From the IMG/VR virus record IMGVR_UViG_3300048861_000257: a stretch of DNA of 63,935 bases. One strand, 5' to 3'. This document shows positions 1 through 63,935 of the stretch, one piece after another; positions within the stretch are counted from its first letter, which is position 1, and every line of letters starts with the position of its first letter. The translations under genes were made by a program, and so were the position numbers. The DNA comes from an uncultured virus (IMG/VR IMGVR_UViG_3300048861_000257). Lineage: Duplodnaviria; Heunggongvirae; Uroviricota; Caudoviricetes; Herelleviridae. The notes below the pieces were generated by a model, which was not told the DNA's origin, did no database searches, and saw nothing but the letters and a program-made list of their open reading frames with translations.

Positions 1-154
1 TGGGCGATCTCGTGGTATCGGGCCTCGCGCGCGTCCCATCCGGTGGGGTCGACGGTGTTGCGGATCGTGATGGCCGACAACTCGCAGAAGTCTCGGAAGA
101 CCTCGGAGACGCGGCGTCGGCCGGAGGCGGTGTTCGCCTGGAGGAGCTTTTTCA

Positions 155-751
155 TCATGCGGAATCCACCTGTCTGATCTCGGAGAAGTCGAAGGCCTCG
201 AGCTTCATGTCCTGGCGGTTGCGCAGGACGGTTCGTTCGTCGAGGTGAAGGGCGCGGCCGATGCGTTTGTCGCTCCAGCGGCGGGAGTGGAGACGCCGGA
301 TGGCTTCTTGGCGCTCGGCATGGGTGAGCTTGACCTTGTCGCCCCGCATCGCGAGGTGGACGGCGATCTCGTCGATGTATCCCTTGCCGTCGGCACGCTC
401 CTTGGCCACACCTCGGATGTTCGGACGTGCCTTGGGGTCGTCGATGTCGTCCCAGGCGAGCGGACTGACCCAATTGTTGGCCTTGGCCTTGTTCCGCGAA
501 CGTTCTCCCTCGGGGCCCTCGACTGGTTGTGTCCAGAGTTCGCTGTAGAGCTTGGCTACCGACCAATACGTCTGGATCGACACGCGATCATGCCGCGGGT
601 GAATCAGGACCGAGATGGTCGGCGGTGTCACGCCGAGGCGTGTTGCGAGAGCGGTCTGGGAGTGACCGATGGCCACCAGAGCTCGAAGCCGGCGAACGGT
701 GCCCGTGGCGTCGATGAGACCGGCTCTGGTTCTGGTGCTCGTCTTGCTCAC
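155..751 (-). CDS. HTH DNA-binding protein (N- and C-terminal HTH-like segments), phage-type
   Basis: RRLRALVAIGHSQTALATRLGVT and WSDKRIGRALHLDERTVLR helix-turn-helix patterns; upstream GGAAGGA RBS. Confidence 0.75.
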   Translation of the reverse strand: MSKTSTRTRAGLIDATGTVRRLRALVAIGHSQTALATRLGVTPPTISVLIHPRHDRVSIQTYWSVAKLYSELWTQPVEGPEGERSRNKAKANNWVSPLAWDDIDDPKARPNIRGVAKERADGKGYIDEIAVHLAMRGDKVKLTHAERQEAIRRLHSRRWSDKRIGRALHLDERTVLRNRQDMKLEAFDFSEIRQVDSA

Positions 752-779
752 GTTCCCGTCCTTCCTGTGTCGGAAGCGA

Positions 780-809
780 CGACGCCCCCTCCGTAGGAAG
801 GGGGCGTCG
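780..809. terminator. Intergenic hairpin
   Basis: CGACGCCCCCT (780-790) / AGGGGGCGTCG (799-809) perfect inverted repeat. Confidence 0.55.
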
Positions 810-835
810 GGCTTGGGAGAGAACCCCCTGCGGGG

Positions 836-1510
836 TCATGACTGGGCAGACAGCCCCAGTGCGTGCTGAACGTCCGCGAGGGCCGCGTCGCGGGCGGGCT
901 GCGCTTCGTAGAGGCTGCGGTAGGAGTCCAGTTCCGTAGCGACGAGCAGCAGTGCGCGGCTCAGCGCATCGACACGCTGGTCGGTGGTCTGTCCAGCGAG
1001 GGCGTCGATCTCCTTGGCGATGTCGACGCCGTTGAGCTTGACGTGCTCCTCCCACTTCCGGAACAGCCCGTGGGTGTTCGGATTGCGGCCGATGCTCATC
1101 GAGAGCGCCAGCGCGGCGTCTACATCCCGGATGCGGTCCTCGGGGACGACGCCCATCTTGCGACGGAGGCGGGATGCGTCGACGGAGTGGACCTGCTCGC
1201 ACAGTGCCATGGCGGTCCCGGTGCCTTCCGGTGCCGGGAGCTCCACATGGGTGGGGCCGCTGCGCTTGCGGGTGGCTGTGGAGAGGTAGACCACCTGGGC
1301 GAAGCCCGATCGCGCGTTGAGGACGTTGTTCGAGACGATCACGGCTGGCCGGTTGCTCCAGATCTCGTTTCCCACGGCGGGAGTGCTGGGATCGGCGAGG
1401 ACCATCCAGATGTCGCCGCGGCGGTATCTGAACTCGGGTCCGGCGCCGGCCGCCGCCGCGCCGCGCATACGGCCTGCGATGTTCGCCGGGGTCGGTGCTG
1501 TGTCCGTCAT
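836..1510 (-). CDS. mazF: PemK/MazF-family toxin with C-terminal helical extension
   Basis: RRGDIW..GNEIWSNRPAVIVSNN..YLST..ALCEQVHSVDASRL motifs. Confidence 0.85.
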   Translation of the reverse strand: MTDTAPTPANIAGRMRGAAAAGAGPEFRYRRGDIWMVLADPSTPAVGNEIWSNRPAVIVSNNVLNARSGFAQVVYLSTATRKRSGPTHVELPAPEGTGTAMALCEQVHSVDASRLRRKMGVVPEDRIRDVDAALALSMSIGRNPNTHGLFRKWEEHVKLNGVDIAKEIDALAGQTTDQRVDALSRALLLVATELDSYRSLYEAQPARDAALADVQHALGLSAQS

Positions 1511-2112
1511 GGTGCAATCACCCCTGTGGTATCCACCGGGGTCTGGTAGCTGTAGCTCTCGCCTTCGTCGTGGCGGTTGGCCTCGAGGATGAAGACGCGG
1601 CCGCGGCTGGGCGTCAGCGCGAATTCGATGTGCTTCTTGCAGGTCTCCTCATCAGCCGTGTCGAAGAATGCGGCGGTGTAGCCCTCGGAGAGGTTCGCGG
1701 CACGCTGCCGGAGCTCCTGGAGGCGTGCCTCGCGGGTGGGGTAGTGCTCGATGGCGGTCTTGCCGTCGCCATAGTCAGTGAAGGTCGTGTAGAGCACGGC
1801 GGGACCGGCATCCCGCTGGTACTCGCCGAGGTGGACATCCACGCCGTAACCCGCGTAGAGAGCGACGACCTGCCGGAGCGCTTCATCGGCGTTCGCGCCG
1901 CCGAACGGGGCGAGGATCTCGTCCACCTCTTCCGCGGAGACCTCGTCGTGGTTGACGAGCAGTAACTGCACGACAGCATCACGACGGGCCGACGGGTTCT
2001 CGAACTGCTCGTCGAGGACGACGGTTGCATCGTCCAAGACGACGGCGGTGTATGTGGGCACGAAGGCCCGGTCGGTGGAGGCCTCTTCAGGCTCCGCTGT
2101 TACGAGATACAC
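1507..2112 (-). CDS. Hypothetical protein, coupled to mazF-like gene
   Basis: Protein-like composition; 4-nt stop/start overlap at 1507-1510. Confidence 0.7.
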   Translation of the reverse strand: MYLVTAEPEEASTDRAFVPTYTAVVLDDATVVLDEQFENPSARRDAVVQLLLVNHDEVSAEEVDEILAPFGGANADEALRQVVALYAGYGVDVHLGEYQRDAGPAVLYTTFTDYGDGKTAIEHYPTREARLQELRQRAANLSEGYTAAFFDTADEETCKKHIEFALTPSRGRVFILEANRHDEGESYSYQTPVDTTGVIAP

Positions 2113-2175
2113 GGTGGCTCTCCTTGCAATTTCGGCGGGTCGCCTGGGCGGCCCGAGGTGTGAGCGGGACGGTCG

Positions 2176-2751
2176 TCAGAGCAGATGCTCGGTGGCGGCC
2201 GTCTCGATGAGGGTCCGGGCGATCGAGAGGACACCAGAGCGCCCGGTCAGGCTGCGGTCGTCGATCAGACGCTTGGGTTCTCTTCCGACGCCCCGATAGG
2301 TGCCGGTGGCTGTGTCGTGGATCTCGACCATGGTGTAGTCGTAGGCACCGTCGGCGTCTCGCAGGATGGAGACACTGAGGCCGGGGACGACACCGCTGGA
2401 GCGGAGTGCTTCGGCGACGTCGTGGACGAGCACGCTGAAGTCGCTGTGGTCGTAGATCCTGACACCCTCGTAGTCGTCGAGGGCGACCGACGACTCGCTG
2501 TTGGTGAGAGCGTGGGTGAGAGCGTCATCGGTGATGGCGTTCGTGTCGATCTCGAGGAGTTCCTCGCCCGAGATGACACGGGGGGGCTGCGACTGTCCGG
2601 CGTACCGGATGTTGAGCTTCAGGAGGGCTTCGGTGAGGTTCGGCGCTTTCATGTCGATGCACTCGACGCCGGCGAAGTCGGTCGAGCGGACCGATCGCGT
2701 CGCGGCGTCCGGGGAGACGCTCTTTTGCACGACGATGCGGTAGGTGGGCAT
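2176..2751 (-). CDS. Hypothetical protein
   Basis: Protein-like composition, GAGG RBS, co-oriented. Confidence 0.7.
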   Translation of the reverse strand: MPTYRIVVQKSVSPDAATRSVRSTDFAGVECIDMKAPNLTEALLKLNIRYAGQSQPPRVISGEELLEIDTNAITDDALTHALTNSESSVALDDYEGVRIYDHSDFSVLVHDVAEALRSSGVVPGLSVSILRDADGAYDYTMVEIHDTATGTYRGVGREPKRLIDDRSLTGRSGVLSIARTLIETAATEHLL

Positions 2752-2803
2752 GGTGCCTCAATTCCGGTTCGGGTGTCGCGCGGACACGTCTGGGGTTGGT
2801 GCA

Positions 2804-2844
2804 CGACAGGAAGGGGCGACCCGTGTGGATCGCCCCTTCTGTCG
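2804..2844. terminator. Hairpin after UvrD-like gene
   Basis: CGACAG-GAAGGGGCGA / TCGCCCCTTC-TGTCG inverted repeat. Confidence 0.55.
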
Positions 2845-2874
2845 ATGCGGGTGTTGCTGGACTTTTGGTCTCGG

Positions 2875-5800
2875 TCAGACCGTGGCCCCGACGAACGCCG
2901 AACCGTCGTCGACGGTGTCGTCGCTGCCGGTGTCGTCGCTGCTGGCGCTGCCGCCGAGCACCTCGGTGGCCTCGTCGGCGTCCAGGCGCGTGAGCGCGTC
3001 GGTGAAGCCGCTGAGCGCGGTGTCGAGGTCGTCGACCTGCTCCTCGGTGTCCTCACCGGCCGGTGTGGCCGCCATCAGGACGGCCAGGGCGGCCTCCACC
3101 TCGTCGTCCGACATGGTGTCGAGGTCGATGCCCTGCTGACGCAGCACGTTCAGCGCGTCGCGCTTCTCGAGCTGGGCCACCAGCATCTCGTAGTCCGCCT
3201 CGATGCGCGGGTTCTTCGCCGTGCCGTAGGAGAGGACGTACATGCTCTTCATCGCCCTGGTGAAGGCGACGTAGTACATGCGCTTGTTGTCCTCCGCCAT
3301 CTGTGGGTCGTACTTGTGCACGACCAGCACGTTGTCGAACTCGAGGCCCTTGGCGCCGTGGATGGTGCTGACGACCAGCTTCGCCTGCGCGTTGAGGTTC
3401 TTCTCCTTGCGCTCCCGGTTCTTCTGGTTCATCAGGGACTGCTTGATGCCGTTGTGACGGATCTCGTAGCCCAGCACGTTGTCCTGCAGTCGCTCGAAGA
3501 ACTCGTCCGCCGTGATCTGACCGGCCTGGTAGAGACCGAGCCAGCCGTTGATCTCGTTGGCACCCGCGATCCACCAGTCCGACGTCATCTTGGCGACGGC
3601 GCCGGCGGCAGCTGCGGCGTTCTTCGTGAGCTGATCCAGGTTGTCGTTGATGCCCTTGTGGATCGCGAAGGCAGCGTCCTTCGGGTCCAGCTGGCACACG
3701 TCGTTCCAGAACAGCTTGATGTACTGCGAGAACACCGTGGTGGGGTAGGTGCGGTCGCTGACGAGGTTGGCGACGTGCTCGCCCGGGAACAGCTCCTGGA
3801 GCTTCTTCTCCATGATGGAGACCTCGGCGCGCGAGTAGGCGAGGAACGCCACCTGCTCGCCCCGTCCCAGCCGCTCGGCGATCCATCGACGAGCGTCGAC
3901 CCCGATGAAGGAGCCGAGCTCCTCCCGGAACTTGGTGAGGTGCTGGAACAGCTTGTAGTTCACCGTCACCTTCTCCTGGAAGGAGGCGGCGGTGGGCACG
4001 GCGAGCGAGTTGGCCTGCAGCCGCAGCTGCGCCGCGGCGTTGGCCTCGATGTCAGCCAGGTGGACGTTCGCGAAATCCAGGATCTCCTGGTTACTCCGGT
4101 AGTTCGTCGTCAGCTGGTAGGTGGCGAAGACGCCGGACTCCTCGAGCGCGTTCAGCGCCTTGGGGTTCGACGCGCGGAACTCGTACAGCGTCTGCGAAGC
4201 GTCGCCGACGATGAACATGTTCTCGCGGTGCTTGGCAACGTACTTGAGCAGGTAGATGAACTCGAAGATCGAGTTGTCCTGCACCTCGTCGATGATGAGG
4301 TACTTCGACTGCACGTTCGCCGGCTCGACCATGCGGTCGATCTGCTGGTAGGCGATGACGATCTCCAGCTCGAGGCAGGTCTGGCCGATGCGGTCGAGCA
4401 TCTCCAGGACCTTGGCTTCGTACTTCTCGATGAACGCGTTGAGCAGCGTCGTCGCACCAGCGGTGAGCTTGTCGACGTCCATCATCACTCGACGGAACGC
4501 CCGTGCGACGTCGTCGCTCGGGTAGAAGATGTCGAGGCTGTTGAGGATCGTGTCGATCGACGACAGCTCGTGCTTCGGGTGGTTCAGCGAGTAGATGTCG
4601 TGGATCATCCGTGCGATGGTCATCGACCGCACACCCGGGTTCCGCTCCGTGATGTTGTCGGCGGCCGCGTTGGTGAAGGACAGCACCGCGATGTCGGACG
4701 CGTTCACGCCCTGCGCCTCGAGGTGCTGGATGCGCCCGAGGATCACGGTGGACTTGCCAGTGCCTGCACCCGCCTGCACGAGCGTCAGCGGCTCCGGGGT
4801 GGAGATCGCTGCGCGCTGCTGCGCCGAGAAGTGGGCCGGCATCGCCCAGGTGCTGTTGCCCGACGGCGGGGCGGAGAGCTGGCCCTTCATCGAGTTGAGG
4901 TGCTCCAGCGTGTGCGACATGAGCAGGTTCAGGTTCTGCTTGCTCAGGTCGTTTGCGACGTCGGGCGAGCACACGCCGTTGATGGTGGCGTGGATCGCAC
5001 GGTACGCCGCCAGCGAGACGTTGTAGGTCTCGAGGTAGCGCAGCTGCATCGCGAGGTGGTGCAGCGTCTGGTCGTCCGGTCGGCCGTTGGCGAACAGCTC
5101 CTGGATGTGGGTGGACAGCACGTCGGCGATACCGTCGCCGGCCCAGGCCTCCGCCAGGCGGCAGATTCGCTCGTGCACGTCGTAGTTCGACATCCACTCG
5201 GCGAGCTCGTCGACGTCCACGAAGACGCCTGCGCTTGCCTGGGCGCCGATGCGGGCCGTGGCGTCCTTAATGAACTCCTCGACGTCGTCGAGCGGCGCGT
5301 AGCTGTAGCGCATCATGGCGAACTCGTGGGTCGCGTCGAACGGCTGGCCGGCGCGCGGCGCCCACGGCGGCGAGGAGACAAGGCGCACTCGCTCGCTGGT
5401 GGATCCTTTGGCCACGACGAACAGGTCCATCCGGTAGAGGATGCTGAGGTCCTTGGAGATCTTGTCGCCGCTCTCGTCCTTCTGGAGCACGATCCCCTGG
5501 GGGGTGAGGTCCAGGAAGACGTCGAAGTCGTACTTCGTCGCATTGGCGGTGATCTCCAGCCGGTCGTTGGCGAACGGCACCGGGTAGGTGAGGCCGCGGG
5601 CCGCGTTGTGCTCGACCGAGTACTGGGCCAGCAGACCCATCGGGATGGTGAAGGTGGTGACGTTACTGCCGGAGCTCTTGCCCTTGGCGAGCACCGCCTT
5701 CGTGGACATGGTGGCCGAGCTGGAGCCCAGCGGGTATCGCCCGGGACGCACGGTCTGGTTCAGCAGGCCCACGTTGTTCCGGCCGTTGCCGGTGAGTTCG

Positions 5801-5883
5801 CTGCTGAAGTACTTCGGGTTGAGCGCCTTGGCGGCCGTGGGAGCCGAGGAAAGCGCGGTGAGGTCATCGAGCTGGATTGGCAT
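2875..5883 (-). CDS. UvrD/REP-like superfamily 1 helicase with long N-terminal extension (~1002 aa; start re-called at MPIQLDD)
   Basis: AGAGTGKST Walker A, LSFTNAAA, IIDEVQD, VGDASQTLYEFR, NYRSNQEI, STIHGAKGLEFD, YVAFTRA. Confidence 0.92.
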   Translation of the reverse strand: MPIQLDDLTALSSAPTAAKALNPKYFSSELTGNGRNNVGLLNQTVRPGRYPLGSSSATMSTKAVLAKGKSSGSNVTTFTIPMGLLAQYSVEHNAARGLTYPVPFANDRLEITANATKYDFDVFLDLTPQGIVLQKDESGDKISKDLSILYRMDLFVVAKGSTSERVRLVSSPPWAPRAGQPFDATHEFAMMRYSYAPLDDVEEFIKDATARIGAQASAGVFVDVDELAEWMSNYDVHERICRLAEAWAGDGIADVLSTHIQELFANGRPDDQTLHHLAMQLRYLETYNVSLAAYRAIHATINGVCSPDVANDLSKQNLNLLMSHTLEHLNSMKGQLSAPPSGNSTWAMPAHFSAQQRAAISTPEPLTLVQAGAGTGKSTVILGRIQHLEAQGVNASDIAVLSFTNAAADNITERNPGVRSMTIARMIHDIYSLNHPKHELSSIDTILNSLDIFYPSDDVARAFRRVMMDVDKLTAGATTLLNAFIEKYEAKVLEMLDRIGQTCLELEIVIAYQQIDRMVEPANVQSKYLIIDEVQDNSIFEFIYLLKYVAKHRENMFIVGDASQTLYEFRASNPKALNALEESGVFATYQLTTNYRSNQEILDFANVHLADIEANAAAQLRLQANSLAVPTAASFQEKVTVNYKLFQHLTKFREELGSFIGVDARRWIAERLGRGEQVAFLAYSRAEVSIMEKKLQELFPGEHVANLVSDRTYPTTVFSQYIKLFWNDVCQLDPKDAAFAIHKGINDNLDQLTKNAAAAAGAVAKMTSDWWIAGANEINGWLGLYQAGQITADEFFERLQDNVLGYEIRHNGIKQSLMNQKNRERKEKNLNAQAKLVVSTIHGAKGLEFDNVLVVHKYDPQMAEDNKRMYYVAFTRAMKSMYVLSYGTAKNPRIEADYEMLVAQLEKRDALNVLRQQGIDLDTMSDDEVEAALAVLMAATPAGEDTEEQVDDLDTALSGFTDALTRLDADEATEVLGGSASSDDTGSDDTVDDGSAFVGATV

Positions 5884-5971
5884 CGTGTGGCTTCTTCCTA
5901 GATTTTCGCCCGAGGGCGGGTGGCTTTGCGGGTGTGGGTGCGCGGGCGGCGAGCTGATGGCCTGCGGGTAG

Positions 5972-6310
5972 TCACTGCTCAGGGCAGTCGGGGCAGGGTG
6001 CAGCGAGCCCGCAGCCGTTGCAGAGCTTCGGCAGGACGGCGTCGACCATGAAGTAGCCGAACGGCATGCCCTGCTGGAGCAGGTCGGCGCACGCTTGGCA
6101 GAGGGGGACATTGGACTGCCAGCGGCCACGCGGGTGCTCGGCGGTGCCATGCACCGGGCTGGTGATGGTCGCGATGACGGCGGCGAAGGGCAGGTCGTCT
6201 GGGTGGTTGGAGTCCAGCGCGCACATGCGGATACGGACCCGTTCCTCGTTGTGCTTCTCTCGACCCCAGGACGAGAGGGTGGAGCCGGACGGATACACGG
6301 TGTCGGCCAT
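5972..6310 (-). CDS. Small Cys-rich putative zinc-binding protein (start MADTVYP)
   Basis: CQAC, CNGC, CPDC motifs; GAGGAGG RBS. Confidence 0.65.
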   Translation of the reverse strand: MADTVYPSGSTLSSWGREKHNEERVRIRMCALDSNHPDDLPFAAVIATITSPVHGTAEHPRGRWQSNVPLCQACADLLQQGMPFGYFMVDAVLPKLCNGCGLAAPCPDCPEQ

Positions 6311-6339
6311 TGGGCCTCCTCTCGTTGGAAGTGGGCGCA

Positions 6340-6373
6340 CGAAGGGGCGAGGGGATTGACCCTCGCCCCTTCG
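6340..6373. terminator. Intergenic hairpin
   Basis: CGAAGGGGCGAGGG / CCCTCGCCCCTTCG perfect 14-bp stem. Confidence 0.6.
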
Positions 6374-6383
6374 GTCGTGGCGG

Positions 6384-8321
6384 CTACTCGTCGAGAACGA
6401 GTTCCAGCTCGTCCTCCTCGTCGACCACCCCGAGTGCGGCGGGCGCCGGGGGGAAGCGCACGGCGATGACCGCGTCCTCGATGAGCCGTCGAGCGGCCTG
6501 CTCTGCCGGGCGAGCACCCTGGTCGGGCAGGAAGGTGTCCTGCACCGTCTGGGCGAGCACCCCGGGGTCGATGGGCACCGGGATGGCGGCCGCGGTGACC
6601 GGGTCGGACTCGACGATGCGGTCGCGCTCTCGCTCGTAGCTGGCCACGAGGATGTCCTCGTAGGTTTCGCGCGAGAGTGGGGCGAACGCGATCAGCTTGG
6701 AGTAGCGGCCGAGGAACTCTGCATCGAAGTCGTCCTTCAGTGCCCTGGCGATCTCCTGACGGCTGAGCATTGAGGCCTGGTCGTCCAGGACGAACCCGAC
6801 CTTCTTCTTGTTCAGCGAGTCTCGGCCCGCGTTCGTGGTCGCGATGATGATCGTCTTCGTGAAGTCGATCACCTTGCCGTTGGCCATCCGCATCCAGCCC
6901 TCGTCGAGGGCTGTCAGGAACAGCCGGTGGATCGTGCGGTCGGCCTTCTCGATCTCGTCCAGCAGGATCACCCGGTACGGGTTCGACTCGAGGGTGTCGA
7001 ACGGCAGCTCCTTGTTGGAGTCGCTGCCGATGTAGCCGGGTCCGGCGCCGATCAGGCGCGAGACGTCGTGCTGGTTGCTGTACTCGCCCATGTTGAGCAT
7101 GATCGGCGGCTGGCTGGTCAGCTCCTGGGCGATGATCTTCGACACTTCGGTCTTGCCGACACCGGAGGGGCCGGCGAACATCCACGCAAGCGGCTTCTTA
7201 CGGGGGAATGCGCCGAGATCGTCACGACGCAGCGCGTCGATCAGGTCGTCGATGATCTCCTCCTGTCCCTTGATGCGGCCGAGCTGCTCGAGCACTCGCG
7301 CCTCGTTGAAGGGCTCCTTGGTGGCGAGGCCTGTCATGAGACGAACAGCGACCGAGCGCAGCTTCGACTCGCTCAGCGGTATGGCGGTCAGGCTCTGCAG
7401 GGCATTGGCGACCGCGGTGTTCTGCGCCGCTGTCGCTTGGGCCAGTGCCGTGCTGTGTGCGACGACGGTCTCGGCCATGGCGCGGTCGAGCAGCGTGAGG
7501 GCGTTGTCCGGCCGGTGCGAGGTTGCCCGCGAGTTCTCGTCGGCGATGACGACGAGCTTGGTGAGCACGTCGTCGGAAACCGTGACCTTCTGCTTGTAGT
7601 GCGCGAGGTACGACGGACGAGCCGAGAAAAGGACCTGGAGAGCCTGCTCCCTGGTGAGCTCGTCGACGATCAGACGGGTGAAGCGGCGCTGGAACGCCGG
7701 GTCATCGTCGAACGACTTCGACTCGTTCATCGTGGTCGATCCAATGACCCGCAGGTCGCCACGGGCGAGTGCGGGCTTCAGGATCTGAGACACCTTCTTG
7801 TAGACCGGGTCGCGGTTGTCCATGAGCTGGTGGATCTCGTCGATGAAGAGGATCGCGTCCTTCTTCTTGTCCGTGGCGAAGTCGATCAGGCCGGCCAGGC
7901 GCTCCTCGAGCTGCCCGACGACGCCGGCGCCGGCGACGATGTTGCTCAGCGGCAGCTCGTAGATCGTGGACTTCGCCAGGCGCGCGGGGATCAGCGGGCT
8001 CTTGATGGCGATGAGGCGCGCGATCTCTTCGGCGATGCGGGTCTTGCCGACGCCGGCCGGGCCGACGAGGAGCGCGTTCGGCTTGTTCTTGCCGATGAGG
8101 ACCGAGATGGTCTGGGCGATGAGCGCATCGCGGAAGAGAGCCGGGTCGGCCTTCTCGAAGCGCTCGTTGTAGTTGATGAGCATGTCCTCGATCCCGGACA
8201 GGCTGCCGGTGATGTTCGACATGGGCGGGAGGCCCGGGATGATGGGTCCTCCGCCGTTGCCGCCGCCTCCACCGTTGCCGGTGTCGTCGTCGTTCGGGTT
8301 CGTGTAGTCGGTGAGTCCCAT
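6384..8321 (-). CDS. ClpA/ClpB-type two-NBD AAA+ ATPase lacking the Clp N-terminal domain
   Basis: KNKPNALLVGPAGVGKT, LFIDEIH, LKPALARG, FQRRF; second NBD FAGPSGVGKTE, RLIGAGPGYIG, LLDEIEKA. Confidence 0.92.
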   Translation of the reverse strand: MGLTDYTNPNDDDTGNGGGGGNGGGPIIPGLPPMSNITGSLSGIEDMLINYNERFEKADPALFRDALIAQTISVLIGKNKPNALLVGPAGVGKTRIAEEIARLIAIKSPLIPARLAKSTIYELPLSNIVAGAGVVGQLEERLAGLIDFATDKKKDAILFIDEIHQLMDNRDPVYKKVSQILKPALARGDLRVIGSTTMNESKSFDDDPAFQRRFTRLIVDELTREQALQVLFSARPSYLAHYKQKVTVSDDVLTKLVVIADENSRATSHRPDNALTLLDRAMAETVVAHSTALAQATAAQNTAVANALQSLTAIPLSESKLRSVAVRLMTGLATKEPFNEARVLEQLGRIKGQEEIIDDLIDALRRDDLGAFPRKKPLAWMFAGPSGVGKTEVSKIIAQELTSQPPIMLNMGEYSNQHDVSRLIGAGPGYIGSDSNKELPFDTLESNPYRVILLDEIEKADRTIHRLFLTALDEGWMRMANGKVIDFTKTIIIATTNAGRDSLNKKKVGFVLDDQASMLSRQEIARALKDDFDAEFLGRYSKLIAFAPLSRETYEDILVASYERERDRIVESDPVTAAAIPVPIDPGVLAQTVQDTFLPDQGARPAEQAARRLIEDAVIAVRFPPAPAALGVVDEEDELELVLDE

Positions 8322-8351
8322 GGCGGGTGATTTCCTCTCGTGAGTGAGACG

Positions 8352-8417
8352 GCGAACGGCCCCGGCTTGCGGCTCTTCCCTCGTGTGAGGTGGGAGCGCG
8401 CGGCCGGGGCCGTTCGC
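8352..8417. terminator. Long intergenic hairpin
   Basis: GCGAACGGCCCCGGC ... GCCGGGGCCGTTCGC inverted repeat. Confidence 0.55.
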
Positions 8418-8445
8418 TAGTCGTCGCCTATGCAGGCGTGCCGGG

Positions 8446-10134
8446 TCAGGCGACCAGGCCGATGAGCTTCTGCGCGATGGCAGGGTCGATGTGGCGCATC
8501 CTCTTCGCGAACTCCTGAGCGGAGCCGACGATCGTGTCCCAGTCCATGCTCGAGCAGGGCGCGTAGTACAGGTTTGCCGGGTGCTGGTCTCGCTGGCTCG
8601 GCGGCCACCACTCGAAGTCAGTGACGACGAGCGAGAGCCGGCGCTTCCGCTTCTCTGAGGCGTTGATGTAGTCCCAGATCTGCTTGTAGTCGGTGCCGCC
8701 GTTGACCTTCGGGATGCGCCGGAACTCCTCCCAGATCCGCGCCACGGACTTGTCCTTGGTGCGGAGGAGGCGCTCCTGCGACATGACGTGGGAGAACGAG
8801 TTGAAGTAGAGGTCGACGTTCATCTTCTTGGCCAGCTTGATCAGCATCATGACCGCCTGCTGGTAGTGCGCCTCTGAGATCGACCCCGAGGTGTCGATGT
8901 AGACGTGCAGATCCGGCAGGTAGTGCGTCGATGTGATGCGACCGGGCCGGTTGTAGTCCATCGGGTCGCGGCGGTTGGCCTTGGCGAAGGTGGTCTTCGT
9001 CTTCTTCAAGATGTTCTGCGAGCGGGCGACTTCCTTCAAGCGCTTGAGCGCGCGGATGAGGCCCTTCTCGATCTCCACCCTGGTCGGCGGCTGCTTCTTG
9101 AAGGTGATCTTCGCGGAGCGACCGAGCTGCGCGGTCTTGTTGCTCTGAGCGTTCGCAGCCTGCGCCGCGGCCTTCGCCATCGCGCGGGGGAGGGCGGTGA
9201 GCTTGCTCAGCGCTTTGTTCGAGATCACCTTCACAGGCGACTTGATCGACGCGTTGATCAGCTGCCACTCGTTGTCGACCTTCTTCGGCGTCGACCGTGC
9301 GTGCGCTTCGACGTTGACGAGGATGATCGTGCGCGGCAAGTAGAGCTCCGACACGACGAACGGCAGGGTGCCCATCACCGGGGTGGCACCCCAGGTCGAG
9401 GCGTTCTGCAGCTGGTACTGCATGAGCATGTGCACGATGACCCTGGCGAACGAATACTCCTCGTTGGCGTCCGAGTCGTCCTTGCGGAGCACGTAGCCCT
9501 CGACCAGCCCCTTGAGGTTGGTCTGGGCGAACTTGCTGAGCAGGTTCGTCGTGTCGCCGGGCAGCACCGCGGCGAGGGTCGCCGTCTGCTGAACGAGCCA
9601 GGCCTTGAAGTCGTCGAAGTCGGTCTCGCTCTGGAACCAGAAGCCGAGCGCCTCGGGCGAGTACGCGTAGGCGACGCTGGCGAAGAACTCACCGTCGTCC
9701 TTAGCGTTGCCTCCGATGAGCTTCTTGGCCGACGGGATGACGTCGTGCATCGCCGTGTAGAGCGTCTTGGGACCGGGGTGCGGCAGCCGGTTGGCGTGGG
9801 CAGCCTGGACGGCGAAGAGCTCGTTGACGAGCAGCGGGGTGGTCTGGTCGTAGTTGACGAGGCCCTGCTGGAGCAGTGACTTCATCTCCTGTTCAGCGGT
9901 CGGGTTGACGTTCGGGCCGACGGCGCTCATGAGGATGCCGAGCACGTCGTCCTTGTTGTACGAGATGCCCTTCTGGTTGGTCACGGAGACCGAACCACCC
10001 TTTGCCATGGGCTTGAAGAGCGGCTTGACGATCGACTTGCGGATCGCGGGCACCGGGTCGTAGCCCCCGTTGATGGGGAGGGTGTGCACCGGGCTGAGGA
10101 TGGCGGGCTTCTGCCCGCTGAGCGTGAGAGACAC
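8446..10134 (-). CDS. vWA-domain protein (MoxR partner)
   Basis: C-terminal MIDAS: YIDTSGSIS, GGTD, VVTD; directly downstream of AAA ATPase. Confidence 0.85.
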   Translation of the reverse strand: MSLTLSGQKPAILSPVHTLPINGGYDPVPAIRKSIVKPLFKPMAKGGSVSVTNQKGISYNKDDVLGILMSAVGPNVNPTAEQEMKSLLQQGLVNYDQTTPLLVNELFAVQAAHANRLPHPGPKTLYTAMHDVIPSAKKLIGGNAKDDGEFFASVAYAYSPEALGFWFQSETDFDDFKAWLVQQTATLAAVLPGDTTNLLSKFAQTNLKGLVEGYVLRKDDSDANEEYSFARVIVHMLMQYQLQNASTWGATPVMGTLPFVVSELYLPRTIILVNVEAHARSTPKKVDNEWQLINASIKSPVKVISNKALSKLTALPRAMAKAAAQAANAQSNKTAQLGRSAKITFKKQPPTRVEIEKGLIRALKRLKEVARSQNILKKTKTTFAKANRRDPMDYNRPGRITSTHYLPDLHVYIDTSGSISEAHYQQAVMMLIKLAKKMNVDLYFNSFSHVMSQERLLRTKDKSVARIWEEFRRIPKVNGGTDYKQIWDYINASEKRKRRLSLVVTDFEWWPPSQRDQHPANLYYAPCSSMDWDTIVGSAQEFAKRMRHIDPAIAQKLIGLVA

Positions 10135-10242
10135 GGCTCCTCCGTTTCAGATGGGGGTGTCGAGGCGGGAATCGACGATGAGGACGATGAAGGGGCCCCA
10201 CCCTGCTGGGCTGCAGAGCGGGACCCCTTGATCAGTGGTTGG

Positions 10243-11481
10243 TCAGGCCGCGAAGGCGCTGAGCATGAGCTTGGTGGACTCGCCCACCGGGGTGCCGGTG
10301 CGGAAGAGTGCCTCCACGTTGCCCTCGTCGAGCATCGACTGGGCGGCAAGCTGGACCAGGAGGCGGTTGTGGTCGCCTTCGATGGTCGTCTGCTGCGCCA
10401 GCTGCTCCACGAGGATCCGGTTGTCCGCGCGCTCGAAGAGCGCGTAGAGCAGCGAGCCGGACTTCTCGTGATCGGTCAGGCCATTGATCAGCGTCTCCAG
10501 GTCGGAGACGGACTTGGCCTGCTTCAGGCTGCCGAAGCAGTTGGGCTTCGGTGCCGTCAGCGACTGCACCTGGGCGGCCGCGCCGGAGTTGATGCCGGTG
10601 GCGATCTCCGAGACGAGGTGGGTGGCGAACTCGGTGTTCCCGATGTGAGCCTCGATCACCTCGTTGAGCAGGGTGGTCTCGCGACCCTCGCTCATGACCT
10701 GCGTCTGCAGGAACTCGGTGAGCCTGGTCTGGTCGACGGCGTTGAGCCAGCGGCTGATCGCGTGGATCGTGCGGGGCGTGGTGAGCTGGAGCATCTCCTC
10801 GCCGGCGTCCAGGAGATCCGCCATGGTCGCCGTGGTGTCGTCATCGTCATCGTCCTTGCCGTCGACCAGGATCGCGCTGGAGACGCCCTTCTGGAAGATC
10901 AGGTGCGGGAGACGCACGAGGACGGACTTGACGTACGGGTTAAGTTCCGCCCCGAGGATGCCGATCAGCGTCTGGGCCTCCGGCTCGACGTGGTAGATCG
11001 AGAATCGGGAGATCGACGCCTCATCGAGCATCGTGACGTTGCCCTTGTCGTTGCCGGCGACCATGATGCGCAGGTTCTTCGGAAGCTGGATCGAGCCGAT
11101 GCTGCGCAGCGTGGGGAGCGAAAGCGCGGCCGAGGTCACGTCGGAGGTGGAGCGGTTGATCTCGTCGAGGAACAGGATGGGCCACTCGCGCGGGTTGTCC
11201 AAGGCGTAGTCGATCGCGTCCTGGATGACCTGGTGCGGGTAGAACTCCTGCTTGTACTTGGTCACGCCGTTGTGCTCGTAGGGCACCAGGCGGGCACCGG
11301 TGAGGTCGGCCTTGTCCGCGAGCTGGTTGCAAGCGAGGACGAAGGCCTTGGTGTCCATGTCCTCGGCGAGCTTCTCGACGAACGAGGACTTGCCGATGCC
11401 GGGCTCGCCCATGAGGGCGGGGACGGCGCCGACTTCGAGGTCGAGCTTGACGATCTCGGTGAGGGTGTCGTTGAACTTCAT
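10243..11481 (-). CDS. MoxR/dynein-like AAA+ ATPase
   Basis: GEPGIGKS, DLTG, LFLDEINRS, AGN, SISRF, TPR sensor. Confidence 0.9.
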   Translation of the reverse strand: MKFNDTLTEIVKLDLEVGAVPALMGEPGIGKSSFVEKLAEDMDTKAFVLACNQLADKADLTGARLVPYEHNGVTKYKQEFYPHQVIQDAIDYALDNPREWPILFLDEINRSTSDVTSAALSLPTLRSIGSIQLPKNLRIMVAGNDKGNVTMLDEASISRFSIYHVEPEAQTLIGILGAELNPYVKSVLVRLPHLIFQKGVSSAILVDGKDDDDDDTTATMADLLDAGEEMLQLTTPRTIHAISRWLNAVDQTRLTEFLQTQVMSEGRETTLLNEVIEAHIGNTEFATHLVSEIATGINSGAAAQVQSLTAPKPNCFGSLKQAKSVSDLETLINGLTDHEKSGSLLYALFERADNRILVEQLAQQTTIEGDHNRLLVQLAAQSMLDEGNVEALFRTGTPVGESTKLMLSAFAA

Positions 11482-11545
11482 GGCGAGATTTCCTTGTCTG
11501 TTCGGCCGGTTGACCGGTGGATGTGGCGGGCTGGCGCAGGCGCGC

Positions 11546-11932
11546 TCAGTCCGAGAGGTCTGGGAGCTCTGCGATGACGAGATCGGAGTCGCCGTGTGCG
11601 GCGAGCGATCGAGCCTGCAGGGCTGCGGTGTTGTCGCCGAGCGGGTCGAGCACGATGACGATCAGGTCTGGTGCCGCGCTCTCGGCAGTCACGAGGTCGA
11701 CGGCGTGGCCGTTCTGGGAGCCGAATACGGCGACGGGATCGTCACCTGCGCTGGTCACGGTTTCAGCCGTGAGCAACCGGTCGCCCTCTCGGACGATCTC
11801 GGTGAGCACCGTGGCGATCTGAGCCTGGTGGTAGGGCCGGAGAGCATCGGGCACGCACACGTAGACCGTGCGTGGGCCGCTGCGGAGCGATGCAGGCCCG
11901 AGCCAAGCGGCCATGACTGTTCTGCTGGTCAC
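11546..11932 (-). CDS. Hypothetical protein
   Basis: GGAGG RBS before GTG; plausible composition. Confidence 0.55.
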   Translation of the reverse strand: MTSRTVMAAWLGPASLRSGPRTVYVCVPDALRPYHQAQIATVLTEIVREGDRLLTAETVTSAGDDPVAVFGSQNGHAVDLVTAESAAPDLIVIVLDPLGDNTAALQARSLAAHGDSDLVIAELPDLSD

Positions 11933-11956
11933 AAGCCCTCCAGGGGGTCGAAGGTG

Positions 11957-12100
11957 ACCGGGGGGACTACGTGGGTCCCCCCGGGGAAGGCAACGCCTTC
12001 CGTCAGCGACGTGCCGTGAGCAGGGCCCTGCGCCCCTGCTCCGGTCGTCGCAACCTCACCCGGCTGCGCATTGCGCAGCGACTCTGGCCACAGGCCAGAG
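11957..12100. repeat. Chain of five consecutive short hairpins
   Basis: CCGGGGGGAC/GTCCCCCCGG, GGAAGGC/GCCTTCC, GAGCAGGG/CCCTGCTC, GCTGCGCA/TGCGCAGC, CTCTGGCC/GGCCAGAG. Confidence 0.7.
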
Positions 12101-12114
12101 ATAGGCGTGATTGG

Positions 12115-12375
12115 TCACGCCTGTTCGGACACCGTGTTCTCTACGGTGTCCGCTTCACCCGGTCCCGATTCGGAATCGATCGCGGAGACGGCGTCTCTCA
12201 GACGGCCGTACGAGATGTAGCCGTCGATCGTGACGACGCCGTCGGCATCCAGCTGTCCCGTCTCCCACCGATAGATGGTTCCGCCGCGAGGGCCGTCCCA
12301 GTCGGTTTTGACGATCGCCTTGCCGCGGTACTCGTAGCGACCGGCCGCGATCCTCCTCAGGTCCGTGCTCATCAC
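12115..12375 (-). CDS. Hypothetical protein
   Basis: Overlap-coupled to upstream gene. Confidence 0.6.
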   Translation of the reverse strand: MMSTDLRRIAAGRYEYRGKAIVKTDWDGPRGGTIYRWETGQLDADGVVTIDGYISYGRLRDAVSAIDSESGPGEADTVENTVSEQA

Positions 12376-12839
12376 GAGCCCTCGGCGCCATCCCGTTCCG
12401 CGCGAGCGATTCCGTCGTGATCGGAGCGTTTCATCTCGATCACGGCGAAGGTGGTGTGCACCCGATCAGGGCGCCACTGCTCGTACGGAACCGATTCGAA
12501 TGGCTCCGGAACCCGGACGTCGGCCTTCTCGAAGCCGTTCGCGCGGAGCACGGCGGCCTCTCGGTTCGACGTCTCGGCGGCCAGGATCTTCGCGTCCCGC
12601 TCGCGCTTGCGCCGATCCATCTCGACGTCGTAGAGCGCGCGGTTCTGAGCGTTGAGCTGCTCAGAGCGGATCGTGGCCGATTCTGCGTTGGCGAACCAGC
12701 CTTCATCCTCCTCGATCGAGTGATCCACCGCCGGCCGCCCGTCGGCGTCCGTGTAGTGGTAGGAGCTCTCGATCACGTGGATGACGGTGTCGGCATCGCC
12801 TGTCGGATTCGGATCGGTCCTCTGCTCGAGGTTCGTCAC
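12372..12839 (-). CDS. Hypothetical protein (start re-called at GTG, MTNLEQR)
   Basis: AAGGAGGA RBS; protein-like composition from this point. Confidence 0.7.
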   Translation of the reverse strand: MTNLEQRTDPNPTGDADTVIHVIESSYHYTDADGRPAVDHSIEEDEGWFANAESATIRSEQLNAQNRALYDVEMDRRKRERDAKILAAETSNREAAVLRANGFEKADVRVPEPFESVPYEQWRPDRVHTTFAVIEMKRSDHDGIARAERDGAEGS

Positions 12840-12870
12840 GGAATCCTCCTTCCTGTTGCCTGCGGCTCGT

Positions 12871-12951
12871 CTACTGGCAGGAGTCGCACTGCAACAGGTC
12901 CATCGGATCGACGGGCACTGCGTACTCGCCGACCTGTTCCTTGTCAGCCAT
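12871..12951 (-). CDS. 26-aa micro-protein MADKEQVGEYAVPVDPMDLLQCDSCQ with terminal CxxC
   Basis: Translated by hand; GAGGAGG RBS just upstream of ATG; below ORF-track cutoff. Confidence 0.7.
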   Translation of the reverse strand: MADKEQVGEYAVPVDPMDLLQCDSCQ

Positions 12952-13113
12952 CGGGCCTCCTCTTGTCTCGTGCCGCGGTGTGCGCGGCGTCTGGTGGTGG
13001 TGCCGATCGCGTGATCGGCCGCGGCGCGCGGTTGGGCTGCGCGCTGCGCTTGCGGCTGCCGCAGGGCCGCATGGCGGCCCCTTGCCTTCGTGATGGTGGT
13101 CACGGTGGCGTGG

Positions 13114-14076
13114 CTACGAGCGGGCCTCTGCGGCGGCTTGGTCTCCCATGCGTCGTGCAACGAGCGAGACGGCTGCATTCAGCAGCAGCGGCATCCCGTT
13201 GCGGATCTCGTCGTGTTTGTCCCGGTGAGGCAGAACTCGGACGGCGGCTTCGTAGATCAGCCAGGACTTGGCCTGCTCATCGAAGACAGCGTCGGGCTCT
13301 GCATCCTTGATGGCGACGAGGATGGGTCGCAGTCGGTTGAACAGCGTGCCAAGTGTGGAGAACTCGAAACGCGAGTAGTCGTCGTGGAAGTCCTCGAGCT
13401 TCTTCTCCAGCGGCCTGCGCGTCATCAGCTCGATGATCTGCTCCAGGCGTGGGATGGGCGGCCGCTCGGTGCTGATGTCGAACTCGGTCGCCGGCGTCTC
13501 GACAGCGATCTCAGCCAGACTGGCGTAGAGCTCCTCCCACATGCCCGGCTCGTAACCCGGGGCGGGCTTTCGCTCGGCGGGGATGGGCACTCTGGTGAAG
13601 GTGACCCAGTGGTCGAGCAGTATCTCGTACCACCCGTGCTTCTCCTTCAGCACCTTCTTCCCGGTGGCGATCGGGAAGTCCCAGAAGTTCGCTGGCAGAG
13701 GGAGGGCCAGATGGTAGCCCTTGCCGCTCATGGACAGCTCGCCGTAGAGATTCGGGATCTGGAGCAGCCGCGCTGCCTCTTCTGGCGGGCAAGTCTTCTC
13801 GATATCGAGCACGAGGAAGCCGTCCGTCTGGGCGCGCAGGTAGAAGGCGTTGTTCGCAGCAGTCGGCAGGAATCCGGTCAGCTCGTCGAGGGTGACGAGG
13901 CACTCGTCACTGACCTCGTGAGCGCCCCAGAGGCGGCCGGTGGTCATCAGCTCGCGGGTGTTGATGGGCATCTTCGCGCTGTCGGAGACGGTCCAGCGCG
14001 GGATGTCGGCGATCGCGCCGATGATGGGGTTGTCGTAGAACTCCGGGAAGGCGGAGCGCGGGTCTGTCTGACTCAC
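13114..14076 (-). CDS. AEP-superfamily primase/polymerase (stand-alone)
   Basis: LVLDIE (motif I), ELSMSGKGYH (motif II); start re-called at GTG with GAGGA RBS. Confidence 0.75.
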   Translation of the reverse strand: MSQTDPRSAFPEFYDNPIIGAIADIPRWTVSDSAKMPINTRELMTTGRLWGAHEVSDECLVTLDELTGFLPTAANNAFYLRAQTDGFLVLDIEKTCPPEEAARLLQIPNLYGELSMSGKGYHLALPLPANFWDFPIATGKKVLKEKHGWYEILLDHWVTFTRVPIPAERKPAPGYEPGMWEELYASLAEIAVETPATEFDISTERPPIPRLEQIIELMTRRPLEKKLEDFHDDYSRFEFSTLGTLFNRLRPILVAIKDAEPDAVFDEQAKSWLIYEAAVRVLPHRDKHDEIRNGMPLLLNAAVSLVARRMGDQAAAEARS

Positions 14077-14119
14077 GGGGGTCCTCATTTCGGGGCTCCG
14101 GGGTGGTGGTGGACGTGCG

Positions 14120-14163
14120 AACGAAGAAAGGCCCGGAGCACAAGCGCCGGGCCTTTCTTCGTT
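14120..14163 (-). terminator. Intrinsic terminator after putative SSB gene
   Basis: AACGAAGAAAGGCCCGG / CCGGGCCTTTCTTCGTT. Confidence 0.7.
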
Positions 14164-14179
14164 GCGGTTGAGCTGGGTC

Positions 14180-15196
14180 CTAGCCCTGGAAGGCTGCGGG
14201 ACCCGCGCCGGGGACGTCCCACGGGCCCGGGGTGCCGGCCGCCGCCGCGGGGACCGCGTCGAACGCCGACGCACCGCCCTGGTTGGCAGCCGCGGCACGC
14301 TGCTCGGCGAGCTCCTGCTGGAGACGCGCGATCTGCTGCTCCGGGGTCTCTACCGCCGTGGCCGGAGCCGCGGGGGCAGCCTGGACCGGAGCGGCCGGTG
14401 CGACCGGTGCCGTCGCCACGGGGGCGGCGACCGGCGTGCTCAGCGGGAACTGCTGGGCGGCCGGGGAAGGGACGGGCACGACACCCTGGGCGCCCGGCAT
14501 CGGAACGGGGAGCCCGCTCGCGTCGACACCGGTGTTCTCCGGGACGAAGCCCGACAGGTCGGCCTCCGCCTGGAAGGCCGCCGCGGCGGCCGCGGTGTCG
14601 GCCGAACCCGCGTCGGCGGCGCTCACGGACTTGATCGGTCCGTTCACGACGATGCCGCGGGCGGCCAGGGCCGAGGTGTCCAGGCCGGCCGACGCGTAGT
14701 AGCGCACCGGCTCGTTCAGGACGACCTGCTGGAGACCCAGCCCGCGCTTCTCGTAGCCCTTGGGCTTGAAGACCTGCAGGACGAGGGTGACGTCCATGCC
14801 GCTGGCCAGGTCGCGCTCCAGGATGAGCTGGCGGTACGTGCCCGGGTTCTCCGGGTCCAGCTCGAGCACCGTCGGCAGGAACGTCGACTTGTTGTCGATG
14901 CTGAAGCCCTGCTTGCCGGCGTTGTCGCCGCTCTTGACCGGGAAGATCTTCTCCTGGACGAACTGCTCCTCGGGAGTGGCGTTCGCCGGGTCGGCCGGGA
15001 TGACCTGCGCATCCACGAGGTTGATCGTGGTGTGCGGCACCGTGGTCGGGTACAGCGAGCCGCGCGCACGCGCCTGCTCGATGCTCCGCTGGAGGGCGGG
15101 CCCGTCGATCACCTGCGCGATGCGAGAGAAGGACACGCGGCCTCGGACGATGATCTGCTGACCCTCGCGGAGGCGCTCTGCGGGAATGATGCTCAT
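14180..15196 (-). CDS. Putative phage-type single-stranded DNA-binding protein with Ala/Pro-rich tail
   Basis: Beta-rich N-terminal ~170 aa (RGRVSFSRI..., GLGLQQVVL), disordered tail, position among replication genes; function is inference. Confidence 0.5.
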   Translation of the reverse strand: MSIIPAERLREGQQIIVRGRVSFSRIAQVIDGPALQRSIEQARARGSLYPTTVPHTTINLVDAQVIPADPANATPEEQFVQEKIFPVKSGDNAGKQGFSIDNKSTFLPTVLELDPENPGTYRQLILERDLASGMDVTLVLQVFKPKGYEKRGLGLQQVVLNEPVRYYASAGLDTSALAARGIVVNGPIKSVSAADAGSADTAAAAAAFQAEADLSGFVPENTGVDASGLPVPMPGAQGVVPVPSPAAQQFPLSTPVAAPVATAPVAPAAPVQAAPAAPATAVETPEQQIARLQQELAEQRAAAANQGGASAFDAVPAAAAGTPGPWDVPGAGPAAFQG

Positions 15197-15359
15197 GTGA
15201 GCCTGCTTTCGTTCGGTTTCGAAGTGGTTTCGTGTATGGCTTTGCGAATGGTTTTGTGTTGCTGCTCGCGCTGTCCGAAATGCTCAGATAGACTGGTATA
15301 CGAGCAAATTTGAGGTCTTCCTAGATGACGGCCAGCTCCTTCCTGAGACAACGAGAGGT

Positions 15360-15821
15360 GTGGGGATGACCGAGGATCAGAGCACGACAGAACAGACCGG
15401 TCGCACGCGCGCTGCGCGCTCGTACGGCTGGGGGCCCGTGACGGCCGCCGGCGGCATCGTCGTCGGTCTGGCCGCTCTGCTTGTCGTCGGCAGCTGGAGC
15501 GTCGCAGGCGCGATGACCAGCCCGGTTGCCGTGAGCTCGTCCCAGGCTCCGTCGACACCAGAACCCGGCGTCGAGACGCCGGGTGCGGAGGACCCTTCAA
15601 CACCCCCGGATCGCGGTAGCGATCCCACCCCGACTCCGGCTCAGCCGGACACCATCTACCTGATCCAGAACGGCGACACCCTGACGTCGATCTCCGCGAA
15701 GCTCGGCGTGAGCATCGACGCGATCGCGGCGTACAACGCCGTCCGCGACGTCAACGTCATCTCTGCTGGCGCGGCGCTCCGGGTGCCCTTCATCTACGTG
15801 CCGCCGTCGGCGGGTCAGTAG
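15360..15821 (+). CDS. Membrane-anchored LysM-domain protein
   Basis: N-terminal TM helix, Pro/Thr linker, YLIQNGDTLTSISAKLGVSIDAIAAYN...ISAGAALRVP. Confidence 0.9.
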   Translation: MGMTEDQSTTEQTGRTRAARSYGWGPVTAAGGIVVGLAALLVVGSWSVAGAMTSPVAVSSSQAPSTPEPGVETPGAEDPSTPPDRGSDPTPTPAQPDTIYLIQNGDTLTSISAKLGVSIDAIAAYNAVRDVNVISAGAALRVPFIYVPPSAGQ

Positions 15822-15827
15822 CCGATT

Positions 15828-15871
15828 CCAGAAGACCCCGGTCGTCCGCATGGGCAACCGGGGTCTTCTGG
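15828..15871. terminator. Bidirectional terminator between convergent genes
   Basis: CCAGAAGACCCCGG / CCGGGGTCTTCTGG. Confidence 0.7.
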
Positions 15872-15874
15872 CGT

Positions 15875-16078
15875 TCACAACGGACTCAGGTCGAGGTCTC
15901 CGAGGACGTCTTCGACGTCGAGTTCGTCGTCCTGCTGTTGCGCGGCGGCTTCGCTGAAGGCTTCGCGGAACGCCTGTGGTGTGAGCGTGCTGAGGTCGAC
16001 CGCGGCGAGGTCGACCACGACGACACCGGGCCCGATCTCGATCCCGGTGCCGTCGCGCCGGTCGGTGTGCTGCGCCAT
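15875..16078 (-). CDS. Small acidic protein (MAQHTDR...LGDLDLSPL)
   Basis: Starts 5 nt after SNF2 stop; C-terminus duplicates that of SNF2 helicase. Confidence 0.65.
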   Translation of the reverse strand: MAQHTDRRDGTGIEIGPGVVVVDLAAVDLSTLTPQAFREAFSEAAAQQQDDELDVEDVLGDLDLSPL

Positions 16079-16083
16079 GGCGA

Positions 16084-17574
16084 TCACACCGGGCTCAGGT
16101 CGAGGTCGCCCAGGATCTCCCGGATGTCCTCGTCGATGTCGTAGATCTCGACGGCGACGGCCGCGAGCAGACCGTCCTGGACCATCTCCTTGCGCGCGAG
16201 AGAGAGCGGAAGCTTCTCGTCTCGCGTGCCCTTGGTGATGAGGCGCCACACCTGCACAGGGTGTTTCTGGCCGATCCGGGCCAGGCGCCCGATCGTCTGC
16301 TGGTAGTGCTCGAGCGAGTCGGGCAGCGTGTACCAGATCAGCGTGTAGCCGCCGTCCTGGAGATTCAGACCATGTCCGGCGCTGGCGGGCTGCAGGAGCA
16401 TCACCGGGATCTGGCCGGCGTTCCAGCGGTTGATCATGCCGCGGCTGCCGTCGAAGGTCTCGACCTGGTGACCGGCCTTGCCCAGGTACCGTCGCAGCTG
16501 CTGCTCGTCAGAGCGGAATCGGTATGGCAGGAGCACCGGGGACCCGCCGTTGTTGCGGATCAGGTAGTCCGCCATCGCGAGCTTCTCCTCGTGAATGACC
16601 GCGAAGTTGTGTTTGTCGTCGACGTACATGGTCCCCGAGGCGAACTGGATCTGTTTGCCGTAGAGGATTGCCGCGTTGTCGGCGGTGATCGTGACGGTGC
16701 CTGGTCGGAGCGGATCCGGGCTGGCCAGGTCGAGCACGAGCTGCTTGGTGAAGTCCTTGTAGGCCTCCATGGTGTCCTTGTCGAGAACGACCGGTACGTC
16801 GTCGATCGAGACCTTGGGCAGGGGGATGTTCGCGTTCTGCGTGCTCATCACCTTGTGCTTGATGCGCTCGTAGATCTCCTCTTCGGCGCCGGGGCGCGGC
16901 TCCCACTTCACGGGCCGGTTGTTCACGATGAGCTTCGGTACGAAGTACCGTTCGTGGAACTCGGTCATGGTCGTGCCGAGGGCGAGGCCGCCATCCAGCA
17001 GGAACATCTGACTCCAGATGTCCTCGAGACCGTTCGGTGTCGGCGTGCCGGTGAGCTCGATGAACCGGATGGTGGCGGGTGCCACCTTCTTGAGCGCCTT
17101 GAAGCGCACTCCGCTCGGGCTCTTCAGCGTCTGCGACTCGTCGATGATCACAGTAGAGAACGGCCAGAGCGTTTGCGTCCGGCCGTTCACCTTCTGGGTC
17201 GGCATGTTCTTCACGAGATCGCCGATCAGGTCGACGTTGATGAAGTACATCGTCGGTGCTGAGTTCCAGACCTCCTTGTACCGCCGGAGCCGCTCGGTCC
17301 GGTCGATCTGCTTGTCGTTCTCGTCGACGATGAGACTCTGGGTGCGTAGGGGGAAGCCCCACTTCTCGATCTCGGCGATCCAGGTCGACCGGGCGATGTT
17401 GATCGGCGCGACGACCAGCATGTGGCCGGCGGGGCGAACGCGGGCGAGTGCAGTCAGCGTGCAAAGGGACTTCCCGCCGCCCATCTTCATGAAGACGCCG
17501 CACTTGGGGCGCTCGGCTATCCAGTCGACGACCACCTCTTGGTGGGGCATCAGGGTGGGCATGGTGAACGTCAT
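16084..17574 (-). CDS. SNF2-like superfamily 2 helicase, phage-type
   Basis: MKMGGGKS, IIDESQ, LTGTPTPN, SAGHGLNLQ, QTIGRLARIGQ; start MTFTMP with GAGGAG RBS. Confidence 0.92.
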   Translation of the reverse strand: MTFTMPTLMPHQEVVVDWIAERPKCGVFMKMGGGKSLCTLTALARVRPAGHMLVVAPINIARSTWIAEIEKWGFPLRTQSLIVDENDKQIDRTERLRRYKEVWNSAPTMYFINVDLIGDLVKNMPTQKVNGRTQTLWPFSTVIIDESQTLKSPSGVRFKALKKVAPATIRFIELTGTPTPNGLEDIWSQMFLLDGGLALGTTMTEFHERYFVPKLIVNNRPVKWEPRPGAEEEIYERIKHKVMSTQNANIPLPKVSIDDVPVVLDKDTMEAYKDFTKQLVLDLASPDPLRPGTVTITADNAAILYGKQIQFASGTMYVDDKHNFAVIHEEKLAMADYLIRNNGGSPVLLPYRFRSDEQQLRRYLGKAGHQVETFDGSRGMINRWNAGQIPVMLLQPASAGHGLNLQDGGYTLIWYTLPDSLEHYQQTIGRLARIGQKHPVQVWRLITKGTRDEKLPLSLARKEMVQDGLLAAVAVEIYDIDEDIREILGDLDLSPV

Positions 17575-17627
17575 GCGGCGGCTCCTCAAGCTCGTGGATG
17601 GGTTGAGGAACCGTCACCCGTCGTGGG

Positions 17628-18041
17628 TTACGTGCTCCTGGTGGGCGCGTCTGACCGCGCCATGGACTCGAATTCGATGAGGTCCAGCGGATAGGTGCCG
17701 GACCATTGGAAGACGAGCGGACAGGGGATCAGCGCGGGGTCGATGGCCGGTTGCGGGACGTTGTAGAACTGCCGTGCGGTCCAGTCCACGGCGAACGGCT
17801 GTTCGTTGTTGCCGGGTGCGGTGATGACGGCGAACCAGTGCTGCCCCTCGACGTCCGAGTCAGCTCGGACGAGGTGTCCATCGAAGCCGGCCGCCTGGGC
17901 CGCGGCGAGGAACCGCTCGCTCATGACGTCGCAGTCGGGCGACTCCCACTCGGACTCGTCCGGGTAGAGGAGCGCCCAGCCACGCGCGTCCGAGTCTTCG
18001 GCCGTGAAGTGAGCGCAAAGCTCGTCCACGGACTTCAACAC
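17628..18041 (-). CDS. Hypothetical protein
   Basis: Coupled to upstream gene; C..H..DWTARQF pattern. Confidence 0.6.
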   Translation of the reverse strand: MLKSVDELCAHFTAEDSDARGWALLYPDESEWESPDCDVMSERFLAAAQAAGFDGHLVRADSDVEGQHWFAVITAPGNNEQPFAVDWTARQFYNVPQPAIDPALIPCPLVFQWSGTYPLDLIEFESMARSDAPTRST

Positions 18042-18277
18042 AGGCACTCGCCACTCAGCGAAGCTGCAGTGTGGCAGCGCGGGCACACCGCGCCGACGGG
18101 CTTCTCCTCAGGGCAGTCCGCGTGAGACCAACCCTCTGCCGCACGGGTGATCATGTCCCCTTCCGAGAACGGCTCGTGGCAGGTGCTGCACTGGCCCGAG
18201 TGGGCCGCGGCGAACGGCCGCGCGACGGCCTCGAACGTCCGAGCGTCTGCCGGGCCGAGCTGGGTGTCGATCGTCAT
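18035..18277 (-). CDS. Small zinc-finger-like protein
   Basis: CSTC, HADC, CPRC, CLC. Confidence 0.7.
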   Translation of the reverse strand: MTIDTQLGPADARTFEAVARPFAAAHSGQCSTCHEPFSEGDMITRAAEGWSHADCPEEKPVGAVCPRCHTAASLSGECLC

Positions 18278-18591
18278 GGGTTCTCCTCCGTAACTGTGGG
18301 TTCGATGGCAGGGTTGGCGAGCAACTCCTCGAGCAGCGCATCGACCTTCGGGCGGCTGTCGATGACGCGGACGTCGCCGCCGGCGGCCCGCATCTCCCCG
18401 TGGCGGTGCAGCTGCAGCCGGCGTGGCTGGCCGCCGGGCGCCTTCGTCTCGACGAACACGGTGTGCCCTGCTAAGAGCACGATCCGGTCAGGTACCCCGG
18501 TGACCCCGGAGGTGAACTTCAGGCACATGCCGCCATGCGCCTCGGTGCGCTTCTTGAGGTAGCCCTCGACGTAGTTCTCGGCTTTGCCCAT
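18274..18591 (-). CDS. VRR-NUC domain nuclease
   Basis: GVPDRIVL..VFVETKAPGGQPRRLQ; typically adjacent to phage SNF2 helicases. Confidence 0.9.
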   Translation of the reverse strand: MGKAENYVEGYLKKRTEAHGGMCLKFTSGVTGVPDRIVLLAGHTVFVETKAPGGQPRRLQLHRHGEMRAAGGDVRVIDSRPKVDALLEELLANPAIEPTVTEENP

Positions 18592-18593
18592 GG

Positions 18594-18887
18594 CTACGGC
18601 TGCCCCCGCTCAGGCAGCCCGACCCACGGTCCCCACATCCCGAGGATGGGCGTGTACTCCCGCGGGCGCTTCACGCCGTGGTGATCGGACCAGCAGCCGT
18701 CTGCGTCAAGCACCCAGCGCTCACCCTCGTTGTCGAGGTACTCGCCTGGCGCGGTCGGGATCGTGTCGAGTTGTTCGCGCAGGCGCGCGTCGACACGATC
18801 TCGACCCGCTTCGTCGACGGTTGCGGGGTAGGCGTCAAGCGGCAGCAATCGCTGGGCGCGGGGCCGGTGCTTCTTCTTCAATAGCAT
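18594..18887 (-). CDS. Hypothetical protein (MLLKKKH)
   Basis: AAGGGG RBS; co-oriented. Confidence 0.6.
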   Translation of the reverse strand: MLLKKKHRPRAQRLLPLDAYPATVDEAGRDRVDARLREQLDTIPTAPGEYLDNEGERWVLDADGCWSDHHGVKRPREYTPILGMWGPWVGLPERGQP

Positions 18888-18900
18888 GTTGCCCCTTCGG

Positions 18901-19287
18901 TCAGACGGCGCTCGGAGGCGGGAGCACCAGAGAGCGCAGGTAGGCCACCTCGTTGTCGTCGAGGACGTGTCCGGACCTGATCCAGTCCGCGGCGTCGACG
19001 GTGCCGTCGAGGTCCGCGATGGTGCGGGACGTCTGGGCCTCGGGCCCCTGGACAGCCCCTCCAGCCCAGACCTGTTCGCCGTCGCGCTCGAGTGCAACGC
19101 GACCGAAGTCGGCGTGCGATTCGAACTTGATCACGGTGGTCTCGTCGTCGGTCCTGGACGGAACGACCTGGATCTTGAGGATCGAGGCGCTCTCGTCGTT
19201 ATCGAAGTCGACCCAGCCGGACTGGTCCGGGTAGATGTGCGGCTCGAGGACTTCGCCGGTGTCGAAGACGGTGAGGGGTGCGGTCAT
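18901..19287 (-). CDS. Hypothetical protein (MTAPLTV)
   Basis: ATGA overlap with upstream gene. Confidence 0.65.
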   Translation of the reverse strand: MTAPLTVFDTGEVLEPHIYPDQSGWVDFDNDESASILKIQVVPSRTDDETTVIKFESHADFGRVALERDGEQVWAGGAVQGPEAQTSRTIADLDGTVDAADWIRSGHVLDDNEVAYLRSLVLPPPSAV

Positions 19288-19757
19288 GATGAGGCCTTTC
19301 GTGCGGAGGTCTGGAGGTCGATCAGCTTCTTGGTCGCGACGGGGTCGCGGAAGTGACCGCCGGCGGGGTCTTCGGCGTGGCGCGTGTGCGCGGACTCGCC
19401 GCTTTCGCGGGTCATGGCGCCGAAGGACGAGCTCCCGCATGAGCAGACGACGGTGAAGAGGTCCGGGTACTTCGTGCTCGGCACGAAGGTGGCGGTATGA
19501 GGGACCTCGAGCGCCTGCTCCAGCGCAGCGAAGTCGGCCTGGTCGAGCACGACGTACTCGGCCACGCGCGACAGCACTTCTGGGTCGGAGCCGAGGCTCT
19601 CGTCGTAGTGGTACTCGTGGGGAGCGAGTAAGGCGTGCGTGTCGTCGGACGGGTTGTCGAGCAGTTCGCGCCAGTTCTCGGGGAGCTTGGACTCCTCGAT
19701 GTCGATCGAGAAGCGCTCGGTGGTCGTGGTGGTCCAGTTGATCTTCACTTTGCCCAT
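19284..19757 (-). CDS. Hypothetical protein
   Basis: AAGGAGG RBS. Confidence 0.65.
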   Translation of the reverse strand: MGKVKINWTTTTTERFSIDIEESKLPENWRELLDNPSDDTHALLAPHEYHYDESLGSDPEVLSRVAEYVVLDQADFAALEQALEVPHTATFVPSTKYPDLFTVVCSCGSSSFGAMTRESGESAHTRHAEDPAGGHFRDPVATKKLIDLQTSARKASS

Positions 19758-19805
19758 GCGGGATCGCCTCCTTCGGCGTGTGTGTGGGTGGGTCGCGGTC
19801 GAGGT

Positions 19806-20450
19806 TCAGTCCTCGTCCTCGTCGTCAAGCTCGCCGTCGTACTCGATGCCGAGGCGATCAGCGATCTTGCGCCAGTACTGCAGCTCGGCGGCGTTCTGGC
19901 CGGCGATGGAGTGAGTGGAGTCGATGCGGCCCCACTGCTCGGCGATCCACTCGAGCATTTCGCTGCCCGGCCATTCCTCGTGGGATCCGAGGAGCGCTGC
20001 GGTGAACTTCCCGAGCCGCGCGTAGCGGCTCATGGTGACGATCGTTCCGAGGGAACCGATGTTGTCGTAGTAGGTCTGGAGCTTGTCGCGGGCCTCGAGG
20101 AGCTCACTCTCCACGTTCGCAAGGACTGCGATCTCCTCCGACCAGTCATTGCTCTTGTCGGTGGCCATGAACTCCATGACCTGGCTCAGCTCGGCATCGT
20201 GGGCCGTGGTGACGATCGGCTTGCTGGTCGCCTGGGCCCGCTCCTCCTGAAGGGCGGAGCGGATCGCGCTCTCGCGGTACGCCGTCATGTCGGCGTCGGT
20301 GAGGCTGCGCAGGTCGTGATCGGCGGAGCCGTCGGGGCGCTCGACGCGGACCTCGATCGTGAGGTGGCGGTCGTCGTTGCGGAAGTGCTCGTCGAGTTTG
20401 TCGACGCCGGAACGGACGCCGCGCTCGAAGTCGGTGAGAATCTCGGGCAT
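19806..20450 (-). CDS. Hypothetical protein
   Basis: RBS, acidic helical composition. Confidence 0.7.
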   Translation of the reverse strand: MPEILTDFERGVRSGVDKLDEHFRNDDRHLTIEVRVERPDGSADHDLRSLTDADMTAYRESAIRSALQEERAQATSKPIVTTAHDAELSQVMEFMATDKSNDWSEEIAVLANVESELLEARDKLQTYYDNIGSLGTIVTMSRYARLGKFTAALLGSHEEWPGSEMLEWIAEQWGRIDSTHSIAGQNAAELQYWRKIADRLGIEYDGELDDEDED

Positions 20451-20486
20451 GTCAGCCTCGTCTCCTTGCAGATTTCAGGGTCGGTA

Positions 20487-20528
20487 GATGCGCGAAGGGG
20501 CCCTGACGTGATGTCAGAGCCCCTTCGG
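20487..20528. repeat. Hairpin/boundary repeat copy 1 (GATGCGCGAAGGGGCCCTG)
   Basis: 19-bp exact match to 22456-22474; forms stem with CAGAGCCCCTTCG. Confidence 0.7.
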
Positions 20529-20545
20529 TGGCGGTGGTGCTTGAG

Positions 20546-20890
20546 TTACTTCGTGATCGCGTTGTTCAGGCTGTCGGCCATCTTCTGGGCTGTGTCGCGG
20601 CTCGCGTAACGGATGACGATGCGGCTCGCGTTGCGGTGCTTGCGGGCGCCGCGGTGGATGTAGAACTGCTTCTCGTACGCGCCGTCCGTGCCGACCTCCC
20701 AGCTCGCACTCTCGGCGGGGTCGCGGGGGTCGTCGCCGAGCTCGGTGTTCTCGCTGAGCAGGTTGTCGAGTGCCTCGTGCGGAGTATCCCCAAAAGCTCG
20801 GAGCTTCTCGTCGCCGTAATCGACCTGCGCGGTCCAGGGGCGGTCACCGTTGGCGGTGCCACGGTCATAGTCGTCAAGGGTGATCTTCAT
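20546..20890 (-). CDS. Hypothetical protein (MKITLDD)
   Basis: AAGGAGGAG RBS; tight packing. Confidence 0.65.
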   Translation of the reverse strand: MKITLDDYDRGTANGDRPWTAQVDYGDEKLRAFGDTPHEALDNLLSENTELGDDPRDPAESASWEVGTDGAYEKQFYIHRGARKHRNASRIVIRYASRDTAQKMADSLNNAITK

Positions 20891-20892
20891 GG

Positions 20893-21222
20893 TCACTCCT
20901 CCTTCTCCTTGCCGGTGACCAGCTCTGCTGAGTAGTCGTCGGTGTCGTCGTTGTAGATGACCCAGAGCTTCCCGGAATGGGTAAATGTCGGCCCCTCGCC
21001 GTCGCGACCCTCGATGGTGACGATCTCGCCGCCCATCTCGTACTCGTTGCCCCACCACGACTCGCCCACGAGCCGGACCGTTTGTCCGACTGCGAAGTCG
21101 CTGGTTCCCGCGGGGTTGTCGCCGATGGGGTACGCGAGGTCTACGGCCTCCCGCGCCTCGGCGCGGGTGAGACCGAGGTGGCGCAAGGCCTCAGCTGCGC
21201 GCGTGATCCGCGAGGCGGTCAC
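20893..21222 (-). CDS. Hypothetical protein
   Basis: Coupled; N-terminal ...AVDLAYP motif shared with 21696-22055. Confidence 0.65.
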   Translation of the reverse strand: MTASRITRAAEALRHLGLTRAEAREAVDLAYPIGDNPAGTSDFAVGQTVRLVGESWWGNEYEMGGEIVTIEGRDGEGPTFTHSGKLWVIYNDDTDDYSAELVTGKEKEE

Positions 21223-21692
21223 GACTCACTCCGGCTCTCGCCCATCGCCTCGAACCATTCGGCATCCGTCATGTCGTTCTCGACTTCGGAGGCGCCCCAG
21301 GCGAAGCGGGGGTCGCGGTGCTTCTTGGGGTTGCGCGCGTAGTCGGCGGCCCTGCGCCCGAGGTCACGCGCGACGGCCTCGTCGAGAGGCTCGTCATCCT
21401 CGTCCTCGTCATCGTCGTAGGGGCTGCGGTACTCGATGTCGAAGTAGCCGGCGACGTCGACGAGAGCGTCGTGCTCGGAATCGTTGGAGTCGCCCTCGAG
21501 CGCGTCCTTCACATCCCCACCGACGACGTCGATGAAGTGCTTGCGAGCGGCAGCCTCGGCCTGCTTGGCGATGGCTGTGACGATCTCGCCCTCGCTCTTC
21601 TGATACTCGGTCAGCGTGACACCGGACGCGAGCACGAGGAGTCGGACGTTGTCCTCGATCGCTTCGGCGATCGTTTCAGCGGGGGTGGCCAT
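21219..21692 (-). CDS. Hypothetical acidic protein
   Basis: GGAGGA RBS; coupled. Confidence 0.7.
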   Translation of the reverse strand: MATPAETIAEAIEDNVRLLVLASGVTLTEYQKSEGEIVTAIAKQAEAAARKHFIDVVGGDVKDALEGDSNDSEHDALVDVAGYFDIEYRSPYDDDEDEDDEPLDEAVARDLGRRAADYARNPKKHRDPRFAWGASEVENDMTDAEWFEAMGESRSES

Positions 21693-21695
21693 GGG

Positions 21696-22055
21696 TCAGT
21701 CCTCCTGGGCTGTTTCGTCGGGGGTAGTGGGGTCGGTCGGGTGGTCGTACGTGAAGCCGGCTTCGCGGCCGCGGCGCTGGGAGACCGCGACCATGGCGTC
21801 CCAGGCGGTGGGAGCCTGAGCGTGCTCGGACCAGGCGGTGTCGTTTAGCTCAACGGGGTTGGCCTTGCCCGGGACGGCAGCGCAGCTCCAGGGCTCGCCG
21901 TCCGACTCGTCCATGCCGAGCACCGTCCACCATGGGTGTTCATCGGCGGGCTGCTCGGCGGCGGGGTAGGCCAGGTCGACGGCGCGGAGGGCTTGGTCGC
22001 GGGTGATCTCCATGTCCTTCATCTGTTCGGCTGCGTGGTCGATGGTCAAGCTCAT
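21696..22055 (-). CDS. Hypothetical protein
   Basis: GGAGG RBS; AVDLAYP motif. Confidence 0.65.
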   Translation of the reverse strand: MSLTIDHAAEQMKDMEITRDQALRAVDLAYPAAEQPADEHPWWTVLGMDESDGEPWSCAAVPGKANPVELNDTAWSEHAQAPTAWDAMVAVSQRRGREAGFTYDHPTDPTTPDETAQED

Positions 22056-22058
22056 GGG

Positions 22059-22418
22059 TCAGCCCTCCTGGGTGATCGTGACGATGAATGGGAAGTCCCA
22101 CGTCGAGTAGATGAGCATCGGGTCTTCGAGGCCGCCGGGCTGTTCGCGGGCGTCCCAGACGTCGAGCGTCACGCCGTTGGCGTAGACGGAGGCGAGCACG
22201 ATGCCGTCGTAGTCGCCTTGGTCGTCGGGAAACGTCCATGCGCGTTGCACGTCGTCGTTCTGGGCCGACCAGGCCTCGCAGAGTCGGGAGGCGTCGTCTT
22301 GCGTGAGCGCGGCGGCGAGCGTGTGGTTCAGGTCGTCGTGCTCGTACACCACGGCCGTCGTCGTGGTGATCGACGGGCCGGAGCCCTCGGGGCCGACGCT
22401 GATGGTGGTGGTGGTCAT
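22059..22418 (-). CDS. Hypothetical protein
   Basis: AGAGGA RBS. Confidence 0.65.
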   Translation of the reverse strand: MTTTTISVGPEGSGPSITTTTAVVYEHDDLNHTLAAALTQDDASRLCEAWSAQNDDVQRAWTFPDDQGDYDGIVLASVYANGVTLDVWDAREQPGGLEDPMLIYSTWDFPFIVTITQEG

Positions 22419-22455
22419 GGATCCTCTCCTTGGAGGTGTCGATCGGGGGATGGTC

Positions 22456-22499
22456 GATGCGCGAAGGGGCCCTGGTTTGGATGCCAGGGCCCCTTCGCG
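22456..22499. repeat. Hairpin/boundary repeat copy 2, after polymerase gene
   Basis: CGCGAAGGGGCCCTGG / CCAGGGCCCCTTCGCG. Confidence 0.7.
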
Positions 22500-22508
22500 G
22501 TGGTGTTG

Positions 22509-25500
22509 CTATTCGTCGTCGCCGGAGGCCTCATCGAGTGCGTCACCGGTGTCGCCGGCGTCCTCGGCGCTGTTCTTCCAGTTCTTCTCGTAGGTGCTCA
22601 TGAGCATCTCGAGATAGACGTCGAGATCCAGGCAACCGAGGAGGTCACGCAAGGCGCTTTCCTCCATGCACAGCAGGTCGCCGTTCTCGATGAGCACGTT
22701 CCAGGACGGGTCGATGCCGGTGATCCGGCGTACGGCGACGTCCTGGTCTTCCGGGAGCAACTCCCGGTTGAACTGCTGCGCGTCGACGCGGGTGCGCGCG
22801 TAGCCGTTGGCCCGCAGGATCTCCAGGGCCACCGGATCGGTGGCCACCGGGCTGAGGCCGTCCTTCTTGCGCTTCAGCTTCGAGGCGGGGTTCACCATCC
22901 ACGCACCGGCCGCCCGGAGAGACACCGCGCCAGGCTTGCCCTGGTGCACGATGAACATCCGGTTGTAGTGCTGCAGCGTCCGCGGGTTCACGACCGCCTC
23001 GGGGTCCGGATTCACCGGGTCGATGGGGTCCGAGGCGAACGGGATGGTGATCTTGCCGTTGCTGGCCACGATGACGTTCTGGAACAGGCGAGCCGCCAGC
23101 ACCGGATCGTTGTCGCGAATCGCCTCGATCAGCAGCTGCTTGCCGAGGCGACGGTCCATCGGTTCCGCGAGGCTGATCGGGGTGTCCCGCCAGGACGGGA
23201 TGAACCCGCCAGCCGCGTACCTCAGGTACCGCGCCAACGCCCAGTCGAGCACCGCGGGGTGCGCGAGGCTCTTCGTGGGCTGCGGCTCCTCGTGGCACGC
23301 GAGCGTCCCACCGGATGCCGAGAGGATCTCCGCCTCCCAAATCGGCGTGTCGGGGTCCTTCGGCACCTCCAGCTCGAGTCGGTTGTTCGAGTCCTTGCTC
23401 ACGATGAACAAGGGCTCCGGCTCGATCTCGACGTTGATGAGTGCCTGCTGCTCGGCGAGCACTCGGTTGTTGGTCTCCTCGTCCAGGACGGAGTAGAGGC
23501 CATCGGTGTTCGTCGAAATGATGCGCGCGCCGGCCAGGGTCTGTGCTTGACCGATCCGCCAGGAGAAGAGCTGCCCGATGATCCGCATGGAGATGATGGC
23601 GTTGTTCACTCGGATCGGCGTGTAATGTGCCGTATCGCCGGCGCCGGATGCCGAGTTCAGGATGAGCTTCGTCCCGTTGCGGAGAACGCCCAGACGGGTC
23701 TTCTCCTCGGACTCCAAGCCCGGGGCCTTCATCATCTTCCCGTAGCGGTCCTTGTCGGCGAGGATCTTCGCGTACCGGTCCTCGCCGAGGTCGGCGTTGT
23801 AGAACGCGCTCATGTTGCGGAGCATGTTCGGGTAGTAGCTCGTGAAGTCCTCGTGAATGGCCAGGGCCATCGACGTGTAGGTGTACTTCGGGTTCAACTT
23901 CGTCGATCCGTCAGTACTCGCCTTGAAGAGCTCCGGCTTCGCGATTCCCGGCTTGTAGCCGATCCCCGGGAAGTTCTTCGCGACCTCCCAGTACCGCTCT
24001 CCGTCGAACTGGCCGGCCGGGATAGTTGCCCATCCCGGGTAGGCCGCCTCAAGAGCTTCAGACATCGCCGTGAGGGCTTTGATCGTCGACTTCGAGGTCA
24101 GGACCTCGGAGTGCTGCACGACACGCCCATCAGACAGGGTGACCCCACCCTTGGCGGTGCGCACCGTGAGCGGGTCGCGGTACTCCCGCTTGACGGCGTT
24201 CAGCAGCTCCTGCTTCGGCCGCCACGTCCTGAGGTCCTGCTCGTACCGAGCCATATCGGCCTCGGCACCGTGGATGCCACCAGTGGAGAAGGTGGCGAAG
24301 CAGGTCGACGGCGAGCCGTCGGCGTTGAAGTAGGGCAGGTTGTTCGGCGCCTTCGGCACGAGCGCCAGGATCTCGGCGCGCGCCCCATTGGGGTGAGCGC
24401 TGGCGTACTCCTCGGAGTCGTTGAAGTTCCGGCCCTCGATCGACTTGTAGTAGGCGTAGACCTCGTCGAACCGGGCGCGGGCGTCCGGGTCTGAGATGTT
24501 GTCGTAGAAGAAGATGCGGCACTCCTCCAGCACATTCACGCGCTGGATGCCGCGCTCTCGGGCGACCATCTCCGAGGGGTACATGTAGCTCACGCCTTCG
24601 AGATCTCGGAGGTTGCCGTACGGGCTGAGAATCAGACCGACCAACTTCGCAGAGGACGCGTCGGGGGTGAGCCGGCCGCGGCGGACCGCCTTGGGGTGGA
24701 TGTTCGGCTGTCCGTCGTGCTTGGACTTCTCGTAGATCGTCTCCGGGTACTCGTCGATCAGACCCTTCTTGAGGTCGAAGCCCGATGAGTAGATGTCGTG
24801 CTCGAAGAGCTTCGCGAGCCCGACTACATCCGAGACGTTGTAGGCCAGCAGGTCGTAGAGGTCCTTCAGCGTCCGTACGGTCGCGTTGTGAGCTCCGAGC
24901 TGGTCGCTCTCCATGATCTGCCGTCCGAGACCACCGAGCAGTCGCTTCAGGCCGACGCGCTGCTGGGCCTCGTTGAGGCGTGCGATGTCGATGTGGCGTC
25001 CAGAGTTCATCATCGCGCTACGGATCTTGTTCGGGACGCTGGCCCACTTCTTGCCATCGGCCACCCGGCCGTCGGTGAGGTACCGGGGCATGTAGGACTT
25101 GAACGGCTCCTGGAACAACTCGTCGTTGTACCCGCGCATCCGGCTGGCCGCGGGCGCGGTGAAACCGGTCATCGGGTGCTGGTTCTCGCGCAGCGCACGG
25201 GGCAGGTGCGAGAAGGCTTCCATGAGGTAGAGCGCGAGGATCGTCGTGTCGTAGTTGAACGAGTTGTAGCCGGCGAAGTAGGGGTGCGTCTCGAACGGGT
25301 CGTAGTCGGGGTCGGTGTCGCACACCGGCCGGAGGAACGACGAGTAGTTGGACACCGAGTCCGGGTCATTCACCGAGTCCGCGTCGCTGAGACCGAACAT
25401 CTGAGCCAACGCGAGGTTGCCGGTCCAGGTGGACAGGTCGTGGAAGAGCACCGTGCGAGTGAGCCCGTTCTCGACCTGGTAGGCGGGGTTCGCCTCCAGA

Positions 25501-25733
25501 ATCGTCCGGGCGGCGGCCGCCGTCTCGAACGGTGTTGCAGCAAGCTCGGAAGCGAGCTCACCGGTGGGGTCGACGAGGTAGAAGACGTCGATCGTGTTGG
25601 TGCGCGGCGAGTAGGCGCAGAGCGTGAAGACGTTCTCCAGCGACTCGATGTCGTAGAAGGTGAAGGCGGCCGTCTTGGCCGTCACCGGCCGCTTGGTCGT
25701 GGTCGGGGTGGGCGCCAGGAGTGCTTGTGACAT
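22509..25733 (-). CDS. Family B DNA polymerase, phage-type, with 3'-5' exonuclease (start MSQALLA)
   Basis: ExoI FYDIES, ExoII GYNSFNYD, ExoIII YNVSDV; PolA DFTSYYPN, PolB KLILNSASG, PolC STNTDG. Confidence 0.9.
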   Translation of the reverse strand: MSQALLAPTPTTTKRPVTAKTAAFTFYDIESLENVFTLCAYSPRTNTIDVFYLVDPTGELASELAATPFETAAAARTILEANPAYQVENGLTRTVLFHDLSTWTGNLALAQMFGLSDADSVNDPDSVSNYSSFLRPVCDTDPDYDPFETHPYFAGYNSFNYDTTILALYLMEAFSHLPRALRENQHPMTGFTAPAASRMRGYNDELFQEPFKSYMPRYLTDGRVADGKKWASVPNKIRSAMMNSGRHIDIARLNEAQQRVGLKRLLGGLGRQIMESDQLGAHNATVRTLKDLYDLLAYNVSDVVGLAKLFEHDIYSSGFDLKKGLIDEYPETIYEKSKHDGQPNIHPKAVRRGRLTPDASSAKLVGLILSPYGNLRDLEGVSYMYPSEMVARERGIQRVNVLEECRIFFYDNISDPDARARFDEVYAYYKSIEGRNFNDSEEYASAHPNGARAEILALVPKAPNNLPYFNADGSPSTCFATFSTGGIHGAEADMARYEQDLRTWRPKQELLNAVKREYRDPLTVRTAKGGVTLSDGRVVQHSEVLTSKSTIKALTAMSEALEAAYPGWATIPAGQFDGERYWEVAKNFPGIGYKPGIAKPELFKASTDGSTKLNPKYTYTSMALAIHEDFTSYYPNMLRNMSAFYNADLGEDRYAKILADKDRYGKMMKAPGLESEEKTRLGVLRNGTKLILNSASGAGDTAHYTPIRVNNAIISMRIIGQLFSWRIGQAQTLAGARIISTNTDGLYSVLDEETNNRVLAEQQALINVEIEPEPLFIVSKDSNNRLELEVPKDPDTPIWEAEILSASGGTLACHEEPQPTKSLAHPAVLDWALARYLRYAAGGFIPSWRDTPISLAEPMDRRLGKQLLIEAIRDNDPVLAARLFQNVIVASNGKITIPFASDPIDPVNPDPEAVVNPRTLQHYNRMFIVHQGKPGAVSLRAAGAWMVNPASKLKRKKDGLSPVATDPVALEILRANGYARTRVDAQQFNRELLPEDQDVAVRRITGIDPSWNVLIENGDLLCMEESALRDLLGCLDLDVYLEMLMSTYEKNWKNSAEDAGDTGDALDEASGDDE

Positions 25734-25764
25734 GCGGCGGTTCCTTCCTGGTGAGGTCAGTGGA

Positions 25765-26313
25765 TCAGGTGGTGATGTGGTCGGATGCGGCAGGAGCTTC
25801 GAGCGCTTCAGCGACGAACGCGCCGGCGATGACGAGGTTCTCCTCGCGGTCCTTGCTGGGGAACCAGTCGCAGTCTGGCCATGGCCAACCACCGGGCGGC
25901 GCATAGCTGCCGTCGGGGTTGTGCCAGCCGTCGGCGCCTGATTCGGCGACCAGGAGATAGCACTCGGCCGCCTTCATCAGGTCGCGGCGCGTCGCGTCGC
26001 GGTGGTCTTCCAGGCGGAACCCGCCGTGGTGCTCGGCCGCGACGCGGGCGATGCCTGGTGTGAGCAGCCGACCGTCATCCGGGAGCGCGGTCAGAGCGGC
26101 GCTTGCCGCTCGCAGCGTTTTCGCCATGCGGTGTCGTGTGAAGTCCGCGAGCGGGACGAGCTCGCCGCGACGGGTTCCGTCGGCGAGGAACGCGCATCCG
26201 TCGAGCTCAGAGACGAGGGTCGAGATCGCGCTCTTCTCAGGAGCCACTTCGGAGGGCTGAACGCGCGGCCGTTGGTGAGCGGCCAGAATCGCTTCGTAGA
26301 TCGGTTCAGACAT
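25765..26313 (-). CDS. Phage-type hypothetical protein (MSEPIYE)
   Basis: C-terminal WPW..WFP..REENLVIAGA pattern recurrent in phage proteins. Confidence 0.65.
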   Translation of the reverse strand: MSEPIYEAILAAHQRPRVQPSEVAPEKSAISTLVSELDGCAFLADGTRRGELVPLADFTRHRMAKTLRAASAALTALPDDGRLLTPGIARVAAEHHGGFRLEDHRDATRRDLMKAAECYLLVAESGADGWHNPDGSYAPPGGWPWPDCDWFPSKDREENLVIAGAFVAEALEAPAASDHITT

Positions 26314-26845
26314 CGGTGCTCCTCTGGTTGGCGGCGGATGGGTTGGTCCCGAGCACGGCTTGCACGAGGAGGGTGGCGAGCCAGGGTGCACCGAGCTCGT
26401 CGCGCTTCTGGACGGGGTCGATGCCGTGGTCCCGAAGGACCTGTTCGACGGCCTCTTCAGCACGAAGCTGCACAACCTCTGCGCTGACCACCGTCGTGAG
26501 AGGTGGCACGACGGCGCTCGGCCGTTCGGAGTCGGCGGGTGTCGTTGGTACGAGGGCGACCTGGATGCTTCCGCGGCCGTCACACCTCGTGCAGGTGACG
26601 ACGTTCAGCCGTTCGACCTCGAAGTCGTCGAGGTAGTGAGTCTCGTTCTCGTCGAGGTCGTCGTGCTCCACTGAACAGTCGAGGTCGACGGACCGCCCGA
26701 ACCGGCTGGAGTGGTCCGTGCTGCGCACGACGCCCTCGTGGCGGGTCACGAAGACGGAACGGGCTTCGGGGGTTCCGAGGCCGGCGTGGCCCTCGTAGCT
26801 GGAGAGGCGGATCTGGTCACCCACACGGATGTCGCTCATGTTCAC
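26306..26845 (-). CDS. Hypothetical protein
   Basis: Co-oriented, overlap with next gene; CTRCDGRG motif. Confidence 0.6.
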   Translation of the reverse strand: MNMSDIRVGDQIRLSSYEGHAGLGTPEARSVFVTRHEGVVRSTDHSSRFGRSVDLDCSVEHDDLDENETHYLDDFEVERLNVVTCTRCDGRGSIQVALVPTTPADSERPSAVVPPLTTVVSAEVVQLRAEEAVEQVLRDHGIDPVQKRDELGAPWLATLLVQAVLGTNPSAANQRSTDV

Positions 26846-26920
26846 TCCTCGCGTTTCTGCCGTCGTGGCGGCACATGGGTTCGTGCCGGTGCGCTGTCTT
26901 GCAGCGCACCGGCGTGGGGG

Positions 26921-28558
26921 CTACGAGTCGTCCTCGTCGTCCGTTGCGGCCACAGCGGTCTGCCGCTGAAGGCCGCGGTACATCGGTGCCACCTGGTCGA
27001 AGGTGCTGCGCTTGAGCGCGTCCGTGCCCGAGTAGGCCTGGTTCATCCAGTCCTTGAGGTCGAACCGGGCGATCAGCGGCTCGGGCTGGTCCATCTTGTT
27101 GCCCGAGCGGATGTTCTTCGTCTTGTCGTCGCAGTACCAGCGCGGCGACTTCTGGATGATGCCGAAGAGGTCGCTGGCGAAGACGTTGCGCCCGATCGGT
27201 GAACCGGACGGGTTGGTCTTCGCGAACCAGGCCTTATAGAGGTCGTAGAGGAACGAGAAGGGCAGCAAGTCCCAGGTGAACGCCTCTTCGAACTCCTCCC
27301 AGAACGAGCGGACGGGGTCGTTGAACCCCTTGTACTCCTCGAGCACCAGCCGGGTGGCTTCGGGCTCGGAGAGCACGTGGTAGTCCATGTGCAGCACGCG
27401 CTTGAGCACGTACTTCAGCACCTCGTCACGGGCGACGTAGTCGTCCTTGATGTAGCGCTTCTCGGCTCCGGTGAAGCTCTTCGTGAACGGAACGAAAAGC
27501 TGACGGCGGTAGAAGCTCTCGGACTTGTCTTTGATCCGCGGGAACTCGTTCAGGCACTGCACCATGAAGCCCCAGAACTGGTAGGCGATCGGCGTCTTGT
27601 ACTTCCGGTTGATCGAGATGACGTCGTTGGTGATGATCGCCTTCAGATTCGCCGCGCGGTCGATGAAGGTGCCGACGTCGTTCTCGTCGACGAGGATCGC
27701 GCTGGCCCGTGTCAGCGGCTCCAGGAGGAAGTCCTTGCCGAAGTCGCTGATGGGGATCGAGGCGTAGCTGGCCGTGCCGACGAGGTTCCTCATCAGCTCG
27801 ACCAGCGTTCCCTTGCCGTTGTTGCCCTGCACCGAGTAGAACCAGGCGCTCTTGTTCCAGCGCACGTGGGGCCGGACGATCGCGCCGAGGATCTGCCAGA
27901 GCAAGTCGACGATCTCGTCGTCGTCGCTGAGGGTCTTCATCCACTCCTCGACTTCCCAGGTGTCGCCGTCAGGCGTCTGGATTCCGGGGGAGAGGGCGTT
28001 CCGGTCGTAGTCGACGCGCGCCTTGGAGAGGAAGACGTAGTCGGGGTTGAAGGGTCGCAGCTCCTTGGTCCGGTAGTCGAACAGGCCGTTGTTGACGGCG
28101 ATGAGATCGCGGTCGGAGCAGCGGCTAAGCCGCGGTGCCTCTTCACGCAGCACCGTCATCACCTCGCGGGAGTCGTTGATCGTCAGCTCGCGGTTGTAGA
28201 GCCGGGCGACGCTGCGGATGTGGTCCTCGCTGGTGGCATAGATGCCTTCGTCCTCGCCCTCGTCGACGTAGATCGCCAGGAGGTCGAGGTCGCGGTCGGT
28301 GTTTCTGCCGGAGGGCGCAATCCGCGCTACTCGGTGGAGGCTGATGAGGATCTGCGCGACCTGCGAGAAGGTGAGGCGCTTCAGGAGGTTGATCTTGTGG
28401 CTGCCTTGACGGCCGACGTTCTCGACGCCGAACTCTTTGTTCGTCGCGGCGATGAGGCTCTCCTCGATCGTGGCCGGGCTGGGCAGGTTGTTGCGGTCGA
28501 GGGATGCGAGGTATGTGGTGGTCACCTGCTTGGTGATCTCGTTCTGCGTTTTCGCCAT
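26921..28558 (-). CDS. D5/P4-type primase-associated SF3 helicase (start MAKTQNE)
   Basis: VNNGLFD D5_N motif, GNNGKGT Walker A, LVDEND Walker B, INRKYK, CLNEFP, FYRRQLFVPF. Confidence 0.9.
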   Translation of the reverse strand: MAKTQNEITKQVTTTYLASLDRNNLPSPATIEESLIAATNKEFGVENVGRQGSHKINLLKRLTFSQVAQILISLHRVARIAPSGRNTDRDLDLLAIYVDEGEDEGIYATSEDHIRSVARLYNRELTINDSREVMTVLREEAPRLSRCSDRDLIAVNNGLFDYRTKELRPFNPDYVFLSKARVDYDRNALSPGIQTPDGDTWEVEEWMKTLSDDDEIVDLLWQILGAIVRPHVRWNKSAWFYSVQGNNGKGTLVELMRNLVGTASYASIPISDFGKDFLLEPLTRASAILVDENDVGTFIDRAANLKAIITNDVISINRKYKTPIAYQFWGFMVQCLNEFPRIKDKSESFYRRQLFVPFTKSFTGAEKRYIKDDYVARDEVLKYVLKRVLHMDYHVLSEPEATRLVLEEYKGFNDPVRSFWEEFEEAFTWDLLPFSFLYDLYKAWFAKTNPSGSPIGRNVFASDLFGIIQKSPRWYCDDKTKNIRSGNKMDQPEPLIARFDLKDWMNQAYSGTDALKRSTFDQVAPMYRGLQRQTAVAATDDEDDS

Positions 28559-28738
28559 CGTCTGATGCCTTTCACGGAGTCGGTGCGGGTTCGCCCGGAC
28601 GCCGGCTGGCGGCGCGTTGGGTTGCGATGGAAGTCGCGGTGAACCGCGGTCTGATCTCTGGTTGGGACACCCTCGTTCGGCGGGACAAAGCAAGGCCGCA
28701 CCCCGTGGTGGGGTACGACCTTGCTGTGCGGTGAGGGG

Positions 28739-29254
28739 TTAGAGCTCGCCCATCTCCCGACGAAACCGGCTGATGAGCTGCTCGGTGGGGCTTTCCGGCG
28801 TCGTGAGCGAGACGTGCCGCTCAAGGTGAAGGACGGCAGTCTCGAGCGCGGCTCGGCGCTCGTCTTCGTCGAGGTCCACCGGGTTCTGGGCGGAGAGCTC
28901 GAAGAGCGCTTCCATCGCCTGCCAGAGGTGCGGGTCCCGCGGGAAGGCAAGGTCGAGGATCTGCCAGACCCTGTCTCGGTGGTCCTCAGTGCAGGTGCAC
29001 CCGGGCCCGTGAGGACCGTGGGACGGCTGTTCGGCCTCAGTCGTCTCGGCGGCGACGGGGGAGCTGAGCGCAGCGGCCAATGCCTCCCGCATCAGCGGGG
29101 GCAGTCCCGGGTTGTCGACGAGTTCTGTGAGGAACCCGCGTGCCTGGGCCGGGAGGTCGTCGGCAGCCGTGAAGAACCCGAACGGGGTCTTGAAGACGAA
29201 CAGCGGCGTGGTCTCGTCCTTCTCCGCGTCTGGGTTGTCGGCGGGCGTTGTCAT
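28739..29254 (-). CDS. Hypothetical protein (MTTPADN)
   Basis: Helical, protein-like composition. Confidence 0.65.
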   Translation of the reverse strand: MTTPADNPDAEKDETTPLFVFKTPFGFFTAADDLPAQARGFLTELVDNPGLPPLMREALAAALSSPVAAETTEAEQPSHGPHGPGCTCTEDHRDRVWQILDLAFPRDPHLWQAMEALFELSAQNPVDLDEDERRAALETAVLHLERHVSLTTPESPTEQLISRFRREMGEL

Positions 29255-29376
29255 GGGGTCTCGCTTTCCGCCGTGATCGGCAACGCGTGGGGGTCTGAGG
29301 TGTGGTGTGGCGCAATCACGCGAAAACGCCGGGCGGAGGTCGTTGTGACCCCCACCCGGCGTTCGTGAGAAGTGGG

Positions 29377-30129
29377 TTACTCCGCTGCCGCGAGCGGCGT
29401 CTCCGGCTCGGTCTGCGTGGCGTAGGTGCGCGGGCCGACGATCAGGGTCTCGGTGTCCAGGTAGCGGACCTCCCACTCGGGAGCGAAGCTGTCGATGCGC
29501 GGACGGAGCTCATTGACGTCGCTGACGAGGGCGATGGCCGCCGGCGGGAGCGGGTGGATACCGAAAGTCCCGGGCTCGTTGCCGTAGAAGAGGGATCCGG
29601 GCAGGAGCTCGCCGCCGAGGGCGGTGCCCAGGCGGACGGCCAGCTGTTCGGCGATCGCGTTCTCCTTCTTGACGTACACGCCCACATAGACGCCCACGCC
29701 GATGGCCGTGCCGATGCTCAGGACGGAGGCGAACACCGCGAAACCGAGCGCGACGAACACCAGGAAGATCGCGGGAAGGAGGAAGAAGATCTTCTTGCCC
29801 CAGCTGCCGTAGCGGATCGTGTTGATCCAGAACCCGATCACGCCGAAGCTGGTGAGCTGGTACGGGGCGGTGATCTTGGCGGCCGCGTTCGTCAGGAAGA
29901 TGGTGAACAGCACCGAGAGGACCATGCAGGTCCATCCCCAGACGGCGAACCCCGCGGCGTTGCTGCCCGACGCCATGATGCCGACCGCGCCGATCGAGAA
30001 GACGATCAGCCAGATCGGCAGGAAGATGACACAGAGCCAGTTCCAGATGCGGCCGAAGCCGACGTTCGAAGCGACGCCGTAGGCTGCGCCGCCGACAGCG
30101 CCGCCGATGAAGGACTTGGTGAAGGACAT
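29377..30129 (-). CDS. Multi-pass membrane protein
   Basis: Several hydrophobic segments. Confidence 0.75.
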   Translation of the reverse strand: MSFTKSFIGGAVGGAAYGVASNVGFGRIWNWLCVIFLPIWLIVFSIGAVGIMASGSNAAGFAVWGWTCMVLSVLFTIFLTNAAAKITAPYQLTSFGVIGFWINTIRYGSWGKKIFFLLPAIFLVFVALGFAVFASVLSIGTAIGVGVYVGVYVKKENAIAEQLAVRLGTALGGELLPGSLFYGNEPGTFGIHPLPPAAIALVSDVNELRPRIDSFAPEWEVRYLDTETLIVGPRTYATQTEPETPLAAAE

Positions 30130-30157
30130 GGGTTCAGAATCTCCAAAATTCGTTGAT

Positions 30158-30170
30158 CTATGAGAGAAAA
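30158..30170 (-). promoter_or_regulatory. Recurrent upstream motif TTTTCTCTCATAG
   Basis: Similar motif co-oriented upstream of genes at 41718-41727, 56495-56507, 62029-62039. Confidence 0.4.
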
Positions 30171-30223
30171 GCTATCGGTATCCGGGGACGTTTCGAGGCG
30201 TCTCCCTGTGCCCAATGCGGGGC

Positions 30224-30772
30224 TCAGGCTTCGTTGCTACCGCCGAGCAGGGGCTCGATGATGGCGAAGGGTCCCTTGGCGGCAGCAGCTGCAGCCTCCT
30301 CGTCCAGGCCGTCCTGCTGCGTCTCGAGCGCTCCGATGAACTTCTCGGCATCTGCGATCAGGTTGTGATCGCCTTCGCCGAGGAGGCCGTCGCGGGCCGT
30401 CCACACGGCGATGTCTTTCCACCGGTCGCGAATCTGCAGGTCGAGGAGGTCGACATCCTCGATCCAGACGAAGTGGCTGTCGTGCTCGCCTTCCATCGGG
30501 TTCCCGATGTCGAGGTCGTGCGACAGGTGCGCGCGGAGGGTGATGCTCCCGGCGTAGTCGGGGTCCGCGTCGCGCTTCGTGTCCTCGTCCAGACGACTGA
30601 CGAGCTCTTCGAGGTTCGCTCTGGGCACGTTGTGAAGGACATCGCCGATGGCGGTGTCGACCGCGCGAGCGGTGTCGGCGGAAAGGTCGTTCAGGCCGAT
30701 CCCCAGCTCTGTGACGAGGGCCGTCGCAAGGTGGCTGACCACGTGCTCGGCGTCGGCGTCGGTGTAGGCCAT
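30224..30772 (-). CDS. Hypothetical acidic protein (MAYTDAD)
   Basis: AAGGAG RBS. Confidence 0.7.
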   Translation of the reverse strand: MAYTDADAEHVVSHLATALVTELGIGLNDLSADTARAVDTAIGDVLHNVPRANLEELVSRLDEDTKRDADPDYAGSITLRAHLSHDLDIGNPMEGEHDSHFVWIEDVDLLDLQIRDRWKDIAVWTARDGLLGEGDHNLIADAEKFIGALETQQDGLDEEAAAAAAKGPFAIIEPLLGGSNEA

Positions 30773-30846
30773 GGGGGTCTCCTTCATCAGGCTCTGGGGT
30801 AGCGGGTGAGGTGGCCGCGCCAGTCTGGGTCGCGGCCATCTCGAGG

Positions 30847-31284
30847 TCAGCGCTCGGCTTCTGCTTTGAGCGCGTCGAGCTTGTCGACGATGCCGCAGTA
30901 GTCGTTGCCCGTAACCACGGGCACGGTGCGCGGGTAGCCGTGCGGCCCGACGAATCCAGCCTTGAAGACGTCGTGCATCGTCGCGTTGTAGGTCGAGACC
31001 TGCTTGCGGTAGGTGGCGTTGTAGGCGAGCGCGGGCGACTCGATCAACGTCGGGTCGCCGTCTTCGTGGTCAGCGCCGGCCGAGGACACCTCGCAGGCGT
31101 TCTGCGCGGCCACGTAGAGGTCGTTCCACGACGAGATGACCTTGTCGTACACCTGCTCGACGTTGTCGGCGGAGAGCTTGTCCTCCGCCTTCTTGACGTA
31201 GGAACCAGCCACCACGCACCCGCTGAGGGCGGTTGCGATGAGGGCAGCGGCCGCGAATGCGGCGAGGATGCGCGCGCGCATCAC
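30847..31284 (-). CDS. Lipoprotein
   Basis: Signal peptide with LSGC lipobox. Confidence 0.75.
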   Translation of the reverse strand: MMRARILAAFAAAALIATALSGCVVAGSYVKKAEDKLSADNVEQVYDKVISSWNDLYVAAQNACEVSSAGADHEDGDPTLIESPALAYNATYRKQVSTYNATMHDVFKAGFVGPHGYPRTVPVVTGNDYCGIVDKLDALKAEAER

Positions 31285-31922
31285 TTCGCCACCTGCTCGA
31301 GCAGCTGCTCGGCCTTGGCGTTATCGCCGGCCTTGAGCGCTGCCTCTGCCTGCTTCTGGATCGCGGACGTTCCGGCGTCATCGAGCTTGACCGAGACCGT
31401 GGTGCTCTCGCGCTGGAACTTGGTCAGCGCGGTGGAGCAGAACGAGCCGAGCTCGTAGAACTCGACGTACTGGCCGCCGGGCGTGAACCCGTATCGATAG
31501 GCGGGCGGGTTGCCGTGGTACATGCCGTCGATCGAGCGGTTCTCGACGTTCAGCGCGGGGTTCTGGCCGCTGCCCGAGGTGTTGATCTCCTTCGGCGATG
31601 AACCGGGGTAGTACGACACACTCGAGGACGTGAGCTTCCCCGCGATCGGGACGGTGAAGATGGGGCTGCTTGCCGTGGGGAACGAGCCGGTGCACCAGAT
31701 GATGCTCGAGGGGTCGTCGTAGAGCTCCTGTGCCCGGTTGTAGTTGTTGAACTCGACGTCGTTCTTCGGCAGGTACGGCGCACGGGCATCGGCCTTCGCG
31801 TCCACCTCTGCCTTCGAGCTGCTGCTCGCGGAGGAGGTCGTCTCGCTACACGCGGACCCGCTGAGCGCCCAGCCGACGGCGAGGGCGATCACGGCGGCCG
31901 CGATCTTGGTTCTGGTCTTCAC
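31281..31922 (-). CDS. Lipoprotein/secreted protein (start GTG, MKTRTKI)
   Basis: Signal peptide ending GSAC; AAGGAG RBS; overlaps next lipoprotein gene. Confidence 0.75.
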   Translation of the reverse strand: MKTRTKIAAAVIALAVGWALSGSACSETTSSASSSSKAEVDAKADARAPYLPKNDVEFNNYNRAQELYDDPSSIIWCTGSFPTASSPIFTVPIAGKLTSSSVSYYPGSSPKEINTSGSGQNPALNVENRSIDGMYHGNPPAYRYGFTPGGQYVEFYELGSFCSTALTKFQRESTTVSVKLDDAGTSAIQKQAEAALKAGDNAKAEQLLEQVAK

Positions 31923-31963
31923 GTGGTGGTTCTCCTTGTGTGATGGCTGCCGTAGCAGTCGAG

Positions 31964-32308
31964 CTAGGGGAGGGGAGGCAGGTGGAGGTGGTCGCGCCAA
32001 TGGAACGGCGGGGGAGCCGGGAGTTCCGCGTATGCGGCGACCAGCATGACCGTGAGGGCCACGACGCCAGCTGCGAGCGTGACGTACGACACCCAGAGCG
32101 CCGCGATCGCCATCCAGCGACCACGCATGGGGACGCCGCGGCGTCGGGCAGCGCGAAGGCGCAGAAGCGCGATGTGCGCAAGCACGGGCCCGATCAGGAA
32201 CCCGATGATGTTCAGGAACCCTGTAGCCGCGATGATGAGCGACACAGTGGCCAACGCGCTCAAGCGTGAGCGGGAGACCGTGGTGGTTTCGTGCAGGAAC
32301 AGACCCAT
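31964..32308 (-). CDS. DUF4190-like small membrane protein
   Basis: SALATVSL..GPVLAHIAL..RGRWMAIAALWVSY pattern. Confidence 0.7.
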   Translation of the reverse strand: MGLFLHETTTVSRSRLSALATVSLIIAATGFLNIIGFLIGPVLAHIALLRLRAARRRGVPMRGRWMAIAALWVSYVTLAAGVVALTVMLVAAYAELPAPPPFHWRDHLHLPPLP

Positions 32309-32462
32309 GGTGGGACCCCTCTCTTGGTCTCGTCGACAGCGGTGTCCGCTGGCGACGAGGCGCAGAGGGCGTTGCGGGACGCGGTGGTTGATGAACGTCA
32401 CACCATGCCCCGGTGCGCGCTGCGCGCGCGCCAAACCCACCTGAGGGAGGTGAAGCCTGCTT

Positions 32463-33383
32463 CTACGAGGCGAAGCCCCTCAGGTGGTCGATCATGTCGT
32501 CGGCCTCGCCGACGACTTCCTTCAGTCGCAGCAGCAACGCTGCTGCACGCTGGTCGACGTCGTCGTAGGCGTCGGCCAGCTCATTGGAGCTGGCGTGAGC
32601 GAAGCGGCCGGTCGCGACAGGCCGCGGCCGGGATTGGATCTCGGAGATCTCGCCAAACATCTGGCGCCGGGCGATGACCGTGCTGATCGCGCGAGTGCTC
32701 ATCGGCGAGGTGGTCACCCAGCCGTGTCGATCGATCGACGGCAGTAGCGTCTCAGCCTGTCTCCATGCGCCATCCAGCCCGACGGCGCAGTCGTGATGGT
32801 GCTCGTCGACGCCGACGGGGCTGACAGTCTCCTTCACCTCGTTCCACCAGCCGAACGAGGCGGCTCCTGCCACGCGGAGCCACCTGGTGACAGCGCAGGC
32901 CGGGCATTCGGCAGCCGGCTCCGTCTTGGGGATCGGTTCGCTGTTGATGGACAGCCGCGGGAAGAGGCCGACCTGCGATTGGTGCAGTTCGCGAGCCTGG
33001 TTTCTGGTCAGTCCGAGGTAACCGATGAGAACGAGCAGCCAGCCGTCCCGGCGGCCGCGCAGGGCGATCTGGAATCCACGTCGGTGCCGGTACTTCGGCA
33101 GCTGAGCCAGCGCCCGGTGCAGTTCGACCGCCTCCGGGCCTTTCCGCCATGCGGTGACAACCTGGCCCGTTGGGAGCGAGAGAGCCTCTCCAGCGCGCTC
33201 ATGCGCCTTCCGGATCGCTCTGACCCGGCGCCCCTGGGTCTCGATTGCAGCCGGGAACTCCTTCAGGAAGTCGGCGATCTCTTCCGGCGTCGTCGGAAGG
33301 GGTGGGACGCGCATCGATTCGCACCAGTCGACGAACAACGTCCAGTCGCGGTTCTCGCGTGCGGTGATGATGGTGCTGGACAT
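32463..33383 (-). CDS. Degenerate tyrosine-recombinase-like protein (start MSSTIIT)
   Basis: DWTLFVDWC, RGRRDGWLL, CPACAVTRWL parallel the upstream integrase, but no HxLR/Tyr box; TGATG overlap. Confidence 0.7.
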   Translation of the reverse strand: MSSTIITARENRDWTLFVDWCESMRVPPLPTTPEEIADFLKEFPAAIETQGRRVRAIRKAHERAGEALSLPTGQVVTAWRKGPEAVELHRALAQLPKYRHRRGFQIALRGRRDGWLLVLIGYLGLTRNQARELHQSQVGLFPRLSINSEPIPKTEPAAECPACAVTRWLRVAGAASFGWWNEVKETVSPVGVDEHHHDCAVGLDGAWRQAETLLPSIDRHGWVTTSPMSTRAISTVIARRQMFGEISEIQSRPRPVATGRFAHASSNELADAYDDVDQRAAALLLRLKEVVGEADDMIDHLRGFAS

Positions 33384-34552
33384 CAGAGCCCCAGTCGGGT
33401 GACCGCGTTTCCGCGCAAGGGATCGTGCTCGCGCCGGTAGACCTCGACCGTCGCGACGCTCTTGTGGTCGGTCTGGGGCATGATCTCGAACGGTGAGGCT
33501 CCGGCGCGGAGCGCCTGGGTGACGAAACCGGCGCGCAGGGAGTGGCCGCCGAAGCGGCTCGGGTTCATACCGACGGCGGCGAGGCGACGCTTGACGACGT
33601 CGTTGACGACCTCGCCGCTGACGGCATTGACGCCGATGTGACCGCCACGGCGGACCGGCCGGAACAAGCTGGCTCGCGGGTCCAGCCGAGCGAGCCACGG
33701 CGCAGACCCATGGCAGATGTGCTCGTCCATGCTCGCCTCGCGCAGCAGGCGCATCATGCTGCTGCGCGGAGCGGACGAGTCAACCTCGAGAACGCGGGCC
33801 CAGCGGAGAAACGCGCAGGGCGGGCAGGTCAGCGGGTTGTCGCCGAAAGGCAGTCCTTTCACCGAGCCGCGGCCTTCCTGGTCTGTCTTGGACGTAAGAA
33901 GCCGGACATGGAGTCCGTCCTCGTGGTGGACGCTCACGTCTCCGACGCGTCGACTCGCGAGCTCCGAGCGACGGAACGCGCCGGCGAACCCCATGACCAG
34001 GAGTGCTGCGTCGCGGTGGCCGATGATCCCTGCTGGGTAGGAGTTAATGTCGATCGCGCCCAGAACTCGTTTCAGGTCCGCCAGCAGAAGCGGCGCCATC
34101 CTCCGCGTCGGTCGGGCGTACCGTCGCCGGATGCCGGCGAGCGTGTCCTTCACCTCGCGGCGGGCGCCTGGTGCGACGTGGCCCGCACGTTCATGTCGGG
34201 CGTTGATCGAGGTGACCCACCGTGTGATCGTGCTCGGCGCGTAGGCGGGATCGCCTACGGCGTCCACGAGCGATGCGCGGTCCGTGATGTAGGCGGCCAC
34301 GGTGGAGCCGGACGCGGGCAGCGATACCTGGCCTCGCGTGTCGCACCAGCGTTCGAACGCGGCCCAGTCACTGTCGTATGCCCGCCGCGTGTTCTCGGCG
34401 CTGGCGTCTGCCTGATTCTGTGCGACACCGGCCAGGAGCTCTGCGGGGAGCGGCGCGCTCGTAGGTGCCGGGACGGTACTGCCGGCGTCGACCACCACGA
34501 CCGCGCGAGGGCGCGCGTCATGCTCATAGACGAGCGGATCGGTGACACCCAT
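33383..34552 (-). CDS. Tyrosine recombinase (Cre/Xer-like); start uncertain
   Basis: SAENTRRAYDSDW, RDAALL..FRRSEL, SKTDQ, HSLRAG, QTDH, VYRR catalytic residues. Confidence 0.92.
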   Translation of the reverse strand: MGVTDPLVYEHDARPRAVVVVDAGSTVPAPTSAPLPAELLAGVAQNQADASAENTRRAYDSDWAAFERWCDTRGQVSLPASGSTVAAYITDRASLVDAVGDPAYAPSTITRWVTSINARHERAGHVAPGARREVKDTLAGIRRRYARPTRRMAPLLLADLKRVLGAIDINSYPAGIIGHRDAALLVMGFAGAFRRSELASRRVGDVSVHHEDGLHVRLLTSKTDQEGRGSVKGLPFGDNPLTCPPCAFLRWARVLEVDSSAPRSSMMRLLREASMDEHICHGSAPWLARLDPRASLFRPVRRGGHIGVNAVSGEVVNDVVKRRLAAVGMNPSRFGGHSLRAGFVTQALRAGASPFEIMPQTDHKSVATVEVYRREHDPLRGNAVTRLGL

Positions 34553-34600
34553 GCGTCGATTGTTCCCCTGACCACCGTCATCTCCGCAGGTTCCCGCGCC

Positions 34601-35146
34601 TCACCTGAGCCGGGAATAGCCGCGCACGAAGGGGAAGACCTTGTTGTTCAGGATGGCTGCGATCTTCCGGCGCTGCGGGCCGGTGACCAGATCCTTGTGG
34701 CGCTTGTTGAACATCGACAGCAGGAAGTCGTAGTCGTTCCAGCCGTCGAAGAAGTTCCAGCGGTCCGGAGTGAATACGTCCTGCTCGTACAGCCAGTCGA
34801 TGAGGGATCGCGAGAAGTGCTCGGCCGTCAGGTCGACCGTGCTCCCGGAGGCCAAGGAGACGCGGATGTGGGCGAGGTCTTCCAGGATGCGCGCCTGCCT
34901 GGTCAGATCGAAGCTGTTGAAGTGGGCGATGCAGGAGCTGCCGATCGGGTTCAGGGTGTTCCCTGTGATCTGGTTCTCGATCGAGAAGAGCTTGACCAGG
35001 CCACGCTGGCCGCAGACGCAGATTCCGTCGGCGTCGTCACTGATATCCAGGGCGATCATGATCCACTCGGAGGCCGCTTCCCGCCAGGAAGAGGCTCGCG
35101 AGAGCTCGATCACGGTCTGGATCAGACCTTCGACGTTCGAATCCAT
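34601..35146 (-). CDS. Hypothetical Cys-containing protein (MDSNVEG)
   Basis: CVCG ... IGSSCI putative metal site. Confidence 0.7.
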   Translation of the reverse strand: MDSNVEGLIQTVIELSRASSWREAASEWIMIALDISDDADGICVCGQRGLVKLFSIENQITGNTLNPIGSSCIAHFNSFDLTRQARILEDLAHIRVSLASGSTVDLTAEHFSRSLIDWLYEQDVFTPDRWNFFDGWNDYDFLLSMFNKRHKDLVTGPQRRKIAAILNNKVFPFVRGYSRLR

Positions 35147-35321
35147 GTCTTCTTCTCGCTTTCTGCCCAAAAAGGGGCCCCCGCCGAATAGTCGGGATAG
35201 ATGTGAGTATTGGGTGCGTCGAACCGCCCCCTTGAAGTGAGAGGAGGCTGAGCATTTCGCGCGGTTTTCAGCCATCCCGTGTGATTCACTGATCGCAGGT
35301 CTCAACGCGAGGAGGACGCCG

Positions 35322-35882
35322 GTGGAGGACCTCCTCGCGGTCATCGGCGCCGACCGGGTGCTCGAGCTGGCCTTCAGCAGTCTGGGAGGCGAGCTGGAGG
35401 TCGAGCTGTGGAGCGCGACTCTGAAACAGGTGGAGTTCGACGACGACGACGAGGTGCGCAGGGAGACCGTTCTCGCGACCGCGTCTCTCGCTCGTGTCGA
35501 TCTGTATTGCCAGTGGCTTGAGGCGCTGGATGCGGAGAGTGCGGATCTTGAAGCTGTTGGTGGTGCTTTCATCGATCGAGAGCGGCTCAGTCTGGTTGAC
35601 GAGGAGTCGCTGTTCGCGGAGAGCCTGGTGATCATCGACTACGTCGAGGTACCGGAGGAGCACCGCGGTGCGCGTCTGAGCCACGCATTGGTTCGAGGCG
35701 TCGGCCGCGTCTTCCGCAGCGACATCGTGGCGCTCACGCCGGCTCGGATCAGTCGCGGCGGTTCGGACGACCTGATGGAGGACATCGTGAAGTTCGAAGG
35801 GCTGTGTCGTCACTGGGCGCGAACGGGCTTCGTGCGCGTCCCTGACACCGACGTGATGCTGCTGCCGATGGAACGGCGATAG
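35322..35882 (+). CDS. Hypothetical protein, possible GNAT-like fold
   Basis: IDYVEVPEEHRGARLS ... HWARTGF resemble GNAT motifs; GGAGGA RBS. Confidence 0.6.
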   Translation: MEDLLAVIGADRVLELAFSSLGGELEVELWSATLKQVEFDDDDEVRRETVLATASLARVDLYCQWLEALDAESADLEAVGGAFIDRERLSLVDEESLFAESLVIIDYVEVPEEHRGARLSHALVRGVGRVFRSDIVALTPARISRGGSDDLMEDIVKFEGLCRHWARTGFVRVPDTDVMLLPMERR

Positions 35883-35899
35883 CGCCGAGCCCAGGTGGG

Positions 35900-36360
35900 T
35901 AGGTGTGACGATTCGTGTGACGAGTTTGCCATCGAGCGCACGGTGGCATTCTGGGCGTCTTTTGCCTGGTCAGCTCGGCTTTCGAATGCTCGCGCAGGGG
36001 GATGGGTGTGACGAGTTTGAGATCCGCGACATCGAAACTCGTCACAGCTGTGGCCGCCGTTTTCCTTGATTTCTCAACACATTAGGTAGAGATAAGAGAG
36101 AAATGTGACGGATGTTACGAGTTCTGTTGGAAAGTCCACACATGCGCGCCTGCGCACGCGCACACACAGGGGTTCTCGTGGAAAAGCGTCACATCCGTCA
36201 CATTTCGGCGTTTGTGCTGGTGAGCGCACGAAAACTCGCCGAACATACTCGTCACGCGAATCGTCGCAGCGCCCCTGGGCGCACGCAGGCGACTATCCGA
36301 AATCGCTTCTGACCTGGGGTTTTAGTGGCGTCGATGTGTGACCAATTTCTCGTCACACCA
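35900..36360. repeat. Symmetric TGTGACG/CGTCACA repeat array around an AT-rich patch; candidate replication origin
   Basis: TGTGACG at 35904, 35916, 36007, 36104; CGTCACA at 36040, 36187, 36196, 36351; several inverted-repeat pairs. Confidence 0.75.
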
Positions 36361-36536
36361 GGGTTCCACCAGAAGACAAAGGCCCCCGAGGAGCGGATGC
36401 TCCCCGGGGGCCTGAAGTCGGCTCGTGCGCTGAGGCAACGAGCTCGTGCTGTGCGCGCCACACGATGGTCGACGCGCTCGTTCCTTGCCCAGCCGATGGC
36501 GTGCAAGGGGTCGGGGTGGGCTGCCCACCCCCGGTC

Positions 36537-37451
36537 TTAGCAGTTGTAGGTGCCGCCCATGCCGTTGTCGCAGCGCGGAACGCCACCACCAGAGCCGACG
36601 CCGCCGCCGAGACCTCCGCCGCCACCTCCGCTGGAGGAACCGCCGCCCGAGCTACCGCCAGAGCTACCACCGGAGCTACCGCCCGAGCTACCCGAGCCGG
36701 ATCCGCCAGAGCTGGAGCCGCCGGAACCGCGAGCGGCCTGGCGTGCGGCTTCCGCTGCAGCAGCCTGTCGTGCAGCCTCTGCTGCGGCAGCCTCTTCGGC
36801 CGCCTTGCGTGCAGCTTCCTCGGCGGCCTTTCGGGCAGCCTCTGCGGCGACCTCTGCGGCCACACGAGCGTGTTCGTCGGTCTGGAAGGTGGAGAAGTCG
36901 GCGAGCAGCGCCTTCACGTCGGTCGCGGTCTGGTCGACTGCGGCGTTCGTCTTCTTGGCGGCCGCGGTGATCTTCGCGGCATCCTCGCGTGTCGTGCACT
37001 CGGTCGGGATCTTGAGCTTTGCCACCGCGTCGCGGTCGGCAATCACGGCGTTGATCATCCACGCACCGCTGTGGCGGACGGGCTTGGCGGCGACAGCTGC
37101 CGCTCCGTCCTTGGCGGGGACGGCCTCGACGGCCGCGGTGCCAGGGCGGGCGGCGTAGCTGGTGCTCTTCCACCCCTCGCCTCCGGGCAGGTCGACACTC
37201 TTGACCTTCTCGAGTGCCTTGTCGGCGACGTCGATTGCGGGAGCGATGTTGGCTGTGGCCGCCTTCCCCGCCTTCGTGGCGGCGGTGCACTGGCGTGCAA
37301 TCTCGTCGGCGTTGGCCTTCGCTGCGGTCACGCCGGTCACGGTGATCCCGCCGGCGACGAGCACGACCGCGGCGGCGATGATGGCGATCGCGCGTCGGCT
37401 GAGCCTGCGCTTGGCCGGCTCGGTGTTCTGGGTGCTGATCTCGTCAGCCAT
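36537..37451 (-). CDS. Membrane-anchored Ala-rich coiled-coil protein with Gly/Ser tail
   Basis: N-terminal TM, EAARKAAEE repeats, GGSS repeats, terminal Cys pair. Confidence 0.75.
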   Translation of the reverse strand: MADEISTQNTEPAKRRLSRRAIAIIAAAVVLVAGGITVTGVTAAKANADEIARQCTAATKAGKAATANIAPAIDVADKALEKVKSVDLPGGEGWKSTSYAARPGTAAVEAVPAKDGAAAVAAKPVRHSGAWMINAVIADRDAVAKLKIPTECTTREDAAKITAAAKKTNAAVDQTATDVKALLADFSTFQTDEHARVAAEVAAEAARKAAEEAARKAAEEAAAAEAARQAAAAEAARQAARGSGGSSSGGSGSGSSGGSSGGSSGGSSGGGSSSGGGGGGLGGGVGSGGGVPRCDNGMGGTYNC

Positions 37452-37523
37452 GGCGATCATCTCCTTCTGTCAGGTCGGGTAGTCGGTTCGGGGTTCGGGG
37501 TTCGCGCTAGGGCGCGGTCGGCG

Positions 37524-38093
37524 TTAGGAGCCGAAGCCGGGGCAACTGGTCCAGAGACCTGTACCTGCAGCCTTGGCGTCCTGTTGGGCGCCGGCGTTGA
37601 ACTGGGCCTTCTCGTTGTCCGGGACGTACGCCATGCCCGCGTTGAGCATGACCTTCCCGTAGGGGAGGCGGTTCGAGTCGAGGTAGCCGTGGTGGTCACC
37701 GTCGCTGTCGATGTAGACGCCGTCGGTGACGGTGCCGTACTGGAGAACCCAGCCGGTGCCGATCAGCGTGCTGTTCGCCAGAGCAAGCGCCTGGTCGTAT
37801 CCGCACTGACCCTTGGCCGGGGTGAGGATGTCGTTGACGTGGACGGTGAAGTCCTTGCCGTACAGCGTGTCGGTCTTGTCGGCCGGTGTCATGATGATGG
37901 TCACGGGGTCGATGACCTTCAGCGCGCGCACGCGACGCTGCTCAGGCTGAGTCTGGGTCGTCGGAGCAGCACTCGTGGTGCCGCTGTCGGCGGCGGCCTG
38001 CGATCCTTCGCTCGGTCCGCTGACGCAACCTGCGAGCATGACGACCACGATGCCGCTGAGCGCGGCGAGGCTGGCCTTCTGTGCGAGTTTCAT
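37524..38093 (-). CDS. Thermonuclease (SNase)-fold lipoprotein, catalytic motifs degenerate
   Basis: LAGC lipobox; KVIDPVT, CGYDQA, MLNAGMA, AQQDAKAAGTGLWTSC. Confidence 0.75.
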   Translation of the reverse strand: MKLAQKASLAALSGIVVVMLAGCVSGPSEGSQAAADSGTTSAAPTTQTQPEQRRVRALKVIDPVTIIMTPADKTDTLYGKDFTVHVNDILTPAKGQCGYDQALALANSTLIGTGWVLQYGTVTDGVYIDSDGDHHGYLDSNRLPYGKVMLNAGMAYVPDNEKAQFNAGAQQDAKAAGTGLWTSCPGFGS

Positions 38094-38297
38094 GGTGGTT
38101 CTAATCTCCCCTGGATGGCACGAATCCCGTGCTTTACGAGCAATGTCGTGCGCTCACCATCATGCCTGATGGCAACTCCGGCACACGGCTCCGGCACCCC
38201 TATTGGGGGTTAGAAGAAGTGCGCGAGGGGCTCACGCGATGGAGCCCCTCGCGGGGTACCCGGGCAGCCTCCGCTCAGGGAGGCTCGGGGAGTCAGT

Positions 38298-38672
38298 TCA
38301 TCGTCCGCGGACGATGGTGCTGGAGGCGGGCGCAGGCTTGGCTGTGAACGCGACGCTGGGGCCGGCCGCGGGTCGCGGTGCCTCGATCACGTACAGGACG
38401 TCCAGGCCGTAGCGGACGTAGTTGTCCATCTTCACCTGGTACTCGCGCAGAGTCAGAGAGCTGTAGCCGGGGATCTCGCCCATCTGGTCGAAGAATCGGC
38501 GCGCCTTGCTCTCGTACTCCGCCTTGGAGCGGCCCTCGAACTTGAAGCGGTGGTAGAACCCGCTCTCGGTCGAGGGGATGCCGCCGGGCGTGACGGTCAC
38601 GCGATCGACATCCATCGGGCGAGGAGCCATTAGCTCACCGCCAGCGTTGTAGAAAGTCGGGCTGATCTTCAT
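38298..38672 (-). CDS. Hypothetical protein (MKISPTF)
   Basis: AAGGAGGTG RBS. Confidence 0.65.
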   Translation of the reverse strand: MKISPTFYNAGGELMAPRPMDVDRVTVTPGGIPSTESGFYHRFKFEGRSKAEYESKARRFFDQMGEIPGYSSLTLREYQVKMDNYVRYGLDVLYVIEAPRPAAGPSVAFTAKPAPASSTIVRGR

Positions 38673-38891
38673 GGCTCTCACCTCCTTCACCTATCAAAAA
38701 TCGGTGAGGAGACCCTATCTCAGTCCTTCTGGAATGCCTCCTCAACCACCCACCCGGGTGACCGGACCACCCGGTCACCCCACCACGCTCTTTCAGGCGA
38801 CAGGAGGGCGACCCGGCATTGCCGGTCGCTCCTTCCTGCCGCCTGGTGTCAGGACACAATCGCGCGTGCGTCAGCACGCGACCATTGCCCG

Positions 38892-39683
38892 TCAGGGTGC
38901 GACGTGAGTCCTCTCGTCCTCACGCTGCTCTGCCGCGTAGCGGCCGGGGGTGAGGGCATAGAGGAGCAGCGCCGCGGCCAGCAGAAGGCATGCGATGAAC
39001 GCGGGATGAGCCACGACTTGCACGAGCTCGGCTGGCACGACGGTGGAGGCGACGTTGAACAGCACGTGCATGAGCACCACCTGCCAGAGTCGCTGGGTTG
39101 CCTCGTAGACGAACGCGAGGAGGATGCCGAGGGGCACCGTCAGCACGATCTGGACGAGGTTCCCATGGAGGATCGCGAACACCGAGGCGGTCACGAACGC
39201 CGAGGCGAGCGGCGGCCAGTGGCGGCGGAGGGCTGGGTAGGCGATGCCCCGGATCAGCGACTCCTCGCCGATCGGGGCGAGGATCAACGCAGTGACCAGG
39301 AGCAGCCACGCAGGCGACTGGTCCCTCGCGGTGTTGACGGCATCGAAACCTTCGGAGCCAAAGGTGTCGTAGATCCAAATGGCAGCTGCCTGACCGGCGA
39401 CCCAGCAGACGATCAGCGCCGACGCGGCCGCGACCCAGAAGCTCCCGGTCCGGGCGCGCGGCTGGGGCGCCGGAGCCCGCATCGTCCCAGTGGACCGCCG
39501 TCGGTACCCGAGGGCGAGCACGAGGGCGATCAGGTCGGATGCGGCAGCTCCGGCGATGGCGTCACCGGTGAGGATCGTGACCAGGAGGGCAACCGCCACG
39601 TACGCAGCGAGTGCCCCTCCCACGATCACGATCGTCTTGCCCCAGGCGAGCGCGGCCGGCGACAACGAGAGGCGGCTCTTCAT
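38892..39683 (-). CDS. CPBP (CAAX/Abi) family intramembrane metalloprotease
   Basis: APIGEESLIRG, FAILH, HVLFN; multiple TM helices. Confidence 0.9.
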   Translation of the reverse strand: MKSRLSLSPAALAWGKTIVIVGGALAAYVAVALLVTILTGDAIAGAAASDLIALVLALGYRRRSTGTMRAPAPQPRARTGSFWVAAASALIVCWVAGQAAAIWIYDTFGSEGFDAVNTARDQSPAWLLLVTALILAPIGEESLIRGIAYPALRRHWPPLASAFVTASVFAILHGNLVQIVLTVPLGILLAFVYEATQRLWQVVLMHVLFNVASTVVPAELVQVVAHPAFIACLLLAAALLLYALTPGRYAAEQREDERTHVAP

Positions 39684-41641
39684 CAGAATCGCTCCTCGTC
39701 GTCATCCTCGAGACCGGTGACCGAGAGCGGCTCGATCATCTGGTCGATCACGGCCTGCGGCGAGGCCACGCCGCGGAACACGTTGACCGACAGTGTGACA
39801 TGCATCCGCACCGTGCTCTCGCCCGGGATCGGACTCGCGGCCAGATCCTTGAGATCCTGGAGCCGGTCTGCCTGGTTCCACCAGAGCACCTTCATGCCGA
39901 TCGGGAGGATCAGGCGGAGGTGCTGGTCGTCGCTGCCGAGGGTCTGGATGGAGCACCGCGACAGGTCGACCGCGAACTCGATCACAGGGCGCTCGAAGCC
40001 ATGACCGAAGGGCGCCAGCGAGTTGATCCCCTCGGTGAGGTCGAGCAGCTCGTCGATGTCGGCCAGGTCGGCGTCGGAATCCTCCACAGGCCCGAGCACG
40101 AGGTCGGCGCCATGACTGGCCTCGAGCTCGCCGCTGAGAAGCATCCGGGCGTGGATGCTCTCCGCCTGGGCCTGCATCTCCTCCGCGAACCGGGTGAGGT
40201 CGGCGAGGTTGGCCGTCCGGACACCGCAGGCGTTCTCGTGTCCGACCGCCGTGAAGCCCAGCGGCGTCATCGTGGTGATGATCGGGAACCAGAACGGTGA
40301 GCGTGCCGAGCCCCCGATCGGCTCCGTATCGTCGGCGGGACGCCGGACCACCACGGTGGGTCGACCGGTGTCGCGCGAGACCGCGGAGGCGATGAGTCCG
40401 AGCATCCCGGTCGGGGCGTCGGTGAAGTAGATGCCGTAGTCGCCGAGCGGCTGCTCCTCCTCCCAGAGCTTCGCGAGGTACTCCTGGCTCAGCTCCTTGC
40501 GCAGCTCGTTGATGTCGATGATCGTCTTGGCGTGCTCGTACTTCTGCGCGGCCGTCGCCGCGGTGAACACCCCGAAGGCGTCGTGCATCGAGCCGCCGAC
40601 GCGGCGGATCGCGTTGAAGGCCGGTGCCAGGTAGAACGCGTAGAACTCCTCATTCAGGTCCGCAATCGAGCGCAGCTTGCCGTTGGCGAACGCAGGCTCC
40701 CCGCGCCAGTCGAGCTTCTGCTCGCCGTTTTCGTCCAGCAGCGGCTTCCGGTGCTCCTTGAACGCCTTCATCATCAGGGCGAAGCCTTCGAAGACGGAGA
40801 CGTAGGCCGGGTGGTGCGGCTTGCTACGCAGCAGCATCATCAGCGTGCTGTTCTCGATGTCATACCGGGTGACCAGGTCCTCGCCCGGGATCTGGACGTA
40901 GAGCAACCGGGCCACCGAGAGTGAGTCGCGCACCATCTTCCGGTTCTCGAAGTAGAGCGGCATGACGTCCGAGACGGTGCCGATGCCAGCGAACAGCTTC
41001 AGCATCGAGATCTCGGACCGCTTCTCCGGCGCGTAGCGGTCGGCATAGGCGGTGAGGACCTGGTGGAGGACGTACGCTCCGCAGATTCCCTGGTGCTTGT
41101 AGGTCTCCGTGATCCGAACGGGGTTCACGGCAATGTCTGCGACGCTGCCCGGCGACAGCTCCATGTGATGGTCCGTGACCAGAGTGATGAACCCGAGGTT
41201 CCGGGCCTCCTGGATGCCCTCGTTGCTGTTGATCCCCCCGTCGCACGTGAGGATCGCACGCGCCGCCGGGAACTGGGCGCGCAGCTCGCGGACCGCTTCC
41301 ACCGTGATGTCGTGGCCCCGGCGGTAGTCAGGGACGTAGAGCTGAGCGTTGAAGCCCAGTTCATTGAGGCCGGCCCAGCCGAGGACACCGGAGGTGATCC
41401 CGTCCATGTCGAAGTCCGGGAGGACCACGATCTGCTCGCCGGCCAGCTTGATCCGGTGGAGCTCGGCGGCCATGCGGTCGACGTCGTGGAGCTCGTCGTG
41501 GGACGGGTCGTTGATGGTCATCAGGTACTGGTCCGTCCAACCCCGCTTCCGGCAGAGGAGGCTGAACAGGGACTCGTCGCGGAACTCCCCGATCGGAGGG
41601 CTGCCGTTGGTGGTGGTGAGGGTGTTTCCGGGGTCGTTCAT
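39683..41641 (-). CDS. recJ: RecJ-like DHH-family ssDNA exonuclease
   Basis: DFDMDGITS, TCDGGI, VTDHH, GTVSDVMPL, GSARS, GHENACG. Confidence 0.88.
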   Translation of the reverse strand: MNDPGNTLTTTNGSPPIGEFRDESLFSLLCRKRGWTDQYLMTINDPSHDELHDVDRMAAELHRIKLAGEQIVVLPDFDMDGITSGVLGWAGLNELGFNAQLYVPDYRRGHDITVEAVRELRAQFPAARAILTCDGGINSNEGIQEARNLGFITLVTDHHMELSPGSVADIAVNPVRITETYKHQGICGAYVLHQVLTAYADRYAPEKRSEISMLKLFAGIGTVSDVMPLYFENRKMVRDSLSVARLLYVQIPGEDLVTRYDIENSTLMMLLRSKPHHPAYVSVFEGFALMMKAFKEHRKPLLDENGEQKLDWRGEPAFANGKLRSIADLNEEFYAFYLAPAFNAIRRVGGSMHDAFGVFTAATAAQKYEHAKTIIDINELRKELSQEYLAKLWEEEQPLGDYGIYFTDAPTGMLGLIASAVSRDTGRPTVVVRRPADDTEPIGGSARSPFWFPIITTMTPLGFTAVGHENACGVRTANLADLTRFAEEMQAQAESIHARMLLSGELEASHGADLVLGPVEDSDADLADIDELLDLTEGINSLAPFGHGFERPVIEFAVDLSRCSIQTLGSDDQHLRLILPIGMKVLWWNQADRLQDLKDLAASPIPGESTVRMHVTLSVNVFRGVASPQAVIDQMIEPLSVTGLEDDDEERF

Positions 41642-41750
41642 GGCGCTCCTTCGCGGAAGATGTGGGGGAGAGGGCGTGCTTCAATCCTAACGACGAAGGG
41701 CGCTGAATCCCCTCGTTTATGAGAGAATCCAGCGCCCCTAGGCGTCAGCG

Positions 41751-42347
41751 TCAGGCGGCGTTGGCCTCCGCGGCGACGTGGATGATTTCGCGCTGATAGA
41801 TGCCTTCGAAGCTGTGGCGGAGGCCACGCTCGGGGGTGTCGATGATCAGCATGGGGCGCTGCGCCTCCTCGAGCTGGTTCATCACCGCTCCGGGGAGCGA
41901 CTCAGGGCTGAAGTCGATCATCTTCTTGCCGTCCGGAACCATCGCCGGGATGAGCACGACGTTGGCGTCGACCGAGCCGATCTGATCGAACGGGATCTGC
42001 TTGACGCCGACGGCGAGCGAGCGGAAGTGATCCGCGTCCTCCTCGATGAACGGGTTGTGCAGCGGGTCCCGCTCGGACATCCACTCGATGAACTGGTCGC
42101 TCTGACCGAAGTCCAGAGCTTCGTACGGCACGCCCTCACGCTCGAACGCTGCCGCGACGGCGAGGCCCGGGAGTGAGGAGAGGTCCACGAGGCCGCGCTG
42201 GACCTCCATGGCATCGATCAGCCGAGCGACGGTGTCGGTCAGCAGCAGGGTCGCCGCCTGCGGGTCGGCGAAGAACGCGATCGTGCGTTCTGTACGGACG
42301 TCCTCGGCGCTCTCGCTGGCGACGGCGTCCTCGTGATTGGTGGTCAT
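41751..42347 (-). CDS. Hypothetical protein
   Basis: AAGGAG RBS. Confidence 0.7.
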   Translation of the reverse strand: MTTNHEDAVASESAEDVRTERTIAFFADPQAATLLLTDTVARLIDAMEVQRGLVDLSSLPGLAVAAAFEREGVPYEALDFGQSDQFIEWMSERDPLHNPFIEEDADHFRSLAVGVKQIPFDQIGSVDANVVLIPAMVPDGKKMIDFSPESLPGAVMNQLEEAQRPMLIIDTPERGLRHSFEGIYQREIIHVAAEANAA

Positions 42348-42446
42348 GATGACTCCTTCTGGTGGTTGGTTGTCCGCATGGCAGAGGGGCGGGTGCTTAT
42401 GGCGTACTAACTAGTCTGCTGGATGGTACTGACGAGCGCGTCCCCG

Positions 42447-42773
42447 TCAGTACCAGAGCCCCTCGTAGATGTGGTCTGAGCCGACGCTCTCGCGTAGCTC
42501 GGCGAGCTTCGCGTCGTACCCATTCAGATCGACTACGGGGTGCTCTCGGACACCCTCGACGTCGTCGCGGCCAAGGGCATGCGCCTTGTCGTTGATGGCC
42601 GAACCGATCGTAATGAGGACGTCGTCTCCGTTCGGTGTCTGCGTCTTGATCGACGAGGCACCGGCGGGGAAGGTCTCTGGCTTCTGCAGCCACTCCCAGA
42701 GGTCCGACCGATCGAACGTGTGCACGGTTGCGTACTCGTCGATCTCGTCGGTCAGCAGGATGGCGTAGGCCAT
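42447..42773 (-). CDS. Hypothetical protein (MAYAILL)
   Basis: Tight packing after upstream stop. Confidence 0.65.
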   Translation of the reverse strand: MAYAILLTDEIDEYATVHTFDRSDLWEWLQKPETFPAGASSIKTQTPNGDDVLITIGSAINDKAHALGRDDVEGVREHPVVDLNGYDAKLAELRESVGSDHIYEGLWY

Positions 42774-42774
42774 G

Positions 42775-43194
42775 TCATCGCCCCTCTCGAGCCGCGAGCG
42801 GAAGGTCGAACTCGACCCAGTCCTCGTGAAACTCGTCCGAACGATCGAGGTGCTCAAGGATGTCGTCGTCAGCCCCGATCAGCACGATGGCGATCTCGGC
42901 CTGGTTGACAGCGTGGAGCTGCTCGGGGGAGAGCCGATCACGCTCCTCCCAGACCTGGAGGTCGTCGACGCCCTCGGCACCGGAGATCAGCTGAAGGAGA
43001 TGCGGCTCGTCCTGATCCCAGTTCCGGGTGAACACGGCGAGGGTGTGCTGAGGGAAGGCATCGCTCAGCAGAGCCTTGGCGTGCTCGGCGCGAGCTGCAT
43101 CGGCCGTTGTTTTGGCCGCGTGGAGCAGAGCCTCGGTGGCCGTCCGGCGCCTGGCGATCTCGTCGATGTTCTTGGCTTCGATGGTGGGCATCAT
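42775..43194 (-). CDS. Hypothetical protein
   Basis: Overlap with rarA stop. Confidence 0.65.
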   Translation of the reverse strand: MMPTIEAKNIDEIARRRTATEALLHAAKTTADAARAEHAKALLSDAFPQHTLAVFTRNWDQDEPHLLQLISGAEGVDDLQVWEERDRLSPEQLHAVNQAEIAIVLIGADDDILEHLDRSDEFHEDWVEFDLPLAAREGR

Positions 43195-44486
43195 CGGCCC
43201 CTTTCGTTGTTCAGGCGCTCGATGGCGCTCATGCGGGTTCCGACAACCTGCTCGAAGCCGTTGGCGGTGGGGGAGTAGTACTCGGCACCCAGCACCTCGT
43301 CCGGGAGGTACTGCTGCGCGACGATCCCGTGCGGGAAGTCGTGCGGGAACAGGTACCCCTGGCCGTGGCCCAGCGCCTTGGCGCCGGCGTAGTGCGCGTC
43401 CCGGAGGTGCATCGGCACCGACCCGGTTCGGCCGGCTCGCACGTCGGCGAGTGCCGTGTCGATACCCATGACGGCCGGGGACTTGGGAGCCGTGGCGACC
43501 GCCAGGGCGGCGTGTGCGAGGTTGATCCGGGCCTCGGGCATGCCGATGAGCTGCACGGCCTGCGCGGCCGCGACAGCGATCGGGAGCACGGAGGGATCGG
43601 CCATGCCGACGTCCTCGCTGGCGTGCACCATGATGCGGCGGGCGATGAAGCGCGGGTCTTCGCCGGCCTCGATCATCCGTGCGAGCCAGTGCAGCGTCGC
43701 CTGGGGATCGGAGCCTCGCATCGACTTGATGAAGGCGGAGATGATGTCGTAGTGCTGGTCGCCGTCTCGGTCGTAGCGCTGCAGGGCAGAGCCGGTGACC
43801 TGTTCGAGGATCTCGCGGTCGATGGTGCTCTTACCTGCCGCTTGCGCGGTCGCGACGGCCGTCTCCAGACGGTTCAGGGCTTGGCGGACGTCTCCGCTGG
43901 AGAGGTCTGCGATCACGTCCAGCGCGGAGTCCTCGAATCCGATGCCGGTGGCTCCGAGGTGCACGTCGTCCTCTAGGGCACGCGAGAGGAGCGCCACGAT
44001 GTCGTCGCGCTCCACCGGGTGCAGCACGAGCAGGATCGACCGTGAGACGAGGGCGGCGTTCACCGCGAAGCTCGGGTTCTCGGTCGTCGCCCCGATCAGC
44101 GAGATGGTGCCCGCTTCGACGGCGGGCAAGAGAACATCCTGCTGGGCTTTCGAGAAGCGGTGGATCTCGTCGATGAAGACGAGGGTCTGTTCGCCGTTGT
44201 CCAGCGCCTTCTGCGCTTCGGTCAACGCTTTGCGGACGTCGGCGACGCCGGCTGAGGTGGCGGAGAGAACGACGAAACGCCTGCTGGTCTGGTGCGCGAT
44301 CACGCTGGCGATGCTGGTCTTGCCGCAGCCGGGAGGCCCGTACAGGAGAACCGACGTCGAGCCTTTGCCATTGGCCAGCTGCTCGAGCGGCGAGCCGGGG
44401 AAGATCAGGTGTGACTGCCCGACGATCTGCGCGAGCGACTCAGGGCGCATCCGCGCGGCCAGGGGCTGGTTGGTGGTTGTGCTCAC
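43191..44486 (-). CDS. rarA: Replication-associated recombination protein A (RarA/MgsA AAA+)
   Basis: PLAARMRP, GPPGCGKTS, FIDEIHRF, GATTENPSF, HYDIISAFIKSMRGSD, EDVGMADP, VPMHLRD. Confidence 0.95.
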   Translation of the reverse strand: MSTTTNQPLAARMRPESLAQIVGQSHLIFPGSPLEQLANGKGSTSVLLYGPPGCGKTSIASVIAHQTSRRFVVLSATSAGVADVRKALTEAQKALDNGEQTLVFIDEIHRFSKAQQDVLLPAVEAGTISLIGATTENPSFAVNAALVSRSILLVLHPVERDDIVALLSRALEDDVHLGATGIGFEDSALDVIADLSSGDVRQALNRLETAVATAQAAGKSTIDREILEQVTGSALQRYDRDGDQHYDIISAFIKSMRGSDPQATLHWLARMIEAGEDPRFIARRIMVHASEDVGMADPSVLPIAVAAAQAVQLIGMPEARINLAHAALAVATAPKSPAVMGIDTALADVRAGRTGSVPMHLRDAHYAGAKALGHGQGYLFPHDFPHGIVAQQYLPDEVLGAEYYSPTANGFEQVVGTRMSAIERLNNERGR

Positions 44487-44567
44487 GGGTGACTCCTTGA
44501 TCTCGCCGGTGGACGCGACAACGGCCACTGCATTCAGCAGTGGCCGTTGGCGAGTCGATGATGGTGT

Positions 44568-45305
44568 TCAGCGCTGGGGCGCATCCTGTTCGATGCTGTC
44601 GCTCTGGTCTGAGTGCCCATCTGGACGAAGCTCAGGGAAGCGCCGGTAGTTCCGCTCAGCTGCAGCGGTTGTGGCCGTCCTCGCCTGTTTCAGCTCTTGG
44701 TAGATGCTCGTGACCATCTGTTTGGCCTGGGCCTTGGTCTCCTGGCGCGGGAGCTGCTGAGCGCCCTGTCGGAACATGCGCCGGGAGAGGTACTGGTACG
44801 TCGCCACTTGTATGTCATCCATCTGGTGCGACGTGAGCCGGGAAAGCTGATCCGCCCGCACCGCCATGCGCTTGTTGTTCGCGCACCACTCGCGCAGCTC
44901 GCCGTCTCCGCTGACGAGCACGGCGGGCAACCGGGCATCGTTCTCGGCGGCGTCCATCGTCGAGATGACGGTCGAATCCTCGAAGTCGGACTTGCCGTAC
45001 TTGTCGACGAGGCCGTAGTCAGTGATGGGGATGTGGCCGAGTACGTGCTTCTCGGGGCCGTAGTCGTCGTCGCTCATGATCAGCTCGAGGTACTCGTGGA
45101 CGACGTCGGGATCGGCACCCATCTCCAGCAGCTTGTTGGCCGTCGTCTTGAGCATCACCTCGGACAGATAGATCGGCATGCCGTTGTCGTCAGACAACGC
45201 TCGGACCGCGGCCGCGTGATTCCCGCTCGCAGGGTTGGCGGCGTCGATCAGGACGTTGACGTCGAAGACGATGAGGGCCTTGGCCGCCGGGTTCCGAGTG
45301 CTCAC
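44568..45305 (-). CDS. PIN-domain (VapC-like) protein with C-terminal extension
   Basis: IVFDVNVLIDA, DFEDSTVI, LVSGDGEL; GTGA overlap with small upstream gene. Confidence 0.75.
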   Translation of the reverse strand: MSTRNPAAKALIVFDVNVLIDAANPASGNHAAAVRALSDDNGMPIYLSEVMLKTTANKLLEMGADPDVVHEYLELIMSDDDYGPEKHVLGHIPITDYGLVDKYGKSDFEDSTVISTMDAAENDARLPAVLVSGDGELREWCANNKRMAVRADQLSRLTSHQMDDIQVATYQYLSRRMFRQGAQQLPRQETKAQAKQMVTSIYQELKQARTATTAAAERNYRRFPELRPDGHSDQSDSIEQDAPQR

Positions 45306-45511
45306 GACTCGGGCCCTGCCTTGGGCGCGCCGTCGGGCCACATGCGCGAGGCGACGTCCTCGAGCTGTGCCTGGCGCTTCGCAGCGCGATCGGCCTTGAG
45401 CGTGTCGAGGATGAATTCGTTGATCGAGGTGAAGCCGCGCTCCTGGAGCAGCTGGGCGAAGTCCGCCTCGACTTTGGGCTCGAGATCTAGTTCAAGAATG
45501 GGAGTGGCCAT
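45302..45511 (-). CDS. Putative antitoxin (ribbon-helix-helix-like)
   Basis: 69 aa, GFTSINEFILDTL helix; coupled to PIN gene. Confidence 0.6.
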   Translation of the reverse strand: MATPILELDLEPKVEADFAQLLQERGFTSINEFILDTLKADRAAKRQAQLEDVASRMWPDGAPKAGPES

Positions 45512-45701
45512 GCGGGCTTCGTTTCTGTGTAGTCGGATGGAATGGACGTTGATCTGAAATTAACACTGATCGGGGCCGGGTTCCTCGTCTTCTTCGGGCC
45601 ATTCGTTGCCGCAGCCACCGCGCTTGTCGCAGATCCATCCGCCGTCGTCGACGGGGTTGCACCAGTGGCCACAGACGGCGCAGCGGTACTTGACCACAGG
45701 C

Positions 45702-46241
45702 TCAGCCGATCCGGCGGGGGTCACGATGTGGTGTGGTGGGTATGTCGAGCTGGTGATGGCGCGGGTCGAGTGATGCGGTGCCGCAGAAGCGGACCATCTC
45801 GGGTGGCACGTCGCACTCGATGACGAAGTGCTCGGGGTTCAGCGGGTCCTGCCGGTGGGGAAGGGATGCCGCGCCGGTGATCGACCAGATGCCCCAGACG
45901 GGCTCGTTGATCGCCCAGACTCCGCGCTCGTCGGGTTCGGCCGAGGCGTAGACGCCGATCGGCTGGCCCAGCGGGATGCTGAAGCCGTAGTGTCCTTCGG
46001 CCGGGTCCGCCGCGAGCAGTCCGTGGGAGGCGATGCTCGTGCGGTTATGCAGGGACGAGGTGTGGAACACGACCTGGGGCATCTCACGCCTGAGCGCTGT
46101 GGCCCGGAGTGCGGCGTAGTCGAGTGACGGGTCCTGCTCGAGCAGGCCGATCATCGCGTTCGCGAGGTCAGGGGCGAGCTCGTTGACGGAGGCCTTGTAG
46201 TAGATGTGGCGCATCGTCTCCTCGGGCGTGAGAGCGGTCAC
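45702..46241 (-). CDS. Hypothetical protein with possible ADP-ribosyltransferase (Tpt1/KptA-like) fold
   Basis: FHTS..SIASHGL..GVYAS..W..DVPPEMV spacing. Confidence 0.5.
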   Translation of the reverse strand: MTALTPEETMRHIYYKASVNELAPDLANAMIGLLEQDPSLDYAALRATALRREMPQVVFHTSSLHNRTSIASHGLLAADPAEGHYGFSIPLGQPIGVYASAEPDERGVWAINEPVWGIWSITGAASLPHRQDPLNPEHFVIECDVPPEMVRFCGTASLDPRHHQLDIPTTPHRDPRRIG

Positions 46242-46414
46242 TCGCCGGCCTCCCGTCTCTGGTCGCGGATCGCCTGGCGTTCCCGCTCGGTGCGGGTGCC
46301 CTTCCGCGGCTGCGGCGTGTGCGGCTGCGTCGCGCTGGAGCTGCCGAGGCCGTGCATCGCTCGGTTGAGCTCGGGGTTGGCCACGCGGTAGGCGTGGGTC
46401 TTCTTGTTGCCCAT
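46238..46414 (-). CDS. Small basic actinophage-type protein (MGNKKTH)
   Basis: SSATQPH..KGTR..RQAIRDQ; AAGGAGG RBS. Confidence 0.65.
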   Translation of the reverse strand: MGNKKTHAYRVANPELNRAMHGLGSSSATQPHTPQPRKGTRTERERQAIRDQRREAGE

Positions 46415-46427
46415 CGCGGGCCTCCTT

Positions 46428-46646
46428 TCAGAGCTCGGGTACAGGTGGGTTGTCGACGAGCTCGTACTGTTCGAGGAACGTCGTGATCTTGTTGTGCGTT
46501 CGACGTTCACAGTCGTGGCTGATCTGCTTGTGGTACTTGCCGATGCGGTCGACGAAGACGATCCGCGTGAGGGTGCCGTCGCTCTTGCGACGCCAGGTCT
46601 GACCTACCCGGACACGGCTGAGTTCGGGGGATTCGGCGGGGCTCAT
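46428..46646 (-). CDS. Hypothetical protein
   Basis: AAGGAG RBS. Confidence 0.6.
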   Translation of the reverse strand: MSPAESPELSRVRVGQTWRRKSDGTLTRIVFVDRIGKYHKQISHDCERRTHNKITTFLEQYELVDNPPVPEL

Positions 46647-46671
46647 GTCGTCTCCTTCGTCTATCCGCCGG

Positions 46672-47316
46672 TCATCGCGGGTTCAGCGCGATGTGGCGGT
46701 GCAGTGGTCGGCCGACGCCTTCGAGCAGAGTCGTGACCTCCTCGGGGAACGTCACGTAGACGAAGTCGAGGTTCTGGATCTTGTCGAAGAGCATCATGGT
46801 CGCCTGCTGTCGCGGGATGCCGCGGCTCTGCAGGTAGAACAGCTCGTCCTCGTCGAGTACGGGCTGGCCGCCGAGCGCGTGGAGCTCGGCATCCGGATCG
46901 GATGCCAGGCCCATCGGGTTCGTGGCGATCTGGTACTCGTGCGGCCAGAGGTGCAGGTCGCCGGCGGGCGTCGCGATCACGGCCTGTCGCGGGTAGACCT
47001 TCAGGCGCTTGGTGATGTTCACCCCGCCGTCGTTGAGCTGATGTGGGCGTGCGCGCCACATGCTCAGGAGAGGGAGACGGAACTTCTCTCGGAGGACCGT
47101 GTGCGGTTCCTCCAAGATGAGGATCCAGGCTCCTTCCTCGGGGATGGCCTTCTCGTCCTGCTCGGGGAAGTAGATCGCTGGGTCGAACCCTGCGGACGTG
47201 GCGATCATCCAGCCGTCGTCCGAAGCCTCGGCGCGGCGGTCCTCGTCCCAGTCGAGCCACTCCTGCGTCACCTTGGTGCGGCGCTCGTCGGCGTACTTCT
47301 TCGGAGCCTTGGTCAT
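46672..47316 (-). CDS. Protein with SufB/SufD-like C-terminal motif on an unrelated N-terminus
   Basis: LDEDELFYLQSRGIPRQQATMML. Confidence 0.7.
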   Translation of the reverse strand: MTKAPKKYADERRTKVTQEWLDWDEDRRAEASDDGWMIATSAGFDPAIYFPEQDEKAIPEEGAWILILEEPHTVLREKFRLPLLSMWRARPHQLNDGGVNITKRLKVYPRQAVIATPAGDLHLWPHEYQIATNPMGLASDPDAELHALGGQPVLDEDELFYLQSRGIPRQQATMMLFDKIQNLDFVYVTFPEEVTTLLEGVGRPLHRHIALNPR

Positions 47317-47318
47317 GC

Positions 47319-47795
47319 TCAGCCTCGCGCCCACTCGGGAAGCGAGCGCTCCTCAACCGGCACGCCGAGCACGGTGGCGCGACGGATGCCCTCTTCCATC
47401 CCCTGGCTGATGCCGCGGTCAATGTAGACGGCAACGCGCTCCACCAGCGGCAACCAGCTGAAGCCGGCCAGCATCCCGAGTTCGCGCTCGTCTGCGATGC
47501 CGTCGTCGAGGACGAAGGTCTGGGAGTAGAGCATGTGGCTGGCCATCGGTGCCTCGCCACGCATCAGTGAGTCGCGGAGGGCGGCTCGGCCGTAGAGCTG
47601 GTTCAGGCTGACGGCGGTGGCCGACTTGCCCGCGAACGGGGACTCGATCATGATGTGAGGCTTCAGCCCGTTCCGGGCCGCCTCCGCACGGAACGGCGCG
47701 CTATCGCGTCGTGCGGCAGCCAGAGCGGCTTCGAGCTGCACGTCAACGTCGGACTGCTCGACGATGGCCGATCGCTGGGTGGTCGTCTTCATCAC
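47319..47795 (-). CDS. Phage-type nucleoside deoxyribosyltransferase-like fold protein
   Basis: IESPFAG, GEAPMASHMLY, VYIDRGISQGMEEGI. Confidence 0.7.
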   Translation of the reverse strand: MMKTTTQRSAIVEQSDVDVQLEAALAAARRDSAPFRAEAARNGLKPHIMIESPFAGKSATAVSLNQLYGRAALRDSLMRGEAPMASHMLYSQTFVLDDGIADERELGMLAGFSWLPLVERVAVYIDRGISQGMEEGIRRATVLGVPVEERSLPEWARG

Positions 47796-48265
47796 AGCTC
47801 TCCGTTCTTCTTCGCCAGGGCGACCCAGCGCTGCGCGTCGACCTTCTCCAGTCCGAAGCAGCGACCGACGGCCTGCACGGGGAAGTCGCCGACGAGGCGG
47901 GCCAGGCGGTAGATGAGGGCCGCGTTCTCGAGGTGCTCGGTCGTCGGGTCCAGGCGGACCTTCTCGGCAACGGCACGGCCGGCGCTGCCTTTGAAGAAGC
48001 TCTTCACCGCCGGGATCTTGGACAGCTCGGGGTTGGCCTCACCCAGAGCGGTGCGCAGCGCGTCACGGCGAAGAGTGCCGAGCCGCATCTTGCTCAGGAG
48101 AGTCGGGGTGACCGCGACCGAGGGGTGCTCGAGCGCGAGACTCCCATTCGTGTAAATGCCGTTGCGGGCGTCGTGGATGACGCGGACAGTGAGCGACGGC
48201 CGGTCGGCAGTGGCCTTGACGTTCAGGTGCAGGAACTGCGGTGTGGTGATGACGGAAGTGGACAT
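47792..48265 (-). CDS. Protein with C-terminal HTH (MSTSVIT)
   Basis: VQAVGRCFGLEKVDAQRWVALAKKNG. Confidence 0.65.
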   Translation of the reverse strand: MSTSVITTPQFLHLNVKATADRPSLTVRVIHDARNGIYTNGSLALEHPSVAVTPTLLSKMRLGTLRRDALRTALGEANPELSKIPAVKSFFKGSAGRAVAEKVRLDPTTEHLENAALIYRLARLVGDFPVQAVGRCFGLEKVDAQRWVALAKKNGEL

Positions 48266-48323
48266 CGTGGGTCTCCTTTGGACGATGACAGTGGGAAGTG
48301 GAACGGTGGGCGCGCGCGAAAAC

Positions 48324-48364
48324 ACCGCAGGGGCGTAGCTTCTGCGGCTACGCCCCTGCGGTGG
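48324..48364. terminator. Intergenic hairpin
   Basis: CACCGCAGGGGCGTAGC / GCTACGCCCCTGCGGTG 17-bp stem. Confidence 0.65.
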
Positions 48365-48382
48365 TGATTCTGGGTGACTGGG

Positions 48383-48790
48383 TCAGCTCGTGCGGACCGC
48401 AGCCTTGCGTGTGAGCTTGTCGATGACGGCCTGTGCCTCGGTGCCGGGGTCGACCACATGGCTCAGGCCATGCTCGGCAGCCTGGGCGCCGCTCTCGAAG
48501 AGGGGCACGGTGGTGGTGTACTCGAGCGACTCCTCGTCGAGCTGGCCGCTGAGGATACCGAGCCGCACGGCGAGCATGTCGCCGGGCTCTCGATGGCCGA
48601 GCCACCCGCTGCACACGCACCCGTCCTGCTGGTGACACTTGAACACGGCGATCGCGGTCTGCTCAGGGATGTCACCGTCGTATCGCGGGAGCTTCTCGTA
48701 CTCCTCCGGGTCCCAGACACCGGAGGGCACACCCTTGCGGTACGGGCACGAAGGGCAGGGCCTCTTGCGGGGCTTGGCCGGCTCGGTCAT
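48383..48790 (-). CDS. Cys/His-rich protein (DUF6283-like)
   Basis: PCPSCPYR..SGVW..FKCHQ..CSGW. Confidence 0.7.
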   Translation of the reverse strand: MTEPAKPRKRPCPSCPYRKGVPSGVWDPEEYEKLPRYDGDIPEQTAIAVFKCHQQDGCVCSGWLGHREPGDMLAVRLGILSGQLDEESLEYTTTVPLFESGAQAAEHGLSHVVDPGTEAQAVIDKLTRKAAVRTS

Positions 48791-49257
48791 GGGGTCGATT
48801 CTTCCGTGATGCTCGCGATGGCGGGGTGCAGCTGCAACATCTTCTTCTCGCCCACGCGCACACGGCCGTCGAGGACGAGTTGCCAATTCCCGGCCTTCGT
48901 CTTGCTCCAGAGACCCCGCTCGTCTTTGCCGATGTCGAGGTCAGCGATGAGGAAGTCAGCGTCCATCCATGCGGGCTTCACGATCGGCACGCGCATGAGC
49001 ACTCGGACTTTGGGCGAGATGTCGGTCGGAAGGATCTGACCGAAGGCGATGGCATCCTGCAGGCGCTTCTTGCGTGGTTCGTTCGACGCGAGGGTCGGCG
49101 TGGAGATGCGGTAGTTGCTCGCGTTGCCCGGCCGGGTCTCGTTCGTGATGTACCAGCTGCCGAGTACGCGGTCGGCAGCTTCTGCCTCCGTGATGGTCTC
49201 GGCGTTCTCCCACCAGTCGTTGGGCGTACCCGTCAGGGTCGGCTCGGTGCTGGTCAT
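48787..49257 (-). CDS. Hypothetical protein (MTSTEPT)
   Basis: ATGA coupling on both sides. Confidence 0.65.
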   Translation of the reverse strand: MTSTEPTLTGTPNDWWENAETITEAEAADRVLGSWYITNETRPGNASNYRISTPTLASNEPRKKRLQDAIAFGQILPTDISPKVRVLMRVPIVKPAWMDADFLIADLDIGKDERGLWSKTKAGNWQLVLDGRVRVGEKKMLQLHPAIASITEESTP

Positions 49258-49532
49258 CCGTGGGGTCCTTCCGACTTCTTGAAGAGCTTGATGGTCGACT
49301 TGATCGCCCGCTTGCGAGCCTTCATCGCCTGGTAGATCTCCTTGTCGCGCTCGTAGCGCTGGAGGTGGAAATCGCAGCACGAGTGATGGGGGGCCGGCTC
49401 GTCAGGCACTCCTTGACCGATGTACCTCTCGGTCTCCAGGAGCTTGTCCTCGAGCGCGTAGAGCACGCTCTTGCGTTGCTCCTCGGTGAGCTCGACGACC
49501 ACCTTCGGCTCGGCGCTTTCCGCCTCGCTCAT
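49254..49532 (-). CDS. Hypothetical protein (MSEAESA)
   Basis: ATGA coupling. Confidence 0.6.
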   Translation of the reverse strand: MSEAESAEPKVVVELTEEQRKSVLYALEDKLLETERYIGQGVPDEPAPHHSCCDFHLQRYERDKEIYQAMKARKRAIKSTIKLFKKSEGPHG

Positions 49533-49891
49533 CGCAGTTGCTCGCGCCACTCGGGGTGCTCTTCGAACTGCTTCTCCGTCGGCCGACGCTTCCATTCGGT
49601 GGCGAACTCCTCGCCGTCGATTGTGATGAGCTTCCGCACGACGGGCGTGGTCTTGTAGCTCGCGTCGGCCGAACGCTCGGCGTCCTCTCGCGACTCGGCG
49701 GGCCGCCCTGTCGGAGTGAAGACGCCGTACTCCATGGTGCCCCACTGCTCCAGCGGGACCGGCTCTTCGCGAGCTGTACGGGCCGCCTCAGCGAGGTCCT
49801 TCTTGAACTGCTCGAGCGAAAGCACGAGCTCGTCGCGGCCGTTGTCATACTGCGTGTAGACCGCTTCCGCGATCTCCTCGGGTGTCTTCAT
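49529..49891 (-). CDS. Hypothetical protein
   Basis: AAGGAG RBS; first gene of a tightly coupled run. Confidence 0.7.
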   Translation of the reverse strand: MKTPEEIAEAVYTQYDNGRDELVLSLEQFKKDLAEAARTAREEPVPLEQWGTMEYGVFTPTGRPAESREDAERSADASYKTTPVVRKLITIDGEEFATEWKRRPTEKQFEEHPEWREQLR

Positions 49892-49964
49892 CGGTGCTCC
49901 TTACAGCGGATGACAGGTGACTTGAAGCCCACGTACCGCTCGATCGAGCGGCGACAAATTCGCG

Positions 49965-49988
49965 GGAAATGATTTCGGAAATGATTTC
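49965..49988. promoter_or_regulatory. Tandem quasi-palindromic operator-like sites (GGAAATGATTTC x2)
   Basis: Exact 12-bp tandem repeat, each containing GAAAT-G-ATTTC; AT-rich in GC-rich DNA. Confidence 0.6.
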
Positions 49989-50008
49989 CCGAATGAATTG
50001 GTGATCGG

Positions 50009-50506
50009 TCAGGCGAAGCGCGGACCTTGCAGGTGCGGGCGCACCGTCACCAGAAGGGAGCCTCGGCGAAGGTATCCGCGCACGCGCGCGGCCTCCTGGA
50101 GGGAGAGATCCGACACCCGCAGGGTGAGGTTCTCCTGGTCCAGCTCGGCGATCGCGTCGACGAGCTCCTCGAGCCGTACTGGGCGGAAGTCGTTCGCGAC
50201 GAACGCCTTCCGTTTGTGGTCGAACGACCAGCCCGGCATCGCGCGGAGCAGCTGCTCTCGCGCGCTCTTCTCGAGGTGCCGACGGCGGGGATTCGAGCGC
50301 TGCGCGTCCTCGCGGAGCAGCGCGTTCTTCCGTGCCTTCCGCTCCGCTCGCCGGCGGTCCCAGAGAGGACCGACGTTCGCGACGTACTTCGCTGCCGCTC
50401 GGTTGCCCTTCTTGGGCATCGACAGCCTCCCGAGGTCTGGGATCTCGGGCAGCTCCTGCTGCGGCTTCCGCGTCTCGCGGTGCCCTCTGTTCATGCTCTT
50501 CGACAC
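50009..50506 (-). CDS. Basic (Arg/Lys-rich) hypothetical protein
   Basis: Open frame with GAGGAGG nearby upstream. Confidence 0.55.
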   Translation of the reverse strand: MSKSMNRGHRETRKPQQELPEIPDLGRLSMPKKGNRAAAKYVANVGPLWDRRRAERKARKNALLREDAQRSNPRRRHLEKSAREQLLRAMPGWSFDHKRKAFVANDFRPVRLEELVDAIAELDQENLTLRVSDLSLQEAARVRGYLRRGSLLVTVRPHLQGPRFA

Positions 50507-50763
50507 GGCGCATCGCCTCCTCGCTCAGTCGGTCACCAGGGTCGTCCGTTGAGTCCTTCTCACGGGACCCGTGAGGGACATCGAACCGACCCCCGGGTCG
50601 GCATCGCCGACCTCATGACTCGATGGCCGCAGCTCGCTCACCATCGACGCGAAGCGGCGGTGCAGCTGCGTGCCGCCAGTCTGTTCGCTGCATCCCTCAG
50701 CGGCATCGCCGCGCCCTGTCACCACGACCGACAGGACGTGGTCAGCCGACGGTGTCCACGGAG

Positions 50764-50978
50764 GAGCGAAGCGGGGGAGAGGCACCTTCGGAAGGCACCC
50801 GCAGACGCCACCGATGTGGCGTCGGAGGGCAAGGAGCGAAGCGACGCAGTGAGGGCCTGAGGAGCGCAGCGACGAGGGTGAGGGAACCCCGTCGACCGAG
50901 CGCAGCGAGAGTCGAAAGGGGTGACCGAAGAGGTGTCGGCTGTGCCGACCACAGAGCAAGATTCCATGCAGCGAAGCG
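50764..50978 (+). repeat. Cluster of GAGCG(A/C)AGCG motifs interleaved with hairpins
   Basis: Copies at 50764, 50834, 50862, 50898, variant 50969; another at 51237. Confidence 0.7.
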
Positions 50979-51094
50979 GAATGGAAACGCCGCTCTGTGC
51001 CACCTCCCCTTATGCCCTTTTCCTTTCTCCCTCGCATCTGAGGCTTCAGCCGAAGATCGAGGTCACGTTTTGCTGCTTCATCAGCGAAAAAGGG

Positions 51095-51232
51095 TGGTAC
51101 CTCATCATCAGGTACCTGGCCGGAATCCGAAGGACCCGAAGGGCGGACAGGTACCTGTGCCACCATTTTTCGTTGGAAAGTCGGGGTTTGGCAGGTACCT
51201 GTGTTTGGAACGAAGTGGCACACAGGTACCTG
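51095..51232. repeat. Four CAGGTACCTG palindromes (iteron/operator-like)
   Basis: Exact copies at 51109, 51148, 51192, 51223; partial TGGTACCT at 51095. Confidence 0.85.
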
Positions 51233-52240
51233 ACTCGAGCGCAGCGACGTCGAGGTGGATGGAGCCTGCGGAATCCGGCTCGCTTCAACCCCGACGCGAC
51301 CGTGGGCACACGGTCGTCTCTGCTCATGAAGCAGCGCAGGTCGCGACGTAGGAGCGGCCTCTGGGATGAGCGCTGTCACACCCTCGGCGGCCGTGACGAA
51401 GGAGGGGCCGGCGGCCTCGCTGGCAGCCGCTTCAGCGGCGACTGGGATGCTCTTCTTTCACCTCATCGGCCACGACTGTGGAGTGGCCAGGACCACCACC
51501 TGACCGACGCCAGGCTCGGTCACCAGACCAGCCACCAGAGCCGTCACAGTGACGGCGCGCGCGTCGCTTCTTGACCCAGTGCGCCGCGTAGCAGAGCTCG
51601 CTTCCACATCCCCTTCAGAGTCCGTCCCAGATTCGTCCCGGATGGCGCCGTCAGTCTTTACGGTGTCCACCATCACCGCCGACGACTTGGCCAACGGAAT
51701 CGGAACTCGCGTCTTCGCCCAGTCAGCGCGAGTTCTGTTCTGGGGGTCAAGTCTTCGATCTGAACCAGATCGGTCCGGCGCCGAAGGCGACGCATGATGA
51801 CGCCGCAATGCCGACGGGGCGGAGCCCCCGAGGACGGTCTGTGCTCGATCCACGCTCCGCCGGCGGCTGCTCGAGCACGATGCAGCGCCAGCTGCGCACC
51901 AGCCCTCAGGTGCTCCATCCCCCGGACGATGAACGACGAGATCCACGTCCCGTCGGAGATCCCATCGAAGGGGGCGGGGAGCGGCCCGTCAGCCAGGCGA
52001 GTGGGTGCCCCATGGACCCAGGCAGGTTGGTCGATGCGAAGCGATCGCGGGACCGCGACGCCCAGCTGGGGCGGAGGAGGAGGGCGCAGTGAGGCACGAA
52101 CGACCGCGCACCCGACGGAGCCCGCTGGGGCGGCTCGGGCCTGGGATCGCATCAGGGTCCGCCGAGCGGACCATCGCTCCTCGCTCCCGCCCATTACCAC
52201 CCCTTGGGAGCGTCCATCCGGTGCTGCAGCACCGGGAATC

Positions 52241-52511
52241 TGTGACCAATTCCCGGCCACCGCGGGGCAGTTGCTGCCCCTTTGTGACCATCTAGCGGCC
52301 CTCTGTGGCCGCGTGGTGGCCACTGTGGCGGCTTCCGAGGCTCCGTCCGAGGAATCCGGGCCCCTTCCGCCCTCTGTGACCATGCACTGGCCACAACGTG
52401 GTCAGCCTCTGGGCCATCGCCGGTCATGTCTGCTGAATCGGCGGCTGCTGCTCGTTCGTCGAGCCCCTCCGTGGGCGAGACATGACCGCCGGGTGACCGC
52501 TGAGTGGTCAC
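52241..52511. repeat. TGTGACCA repeat cluster
   Basis: 52241, 52283, 52375; variant 52304; inverted TGGTCAC 52505. Confidence 0.5.
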
Positions 52512-52528
52512 GCGGCGGCCTCGGGTCA

Positions 52529-52726
52529 TCATTCGTTGCGCCGTCGACGCTCTCGCGCCTTGGCCGCAATCTCCGTCCACTCCTTGTCCCATCCGACCAG
52601 GTCCTTCACGCTGACGAGACCCTCCTTCCATTCGATGGAATCGTCGTAGATGTCGATGGGCGGGATGTCGGTTAGCTGGGTCTCTGCCTCCGGGGAGGGG
52701 GCGGTCTCGTACTTGGAGTCGGTCAT
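52529..52726 (-). CDS. Small hypothetical protein (MTDSKYE)
   Basis: GAAGG RBS; plausible composition. Confidence 0.55.
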   Translation of the reverse strand: MTDSKYETAPSPEAETQLTDIPPIDIYDDSIEWKEGLVSVKDLVGWDKEWTEIAAKARERRRRNE

Positions 52727-52955
52727 GCTGGGTACCTTCGGTCGAAGCGGAAATGGTCTTCCGGACCCCGGGGTCCGGGCCGCCAAGTGAGGCGGTACCT
52801 GCTCTATGCGTGAACCTCGTCGCCGGTTGGCCCGGCGCACTTCGGCCCGGTCCGGGACGCGTGCGAGCACCGTCGATGCCGAAGGCGGAAGCGATTGCAG
52901 ATGGTGGTCATTGGTTCCCTCCGTAGGTCGCGGTGGGCATCCGCCGATGCGGGTG

Positions 52956-53076
52956 CCCTCACCTCTAGATGGGCCGAGCCGCGCAGTCGCACAGATTTGG
53001 CCCTCATCACCTAGATGGCGGAAGCGCGCAGCGGGCTCTCCCGTCACTACCTAGATGGGCGCAGCGCGCAGTCGCA
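52956..53076 (+). repeat. Three degenerate ~40-46-bp direct repeats with CTAGATGG core
   Basis: CTAGATGG at 52965, 53011, 53051, each followed by ..GCGCAG(T/C). Confidence 0.75.
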
Positions 53077-53113
53077 TCGATCGACGGCGCTTGGCGCTCG
53101 ATACGCTGACCCC

Positions 53114-53272
53114 ATGACCACGACGCCCCGCGAGCTCGAAGACGAGCTGGACGTGTCCGCCAAGACCATCCGCGCCTTCCTCCGCGAGGAGTACCCGGAT
53201 CACGAGCACGGCTCGCGGTGGGAGCTGGACGACGACCAGGCAACCGTGGTGCGGGCGCGGTTCTCGGACTGA
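53114..53272 (+). CDS. Small HTH DNA-binding protein
   Basis: TPRELEDELDVSAKTIRAFLR...SRWEL. Confidence 0.7.
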   Translation: MTTTPRELEDELDVSAKTIRAFLREEYPDHEHGSRWELDDDQATVVRARFSD

Positions 53273-53291
53273 GTTCGGGGGAGAGACATTC

Positions 53292-53435
53292 ATGAGCGAC
53301 GACGACTTGAAGCGCTGGGCTGCAGAACAGGCCGCGCAGGCCCCGCCGATCACGGAGGATCAGGCCCGAGTTGTACGAACAATCTTTAGGAAGGCTCTCG
53401 CGGACGAGTCCCAGACACCGGACGTCGAGAGCTGA
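53292..53435 (+). CDS. 47-aa hypothetical protein MSDDDLKRWAAEQAAQAPPITEDQ...
   Basis: Translated by hand; GGGGAGAG RBS; fills gap between co-oriented genes. Confidence 0.6.
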   Translation: MSDDDLKRWAAEQAAQAPPITEDQARVVRTIFRKALADESQTPDVES

Positions 53436-53438
53436 CAG

Positions 53439-53804
53439 ATGACGGTATCGGAGCGCGGCCTCGCCGTCGCGCAAGCGACAACGCGGTTCCGCCGGCGCAG
53501 CATCGCGGCGAACATCCTCGTCGCGATCGCCGCTCTCGTGCTCGTGCTCATGGCGGCCGCCGACGCCTACTTGCTCACTCAGTGGAACTTCGTGGCACGG
53601 ATGTTCATGCTCGGCGTGCTCATCGCGGTCGGCTGGATTCCGCTCGCTCTGACCATCATCGCGGTCGCGCTGAGACCTTACTGGATGACGTTCGTCGCGC
53701 TCGGCGGAGTCGGTGCGTGGTTCCTCGCGACGTTCATCATCGTGTGGACCGTCCCCGATGCGCCCTACCCGTACCCCGAGATCTCGTGGCCGCACCGCGG
53801 ATGA
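53439..53804 (+). CDS. Small membrane protein (3 TM)
   Basis: Three hydrophobic segments. Confidence 0.7.
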   Translation: MTVSERGLAVAQATTRFRRRSIAANILVAIAALVLVLMAAADAYLLTQWNFVARMFMLGVLIAVGWIPLALTIIAVALRPYWMTFVALGGVGAWFLATFIIVWTVPDAPYPYPEISWPHRG

Positions 53805-53822
53805 CGAGCAGCATCTCGAGCT

Positions 53823-53866
53823 GAAAAAAGAAACCCCCCGCCGCCCGAAGGCAGCGAGGGGTTTTG
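53823..53866. terminator. Bidirectional terminator
   Basis: AAAAAAG-AAACCCC...GGGGTTTT between convergent genes. Confidence 0.65.
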
Positions 53867-53877
53867 TCGTGGTCGGC

Positions 53878-54159
53878 TCAGAGGCCGGAGACGAGCTGGT
53901 AGGCGATCTCGATCTTGGTCTCGTTGGCTGCGCCGAGTCGAGGGATCACGATCGGCTCCGGGCGATCCTTCATCCAGATCTTGGTCTCGCCCTCGGCTTC
54001 TCCGAGCCGGTTCAGGGTCAGGGCGGTGATCGCCCCGACGTGGGTCGCTCGCTCGGGAGCTCCCTGCGCGTACTCGCTGGTCACGTGGAGCACGAGGATC
54101 CCGAGTCCGACGATCTTGGCGAGGCCGGCGCGGTCTTCGATGATGATGGGGTTGGACAC
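53878..54159 (-). CDS. Hypothetical protein
   Basis: AAGGAG RBS before GTG. Confidence 0.6.
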   Translation of the reverse strand: MSNPIIIEDRAGLAKIVGLGILVLHVTSEYAQGAPERATHVGAITALTLNRLGEAEGETKIWMKDRPEPIVIPRLGAANETKIEIAYQLVSGL

Positions 54160-54251
54160 GGTGGTCTCCTTCTGTTGAGTCTGTCGTTCGGTTCACGCGC
54201 GGTGCGCGCGGTCGGGAAGGGGTCTTGGCTACGAGCTGCCTCAGCAGCCGG

Positions 54252-55049
54252 TCACGGGGTGGTGGTGGCAACGATGTGTTGCAGGGAGGTCTCGACCTCG
54301 ATGAGCGAGTGGGCGACAGTCGAGTCGCCGATGTTCAGCAGCGCGTCGATGACCGGCCGCATCACGGGCAGGTACTTCGTGGCGAGGTGGTTGACGATCT
54401 GCTCCGACTCGCCGGCGGCGAGCTGGTGCCGAAGCGACCCGGCGTTGTCCATCAGGTCGGCCGCCTTCACCAGGAGCGCGTCGACCGGGACGCTGTCGAA
54501 CTCGACCGAGAGGTCGGTGAAGGTGCACGCCGCGACGGCGGCCAGGTCGATGATGTGCGCCTGGTATTGCTCGCGGGTGATGAACGGCTTGTTCGTGACG
54601 AGCGCGACAGCGCGGCCGACGCGGTCGCCGTAGGCGAGCTTCAACCACGCGATCGCGGCGTTCTGGATCGACTCGAGGTCGTCCTCGTCGACGCCGACAC
54701 CGATGCCCGCCGGGACGGCGTACTCGGAGAGGATCTCACGACCACAGTCCTCGACCACGTCGTGCAGCAGCGCCATCACGAGGCGAGGCGCGTCGGCGCC
54801 GCGGCCCCAGCGGATGAGGCGCAGCGCGTTGCGGAGCGGATGCTCGATGTACGGCACCCGCGGCAGGTCGCGCCGCACGCGGCGGGTCTGGTGCCGGTGC
54901 AGGAAGGTGGCGAGCATCGCGGCACTCGTGACCATGTCGCGACCCTCGGGCGAGATGATGATGCGGTCGGTCTCGCGGGCGAGCTCGTAGGCGAGCATCG
55001 CGGCGTCCATTTCCTTGAGCGGGACGCGGGGGAAGGTCGTGGGTGGCAT
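54252..55049 (-). CDS. RelA/SpoT-type HD-domain hydrolase (small alarmone hydrolase/Mesh1-like), start MPPTTFP
   Basis: HRHQTR, PYIEHP, ALLHDVVED, VKAADLMDN; no synthetase domain. Confidence 0.8.
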   Translation of the reverse strand: MPPTTFPRVPLKEMDAAMLAYELARETDRIIISPEGRDMVTSAAMLATFLHRHQTRRVRRDLPRVPYIEHPLRNALRLIRWGRGADAPRLVMALLHDVVEDCGREILSEYAVPAGIGVGVDEDDLESIQNAAIAWLKLAYGDRVGRAVALVTNKPFITREQYQAHIIDLAAVAACTFTDLSVEFDSVPVDALLVKAADLMDNAGSLRHQLAAGESEQIVNHLATKYLPVMRPVIDALLNIGDSTVAHSLIEVETSLQHIVATTTP

Positions 55050-55090
55050 CGTCTGTACCTCTCGGTCGGTCACTCGATTGCGTGAGTGCT

Positions 55091-55146
55091 GGGAGAAGAA
55101 GAGAGGTCGTGCGCCGTGGCATTTCTGCCCGCTTGCGCACGACCTC
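55091..55146 (-). terminator. Intrinsic terminator closing the RNA candidate
   Basis: GAGGTCGTGCGC (55103-55114) / GCGCACGACCTC (55135-55146) then TCTTCTTCT on minus strand. Confidence 0.75.
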
Positions 55147-55423
55147 GGCGATGGGTGATCAACCCTCCGTCCGTAGCGGTCCGGTCCCACCGAGCTGACA
55201 GGGTCAGCTTCTTGCAGATACCGGACCCTCACGACGCCCCTGTGCTCGAAGCCTTTGGGGGTGACGTGAGGCTCTTCCTCACTACGTGGCCCTTCGCCCG
55301 TGCCTGTTACCGGCCGCTTTGACGATCGACCCGGTCCTGCGGATGCAGATCCCGTTCAGAGAGCCCGCCTGGCGGGTGTCCCTCCTCTGTCGAGGTTATC
55401 CCGGAGACGGCTTCGCCGGCTCC
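55091..55423 (-). ncRNA. Structured ~330-nt non-coding RNA candidate, Ms1-like
   Basis: No credible ORF; many hairpins; 5' GCCGGCGAAGCC, internal GGTCGA and CGGTAAC, 3' ATCGCCGAGG running into a terminator; 5' CGGCGA can pair with 3' TCGCCG. Confidence 0.6.
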
Positions 55424-55499
55424 ACTTCTGAAAGAAGAAGCCCCCGCCGCCGATGAGGGCGACAGGGGTTCGATGGGGGAGTAGTAGTGAGGCTCGGCC

Positions 55500-56012
55500 T
55501 CAGAGTTTCAGCATCCGCCCGTCACATGCACGCACAAGCGATGGGGCCTCGCTGGTGACCATCGGGTGTTTCCAGTAGGGGTGCCCGCACTCGCTGCATT
55601 CGACCTCCCCGCTTACCCGGAAGCACTCTTCTTCCCACCACTCGGTCGCAGGCGAGGGGGTTGTCGTTCTGACATGGACGATGATGTCCGCCTCGAGCTT
55701 CTTGGCAAGGCGGAACTGGTAGCGCTCTGGACGGATCTCCTCGATCGACGAGACACCCCTCGTGCCGACTCCGTCGATTGTGAGGAGATCGAACTCGGTG
55801 AGCGGCAGCTCAGTCACCTCGGCGATGTCCTCGGGCACGCGGTTGAAGCCGCGTGTGTCGACGTCGAAGCCGATTGCTGGGTCGGTCTCGTCGAGGCTGA
55901 CCCGGAGCCGGCTGTACTCGACCAGGTCGATCCTGGTGATGCGCTTCTCGCCGAACACCGGAAGGGAGAGCATCGTTCCCGGGCGGAGGGTGAGGCTGTT
56001 GACGATTCTCAT
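55500..56012 (-). CDS. Hypothetical protein with C-terminal Cys/His motif
   Basis: CSECGHPYWKHP..C; GAGGAG RBS. Confidence 0.7.
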   Translation of the reverse strand: MRIVNSLTLRPGTMLSLPVFGEKRITRIDLVEYSRLRVSLDETDPAIGFDVDTRGFNRVPEDIAEVTELPLTEFDLLTIDGVGTRGVSSIEEIRPERYQFRLAKKLEADIIVHVRTTTPSPATEWWEEECFRVSGEVECSECGHPYWKHPMVTSEAPSLVRACDGRMLKL

Positions 56013-56027
56013 GCGCGCTCCTCCTGG

Positions 56028-56267
56028 TCAGATGCGGGTTTCGTCGACGAGCAGGATGAGGCTGTCGCCGGGGTTCTGGTCGCCGGCGCGCTTCCACCTG
56101 TAGCCCTCGACGGGCATGGCGAAGAGCCAGATACCGCGGTCGGTCAGCCGCCATAGGCCGAATTCGGCAGCGGAGCCGCCGCGGTAGATGCCCGGCTTCA
56201 GCGCCCGGGGGCGCGCTGGCGCTGCGGTTGCTGCTGCGGTGGAGTGGTTGAGGGTCTGCGTCGACAT
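56028..56267 (-). CDS. Hypothetical protein
   Basis: AAGGAG RBS. Confidence 0.6.
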   Translation of the reverse strand: MSTQTLNHSTAAATAAPARPRALKPGIYRGGSAAEFGLWRLTDRGIWLFAMPVEGYRWKRAGDQNPGDSLILLVDETRI

Positions 56268-56611
56268 GACGGGCTCCTTCGGTCGTGCGCGGAGGAGTCC
56301 TCTGCGTCGACGGGGTACCCGAGGCGGCTGTGCCGCCGCGCTGCTTCTCGTTGCCGCCGCAGCTCGTGCTCGAGGTCGAAGCGGGTGATCGCGGAGCCGT
56401 CGTCGTGGCGGTTCGTCGACGCGTGCCGGGCGCGGTCGCAGCGCGGCGTTTCAGCCCCGCGAAGAGGGGACAGCGTGACACGTAAATCCGTTCATTTTCC
56501 CTCATAGACGTGCATTTTTGATAGCCGATTCCGGTAGGCTTGAGGTCGCGAGTCCGGTCACGACATGCCCCGTCGTTGACCGGACTCGTTCCACAGATGA
56601 GGGGAGAGCAG

Positions 56612-59600
56612 ATGAGTGACCTGAGACTCACTGGTTCGAGCAAGTCCACGAAGGGACGCACCGCGCGCCGAGGCGTTCGGGCACTTCTGTCGGGAGCTCT
56701 CGCTCTCGGACTCGTGATGACCGGCGCTGGGATGGCGCAGGCCGCCGGTGGTGTCGGTGGCGGCGGGGTCGGTGGTGGCGGTGGCGGCTCCGGCGACGGA
56801 GGCCCCACCCGGTATGCGCTCTACACGGGCGACTACCTCGACGCCAGCATGAACCCGGTGCAGGGGTGGGGACAGGCCTCGATCGACTACTTCGCCTCGG
56901 CGATGGAGCAGGATGCCCGCTGGGCAGACAGCGTCGGCGGCGACCGTACGGGCATCAACACTGCGTGCACGCAGGCGATCAACGATGCCATCGCGCGCAG
57001 CAACGGCACCGCGACCATGGCTCGCGTGATCCAGGTTGGCGCTGCATACAACTACAGCGGTGGCGTCCCCTACTTCGGCTGGGGCGGCAACCAGGGCGAA
57101 ATGGCCTCCTGGTACGACGGCGAGACCGCCGCGGGATCCTGGCAGCCGTACTTGCCCTTCTACTCGGCCCAGACCCTCGGCGCCGTCCACGATGCATTCA
57201 TCGGGAGCATCCCCTCCATCCCGCGCATCGTCTGCCTCGCGCTGAACCAGACCGAGATGCCGAACTACGACCTCACGCTCAGCACCGACAAGGCGGCGAC
57301 GTTCCCGACCGCGGGCACCACGACGCCGGTGAGCGACCGCATCAACGCATCGGCGTCCAACGGCATCCGCGAGAACATCAACGCGACGGTGTCGCTGCGC
57401 TGGGCCGGCGTCGAAGGCAACGCGAAGGGCGTCGCCAAGAACGTCACGATCGCGAACCAGGGGACTACCGGCTCGCCGGCGTTCACGCCGAGCGACTTCG
57501 GCTGGGCCTCCTGGCCCTCGGGCAAGTTCTGGTTCGACGTCTCCGTGGCGAAGCAGGGCAAGATGACTGCCGCCGTCTCGCATGGCGGACAGAACGACGC
57601 CCGCGAGAACTGGACGGCTGCGACCACGCCGCCGCGGAAGATCCTCACCAGCGGTGCGGGCGACCAGCTCGGCGACACCGAGGTCCTCGCCTCGGGCATG
57701 AGCTACAACGCCGAGATCACGGCGCGCACGAACGGCTACTCCAGCTCGATGACGATCAACGACACGGTCGGCACCAGCCAGGTCTACATCGGCAGCGCGA
57801 CGGCCGACGACACCTCGGCGGCGTACATCAACGATCCCAGCGGCAACCGCGTCGCGGGCGCGACGATCCGCATCGACCGCTCGGTCACGGGTCAGGTGAC
57901 GGTGTCAGGCACCGTTACGGGTATCCCGGACACGTTCCAGGCTGAGGAGTACACGCTCGTCGTGCCTACCTATGTCCTGCCGACGAAGAAGGACTACACG
58001 ATCAGCGACAACTCGAACGTCTGCTACACCGCGGCTCAGACCGGCTGCCTGGCCGGCAACTCCAAGGTCACGCGCAAGGTGACCGCGACGCCGGACAAGG
58101 TGTGGGTCCTCGACCCGAACGGCGGCCTCACCACCGCCGACCCCGGTCAGACGAACCAGGTCGGCTCCGACAATCGCGTCTTCCTTCCCGGTGACGCGGT
58201 GTCGGCCGTGGTCAACGGTCGCATCCCGGCCAACCTCGCCGAGAACCTCTCCACCTACAAGCTCATCGACGACTGGTCGAAGGCGGCGGAGTACGTGGAC
58301 TTCTCCGACGCGTCGCAGGTCGCGGTCTACGCCGAGACGAGCCCGGGCTCCGGGAGCTACGTCAGCGTCACCGGCCAGTTCGACATCAAGATCAACGGAT
58401 CGGTCACGACCGCGACCGCGAAGGCATCGTTCCTCTCGGCCACGAAGGGCCTGGCGGTGGACCGGAAGACCAAGCTCATCATCAGCGGCAACTTCCGGAC
58501 CGACTTCGCCACGAAGGGTCAAACCGTCGCCCTGACGAACGCGGGCAGCGAGGTGTGGAACAACGAGACCATCGCGACCAACGAGCCGCCGGTCTACACG
58601 TGGACGCCGAATCCGAACAAGCAGGTGCTCGGCTCCGCGGACGAGTCCGGTGACAAGGCGCACTCCGACATCAACGGCACTTCGGTGTGGCCGGGGCAGA
58701 AGCTCGAGTACTCGGTCGGCATCGACCTGCGCGTCCCCGCGGGCACCGCACGCGGCGTGAAGAGCCTGGCCGTGGAGGACCAGTACGACCCGTACCTGAT
58801 CCCGGACAAGTCCTCGATCGAGTTCTGGGACGCTCGCGACGTCTCGAACCCGAAGCCGATCGCGCGCAGCGACTACAAGCTCGTGGTCGACTCCGCGGAC
58901 CACCGGTTCACGGCGACGTTCACCGACGACTGGATCGCGAAGAACGTCTCCACCACCGGCGCCAACAGCCAGTGGCTGACGCAGGGCTGGCTCACGATGC
59001 GCTTCACGGGAACCGTGAGCCCGGACATCCTGCAGGGCAGCACCGTGGTGAACCAGGCGTTCCAGATCATCAACGGCGCCCGCACGGGCAGCGACGTGCC
59101 GTCGGTGAAGATCCCCGTGCAGAACCCGGACAAGGAGTCGCTGAGCTCGAACCAGGACAACATCGACGGCAAGACCGTCGTGAAGGGCGACGTCGTGGTC
59201 TACCGGCTGACCCTCGACGCGAACCCCGCGCGGGAACAGCTGGCGTACAACGTGCACAAGCTGGGCATGGTCGACGACTACGACGACGAGTACCTCTCGC
59301 TGGACGCCTCGGCGATCAAGGTGACCGAGAAGACCACCGGCCTCGACGTGACCGACAAGTTCAACGTGCAGGTCAAGGACGGCATCGCCTATGTCTACGC
59401 CAAGACGATCGACACCCCCGACGTCTACGGCGGACCCGACATCAAGGGCGACCCGCAGCCGGCTGACCTCGCCGCGTTCGACAAGGCACCGATCCGCCCG
59501 CTGGAGGACCCGATCATCGACCAGAGCCTGCTCGGGAAGCAGTACTGGATCACGCTGCCGACCGTGGTGACGAAGGAGAAGAACGGCCACACCATCGAGA

Positions 59601-61384
59601 ACCAGGCCGTCCAGAACATCCAGAACACCCGGATGGGGACGAAGATCGTCTCGAACCCGCTGGCCGAGATCGACCCGACCAAGGACGTCACGATCTCCGA
59701 CGCCGATGGCGAGAAGTCTGTCGACGCCGCCGAGATCCGGATGTGGAAGTCGTTCAACTACCGTCTGAACAGCTCCGAGATCCCGGCGAACCGCGCGTAC
59801 GCGGCCACGCAGTGGTCGCTCACTGACGCGTTCGACAAGGCGCACGACCAGTACTCGGGCATCTGGGCCGTCTACGCGAACACCGATGTCTACGACGGCG
59901 CCGAGCTCGCGTTCAAGAAGGGCGACCTGATCGAGAACTCGACCGGGTCCGGGCCCGACGCTGGCAAGGGCCTCTTCGCGGTGTCCTTCGACGAGGTCAC
60001 GAACACGCTGACGGCCACCCCGACGCAGGCGTACCTCGACCTCATCGCGAAGCGCGCCGACCTGTCGAACGGGTTCGCGGTCTACGCGAAGATGGTGCGC
60101 GTCGCGCCGGCGGAGCGGATCGAGAACACGGTGCAGGAGAGCTACAACACCGTGCCGCGCTCCTCGAACACGGTCTGGACCGTGACGCCGGAGTTCCCTG
60201 AGCTCGCGATCCAGAAGTACACGCTCAGCGAGGGAACGACCGACGGTGTGCACCGCGACGTGAAAAGCGCCTACGCGGTGACGAAGGATCAACTGGCCGA
60301 CGGCGCGCTGCCGAAGGATGCCCCGGAGGGAACGAAGCCGGTGCAGCAGGGAGTCGAGGTCGGCATCCGCTTCAGCAACGTCGGCGACGTGCCGCTGAAG
60401 GACATCGACCTGGTGGACTTCACGCAGGACGGCTTCCACGGTCAGCTCGAAGACCTGCTGTGCGCGGTTCCTGCACCCTCCGCTTCCGCTTCCGGAATCG
60501 GTGTGATCAAGGACGGCACCACGGTGAAGCCGGACGAGAACGGCATGATCTGGGTCCAGCCCTCCACCATCACCGAACTCGCTATGGCGCAGCAGGTCGA
60601 CTGCCGCGGCACGCTGCGCGGGATGGCACCCGGCATGACCCACGGAGACACCGTCGCCGTGACGGGCTCCTCCGTGTTCACGGACACCGCCGTGAAAGCC
60701 CAGGACGTCTGGTTCGCCAAGGCCGCATCGACCCCTGGCATCGAGGTCGTGAAGTACACCCTCAGCGAAGGCCGGACCGCGGGTGACCGCAACGACCCGG
60801 CGGCACCGTACGTGATCACGGCCAACCAGGCGGAGCACGGCGTGCAGGTCGCGTTCGACGTGACGAACACCGGGGACGAGGCACTCACGGGGCTGAAGTT
60901 CGCTGACGCCACGAAGGACGGCACGATGGGCACTGTCACGGACGTGAAGTGGCTGGACCCGGTCGTCAAGGCTCCGGTCATCACTCTCGGCGCTGGGACG
61001 ACGTACGCGAAGGCGGCCGACGGCACGGTCATGATCGGCGCTACGAAGTACACCGAGCACCCGGTCAGCGAGCTGAAGGATCTCGCCCCCGGCCAGCGAG
61101 TGCTGCTGGTGGCCACGCTGACCGGCCTCAAGCCGGGGACGAGCCACAGCGACACGGCGACGGTCTCGGCCACGGCGCTCTACTCGGGCGCGCCGGTCAA
61201 GGATACGGACCCGTGGAACGCGACGCTCCCCGCCGTGGTGCTCGGCGGCGCGGTGACCGGTTCGCCGGTCTCGCGCGGCGACGGCAAGGGCGACCTGCTC
61301 GGCGGCGCCGGCCTGCTGCTCACCGCGGCGAGCCTCGTCGGTCTGATCCTCCGCCGGCGCATCCGGCGGCTGAACGCTTCGTAG
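56612..61384 (+). CDS. Large cell-surface adhesin with antigen I/II (SspB)-like repeat domains and C-terminal membrane anchor (~1590 aa)
   Basis: Signal peptide (AQA), repeated PxK...NIDGKTV..G..Y, MVDDYD units, AVTG + TM + RRRIRR tail. Confidence 0.85.
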   Translation: MSDLRLTGSSKSTKGRTARRGVRALLSGALALGLVMTGAGMAQAAGGVGGGGVGGGGGGSGDGGPTRYALYTGDYLDASMNPVQGWGQASIDYFASAMEQDARWADSVGGDRTGINTACTQAINDAIARSNGTATMARVIQVGAAYNYSGGVPYFGWGGNQGEMASWYDGETAAGSWQPYLPFYSAQTLGAVHDAFIGSIPSIPRIVCLALNQTEMPNYDLTLSTDKAATFPTAGTTTPVSDRINASASNGIRENINATVSLRWAGVEGNAKGVAKNVTIANQGTTGSPAFTPSDFGWASWPSGKFWFDVSVAKQGKMTAAVSHGGQNDARENWTAATTPPRKILTSGAGDQLGDTEVLASGMSYNAEITARTNGYSSSMTINDTVGTSQVYIGSATADDTSAAYINDPSGNRVAGATIRIDRSVTGQVTVSGTVTGIPDTFQAEEYTLVVPTYVLPTKKDYTISDNSNVCYTAAQTGCLAGNSKVTRKVTATPDKVWVLDPNGGLTTADPGQTNQVGSDNRVFLPGDAVSAVVNGRIPANLAENLSTYKLIDDWSKAAEYVDFSDASQVAVYAETSPGSGSYVSVTGQFDIKINGSVTTATAKASFLSATKGLAVDRKTKLIISGNFRTDFATKGQTVALTNAGSEVWNNETIATNEPPVYTWTPNPNKQVLGSADESGDKAHSDINGTSVWPGQKLEYSVGIDLRVPAGTARGVKSLAVEDQYDPYLIPDKSSIEFWDARDVSNPKPIARSDYKLVVDSADHRFTATFTDDWIAKNVSTTGANSQWLTQGWLTMRFTGTVSPDILQGSTVVNQAFQIINGARTGSDVPSVKIPVQNPDKESLSSNQDNIDGKTVVKGDVVVYRLTLDANPAREQLAYNVHKLGMVDDYDDEYLSLDASAIKVTEKTTGLDVTDKFNVQVKDGIAYVYAKTIDTPDVYGGPDIKGDPQPADLAAFDKAPIRPLEDPIIDQSLLGKQYWITLPTVVTKEKNGHTIENQAVQNIQNTRMGTKIVSNPLAEIDPTKDVTISDADGEKSVDAAEIRMWKSFNYRLNSSEIPANRAYAATQWSLTDAFDKAHDQYSGIWAVYANTDVYDGAELAFKKGDLIENSTGSGPDAGKGLFAVSFDEVTNTLTATPTQAYLDLIAKRADLSNGFAVYAKMVRVAPAERIENTVQESYNTVPRSSNTVWTVTPEFPELAIQKYTLSEGTTDGVHRDVKSAYAVTKDQLADGALPKDAPEGTKPVQQGVEVGIRFSNVGDVPLKDIDLVDFTQDGFHGQLEDLLCAVPAPSASASGIGVIKDGTTVKPDENGMIWVQPSTITELAMAQQVDCRGTLRGMAPGMTHGDTVAVTGSSVFTDTAVKAQDVWFAKAASTPGIEVVKYTLSEGRTAGDRNDPAAPYVITANQAEHGVQVAFDVTNTGDEALTGLKFADATKDGTMGTVTDVKWLDPVVKAPVITLGAGTTYAKAADGTVMIGATKYTEHPVSELKDLAPGQRVLLVATLTGLKPGTSHSDTATVSATALYSGAPVKDTDPWNATLPAVVLGGAVTGSPVSRGDGKGDLLGGAGLLLTAASLVGLILRRRIRRLNAS

Positions 61385-61409
61385 CGAATCGGGTCGCCCG
61401 AGGAAAGCG

Positions 61410-61445
61410 AAGACCCCCGCAGCCGTGTGGCTGCGGGGGTCTTTT
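61410..61445. terminator. Bidirectional terminator
   Basis: AAGACCCCCGCAGCC / GGCTGCGGGGGTCTT followed by TT. Confidence 0.8.
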
Positions 61446-61461
61446 CGTTGTGTGATCTGCG

Positions 61462-61992
61462 TCACTCCGGCGGGAGTTCGATGCCGAATTCCTCCTTGAG
61501 TACCTGCCGCAGGTGTGCGTCGTCGCCTGCGTCGCGCGCATCGTCGTGGGCACCGGTTCCTGCGTAGATAAGGAGTTCGAGGTCGTCGATGACGATCTGG
61601 TCGATGTCGATCGCGAAGGTTTCTACCGGTACGCCCGAGTTCCCCGGCATCCGGTGTGCCTCGAACTGACCGGTGTCGACGTTGATCAGGTAGCCCCATT
61701 CCAGGTCTGGCGCCAGCGTCGCGAGGGCTTCTTGGAGCGGGACGTCGAAGAGGACGGGAACCCGGCCGGCGCGCAGGTACTCGCCGATGGCACCGGCACT
61801 GTCCACCTTGACGTCGAGGCCCACTCGCTCGAGCGCGAAGAAGTCGTCAGCGAGGTCAGCGATTCGGGAGCGGTTGTCGACGGCGAATATCGCGGTCTGC
61901 AGTCCGAGAACGTCCGGGCTAGCTTCGGTGTGGCAGTAGGTGGCGAGAGTGGCGCCGTTGCGGACGAATCCGATGAATCCGCGAGTGGACAC
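61462..61992 (-). CDS. Phage-type hypothetical protein
   Basis: MSTRGFIG..TYCH...P..LG..EWGYLIN pattern; AAGGAG RBS. Confidence 0.7.
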   Translation of the reverse strand: MSTRGFIGFVRNGATLATYCHTEASPDVLGLQTAIFAVDNRSRIADLADDFFALERVGLDVKVDSAGAIGEYLRAGRVPVLFDVPLQEALATLAPDLEWGYLINVDTGQFEAHRMPGNSGVPVETFAIDIDQIVIDDLELLIYAGTGAHDDARDAGDDAHLRQVLKEEFGIELPPE

Positions 61993-62079
61993 GAGACGCT
62001 CCTTCCATCGATCGTGATGTCAGTCAAGTATGAGGGACAGGTCTGATCTCTTACCAAGCGCCAGGTCGCTCGCGGAAAG

Positions 62080-62115
62080 AAGAAGCCCCTGCAGCAGTGG
62101 CTGCAGGGGCTTCTT
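62080..62115 (-). terminator. Intrinsic terminator
   Basis: AAGAAGCCCCTGCAGC / GCTGCAGGGGCTTCTT. Confidence 0.75.
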
Positions 62116-62130
62116 TGTGATCCGTGCGTA

Positions 62131-62418
62131 CTACCAGGAGTAGACGAGCACCGGCGTCCAGCCGGCCTTCTCTTCGGCGGAGGTCCATCCCTCGGGCCAG
62201 ACCTCCTTGCTCGCGTCCGCCTCCGGGGAGGCCCAGAGGCGGCTGGCCTCGTCCCAGTCGACGGCGAACTCGCCGGAGTCCTGGTCCGTGTCGGAGAGGA
62301 ACTTCGACCACGTCTCGTCGGCGACGGTCGTGTTGTGGGTGCCCCACACAACGGCCGAGGACGACTCGGTGATCCAAGCCTCGACCTTGGTGGTGTCGGG
62401 TGCGATTGAGGTTGCCAT
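62131..62418 (-). CDS. Hypothetical Trp-rich protein
   Basis: Abuts upstream stop. Confidence 0.65.
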   Translation of the reverse strand: MATSIAPDTTKVEAWITESSSAVVWGTHNTTVADETWSKFLSDTDQDSGEFAVDWDEASRLWASPEADASKEVWPEGWTSAEEKAGWTPVLVYSW

Positions 62419-62667
62419 CTATTCTCGCTCTCTTTCTGTAGGTGCAGCGGTCTGCTGCGATCTCCACGACTCTGCGAAAGCGGTCGCTGCCGCCCACACG
62501 TCCCGGAAAAGCCACGCCGTCACATCCACGTCATGGTGCAACAGGTCGGGATACTTCTTCTTCACCGCATCCCACGCGCGTTCCTTGGCGTCGTACTCGG
62601 CCGCGTCTCGGTAGTCGCTGGCATCCGGTGCGTCCTGCTCCGGCGCCTCGGCGATGAATGCGTTCAT
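62419..62667 (-). CDS. Hypothetical protein
   Basis: AAGGAG RBS; ATGA coupling. Confidence 0.6.
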   Translation of the reverse strand: MNAFIAEAPEQDAPDASDYRDAAEYDAKERAWDAVKKKYPDLLHHDVDVTAWLFRDVWAAATAFAESWRSQQTAAPTERERE

Positions 62668-62873
62668 GTGTTGCTCCTTCCGTGTTCAGGTGCTTCTGGC
62701 GTGAGTGCCGCCTCTTTCGCGGCAGCCCACTCGTGAATTGCTAGGTCGGCGTGGGCGAATTTTCGTGCCCACTTCTCTGCCTCGCGTTGATTGCCGGCCG
62801 CCAGCTCGCGAGCACAGAGCCGTGCGTAGCTGTCCCGGTCTGCCCCGGTGAGGGATGCCTCGAGGTCGTCCAT
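62664..62873 (-). CDS. Hypothetical protein
   Basis: GGAG RBS; coupled. Confidence 0.55.
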   Translation of the reverse strand: MDDLEASLTGADRDSYARLCARELAAGNQREAEKWARKFAHADLAIHEWAAAKEAALTPEAPEHGRSNT

Positions 62874-62964
62874 GATGCGGCTCCGATCGGTGATCTGGCT
62901 GTGCGAGGTCGGGAAGACAGAACCCCGCGGCCGGGACGGCGACGGGGTTCTGTCGGCTATGGCG

Positions 62965-63243
62965 TCAGCTTGCGGCGTTTTCGCGGCGGATCTCGCGGTT
63001 GGCGACCATGTACAGCATCGCGTCCTTGATGTTCTTGGCGGCCGTCTGGAGCTCGTCCGAGTTCGCGTGCTCGCCGGTCGGGTCCAGGACGACGGTGAGG
63101 GTTGCGTAGACGCTGTCGCCGAAGCCCTCGTCCTCGAGCTCTGCTACCCGCGTCGTGACCTTCGCCTCGGCTTCTGCCGCCAGGTGATCGATGCGCGGGT
63201 CGTAGGGGCCTTCGATGAGCTGGTCGGTGGTGGAAGTCGTCAT
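62965..63243 (-). CDS. Hypothetical protein
   Basis: Followed by hairpin 62916-62954. Confidence 0.65.
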   Translation of the reverse strand: MTTSTTDQLIEGPYDPRIDHLAAEAEAKVTTRVAELEDEGFGDSVYATLTVVLDPTGEHANSDELQTAAKNIKDAMLYMVANREIRRENAAS

Positions 63244-63315
63244 GTCGTTTCGCTCTCTCTGTCGGGTAGATCGATGTTCTTCGTTGGAGTCTCGAGGCGG
63301 CTTTGCCGCCTGAAA

Positions 63316-63510
63316 TCAGCCGGCGTCCTTCTGCGTCTCGTACTTCACGTGCACCAGGTTCTTGGCCGCCACGACGCTAGCGCGCCAGCGTTTGGGGAAC
63401 CGGACGGTGACTCGATACCCGCTTCCCTCCGCCGTGCCGCGCTCGACGATCCCAACCTCCTGGGTGACCAAGTGGCGCACCTGATCGCCCTTCTCGAAGA
63501 CGTTGGTCAT
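63316..63510 (-). CDS. Small hypothetical protein (MTNVFEK), SH3-like beta pattern
   Basis: FEKGDQVRH..GIV..VTVRF; GGAGAGG RBS. Confidence 0.6.
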   Translation of the reverse strand: MTNVFEKGDQVRHLVTQEVGIVERGTAEGSGYRVTVRFPKRWRASVVAAKNLVHVKYETQKDAG

Positions 63511-63935
63511 GACAGACCTCTCCGTATCGCGGCGCGTGGTTGGGATGACGCGGCGGCGGGGACCAGGGGCCCCCACTTTTTCTCGACGTGCTCGCGCGGG
63601 AACGCGGCGGTCTCGGGCGTGTGCAGAAGCCCGTCGTCGCCGAGGGTCCAGACGTCGCCGTGCTTGTCCACCAGGTCGACGCCGGGCACGGGCACGGTGC
63701 GCACCCCGATGAACCAGACGCCCGGGCGGGCGTCCTTGGGCATGGGAGAGAACTCCCCGTCGCCGACGGGCTGCCAGTCGCCGCGCCGGCGCGCGTAGTA
63801 GCCGCCGTGCGAGCCGCGCCAGTAGATGCCCTTGTGGTTGAGCATGCCTGCGAACTGCGCTGCTTCTGCGATCTGGTTCGTGCCGAGGACGAACACGCTC
63901 TCGCTCGTTCGGATGATGCGGAGCTTCTCAGCCAT
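63507..63935 (-). CDS. Hypothetical protein (may extend beyond window)
   Basis: ATG at window edge; coupled to next gene. Confidence 0.6.
   Translation of the reverse strand: MAEKLRIIRTSESVFVLGTNQIAEAAQFAGMLNHKGIYWRGSHGGYYARRRGDWQPVGDGEFSPMPKDARPGVWFIGVRTVPVPGVDLVDKHGDVWTLGDDGLLHTPETAAFPREHVEKKWGPLVPAAASSQPRAAIRRGLS

Follow-up and report, generated by a model that had tools for sequence, protein, structure and literature searches.

The stretch of DNA analysed here (the window, 63,935 nucleotides) makes up half of a 126-kb record that is classed as a provirus. It most likely belongs to a conjugative plasmid or ICE that supplies its own replisome and RNA polymerase, since transfer genes and a likely element-specific RNA polymerase are present while recognisable virion genes are absent. 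The record very probably covers two thirds of a conjugative plasmid of roughly 190 kb, carried by a Microbacteriaceae-like actinobacterium from soil, in a family that likely includes the integrated Corynebacterium glutamicum element CGP3; the element itself, unlike CGP3, appears to be a free plasmid. Both free-plasmid and integrated relatives were found, and members of the family carry a relaxase and a coupling protein, together with a likely phage-style replication kit and a likely RNA polymerase of their own. The initial annotation had proposed a giant self-replicating, probably conjugative actinobacterial family, and the transfer genes, the lack of virion genes and colinearity with CGP3 fragments support that proposal.

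Gene map and candidate replication functions

The record has 129 gene calls, with no tRNA genes and no terminal repeats seen in it. An Rfam search of the window and of loci L001–L004 gave no match, and a search of sequencing runs listed no RNA run as carrying the element. Two proteins of the record are also present on a 189-kb contig, about 63 kb of this source contig lying outside the sequence examined, and the sequencing run that best matched the element among DNA runs is a soil metagenome, possibly its source, one contig of which extends about 1.95 kb beyond the window end.

Table 1. Features of the window (window positions) and of the upstream part of the same record (contig positions; genes g005–g031, outside the window)
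Feature	Position	Strand	Basis or remark
Whole window, all element DNA	1–63935 (contig 62001–125935)	.	
PemK/MazF-like toxin gene, likely addiction module	836–1510	-	PF02452
UvrD-type SF1 helicase	2875–5883	-	Pfam
Clp ATPase	6384–8321	-	Pfam
vWA-like protein	8446–10134	-	weak match, E 0.004, below cut-off
MoxR-type AAA_5 ATPase	10243–11481	-	Pfam
Likely primase-polymerase g064	13114–14088	-	Atlas neighbours NrS1-like and Prim-Pol at 0.96
Conserved unknown protein g065	14180–15196	-	under operator; conserved in relatives
Palindromic operator copy	15293–15304		between g065 and LysM gene
Membrane-anchored LysM protein	15366–15821	+	Pfam; opposite strand, as CGP3 cg1974
SNF2 helicase	16084–17574	-	Pfam
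Small endonuclease	18274–18591	-	phrog_93, E 1e-28
Family-B-like DNA polymerase (PolB)	22509–25733	-	phrog_1252 DNA polymerase, E 1e-22
D5/P4-type helicase, priP counterpart	26921–28558	-	DUF5906, D5_N, Pox_D5
Tandem tyrosine-recombinase-like pair, Xer-like	32463–34552	-	
Likely replication origin	35890–36370		nine TGTGAC/GTGACG hexamers around AT-rich core
RecJ exonuclease	39683–41641	-	Pfam DHH and RecJ_OB
Palindromic operator copy	41712–41723		upstream of recJ
MgsA/RarA ATPase	43191–44528	-	Pfam
Antigen I/II-type surface adhesin	56717–61384	+	PF17998, PF16364; C-terminal TM
Second D5 helicase g005	contig 4998–6749	+	
Topoisomerase g013	contig 12500–14734	+	
Membrane/VirB4-like genes g014–g017	contig 14958–22067	+	
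VirB4-like g015	contig 15842–18115	+	
Lysozyme/CHAP hydrolase g019, within g018–g021	contig 23608–25419	+	
MobL relaxase g024	contig 28831–31053	+	
Clp ATPase g028	contig 32894–34669	+	
g029	contig 34763–37042	+	
VirD4 coupling protein g030	contig 37164–41183	+	
Two-barrel RNA polymerase g031	contig 41317–46869	+	

The minus-strand gene order running from recJ to the SF1 helicase, noted in the initial annotation, was confirmed by coordinates and by Pfam and PHROG matches (Table 1), weakly so for the vWA-like gene. Within it, the SNF2 helicase stood, as did the small endonuclease by its PHROG match, but the latter had no Pfam match behind the label VRR-NUC. A 1,436-aa reading of the UvrD frame was rejected because it overlaps the Clp gene, placing the start near position 5883. 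The succession of the Clp ATPase, vWA-like and MoxR genes also occurs in the Gordonia plasmid pGKT2 and in relatives G001, G003 and G005. For the PolB-like protein, exonuclease and polymerase motifs were seen by eye; it had no match in Pfam, and a PDB sequence search returned nothing meaningful. Pfam and PHROG searches with g064 and family searches with g065 gave no match, and a role of g065 in ssDNA binding would be a guess. The tyrosine-recombinase-like pair, also found in pGKT2 and pGS01, would serve dimer resolution.

The region with the candidate origin has the lowest GC content of the record. Replication would probably begin with the D5 helicase opening this iteron origin, located between its own gene and recJ, followed by priming by the primase-polymerase, extension by PolB and processing of forks by RecJ, UvrD and the topoisomerase, with the circle amplified on induction. 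Steady maintenance may depend on a Rep/Par module in the remaining third, as in the nearest relative G005; since RepA_C and ParA are present there, the replisome may be distinct from the replicon that maintains the element.

A 12-bp palindrome, picked out by eye and then counted on the same DNA, precedes the transfer genes as a candidate operator. It is reasonably probable that a single element-encoded repressor binds it and represses the transfer genes, the polymerase, recJ and the second helicase; of 75 polymerase loci, however, only 3 have the palindrome ahead of the polymerase. The GCGAAGC hairpin is not enriched between genes (7 of 43 copies intergenic, against 12% intergenic DNA).

Transfer module and predicted RNA polymerase

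In the flanking DNA of the same record, which the initial annotation had suggested searching, genes for a relaxase, a coupling protein and a VirB4-like protein are present, whereas no virion gene could be recognised. The MobL relaxase matches PF18555 (262.9 bits against a cut-off of 28.5, E 6e-78) and has a visible HxH motif, and VirD4 matches PF02534 and PF12696 above the cut-off. A cell-wall hydrolase (Lysozyme2, with a weak CHAP match) shares the operon with the TM proteins g014–g022, for which the labels VirB3, VirB6 and VirB8 would be assigned by position; one of them, g017, matches Holin-X weakly. The order of this membrane operon is kept across distant actinobacterial genera. The adhesin noted earlier was also substantiated by its antigen I/II domains.

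Canonical Gram-positive conjugative systems have a VirB4 with a Walker A motif. The g015 protein is VirB4-like by its Atlas neighbours (at 0.96), and no Walker A was found in its 82-sequence consensus or in the Gordonia, Staphylococcus and Enterococcus homologues. It had no match to Pfam VirB4, did not align with VirD4, and returned nothing meaningful in a PDB sequence search. Self-transfer is probable: on release, the adhesin would hold the mate, the hydrolase open the wall, MobL nick the DNA and VirD4 pump the strand through a type IV channel of the Gram-positive kind, in which VirB4 would likely be a scaffold without ATPase activity.

The gene directly behind virD4 (g031) encodes a 1,850-aa two-barrel RNA polymerase that matches CGP3 protein NCgl1702. 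As in NCgl1702-like two-barrel polymerases (PMC2919709; PMC7824862), a single chain holds a beta-like and then a beta'-like barrel, the DFDGD motif, the catalytic aspartate triad, and switch-2 and funnel segments; compared by eye, 33 of 46 residues of the active-site segment are identical to NCgl1702. The product is a predicted RNA polymerase and likely the NCgl1702 orthologue. The polymerase alignment comprised 77 loci, none from Corynebacterium, and VirD4 is encoded directly upstream in 75 of them; NCgl1702 itself was not among the 266 retrieved proteins, the best of which had 34 of 39 motif residues. All 76 actinobacterial genomes with the polymerase have a MobL relaxase, and 67 have PolB, the remaining nine being without a PolB match. 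Its fixed place might indicate that the polymerase acts in transfer, or in establishing the element in the recipient, and not in its general transcription, a role for which the case is close to evenly balanced. Both the host element and the role of NCgl1702 have been obscure since it was first noted, and the position behind virD4, together with the culturable and transferable carrier pGKT2, makes its function testable.

Plasmid and integrated relatives

Three complete circular plasmids, pGKT2 of Gordonia sp. KTR9 (NC_018580), pGS01 (NZ_CP140265) and a Streptomyces plasmid (NZ_CP109461), share with the element the mobL–Clp–virD4–polymerase block, PolB and the VirB4-like gene, but differ from it in cargo, in sequence (about 27–64% identity by gene) and in having no operator in common. 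Plasmid pGKT2, the one of the three in which the core order was checked in full, holds 27 of the 129 record genes and keeps the order of both core modules. According to a review, it was moved in the laboratory to three other species, across genera. The two chromosome-integrated copies examined were G001 (232.5 kb, flanked by 99-bp repeats) and G003 (about 191 kb, splitting comM), with no att repeat found around the latter; in G001, finding the 99-bp repeat led us to discard a tRNA-Trp call next to g016 as the att site. A search of viral_contigs yielded one relative only.

The relaxase, coupling protein, hydrolase and adhesin are also common to Gram-positive conjugative systems with a MOB_L relaxase of the pLS20 type. 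Plasmids of Staphylococcus, Enterococcus and Lactococcus carry the same VirB4-like gene but lack a PolB match; in pAYP1020, a polymerase homologue lies next to virD4 and the VirB4-like gene.

An element that replicates itself but is only mobilizable, with a genuine relaxase and coupling protein, a defective channel and the need for a helper plasmid, is an unlikely alternative to self-transfer. It would account for the missing Walker A of g015, for the failure to find a canonical VirB4 on the record or the three plasmids, and for the PLSDB typing of the plasmid relatives as mobilizable or non-mobilizable. Decay, however, fits poorly with the strong conservation of g015 (901 homologues; 224 plasmid records) and with the preserved order of the whole membrane operon. 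PLSDB assigns pGKT2 a MOBP relaxase and the class mobilizable, and as no canonical VirB4 was found, its transfer may have been helped.

The initial annotation had seen no virion genes in 64 kb, and this now extends to the whole record: none of its 129 genes matches head, portal or terminase families in PHROG or Pfam. None was found in 70 ORFs from the extra third of G005, and terminase, portal and capsid genes were found neither in G005, the nearest relative of full length, nor in the three complete plasmids; four virion Pfam families each matched none of five genomes or records. A phage-plasmid or jumbo prophage with virion genes too divergent for Pfam and PHROG, or located in the remaining third, is therefore very improbable, despite the IMG/VR class of provirus with a CheckV completeness of 100, the phage-like replication genes, and the g019 match to tail and tape-measure PHROGs, which is made through its lysozyme domain. 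The large unannotated conserved genes, several of which encode membrane proteins, sit in the relaxase–VirD4 operon, and no phage record matched the polymerase or PolB, which matched 13 and 3 plasmid records, respectively. The probable conjugative family is missed by current tools, with IMG/VR calling it a complete provirus, PLSDB non-mobilizable or merely mobilizable, and databases labelling the polymerase and PolB of the plasmids as hypothetical. Large cargo is likely spread by it between actinobacteria of the soil, Streptomyces included.

Relationship to CGP3

CGP3 of C. glutamicum ATCC 13032 (187 kb) is similar in size to the element. The order given for it in the initial annotation agrees with the published table: cg1956 recJ, cg1959 priP, cg1963 SFII helicase, cg1974 LysM, cg1980 MoxR, cg1982 Clp ATPase and cg1985 SFI helicase. 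All seven annotated genes are in the same order as in the window (chance 2/7!, or 1 in 2,520), and the hypothetical genes cg1960 and cg1981 occupy the PolB and vWA slots. The opposite strand of CGP3 then shares, in this order, the polymerase, virD4, Clp, hydrolase region, PXO2.09-like gene and topoisomerase. The link was drawn from by-eye comparison with published fragments and from a scan of control genomes: fragments printed in two supplements match ten element genes colinearly, including priP with the D5 helicase and virD4 with g030 (46 of 60 residues identical), and with the annotation they make the core genes colinear in order and strand. The NCgl1703 gene is the CglI methylase cg1996, inside CGP3.

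Generic likeness, with common replication genes in similar order rather than one family, is extremely improbable. Although mobile DNA often carries D5, SNF2, RecJ and AAA genes and the comparison was made by eye, the likeness in order, strand and fragments reaches ten genes, including the family-less g017, g018, g020, g025 and g029 and the rare polymerase. Among 14 control genomes, MobL matched only C. glutamicum (a species-level match, without strain or position), which also matched the VirD4-like, lysozyme2, D5 and PolB families and none of the four virion families. Searches for CGP3 itself gave no match among 400 other genomes sampled from the order of G001 or in two genera (3 and 1 genomes), and the published cgpS primer had no match in genome_contigs or viral_contigs.

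CGP3 differs from the element in being integrated with att sites and in carrying the CglI restriction system. Papers describe it as a cryptic prophage able to excise and to replicate in circular form, and on the question of particles the accounts used here report circular DNA only. We tentatively propose, as somewhat less than an even prospect, that CGP3 is not a decayed phage but an integrated member of a widespread, unnamed group of actinobacterial conjugative replicons of roughly 170–640 kb, with their own replisome, an RNA polymerase of a single chain that works for conjugation alone, and a type IV channel in which VirB4 has lost its ATPase motif. Work on prophage induction, xenogeneic silencing (CgpS) and phage-encoded actin (AlpC) uses CGP3 as a model, and if it is conjugative, the results obtained on it describe ICE biology. 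In its virD4 fragment, an in-frame stop was seen by eye immediately ahead of the conserved stretch, so that CGP3 may be transfer-defective. Where CGP3 has AlpC and CgpS, G005 carries an actin-like gene and an Lsr2 gene.

Replication and transfer genes of the record

The whole record (125,935 bp, GC 0.658, classed as a provirus by IMG/VR, the window being bases 62,001-125,935) lacks terminal repeats and carries 129 genes under a codon model. Pfam and PHROG scans confirmed the gene order read by the initial annotation, namely RecJ, D5 helicase, a PolB-like protein, a small endonuclease with SNF2, LysM on the opposite strand, MoxR, a vWA-like protein (a weak match), Clp ATPase and UvrD, and the surface adhesin gene proved real in Pfam. 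The PolB-like assignment is based on a phrog_1252 match and motifs picked out by eye; a PDB sequence search returned no match for this protein. Within the replication module, the Clp, vWA-like and MoxR genes are conserved as a triad, which, as a guess, could act in replisome assembly.

Upstream of the window, Pfam identified a type IA topoisomerase, membrane proteins, a lysozyme/CHAP hydrolase, a MobL relaxase (E 6e-78), a Clp ATPase, a VirD4 coupling protein and a likely RNA polymerase of 1,850 aa. The latter matches Rpb2_6 and Rpb1_2 and has the DFDGD triad and the beta-type basic motif, and a profile of 21 homologues hit the beta' active-site region in the PDB (E 2e-9).

The product of g015, in the same flank, has no Pfam or NCBIfam match; those of its Atlas neighbours that carry a name belong to VirB4-type families (0.96), and a homologue sharing 64% identity bears the name PXO2.09, which is also the annotation of cg2062 in the published gene table of CGP3, the 187-kb cryptic prophage of Corynebacterium glutamicum. 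Walker A is absent from g015, from an 82-sequence consensus and from three distant homologues, and scans of the record and of three plasmids turned up no canonical VirB4 family. The Walker-A-less family occurs in 224 plasmid records, including those of Enterococcus, Lactiplantibacillus, Bacillus and Staphylococcus. Since a 189,443-bp contig carries the polymerase and g015 letter for letter, the record has probably been trimmed from a longer sequence.

Head, portal and terminase families matched none of the 129 genes in Pfam and PHROG, and among the best five families per protein the only tail-category PHROG match was the lysozyme domain of g019. Four virion families (two terminase, one capsid and one portal) were each found in 0/5 genomes and records, while each matches 3-5 of 14 control genomes. 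With MobL, VirD4 and the VirB4-like g015 in the flank and no recognisable virion genes in the parts seen, the earlier reading of a giant self-replicating, probably conjugative CGP3-like element is supported. Judged from its genes, the element would work like a Gram-positive conjugative plasmid or ICE and, on the parts seen, not like a phage; it would be a variant of these, because it has its own likely replisome and polymerase and a VirB4-like protein lacking Walker A.

Coordinates of features on the record and its relatives
Feature	Location	Remarks
Candidate iteron-type origin	window 35,890-36,370	record's lowest GC; nine TGTGAC/GTGACG hexamers around AT-rich core
Palindrome CTCRTWWAYGAG	contig 4090-49218 (15 sites; loci L001-L003); window 15293, 41712	intergenic, at most one mismatch
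Transfer genes and polymerase	contig 12,500-46,869	plus strand
VirB4-like g015	L001:15842-18115	
Clp ATPase, vWA-like, MoxR	window 6384-11481	
HD/RelA-SpoT-like hydrolase gene	window 54252-55423	non-coding stretch upstream
UmuC/UmuD-like pair	L004:5447-7151	
Second D5 helicase	L001:4400-6749	own GTACCTG repeat cluster
Type IV pilus cluster	L095:3163-7654 (G005 C8 163-168 kb)	two ATPases, platform protein, prepilin peptidase
Integrated copy, G001	C1 1,866,677-2,099,271	232.5 kb
Integrated copy, G003	C1 about 2,280,500-2,471,900	~191 kb

Relatives on plasmids and in genomes

The polymerase was found in 13 of 72,556 plasmid records and PolB in 3, and neither in any of 50,697 phage records. The full-length carriers, one plasmid each from Streptomyces, Rhodococcus and Gordonia, are complete circles and share the transfer block of the record. 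Plasmid pGKT2 of Gordonia sp. KTR9, compared except for ~4 kb, shares 27 of the 129 record genes, with both core modules ordered alike; its transfer to Gordonia, Rhodococcus and Nocardia strains is stated in a review.

A genome scan for the polymerase found 91 relatives, of which 77 loci were kept, representing 76 genomes (L014, the second locus of one genome, being left out of genome counts). At 75/77 loci, VirD4 is the immediate upstream neighbour in the same orientation, the two exceptions being 5.5-kb contigs; MobL is present in 76/76 genomes and the C-terminal half of PolB in 67/76. The family is sporadic, with no match in 400 other genomes of the order of G001, one of the genomes carrying a relative. 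The closest polymerases (80-88% identical) belong to Microbacteriaceae genera, several on contigs of 173-207 kb, which suggests a Microbacteriaceae-like host and a free plasmid state.

One of these contigs, C8 (199,595 bp) of genome G005, is the nearest full-length relative; it shares 80/129 record genes, nearly all ordered alike, and has the same tandem repeat at both ends, as expected of a circle. Its extra third (70 ORFs, excluding those crossing locus borders) showed no virion family; besides the type IV pilus cluster, actin-like, Lsr2, sortase, RepA_C and ParA genes lie elsewhere in this part absent from the record. The copies in G001 and G003 are chromosome-integrated, the former flanked by 99-bp repeats, in which the end of an Fe-S assembly gene is duplicated, the latter splitting comM. 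Recombinase types differ as well (a weak tyrosine-integrase match in G001, a serine recombinase inside the G003 copy), and each copy is opened at a cargo hot spot lying between the orthologues of g016 and g017.

Comparison with CGP3

CGP3 was compared by eye, through its published gene table and printed sequence fragments. The table bears out the CGP3 gene order given in the initial annotation; further on it lists a plasmid-type gene, a second Clp ATPase, a PXO2.09-like gene and a topoisomerase. The CglI methylase cg1996, which lies within CGP3, is NCgl1703; its neighbour, the two-barrel RNA polymerase NCgl1702, is therefore likely cg1995. By eye, 33/46 residues of the published NCgl1702 active-site segment are identical in the element polymerase. 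Translated by eye, DNA fragments from the CgpS binding table (PMC5137423) resemble g083 (priP), g031 (cg1995), g030 (46/60 residues), g029, g028, g025, g020, g018, g017 and g013; they are colinear with the record, priP lying on the other strand from LysM, the polymerase and the transfer genes, and those for cg2018, cg2032 and cg2062 showed no clear match by eye. In cg2005-cg2007 (supplement 3, peak 58), the virD4 frame apparently stops just before the conserved stretch after Walker A, and CGP3 may be transfer-defective.

Among the 14 control genomes, only C. glutamicum had MobL above the cut-off; it also matches VirD4-like, lysozyme2, D5 and the record's PolB family, and none of the four virion families. 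These matches presumably lie in CGP3, the scan giving neither strain nor position. Iyer and Aravind reportedly discussed NCgl1702-like polymerases on mobile elements in 2012 and may already have noted the neighbouring genes. In the titles and abstract beginnings of the literature sampled, we found no description of this element family or of CGP3 as conjugative. Passages of PMC7824862 term NCgl1702-like polymerases "of mobile elements", and passages of PMC5467207 have no such mention; related literature comprises PMC2919709, PMC4446434, PMC4267653, PMC10023795, PMC5640721 and PMC5137423.

Candidate origin, palindrome and proposed working

The candidate origin is the best of 314 bins of 400 bp by motif count (8, runner-up 4), and we take it to be similar to origins of D5/P4-type replicons. 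The same anatomy, with different hexamers, lies between recJ and the D5 gene in G005, G001 and G003, and weakly in pGKT2; the CGP3 fragment upstream of priP, as far as printed, repeats GTAACG.

Allowing one mismatch, the palindrome CTCRTWWAYGAG occurs at 21 sites, 17 of them intergenic, against 0.17 in 100 shuffles (maximum 2). Sites precede the transfer genes, the polymerase, g065, recJ and the second helicase, several following a TAnnnT box. Because the palindrome was spotted by eye on the DNA on which it was counted, G005 serves as an independent check: it is kept there at 10/14 orthologous places, and not clearly in distant relatives. A GCGAAGC hairpin was not enriched on this DNA.

From the observed gene content, gene order and states of the relatives, we propose that an inducible replisome, including a predicted prim-pol, would act at the candidate origin, that the transfer genes would form a regulon under repressor control, and that MobL and VirD4 would transfer DNA through a channel whose VirB4 is likely inactive. 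The polymerase would be tied to transfer or establishment, the weakest step of this mechanism; alternatively, it could be a late-gene polymerase.

Rfam gave no match for the non-coding stretch upstream of the HD/RelA-SpoT-like gene. G005 and G003 also carry the UmuC/UmuD-like error-prone polymerase pair, at different positions. The second D5 helicase adjoins a 631-aa AEP/HTH-like gene, and its region may represent a second replicon or a satellite that was captured.

Follow-up and report, generated by a model that had tools for sequence, protein, structure and literature searches.

Replication proteins of plasmids and phages, among them P1 RepA, RK2 TrfA, lambda O and MuA, are substrates that ClpA and ClpX remodel or degrade, and both the transfer and the replication of ICEBs1 require a PcrA-type helicase. 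MoxR-vWA pairs with a third conserved component, which can be an FtsH-type protein with two AAA+ domains, are described in the account of PMC7159879 as conflict systems and not as replication factors. Pairs of MoxR/CbbQ-type AAA+ and vWA proteins also occur in pCAR1, R478, Rts1, SXT and R391 (as reported in PMC2642839) and in jumbo phages (as reported in PMC7824862), with no Clp or UvrD partners in these accounts. Within the Clp proteins, 602VGF604 of ClpE has been reported to be a ClpP-interaction motif, the mutation of which abolishes ClpP binding (PMC13125188). The locus considered here brings together a MoxR-type ATPase (A), a vWA protein (B), a Clp-like unfoldase (C) and a UvrD-like motor (E), and functional studies of this module are apparently lacking.

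The locus occupies 2875-11481 of the window, that is, the whole 63,935-nucleotide stretch of DNA that was analysed, and it consists, as a preliminary description had it, of five co-oriented genes that include three ATPases (Table 1). GC3 is 0.91-0.95 for A, B and C measured over the whole ORFs, and by sliding window in the E frame it is 0.88-0.98 across 2900-5900 and about 0.8 in the D region. A mechanically listed ORF at 2875-7185 was rejected as the E gene, homology and frame analysis placing the start at 5883.

Table 1. Genes of the locus and its flanks, with positions in the window.
Gene	Assignment	Position	Strand	Length	Basis or remark
g14180	syntenic upstream gene	14180-15196	-	338 aa	
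g13114	syntenic upstream gene	13114-14061	-	~315 aa	start inferred from homologues
A	AAA_5/MoxR-clade ATPase	10243-11481	-	412 aa	Pfam AAA_5
B	metal-binding vWA protein	8446-10134	-	562 aa	structure model and MIDAS residues
C	ClpA-architecture double-ring AAA+	6384-8321	-	645 aa	Pfam AAA, AAA_lid_9 and AAA_2
D	Cys-rich protein, putative zinc binder	5972-6310	-	112 aa	three CxxC pairs
E	SF1A UvrD/Rep/HelD-like	2875-5883	-	1002 aa	UvrD-helicase, AAA_19 and UvrD_C over 344-942
g1507		1507-2112	-		4-nt overlap with the MazF/PemK-like gene
MazF/PemK-like	toxin-like	836-1510	-	224 aa	C-terminal extension; Pfam PemK_toxin 1.5e-22

The order and orientation of A, B, C and E are kept in every testable locus. 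Of 27 loci, all 22 that are informative for the first pair have A before B, all 26 for the second have C after B and all 20 for the third have E after C, and two more low-GC IMG/VR loci add to this co-conservation. The median spacer is 103 bp from A to B and 159 bp from B to C, and these junctions are free of insertions in the 17-18 loci measured, except for 1605 bp between A and B in L005 and 745 bp between B and C in L036. Insertions pile up upstream of A, where they reach 4 kb, while the C-to-E spacers extend to 2 kb and contain unrelated, variable small ORFs. Co-conservation had been anticipated for the cluster as a whole, and it holds for A, B, C and E and fails for D, the supposed 'Zn-finger' member of the unit: a homologue was found in only one of 20 loci (L004, which retains all 7 Cys), and D gave no match in Pfam, PHROGs, PADLOC or NCBIfam. 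A metagenome contig about 93% alike stays collinear with the window through E, C, B and A but is diverged or replaced across 5936-6377. D belongs to a variable spacer and is accessory, outside the conserved module.

Comparison with other elements also clarified the nature of the carrier. An island within a chromosome was rejected as a reading of the window, which is collinear with a circular, 203-kb conjugative plasmid of Leifsonia. Only 32 of the 172 ORFs of that plasmid have a homologue in Gordonia pGKT2, and the core of about 32 genes so defined includes g14180, g13114, A, B, C and E together with a D5 primase, a polymerase-like protein of 1131 aa, SNF2, RecJ, RarA, SSB and transfer genes; no RepA initiator is present among the shared ORFs. 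Plasmids of different bacterial orders carry the module in their core, at 30-50% identity and amid replication-type genes. A MobL relaxase and the module share a record in eight of nine cases, low-GC ones included. The carrier is a family of MobL-type conjugative megaplasmids or ICEs which can also integrate into the chromosome, and the actinobacterial setting first proposed is right in that Actinobacteria carry the family and too narrow in that low-GC hosts do so too. A chromosomal copy in Arthrobacter (L005) matches A and B in part only, and both genes may be broken there. A root RNA library contains contigs of a 90-95% alike relative that span portions of A, B and E, which is no more than a weak hint of expression.

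C matches the NCBIfam ClpA model in a single stretch, 176-714 of 734, and for this reason can be said to be without both the N-domain and the M-domain; its alignments in the PDB are to ClpE, ClpC, ClpB and ClpA. The earlier suggestion that a short Gly/Pro-rich stretch replaces the Clp N-domain is upheld, residues 1-45 being made up of the conserved peptide MGLxNFT, a run of acidic residues and a Gly/Pro linker. The score of 324.7 is far under the cut-off of 993, and, with every equivalog cut-off missed by a wide margin, there is no basis in these sequence comparisons for transferring function by orthology to any protein of the module. All 21 family members have a Walker A/B pair in each ring, the GY[IVA]G loop of D2 and the GARP of sensor 2, from which C is judged to be built to translocate; the D1 pore-loop Tyr is retained in just two of the 21. 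Inside the D2 P-loop, V508-G509-F510 aligns on V602-G603-F604 of ClpE, and x-G-F is invariant (21/21) though the surrounding loop varies in length and sequence. C therefore looks able to plug into the host ClpP protease, with a docking strength that is uncertain because the D1 Tyr is mostly absent and T or A sometimes precedes GF. The module had been described as a remodelling machine coupled to a helicase, which suits the replication-type neighbours, whereas the VGF loop suggests degradation through host ClpP more than remodelling alone. No ClpP gene is present on the element contigs of the three genomes checked (G001, G002 and G004); in four host genomes (G001-G004) the ClpP genes are chromosomal, and G003, which carries the element in integrated form, has them about 4.2 Mb from the module. 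A second Clp-like gene, which adjoins the coupling-protein gene, has neither the pore loop, nor x-G-F, nor the N-terminal peptide, and these features are thus specific to C.

A scores 40.8 bits against Pfam AAA_5 (cut-off 22; 2.8e-10) and 2.2e-27 against the PHROGs family phrog_1297 'ATPase', and the top PDB matches of its family profile are midasin AAA modules (1e-11), NorQ, CbbQ and McrB. Its AAA+ core (about 1-290), with a conserved poly-Asp insertion at about 209-215, is followed by about 120 additional C-terminal residues, and 18 sequences share its Walker A (GEPGIGKS) and Walker B (LDExNR) motifs. B has at least 538 homologues and, among the matches listed, every named source is an actinomycetote (Actinomycetota). 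Against the 'VWA-like' Pfam family DUF2201 it gave only a weak score of 17.9, below the 26.4 cut-off. The predicted structure (pLDDT 81.5) starts with a confident alpha/beta domain (about 1-300), continues through a linker of low confidence (about 310-400) and ends in a domain whose vWA fold the model confirms, with Z 9.1 to the CD11b I-domain and 8.1 to NorD. Foldseek and VIA-align matched residues 365-562 only, to vWA/I-domains, NorD, BchD and the Rea1 MIDAS domain, and no fold was identified for the N-domain. The MIDAS of B is complete, D414-x-S416-x-S418, T481 and D506 being invariant in 26 sequences.

E matches Pfam UvrD-helicase at 3.4e-24, and its model (pLDDT 76) aligns in VIA-align with Rep (Z 17.4), Bacillus subtilis HelD (16.0), Mtb UvrD1 (15.2) and PcrA (15.1). 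The helicase was correctly said to have an uncharacterised N-terminus, the length of which is about 345 aa and not about 400, the Pfam domains beginning at 344. This region is disordered at 1-26, beta-rich at about 60-195 and helical at about 197-331, and no fold or family was recognised in it, the structural alignments being confined to residues 306-903. Across 17 sequences the helicase motifs do not vary, while conservation of the N-terminus is weak; the C-terminus is a variable acidic tail.

Some flanking genes travel with the module, g14180 and g13114 upstream and, often, the MazF-like gene downstream, the last being the only neighbour named by Pfam. The g14180 product, encoded upstream of the module in 15 of 27 loci, has a conserved N-domain of about 190 aa and an Ala/Pro-rich tail, and gave neither a Pfam nor a PDB-sequence match. 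Invariant motifs in g13114 (D-x-E, S-x-S-G-x-G-x-H and L-x-x-H) resemble those of archaeo-eukaryotic primases (prim-pol). The four best PDB matches of its profile are 'Primase' chains (6a9w, 6k9a, 7rr3 and 7rr4) with E only about 0.07-0.1, Pfam was empty and an hhalign comparison with LigD prim-pol fell short of significance, so that a primase-like identity is a lead only. Of the 14 loci in which 3.8 kb or more lies beyond E, 10 have a MazF-like gene there and four, both well-annotated plasmids among them, do not; in the low-GC loci L031 and L033 it follows E immediately.

The explanation that we prefer, tentatively and with somewhat less than even confidence, is that A, B, C and E form a conserved functional unit in the MobL megaplasmid core which unfolds or degrades proteins via host ClpP, and in this way processes protein-DNA complexes in replication, transfer or establishment. 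C would be a ClpA-type hexameric unfoldase no longer equipped with an N-domain of its own for binding adaptors and substrates, threading substrates mainly via the D2 ring while its VGF loops dock the host ClpP1P2 peptidase; the plasmid would thereby supply its own specificity factor to the host protease. B may be the adaptor that C lacks, using its MIDAS and large N-terminal domain to capture the target or the acidic N-terminal tail of C, and A could form a MoxR-type ring for the ATP-driven loading or release of B, by analogy with MoxR-vWA pairs elsewhere. E would translocate on plasmid DNA (or RNA polymerase), exposing or stripping protein roadblocks. Counting against this explanation are the loss of the D1 pore-loop Tyr from 19 of the 21 C sequences, the long C-to-E spacers, the N-domains of B and E, for which no fold was identified, and the MazF-like gene, which would suit a conflict system equally well.

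Such a conflict system, borne by the plasmid, is the main rival and in our view rather unlikely. It could act in counter-defence, C and host ClpP destroying defence or silencing proteins of the recipient after entry, or in defence and exclusion against phages and rival elements, with the fast-evolving E N-terminus as sensor, A-B as a regulated switch, C as proteolytic trigger and the MazF-like RNase as effector. The poor conservation of the N-terminal ~340 aa of E next to an invariant core is as expected of an arms-race interface, and the frequent MazF-like gene fits an effector, although it is missing from the plasmids noted above. The ternary systems of PMC7159879 are themselves described as conflict systems, and vWA proteins there carry N-terminal domains, with ClpN repeats in rare variants; jumbo phages encode N-domain-less ClpA-like proteins, ClpP and ClpS, with a role in host takeover or assembly proposed in PMC7824862. 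There are partial PADLOC matches to the candidate defence proteins PDC-M37B and DolB (C D2) and to GajB and DRT helicases (E), but these are generic AAA_2 and UvrD domains, A and B matched no PADLOC model, and no GajA partner or known effector was found among the nine proteins scanned. Moreover, genes for defence or anti-defence tend to be variable cargo, whereas the module sits in the ~32-gene core among replication-type genes.

It is less probable still that these are independent backbone genes that are merely adjacent, E serving rolling-circle transfer replication as the plasmid's own helicase of PcrA/UvrD type, A-B being a MoxR-vWA pair of generic assembly chaperones as in other conjugative elements, and C a stand-alone chaperone or disaggregase. 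Synteny covers the whole 30-kb backbone, well past the four genes, so that adjacency by itself is no proof of joint function and may in part be a matter of gene order passed on by descent. Variable ORFs interrupt the stretch from C to E, L048 has an A-like and B-like pair only, pairs without Clp or UvrD partners occur in the plasmids, ICEs and jumbo phages cited above, and no MoxR, vWA or helicase gene neighbours the ClpA-like genes of two jumbo phages. Against independence stand the insertion-free A-B-C junctions and the persistence of the four genes in low-GC elements with otherwise different neighbours, as in L033 (31% GC), where they lie beside NrdD/NrdG without both upstream genes; the N-domain loss and conserved docking-type N-terminal peptide likewise suggest that C depends on a partner. 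A role in conjugation, in which C would unfold the relaxase or other type IV secretion substrates, A-B would act as loaders and E would unwind the transferred strand, is highly improbable: type IV substrates need unfolding, MobL relaxases are not known to have a helicase domain and a MobL relaxase usually shares the record, but the relaxase and coupling-protein genes are 20-40 kb off on the opposite strand, the coupling protein already has its own, different Clp-like neighbour, and the conserved VGF loop points to ClpP and not to a secretion channel.

Among known systems, C is most like ClpA, ClpC and ClpE, the class I Hsp100 partners of ClpP, in its two AAA+ rings, intact Walker motifs, D2 GYVG pore loop and sensor-2 GARP; it shares the hydrophobic-Gly-Phe tripeptide of the D2 P-loop with ClpE and a short D1-D2 connection with ClpA. 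It differs from them in having the MGLxNFT peptide, acidic run and linker in place of Clp_N, no M-domain, mostly no D1 Tyr, scores far under every equivalog cut-off, and a plasmid location without its own ClpP. Klebsiella phage K64-1 gp078, which aligns with about 90% of C at some 31% identity, also has two rings and no N-domain, although its tripeptide is IGV where C has x-G-F and its D1 loop KYRG is retained, and the jumbo phage genes are set among virion or DnaJ genes. E resembles PcrA/UvrD/Rep and HelD in conserving all SF1 motifs, and HelD and helicase IV in having an N-terminal extension, but is set apart by the nature of that extension, its acidic tail and unmet equivalog cut-offs. In A-B, as in NorQ-NorD, CbbQ-CbbO, RavA-ViaA, BchI-BchD and Rea1/midasin, an AAA_5-clade ATPase lies directly upstream of a complete-MIDAS vWA protein, the modelled domain of which aligns with those of NorD, BchD and Rea1; unlike those pairs, B has its ~300-aa N-domain, A its C-terminal region and poly-Asp insertion, and the genes alongside encode a Clp-type unfoldase and a helicase, with no client enzyme nearby. 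The Gram-negative sets (pCAR1 ORF101/103, R478, Rts1, SXT and R391) are alike by description in being backbone-conserved MoxR-type ATPase and vWA genes with no function assigned in PMC2642839, which reports no Clp-like or UvrD-like partners for them. The FtsH-type ternary conflict systems (Kaur et al. 2020, PMC7159879) share the MoxR-vWA core, a third protein with two AAA+ domains, an N-terminal domain on the vWA protein and occurrence in Actinobacteria. As they are described there, the FtsH-type protein has an inactive first domain, whereas the third component here is a Clp/Hsp100 protein with both rings active, and the present module, lacking a caspase, Ubl or NEFF effector, is linked instead to a UvrD-like helicase in the core of a conjugative plasmid.

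The genes A (an AAA_5/MoxR ATPase), B (a vWA protein), C (a ClpA-type double AAA+ protein) and E (a UvrD/Rep/HelD-like SF1A motor) form a conserved module that lies in the core of a family of conjugative megaplasmids. The G+C content of the window is 65%, and both of its strands contain long ORFs. It is because of the third-position G+C, 0.91-0.95 in A, B and C and 0.88-0.98 in sliding windows over E, that the minus strand is taken to hold the real genes of 2875-11481. The preliminary description of five co-oriented genes in this region was accurate, all five being present on the minus strand. A mechanical ORF of 2875-7185 was rejected as a gene, the start of E being at 5883. A promoter and terminator scan of 500-16000 gave results at chance level. 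RNA-library contigs of a relative span parts of A, B and E, which is no proof of transcription, and the sequencing runs with a small share represent relatives only.

Coordinates of the genes discussed (window positions unless a plasmid is named; G001:C6 is the circular Leifsonia plasmid, L009 and L015 are loci within it)
Feature	Coordinates	Strand	Description
A	10243-11481	-	412 aa, Pfam AAA_5
B	8446-10134	-	562 aa, sub-threshold Pfam DUF2201 'VWA-like' match only
C	6384-8321	-	645 aa, AAA, AAA_lid_9 and AAA_2
D	5972-6310	-	112 aa, seven Cys, three CxxC pairs
E	2875-5883	-	1002 aa, UvrD-helicase, AAA_19 and UvrD_C over residues 344-942
MazF/PemK-like gene	836-1510 (836-2112 with upstream gene)	-	downstream of E
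g13114	13114-14061	-	upstream of A
g14180	14180-15196		upstream of A
1131-aa protein	22509-25904	-	adjoins the D5/DUF5906 gene
D5/DUF5906 protein	26921-28693	-	primase-helicase
Tyrosine recombinase	33383-34552 (33383-35635 with adjoining gene)	-	integrase; adjoining gene of 344 aa
DUF7768 and DUF6283 proteins	47319-48886	-	found together
Surface protein	56540-61384	+	1614 aa, antigen I/II C2 and C-terminal domains
DUF3375 and DUF4194 genes	G001:C6 42077-44352 (L009 2077-4352)	-	Leifsonia plasmid
Second Clp-like protein	G001:C6 167330-169105 (L015 7330-9105)	-	591 aa, double AAA+
Second Clp-like protein	pGKT2 65351-67117		Gordonia plasmid

B is the most specific marker of the module. It has at least 538 homologues, with Actinomycetota for every source name among the matches listed. 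It is matched in only three of 72,556 plasmids (from Streptomyces, Gordonia (pGKT2) and Rhodococcus fascians), in none of a sample of 400 other genomes of the class, and nowhere among phages. A single-protein search of genome contigs returned only four loci; the locus set was obtained by mapping the window proteins with tblastn onto 27 loci (two plasmid, four genome and 21 metagenome). When only loci with a contig reaching far enough are counted, B lies directly downstream of A in 22 of 22, C downstream of B in 26 of 26 and E downstream of C in 20 of 20, always in the same orientation. Further A-B-C-E sets occur on three IMG/VR contigs. The hit coordinates of one of these three (L045) are those of another locus (L021), and it was left out as an independent locus since the two are probably one sequence. 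Between A and B the median spacer is 103 bp (n=18), and between B and C it is 159 bp (n=17). The distance from C to E ranges from 15 to 2031 bp, and that from g13114 to A reaches up to 4 kb.

D stands between C and E in one of 20 loci, and its sole homologue keeps all seven Cys, the three CxxC pairs included, as in a putative zinc-finger or zinc-ribbon protein; it has no family match in four libraries. In a 23-kb metagenome contig that is about 93% alike and collinear over E, C, B and A, it is exactly the D region that has diverged or been replaced. Upstream, g14180 and g13114 are present at 15 loci, and of the 14 loci with enough downstream sequence, 10 have a MazF/PemK-like gene after E. Five loci have a low G+C content (31-44%), and the range of the module is therefore wider than the high-GC Actinobacteria. 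At the most GC-poor of them (L033, 31%), g14180 and g13114 are missing despite 8.6 kb of upstream sequence and an endonuclease and NrdD/NrdG stand upstream; A-B-C-E and the MazF-like gene are still kept. In an Arthrobacter chromosomal copy (L005) A and B give only partial matches, which may reflect broken genes or else frameshift errors in the record.

The carrier is a conjugative megaplasmid: positions 2-61440 of the window, itself part of a 189 kb contig, are collinear at 70-90% nucleotide identity with a 203,568-bp Leifsonia contig. The last 95 nt of the Leifsonia contig repeat its first 95 nt, and it is therefore circular. This plasmid encodes ParA, a RepA_C initiator, a MobL relaxase and a coupling protein of the VirD4/TraG type, along with a topoisomerase, a cell-wall hydrolase, a Tad-type pilus, LigD, SSB and DUF3375/DUF4194 proteins. 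We take the last two to be JetA and JetB of Wadjet, in which case a plasmid carrying an anti-plasmid defence system would be notable. A tyrosine recombinase, followed by RecJ- and RarA-like genes, was the source of an initial idea that the window is a chromosomal island bounded by this integrase. That reading was rejected, as the collinearity with a circular plasmid extends over the entire window and the integrase belongs to the backbone, being common to pGKT2; the 344-aa gene beside it also has a homologue in the pGKT2 backbone. A phage origin was likewise rejected: there was no phage DNA match and no phage match to B, no structural PHROGs were found among the 37 window proteins scanned, and no HK97 capsid was found in the 'viral' records carrying the module.

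The Gordonia plasmid pGKT2, which is associated with RDX degradation, comes from a host of a different order, and only 32 of the 172 ORFs of the Leifsonia plasmid have homologues on it (E<=1e-8). The core common to the two includes ParA, an ATP-grasp protein, SSB, RarA, a RecJ/DHH protein, the integrase, a D5-type primase-helicase, the 1131-aa protein, an SNF2 helicase, g14180, g13114, A, B, C, E and a transfer block made up of MobL, the coupling protein, the topoisomerase, hydrolases, a second Clp-like ATPase and an 1857-aa protein. The RepA_C initiator is outside this set. MobL and the module occur on one record in eight of the nine records examined, the exception being a 35-kb fragment; they are found together on the Leifsonia plasmid, pGKT2 and the Streptomyces plasmid, in three further genomes and on two large 'viral' contigs. 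One of the three genomes is a 4.7-Mb chromosome and the copy there is therefore integrated, so the family may alternate between plasmid and integrated states. The two contigs (L046, an IMG/VR record of 251,549 bp with terminal repeats, and L047, of 86,624 bp) are filed as viral, yet both carry a MobL relaxase; L047 also has a coupling protein, and no HK97 capsid match was found in either. It is probable that both are conjugative megaplasmids wrongly filed as viruses. These findings define a deep core gene set of a poorly known family of 85-640-kb MobL conjugative plasmids and ICEs of soil Actinobacteria, some members of which are catalogued as viruses in IMG/VR, and pGKT2 offers a genetically accessible member for experiments.

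The protein A is an AAA_5 ATPase (Pfam, 40.8 bits against a cut-off of 22) with Walker A and B conserved in 18 sequences and a conserved poly-Asp insertion; its score against AAA_3, the MoxR-proper family, is 17.8 bits and below the cut-off of 27. The closest solved structures to its family profile are midasin, NorQ, CbbQ and McrB, and a phmmer search of the PDB with the sequence of A gave no matches. The model of B (pLDDT 81.5) consists of a confident alpha/beta N-domain (about residues 1-300) and a vWA domain at the C-terminus, joined by a linker of low prediction quality. Residues of about 405-561 in this model resemble the CD11b I-domain (Z 9.1, rmsd 3.6, 137 aligned) and NorD (Z 8.1), and the domain also matches BchD and the Rea1-MIDAS; the top Foldseek matches to the model are all vWA, the matches of the whole model covering the vWA domain only. 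The MIDAS residues D414, S416, S418, T481 and D506 are invariant in 26 sequences. B scores 17.9 bits against DUF2201, below the gathering score of 26.4, and Pfam gave no match to the DUF2201_N metallopeptidase domain. No usable match was found in the ESM Atlas for residues 1-380 of B or 1-345 of E.

C carries Walker A and Walker B in both AAA+ rings (D1 and D2) in 21 of 21 family members, with Pfam AAA and AAA_2 above their cut-offs. It aligns in one continuous stretch with the NCBIfam ClpA model and with E. coli ClpA, whereas its alignment to ClpB, ClpV and ClpC is broken in two at the M-domains, where about 58 query residues span about 100 or more target residues; C has no coiled-coil M-domain between D1 and D2. 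Pfam gave no match to Clp_N, and the match to the ClpA model begins at model position 176. It follows from this pattern that C has the ClpA architecture minus the N-domain, and it is below every NCBIfam equivalog cut-off (ClpA, ClpB, ClpV, ClpG and ClpK), the best being ClpA at 324.7 bits against 993. Residues 1-45 are a short peptide and a low-complexity linker, comprising a conserved MGL(S/T/N)NFT peptide, an acidic run and a variable Gly/Pro stretch, and from its sequence this N-terminus resembles a docking motif on a tether. All 21 members have the D2 pore loop GY[IVA]G and the sensor-2 GARP, and only two of the 21 have the D1 pore-loop tyrosine. The G-F of an x-G-F tripeptide (x = V, I, T, L, M or A) is likewise invariant (21/21), in a loop that varies in length and sequence. 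In C itself this is V508-G509-F510, which a phmmer alignment places on V602-G603-F604 of ClpE. According to the available text of PMC13125188, the VGF in the AAA2 P-loop of ClpE is the ClpP-interaction motif, which ClpX and ClpC have in common with it, and a 602GGR604 mutant is deficient in ClpP interaction. C therefore carries the ClpP-docking tripeptide [LIVM]-G-[FL] of class I Hsp100s, docking itself being predicted. In four host genomes the ClpP genes are chromosomal; none is on the element contigs of G001, G002 and G004, and in G003, where the element is integrated, they are about 4.2 Mb away from the module. The second Clp-like protein of the plasmids adjoins the type IV coupling protein and is conserved at 56% identity. 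It has neither the D2 pore loop nor the x-G-F nor the N-terminal peptide and is therefore unlikely to be a threading unfoldase.

E scores well above the Pfam cut-offs for UvrD-helicase (86.4 bits against 23) and UvrD_C (60.4 against 25.6), and its SF1 helicase motifs are invariant in 15-17 sequences. Its model (pLDDT 76) matches Rep (Z 17.4), B. subtilis HelD (6wvk_H, Z 16.0), M. tuberculosis UvrD1 (Z 15.2) and PcrA (Z 15.1) over residues 306-903. E has a core similar to that of the RNA-polymerase recycling motors HelD and HelR, whose N-terminal arm reaches into the secondary channel of the polymerase (Z 15.0 and 28% identity to the HelD C-terminal domain), and the NCBIfam HelD score is 61.9 bits against 419; among the Rep, PcrA, UvrD, RecB and AddA equivalogs the best score is 85 bits for a cut-off of 951. 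E also matches the PADLOC GajB models (8.3e-39); its partner GajA, an OLD-family nuclease, was not found among the nine neighbouring proteins scanned with PADLOC, and the locus does not score as Gabija. The unexplained N-terminus ascribed to E is present, although at about 345 residues it is shorter than the 400 or so first claimed, and it is weakly conserved except for its first residues.

The invariants D-x-E, S-x-S-G-x-G-x-H and L-x-x-H of g13114 are archaeo-eukaryotic-primase-like, and the top four PDB matches to its profile are chains of phage primase-polymerases, all weak (E about 0.07-0.1). Against the LigD prim-pol, hhalign gave a probability of 0.4% with the SGxGxH motif alone aligned, and Pfam scans of all g13114 and g14180 family members at E up to 1 gave nothing relevant. 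We regard a putative AEP primase or prim-pol function of g13114 as a lead. The g14180 profile had no match in the PDB, and an SSB-like reading of this gene was dropped as the Pfam and PDB profile searches lent it no support. The MazF/PemK-like protein has a C-terminal extension of about 90 aa, and there is a 4-nt overlap between its gene and the stop of the gene upstream, which encodes 201 aa. Low-GC relatives have a MazF-like gene directly after the helicase, and no antitoxin-like gene precedes it. The 1131-aa protein has a single weak PHROG match ('DNA polymerase', residues 680-827) and no match in the PDB by phmmer. It adjoins the D5 primase-helicase in a pair conserved as far as pGKT2, with a second copy of each on the Leifsonia plasmid, and the two may be a plasmid-encoded replisome core. 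The large surface protein is kept in the Leifsonia relative, where there is also a sortase; it may be a mating-aggregation adhesin, for which we take those of Gram-positive conjugative plasmids as the comparison. The DUF7768 and DUF6283 genes may be further backbone genes that are conserved, a DUF6283-family protein being annotated on pGKT2.

The reading favoured here, with chances that we put somewhat short of even, is that the plasmid encodes in A-B-C-E a unit for unfolding and degrading proteins, which acts on plasmid protein-DNA complexes. The domains, motifs, conservation and gene context are observed, whereas all contacts among the four proteins, the use of ClpP, the choice of substrates and the life-cycle stage are inferred. 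C would be the unfoldase and would hand substrates to host ClpP via its VGF loops. B could be the substrate receptor or adaptor that stands in for the missing N-domain of C, via its MIDAS site and its own N-domain; MIDAS sites in other systems bind an acidic side chain. By analogy with NorQ-NorD or CbbQ-CbbO, A may load or reset B, and E would supply translocation on DNA (or RNA polymerase). The deep-core context comprises a primase-helicase, a polymerase-like protein, SNF2, RecJ, RarA, SSB, a possible prim-pol and transfer genes, with no shared initiator, and because of it a role in the DNA transactions of the element is favoured over one as cargo. There are precedents: ClpA and ClpX act on P1 RepA, RK2 TrfA, lambda O and MuA, which they activate or destroy, and ICEBs1 requires PcrA. 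A more elaborate form of the proposal, which is unlikely to hold in full, is that an 'orphan' plasmid Clp unfoldase hijacks the ClpP of the recipient or host, its lost N-domain being supplied in trans by B as loaded by A, and with E strips and degrades proteins on plasmid DNA, and that without this MobL megaplasmids could not become established in new hosts, which range from high-GC Actinobacteria to bacteria of low GC. Candidate targets would then include stalled RNA polymerase, Lsr2 and other xenogeneic silencers, and the relaxase in its covalently bound state.

That the module is instead a conflict system seems to us rather unlikely. MoxR-vWA ternary systems have been interpreted in this way, one of them with a second double-AAA+ protein (of the FtsH type) and with rare ClpN-bearing vWA proteins, as far as the accessible part of PMC7159879 goes. 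The N-terminus of E evolves fast and a MazF-like RNase gene often comes after E, both of which would suit such a function. However, the module is core backbone, neither A nor B was matched by PADLOC, and four of 14 loci are without the MazF-like gene; caspase, TIR or other effector domains were not found in B or the neighbouring genes. We consider it quite unlikely that A, B, C and E are independent backbone genes, a view for which it may be said that MoxR-vWA pairs occur alone in pCAR1, R478, Rts1, SXT and R391 (PMC2642839, in the portion available) and in jumbo phages (PMC7824862, likewise). A role as a type IV secretion helper is the least probable of these readings.

If the unfolding and degradation unit proposed here is real, a mobile element redirects a host protease via its own unfoldase and a MoxR-vWA adaptor pair. 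This would also give a concrete and testable role to MoxR-vWA pairs, to which, going by the available text of PMC2642839, no function has been assigned in conjugative-element backbones since at least 2009. Should the module prove to be a conflict system, a Clp-type branch would be added to the MoxR-vWA ternary systems. No description of the MoxR-vWA-Clp-UvrD module was found in the full-text literature, subscription-only papers and supplements being outside the search. Every component belongs to an established family, and the novelty lies in the conserved combination, in a ClpP-type unfoldase that is N-domain-less and bears a tethered peptide, and in the location in a megaplasmid core. Relatives of C in jumbo phages (about 31% identity) include some that are N-domain-less; in the two phages checked they have no MoxR, vWA or helicase neighbour. 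In the MoxR-vWA ternary conflict systems, as the accessible part of PMC7159879 presents them, the third component is VMAP, iSTAND, FtsH or a beta-propeller, whereas here it is Clp-type, with the core pair shared between them.

Follow-up and report, generated by a model that had tools for sequence, protein, structure and literature searches.

What is specified by some 330 nucleotides with no evident gene, lying on the minus strand just ahead of a gene that resembles an alarmone hydrolase? The stretch analyzed here (63,935 nt, hereafter the window) had been described, in a preliminary description made from the sequence, as a mobile element encoding an RNA related to Ms1, paired with the hydrolase in a module that would act on the transcription machinery of the host. 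We addressed in turn whether this interval is a structured RNA, on what kind of element it lies, to which RNA family it belongs, and how it relates to the hydrolase gene.

A structured, noncoding RNA candidate flanked by terminator-like hairpins

Sequence inspection and folding showed that the interval at 55091-55423 on the minus strand is noncoding and has a terminator-like hairpin on either side (Table 1). The features first reported for it (about 330 nt without an ORF, dense pairing, a position between terminator-like hairpins) are all present in the sequence. The minimum-energy fold of the RNA reached -170.4 kcal/mol, compared with -138.1 +/- 6.2 in shuffled sequences (n = 100; z -5.24), none of which folded as well. 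This fold contains the helices CCTC/GAGG and CCCGC/GCGGG, a helix CCTCACG..CGTGAGG enclosing CCCC/GGGG, and GGTCCGGT/ACCGGACC enclosing AGCTGAC/GTCAGCT; within the middle domain, the GUGAGG/CCUCAC hairpin competes with CCUCACG..CGUGAGG. When folded as RNA, the opposite strand reached -155.4 (z -3.05). Under DNA folding parameters the strands tied (-82.8 vs -82.9), and both exceeded their shuffles (z -3.8 and -5.0). As for the long-range closure that had been suggested between CGGCGA (55418-55413) and TCGCCG (55151-55146), both segments exist, but a G-to-A change in the Microbacterium homologue described below is compensated within the local 5' hairpin and not distally.

Neither codon-position GC, nor the spread of substitutions, nor a reading frame shared between homologues gave any coding signal in the RNA interval. 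GC is flat across the three codon positions (0.67/0.63/0.65; GC3 of window genes, 0.8-0.9), and substitutions between the RNA and its Microbacterium homologue are distributed 29/35/37 over these positions. A coding reading of the RNA was therefore discarded, codon periodicity and a shared frame both being absent, as was a mini-ORF starting at a GTG directly before P1, which is not conserved among copies. The hydrolase reading frame is open as far as 55355, and its homologues begin at the ATG at 55049. A tRNA/tmRNA scan of the whole window found none. We found no promoter between T1 and P1, the sole sigma-70-like match sitting within the upstream gene, and the RNA ends given here are those deduced from the sequence. 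We conclude that 55091-55423 is a structured, noncoding and strand-specific RNA candidate.

Table 1. Features of the RNA and of its transcription unit, in window coordinates.
Feature	Position	Strand	Description
Degenerate P1-P2 leader copy	56275..56340	-	precedes a 79-aa gene (56028-56267)
Upstream 170-aa gene	55500..56012	-	no function assigned; homologue in the Microbacterium element
T1, terminator-like hairpin	55441..55468	-	11 pairs; 3' of the 170-aa gene; tail CTTCTTCTTT reaching ~55431
P1, 5' hairpin	55403..55423	-	GGAG-C-CGGC-GAA-GCCG-U-CUCC; first half of the leader module
P2	55357..55389	-	purine-rich/pyrimidine-rich arms CAGAG/CUCUG with inserted hairpin CCCGC-CAG-GCGGG; second half of the leader module
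Conserved core, hairpins Pb and Pc	55288..55354	-	near-invariant blocks GAACGGGAUCUGC and AGGCACGGGCGA
Pb	within 55288..55354	-	CGG..UCUGC/GCAGG..CCG
Pc	within 55288..55354	-	GGUC..UCGUC..GCC/GGC..GGCGA..GGCC
Variable middle domain	55178..55283	-	AAGAG-loop hairpin (GUGAGG/CCUCAC) and long hairpin GGUCCGGU..ACCGGACC
Hairpin with conserved loop UGAUC(A)	55146..55173	-	from the fold and the two-homologue consensus
T2, terminator-like hairpin of the RNA itself	55091..55145	-	AGGUCGUGCGC...GCGCACGACCU and pyrimidine tail UCUUCUUCUCCC
HD_4 / Mesh1-SpoT-type small alarmone hydrolase-like gene, 265 aa	54252..55049	-	Shine-Dalgarno GAGAGG
93-aa gene (orf93)	53878..54159	-	closing gene of the unit; no function assigned
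T3, terminator-like hairpin	53831..53864	-	T1 sequence type; closes the unit

T1 and T3 mark the limits of the unit, and the sequence of T1 is kept in Leifsonia (L056) and in G198 (L059). The hairpin of T2 proper occupies 55103-55145 and is followed by TCTTCTTCTCCC; from T2 to the hydrolase ATG there are 53 nt.

The RNA lies on a pGKT2-like plasmid backbone

For 23 ORFs of the window, homologues lie in collinear order on G002:C8 and/or G001:C6. The gene order (DHH/RecJ-like protein, P4 primase, a protein of ~1100-1300 aa, DEAD/SNF2 helicase, AAA ATPases and a large helicase) is that of pGKT2, a 182-kb circular plasmid of Gordonia sp. KTR9, and the same backbone order is found in related large actinobacterial plasmids; the adhesin-proximal cargo of pGKT2-like plasmids differs from that of the window. 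A backbone marker occurred sporadically, in 2 of 401 family genomes. These comparisons bear out the earlier view of the locus as part of a mobile element, and they support assigning the window, by gene content and order, to the backbone of a pGKT2-like large actinobacterial plasmid. To our knowledge, few structured RNAs have come from large plasmids of Actinobacteria.

Homologues, covariation and expression of the RNA

The RNA has a homologue on a plasmid-like Microbacterium contig, which spans query positions 19-408 of 451. At ~70% identity and across two genera-level lineages, the two still have conserved blocks and compensated helices in common. The two-homologue consensus holds 58 pairs, of which 11 are kept through two-sided changes and 7 through G-U-type single changes, and it folds better in the sense orientation (-69.1 kcal/mol) than in the antisense (-53.5). 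The preliminary description had called for covariation analysis; compensatory changes are present at 11 of 58 consensus pairs, all from one sequence pair, as the searches yielded just two full-length copies that are independent, along with a truncated third. The Microbacterium copy, whose middle domain is far shorter, folds by itself no better than its shuffles (z -0.89).

The RNA is rare. Searches matched 7 of 401 family genomes, with more than ~45 nt in G002 only, and 24 of 401 Microbacterium genomes, at full length in G002 and G538 only and as a truncated 3' half in G792; the remaining 21 Microbacterium matches covered 24-59 nt, and nhmmer did not extend them. Among relatives of the Leifsonia genome, 4 of 201 matched and none at full length. 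A covariance model of the 5' half (R1) scored 163.8 bits at the conserved core and at most 12.6 bits at other window sites; in island-bearing genomes it found leader-module matches alone (four of five genomes, 20-34 bits). By blastn the RNA had no match in the phage and plasmid collections, PLSDB included, where the one plasmid match fell in the hydrolase coding region. A pattern scan with the core blocks returned 2 viral and 46 metagenome stretches in contexts that appear coding-type, none of which nhmmer extended, and the five matches of a P1-motif scan of viral contigs were at chance level. An exact 13-nt complement in the gene at 41754-42347 was considered as an antisense target and set aside as probably a chance match: its flanks diverge, and the same 12-mer is frequent in the coding-type metagenome matches.

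In a soil metatranscriptome of a separate study, a single 220-nt contig is 100% identical to the RNA and lies wholly within it (55151-55370), and the same run contained nothing from 1.2 kb of its flanks. The RNA is probably expressed in soil, the contig being a single one of low depth (2.5x) and RNA libraries being able to include DNA.

No kinship to Ms1 or 6S RNA is supported

Ms1 (MTS2823 / scr3559) is, according to PMC4191392 and PMC9130861, a chromosomal RNA adjoining a HAD-IB hydrolase gene; its fold is a long hairpin, in the center of which a conserved bubble binds RNA polymerase core. PMC9130861 gives as its synteny rule a HAD-IB hydrolase together with an oxidoreductase or glycosidase. 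Our RNA shares with Ms1, as outlined in PMC4191392, a length of ~300 nt, an actinobacterial origin, an intrinsic terminator, short hairpins near either end and a lack of coding potential; it differs in being plasmid-borne, in lying beside an HD hydrolase and in forming 8-9 local hairpins. Length and terminator fit an Ms1-type unit, a single gene of ~300 nt whose RNA builds up in stationary phase; a sigma-A-type promoter, also expected of such a unit, was not found between T1 and P1.

We compared the window and Microbacterium RNAs with six HAD-IB-flanking spacers from five genomes (Streptomyces, Kribbella, Gordonia, Arthrobacter and Cellulomonas), within which the exact Ms1 ends were not delimited, and blastn (word 7, E <= 1) gave no match; as published, the Gordonia HAD-IB gene adjoins 6C RNA. 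This missing similarity is weak evidence, because Ms1 RNAs of distant genera are not alignable and, according to PMC9130861, those from different genera have no detectable mutual sequence similarity. The four motifs put forward in the preliminary description as Ms1-like do occur in the window in the order given, but they are not collinear in the HAD-IB spacers. A block conserved between the Arthrobacter and Cellulomonas spacers was rejected as an RNA, since its reverse strand reads as a small lysine/arginine-rich ORF.

Neighborhood and fold also differ. The RNA has no HAD-IB or oxidoreductase neighbor, its neighbors being the HD_4-like gene, the 170-aa and 93-aa genes and an adhesin gene. By a crude measure, the minimum-energy folds of the two homologues have 9 and 8 hairpin loops, a nesting depth of 30 and 23, and few pairs spanning more than half the length (9/115 and 7/86), compared with a nesting depth of 49-70 and up to 36 long-range pairs in the Gordonia and Streptomyces spacers. 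The two-homologue consensus fold consists of local hairpins with no large central bubble. At gathering score, Rfam had no match anywhere in the window, 6S included; at E <= 10, each copy gave four sub-threshold matches to eukaryotic or viral families, none common to both. Rfam also had no hit on the Gordonia spacer expected to hold Ms1, so this search is silent on Ms1. In the hosts themselves, the HAD-IB matches of Leifsonia and Microbacterium fell under the cut-off and lay in tight operons, and 6C RNA was not found in either genome. Since the spacers gave no sequence match, the HAD-IB/oxidoreductase synteny is missing and the fold is not a rod with a bubble, the proposed kinship to Ms1 is not supported, and we take the window RNA not to be homologous to either Ms1 or 6S RNA.

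A leader module shared with plasmid genes

The first 70 nt of the RNA recur in the leaders of neighboring plasmid genes, which suggests a control device common to the plasmid family. This P1-P2 module was found in 11 copies in 6 genomes, preceding genes or RNAs; in related elements it stands in mRNA leaders just before ribosome sites. P1, a short stem closed by a purine loop of 3 nt, recurs on one strand only; across module copies, 82.8% of its cells are paired and three pairs are compensated, the CGGC/GCCG pair becoming CAGC/GCUG in Microbacterium copies. In the window, the degenerate copy marks the start of an operon divergent from the adhesin gene, and ahead of the hydrolase gene the module occurs just once, at the RNA 5' end. 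In both Leifsonia and Microbacterium, a short leader is immediately upstream of the hydrolase gene, and Microbacterium also carries an ORF-less mini unit of leader plus terminator (L055 1302-1420).

The hydrolase neighbor and its pairing with the RNA

The earlier identification of the neighbor as alarmone-hydrolase-like was supported. Alone, the protein scores under the cut-offs of Pfam (17.3 vs 27.2 bits) and NCBIfam (29.7 vs 499 bits), while PF13328 is found in many of its homologues. A profile of 23 homologues had PDB matches among orthologues of Mesh1 and the hydrolase domains of Rel/SpoT (E 1e-9 to 1e-7). H51, H70, H96-D97, E100-D101, D198 and N202 are invariant in these 23 and align with the corresponding blocks of PDB chain 3nqw; metal-binding and catalytic roles are assigned to the H, HD, ED, D and N positions of small alarmone hydrolases. 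This invariant H..H..HD..ED..D..N series supports a predicted hydrolase-like function of the Mesh1/HDDC3 and SpoT HD type. Mesh1-type hydrolases are known from toxin-antitoxin and phage-defense contexts; among the window neighbors we found no toxic alarmone synthetase partner beside this gene.

The idea of a conserved RNA-plus-hydrolase module did not survive comparison. The window has the RNA ahead of the hydrolase gene, Microbacterium has it ~1.3 kb downstream, and Leifsonia lacks it; at no other of 54 hydrolase loci examined was it found within 4 kb. After the Microbacterium RNA come T2, another terminator and then an unrelated gene of 224 aa. In the window, the predicted fold of a read-through transcript (z -4.59) pairs both the Shine-Dalgarno sequence and the AUG of the hydrolase with T2-flanking sequences, through helices that are short and in which the pyrimidine tail may meet the purine-rich ribosome site by chance.

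Discussion

The reading we prefer, to which we give roughly even chances, is that of a previously undescribed, rare, plasmid-borne structured RNA of ~330 nt that is terminated at T2 and, in this plasmid, also gates the hydrolase operon. From 5' to 3' it would comprise the P1-P2 leader, a two-hairpin core, a variable middle, the UGAUC(A)-loop hairpin and T2. Most transcripts would end at T2 and yield a stable, compact RNA, whose conserved core may bind a plasmid or host factor. In the window, where the cassette separates the leader module from the hydrolase gene, the hydrolase/orf93 unit would be left with no evident promoter or leader itself and would be expressed solely through T2 read-through; in the read-through RNA, the T2 flanks would pair with the hydrolase ribosome site and start codon. 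Dependence on read-through and masking of this site together suggest that the RNA also gates the alarmone-hydrolase operon. We count in favor of this reading that the location of the cassette relative to the hydrolase gene differs between the two plasmids.

We were concerned that the whole 330 nt could instead be a purely cis-acting leader without any role in trans, attenuating the hydrolase operon in the manner of a riboswitch or in dependence on a protein. The placement of the only leader module before the gene, the proximity of T2 to its ATG, the masked ribosome site and the short leaders directly preceding the Leifsonia and Microbacterium genes would all suit such a device, as would alternative hairpins of an X-X'-X type in both homologues (GUGAGG/CCUCAC/CGUGAGG in the window, CGAG/CUCGG/CCGAG in Microbacterium). 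This is nevertheless rather unlikely, as the Microbacterium RNA lies downstream of the hydrolase and ahead of two terminators and an unrelated gene, and as Rfam riboswitch families, the ykkC type included, had no match at E <= 10 in either copy. It is improbable that the element works at the DNA level, as folded single-stranded DNA in transfer or replication (a single-strand origin, a primase/primosome site or a transfer-associated site). A large plasmid replicon encoding a P4-type primase and helicases would provide the setting, DNA-parameter folds exceed shuffles on both strands, and P1, with its short stem and purine loop, recurs on one strand only; against this, the strand preference appears under RNA parameters only and hinges on G-U pairs, a terminator-like hairpin stands at the end, the 5' module is located in mRNA leaders, and the metatranscriptome contig points to RNA.

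It is quite improbable, too, that the interval is what is left of a decaying gene cassette (leader, dead ORF and terminator) and serves no function itself. The cassette occupies the site where related plasmids carry small genes, and the ORF-less mini unit, the truncated copy in G792 and the rarity of the RNA would agree with decay, but the conserved blocks and compensated helices, the extreme fold stability and the lack of any trace of codon periodicity or a shared frame argue against it. It is highly unlikely that the RNA is a plasmid-made decoy titrating a host or plasmid factor, which in its boldest form would be an Ms1/6S analogue binding host RNA polymerase in Microbacteriaceae. If true, an RNA expressed from the leader that the plasmid's own early genes use would be coupled to an alarmone hydrolase, and the plasmid on entry would reset the polymerase pool and the stringent response. 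Least credible is the proposal that the RNA binds host RNA polymerase, whether as a homologue of Ms1/6S or as their functional analogue. Its outline does resemble that of Ms1 (PMC4191392), the absent similarity weighs little, and Microbacteriaceae are absent from the taxa with predicted Ms1 in Table 4 of PMC9130861, their genera being unmentioned in the available part of its supplement, so that a plasmid copy would be nonredundant there; the spacer comparison that included the 6C-adjoining Gordonia locus, the neighborhood, the shallow local fold and the missing Rfam 6S match all speak against it.

A plasmid leader RNA with its own terminator has a known counterpart in the prgQ leader of pCF10, which ends at the IRS1 terminator. 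Both are structured plasmid RNAs of several hundred nucleotides, associated with an aggregation-substance-type adhesin, in which read-through of the terminator opens, or in our case may open, downstream genes. In contrast to prgQ, with which it is unrelated in sequence, the window RNA has no identified antisense partner, belongs to another host phylum and also occurs detached from the hydrolase gene, in Microbacterium.

These results correct the record in that the RNA is not an Ms1 relative. A leader-based control device of this plasmid family has not been described previously, and in the window plasmid the RNA would be the only visible gate to the Mesh1-type alarmone hydrolase. Were it to control the hydrolase, or to work in trans, it would reveal the way in which such plasmids time their interference with host stress signaling.

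A strand-specific, structured RNA precedes the hydrolase gene

A 450-nt intergenic span on the minus strand, running from the stop of a 170-aa gene (55500) to the ATG of the hydrolase gene (55049), contains the RNA under study and two terminator-like hairpins, T1 and T2. All helices named in the preliminary description were recovered in the minimum-energy fold of the RNA, which at -170.4 kcal/mol is well below shuffled sequences (-138.1 +/- 6.2; z -5.24, with 0/100 shuffles equal). The complementary strand folded to -155.4 kcal/mol (z -3.05). With DNA parameters the two strands tied (-82.8 vs -82.9), indicating that the strand preference is a property of RNA and depends on G-U pairs.

The description of this stretch as non-coding also held, as its codon-position GC is flat (0.67/0.63/0.65) compared with a GC3 of 0.8-0.9 in the window genes. 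Substitutions relative to the copy found in Microbacterium are spread evenly over codon positions (29/35/37). The hydrolase reading frame is open as far as 55355, yet 23 homologues start at the methionine equivalent to 55049. A coding reading of the RNA was rejected after translated comparison with the Microbacterium copy, which changes frame and runs through stops.

Coordinates of the features discussed (window unless a locus, L, or a genome contig, G:C, is named)
Feature	Location	Strand	Remarks
RNA (flagged stretch)	55091-55423	-	between T1 and the hydrolase gene ribosome site
T1, terminator-like hairpin	55441-55468	-	11 pairs, tail CTTCTTCTTT; shared sequence
T2, second strong hairpin	55103-55145	-	3' end inside the flagged stretch, then UCUUCUUCUCCC
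T3, terminator-like hairpin	53831-53864	-	shared sequence
Other shared-sequence terminator hairpins	L056 1457-1478; L059 1561-1582
Stretch with ribosome site GAGAGG before the ATG (55049)	55090-55050	-	41 nt between the RNA and the ATG
Hydrolase gene	54252-55049	-	265 aa
orf93	53878-54159	-	93 aa
Degenerate leader copy	~56275-56340	-	ahead of first gene of operon divergent from adhesin gene
Leader copies	L055 1302-1386, 1443-1527; L056 1506-1590; L057 1499-1583; L058 1504-1588; L061 842-926, 1497-1581; L002 3903-3987
Leader copy	L059 1460-1544	-
Microbacterium mini unit	L055 1302-1420 (= L002 5978-6096)		leader + terminator
Small membrane-protein-like ORF	L002 ~5745-5950	opposite to mini unit
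3'-half copy of RNA, G792:C23	L122 1202-1292, 1496-1646
Metatranscriptome contig	55151-55370		220 nt
13-nt complement of GAACGGGAUCUGC	41988-42000	+	exact
Gene containing the complement	41754-42347	-	198-aa plasmid protein
Adhesin gene	56540-61381	+	1614 aa
Tyrosine recombinase gene	33386-34552
MazF/PemK-like toxin domain gene	839-1510	-	224 aa
Collinear regions	G002:C8 66.7-130 kb; G001:C6 68-110 kb
Block conserved between HAD-IB spacers	L149 ~2316-2413; L150 ~1214-1311

The RNA is conserved in a few related elements

We reached relatives through the hydrolase protein, for which the protein collection contains 245 relatives with E <= 0.001; a profile built from 23 of its relatives identified 54 loci in species-representative genomes. 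When the intergenic region was used as query against these loci, three matched: two near-identical Microbacterium strains (L002 and L003), aligned over query positions 19-408 of 451, and a Leifsonia locus (L001), where the alignment was limited to positions 23-123. Searches with the RNA matched 7/401 family genomes, 24/401 Microbacterium genomes and 4/201 relatives of the Leifsonia genome, and beyond the Microbacterium genome G002 they yielded just two substantial copies, one full-length and identical (G538) and one of the 3' half (G792). There was no match in phage or plasmid collections, and scanning viral and metagenome contigs by pattern gave chance matches alone, which on inspection of their contexts looked like part of ordinary coding-type sequence. 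We conclude that the RNA is real but rare. The G792 copy consists of the 3' half alone, is 97% identical to the G002 copy and lies ~200 nt downstream of a tRNA-Ser(CGA) gene; it resembles the border of an element fragment that has integrated or decayed.

The window and Microbacterium copies are ~70% identical where alignable, and RNAalifold gave them 58 consensus pairs. Of these, 11/58 are kept by two-sided changes and 7/58 by single G-C/G-U/A-U changes. The consensus energy of the two homologues was -69.1 kcal/mol in the sense and -53.5 in the antisense direction. Caution is due on two counts: this is one independent sequence pair, and the Microbacterium copy alone was no more stable than its shuffles (z -0.89). 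From 5' to 3', the conserved parts are hairpin P1; the purine/pyrimidine hairpin P2 with an inserted hairpin; the core hairpins Pb and Pc, with which the near-invariant blocks GAACGGGAUCUGC and AGGCACGGGCGA are associated; an AAGAG-loop hairpin that differs at three consecutive pairs of its stem; and, after a variable middle that is ~75 nt longer in the window than in Microbacterium, a hairpin with a UGAUC(A) loop and the terminator. The window also contains an exact 13-nt complement of GAACGGGAUCUGC within the gene of a plasmid protein. Flanking sequence does not extend the pairing of that mRNA with the block, and the word is frequent in chance, coding-type-looking matches elsewhere; the complement is probably due to chance.

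The 5' end is a leader module shared with genes

The first 70 nt of the RNA recur elsewhere: the pattern GCCRGCRRAGCYGYCTCCGG occurs eight times in five related genomes, and its reversed control occurs 0 times. We collected 11 leader copies, itemised by source as follows: window, two; Microbacterium G002, five; Leifsonia, one; G109, one; G198, one; G149, two. Two of the copies, one from the window and the leader of the Microbacterium hydrolase gene, are degenerate and fall off the strict pattern. The module is ~70 nt long; in related Microbacteriaceae elements each genome has one to three strict copies, and every one is on the coding strand. Its layout is P1, GGG, a short spacer and the purine-rich/pyrimidine-rich P2, which in most copies is followed by the ribosome site and ATG of a small gene. 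In 82.8% of 99 cells P1 is paired, and three of its pairs are compensated (e.g., CGGC/GCCG to CAGC/GCUG), a count of modest significance as 28/500 shuffles reach it.

The module stands directly ahead of the hydrolase gene in Leifsonia and Microbacterium. Both in Microbacterium and in the window, where the copy is degenerate, it precedes the first gene of the operon divergent from the adhesin gene. It also heads two ORF-less Microbacterium units: a mini unit consisting of the leader and a terminator and, immediately downstream, the long RNA. Because these ORF-less units carry a gene-type leader, the long RNA is built like one of the element's gene cassettes with the ORF replaced by a structured RNA. 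The mini unit is closely preceded by a small ORF of membrane-protein-like type, encoded on the opposite strand.

A promoter search for the RNA found none; the sole sigma-70-like match lies inside the upstream gene. P1 begins 17 nt from the end of T1. The terminator-like hairpins share sequence across genera, and not shape alone (CCCCUGUCGCCCUCAYCGGCGGCGGGGG and relatives), and they accompany the leader module at a variable spacing of 17-29 nt, behavior not usual in plain terminators.

The RNA lies in the cargo region of a plasmid-type element

Twenty-three window ORFs have collinear homologues on G002:C8 (Microbacterium, 199.6 kb) and/or G001:C6 (Leifsonia, 203.6 kb), in the order antigen I/II-type adhesin, hydrolase, RarA-like ATPase, RecJ-like DHH protein, tyrosine recombinase, P4-type primase, 1131-aa protein and SNF2 helicase. 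The window primase is 51-54% identical to the primases of a Streptomyces plasmid and of pGKT2 (182-kb circular, Gordonia sp. KTR9), whose annotated gene order parallels that of the window, and a backbone marker protein is present in 2/401 family genomes. Given this collinearity, the pGKT2 parallel and the sporadic marker, the window belongs to a large plasmid-type element of sporadic distribution, and the claim that the RNA is encoded by a mobile element stands. The RNA occupies a variable cargo region, with the adhesin on one side and the conserved backbone on the other. The results thus show a structured, non-coding element on a plasmid that is conserved and strand-specific, ends in a terminator and has a leader module in common with genes.

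Collinearity among the three sequences exceeds 45 kb, the order paralleling pGKT2. All three regions are on contigs of 189-204 kb (the window's own is 189,443 nt), and these may be complete plasmids belonging to a single family. The tyrosine recombinase lies within the conserved backbone rather than at an end of it; the adhesin is of the antigen I/II / aggregation-substance type with SspB-type isopeptide domains; and the window also encodes a protein with a MazF/PemK-like toxin domain.

The RNA and the hydrolase gene are not a conserved pair

The 265-aa protein scored below cut-off against both Pfam HD_4 (E 0.004, 17.3 bits; cut-off 27.2) and NCBIfam spoT_relA (2e-7, 29.7 bits; cut-off 499), and PF13328 is present in many of its homologues. 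The family profile matched Mesh1 orthologues, HDDC3 and Rel/SpoT hydrolase domains in the PDB (E 1e-9 to 1e-7), and the alignment takes in the HD/ED block as well as the K..D..DN block. Invariant in the family are H51, H70, H96-D97, E100-D101, D198 and N202, which we take to be the metal-binding and catalytic positions. No partner of RelA/SpoT synthetase type adjoins the gene in the window. The most fitting name for the protein is orphan small alarmone hydrolase-like enzyme.

The proposed pairing of RNA and hydrolase as a module did not survive comparison. The order in the window is leader module, RNA, hydrolase gene. The Microbacterium hydrolase gene comes with a short leader of its own, and the RNA there lies ~1.3 kb downstream of the gene, separated from it by the mini unit and a gene of 219 aa. 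After that RNA come T2, another terminator of T1 type and an unrelated gene encoding 224 aa. The Leifsonia hydrolase locus lacks the RNA body, and the other loci among the 54 (Arthrobacter, Kribbella, Brevibacterium, Streptomyces and others) have nothing similar to the RNA within 4 kb.

Kinship of the RNA with Ms1 is not supported

Passages of PMC4191392 and PMC9130861 describe Ms1 as a chromosomal RNA of ~300 nt with its own promoter and terminator, which forms a long hairpin around a conserved central bubble, binds RNA polymerase core, adjoins a HAD-IB hydrolase gene and is weakly conserved in sequence between genera; no Microbacteriaceae are among the examined entries of Table 4 of PMC9130861 (2022). 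Rfam gave no match on the RNA. It also gave no Ms1 match on a Gordonia spacer expected to contain Ms1, where it found 6C RNA beside the HAD-IB gene, and Rfam is thus uninformative about Ms1. We therefore compared both RNA copies with six spacers flanking the best HAD-IB gene in five genomes (Streptomyces, Kribbella, Gordonia, Arthrobacter and a Cellulomonas MAG). Short-word blastn detected no similarity, and the four motifs given as Ms1-like in the preliminary description were not found in the same order and orientation in these spacers. By nesting depth and long-span pairs, a crude measure, the Gordonia and Streptomyces spacers (depth 49-70, up to 36 pairs spanning more than half the length) fold differently from the window copy (depth 30, 9/115 such pairs, nine hairpin loops) and the Microbacterium copy (depth 23, 7/86, eight loops). 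Kinship with Ms1 thus fails on synteny, architecture and sequence, and an Ms1-like decoy is a very improbable reading of the RNA.

The only block conserved between the HAD-IB spacers of Arthrobacter and the Cellulomonas MAG (87% over 98 nt) reads on the reverse strand as a small lysine/arginine-rich ORF, presumably resembling the small ribosomal protein bS22; conservation of Ms1-syntenic spacers need not, therefore, stem from RNA.

Proposed working and rival explanations

One soil DNA run, possibly the one from which the window derives, matched the 1.5 kb around the RNA almost entirely, and one soil metatranscriptome from another study matched ~1/8 of it, as a single, 100% identical contig entirely within the RNA; the same run had no sequence on the neighboring genes of this region. 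This is the pattern expected of a stable small RNA and a weak hint of one, being one contig at depth 2.5 from an RNA library that may contain DNA.

We propose that most transcripts would stop at T2 to give a compact RNA, whose conserved core would engage some partner. T1 and T3 flank the hydrolase/orf93 unit, which has neither leader nor promoter of its own in the window and so would be reached through T2 read-through. In the predicted read-through fold (z -4.59, much of it owed to T2 itself), CAUCG immediately 5' of T2 pairs with the CGAUG containing the start codon, and on the 3' side of T2 the pyrimidine tail pairs with GAGAGG, the Shine-Dalgarno sequence. Both homologues retain a segment able to pair up- or downstream (GUGAGG/CCUCAC/CGUGAGG in the window, CGAG/CUCGG/CCGAG in Microbacterium), which would suit a switch.

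These predicted pairings would also fit a purely cis-acting leader, a less likely rival reading that has against it the separation of RNA and hydrolase gene in Microbacterium. Another rival, a single-stranded-DNA element of plasmid transfer or replication, is improbable; it would fit the plasmid setting but has against it a strand preference seen only with RNA parameters. The last, a dead cassette, is also improbable; it would fit the rarity of the RNA and has against it the pairs kept by two-sided changes.

Neither the RNA nor the leader module is included in Rfam 15, and titles and abstract openings in the literature on Ms1/6S on plasmids or prophages, and on pGKT2 and non-coding RNA, held nothing pertinent. 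The RNA is not a new Ms1 member; it is a new, narrowly distributed family of a general kind already known, the plasmid-borne regulatory or leader RNA. Were it to bind RNA polymerase or control the alarmone hydrolase, its importance would be much greater.
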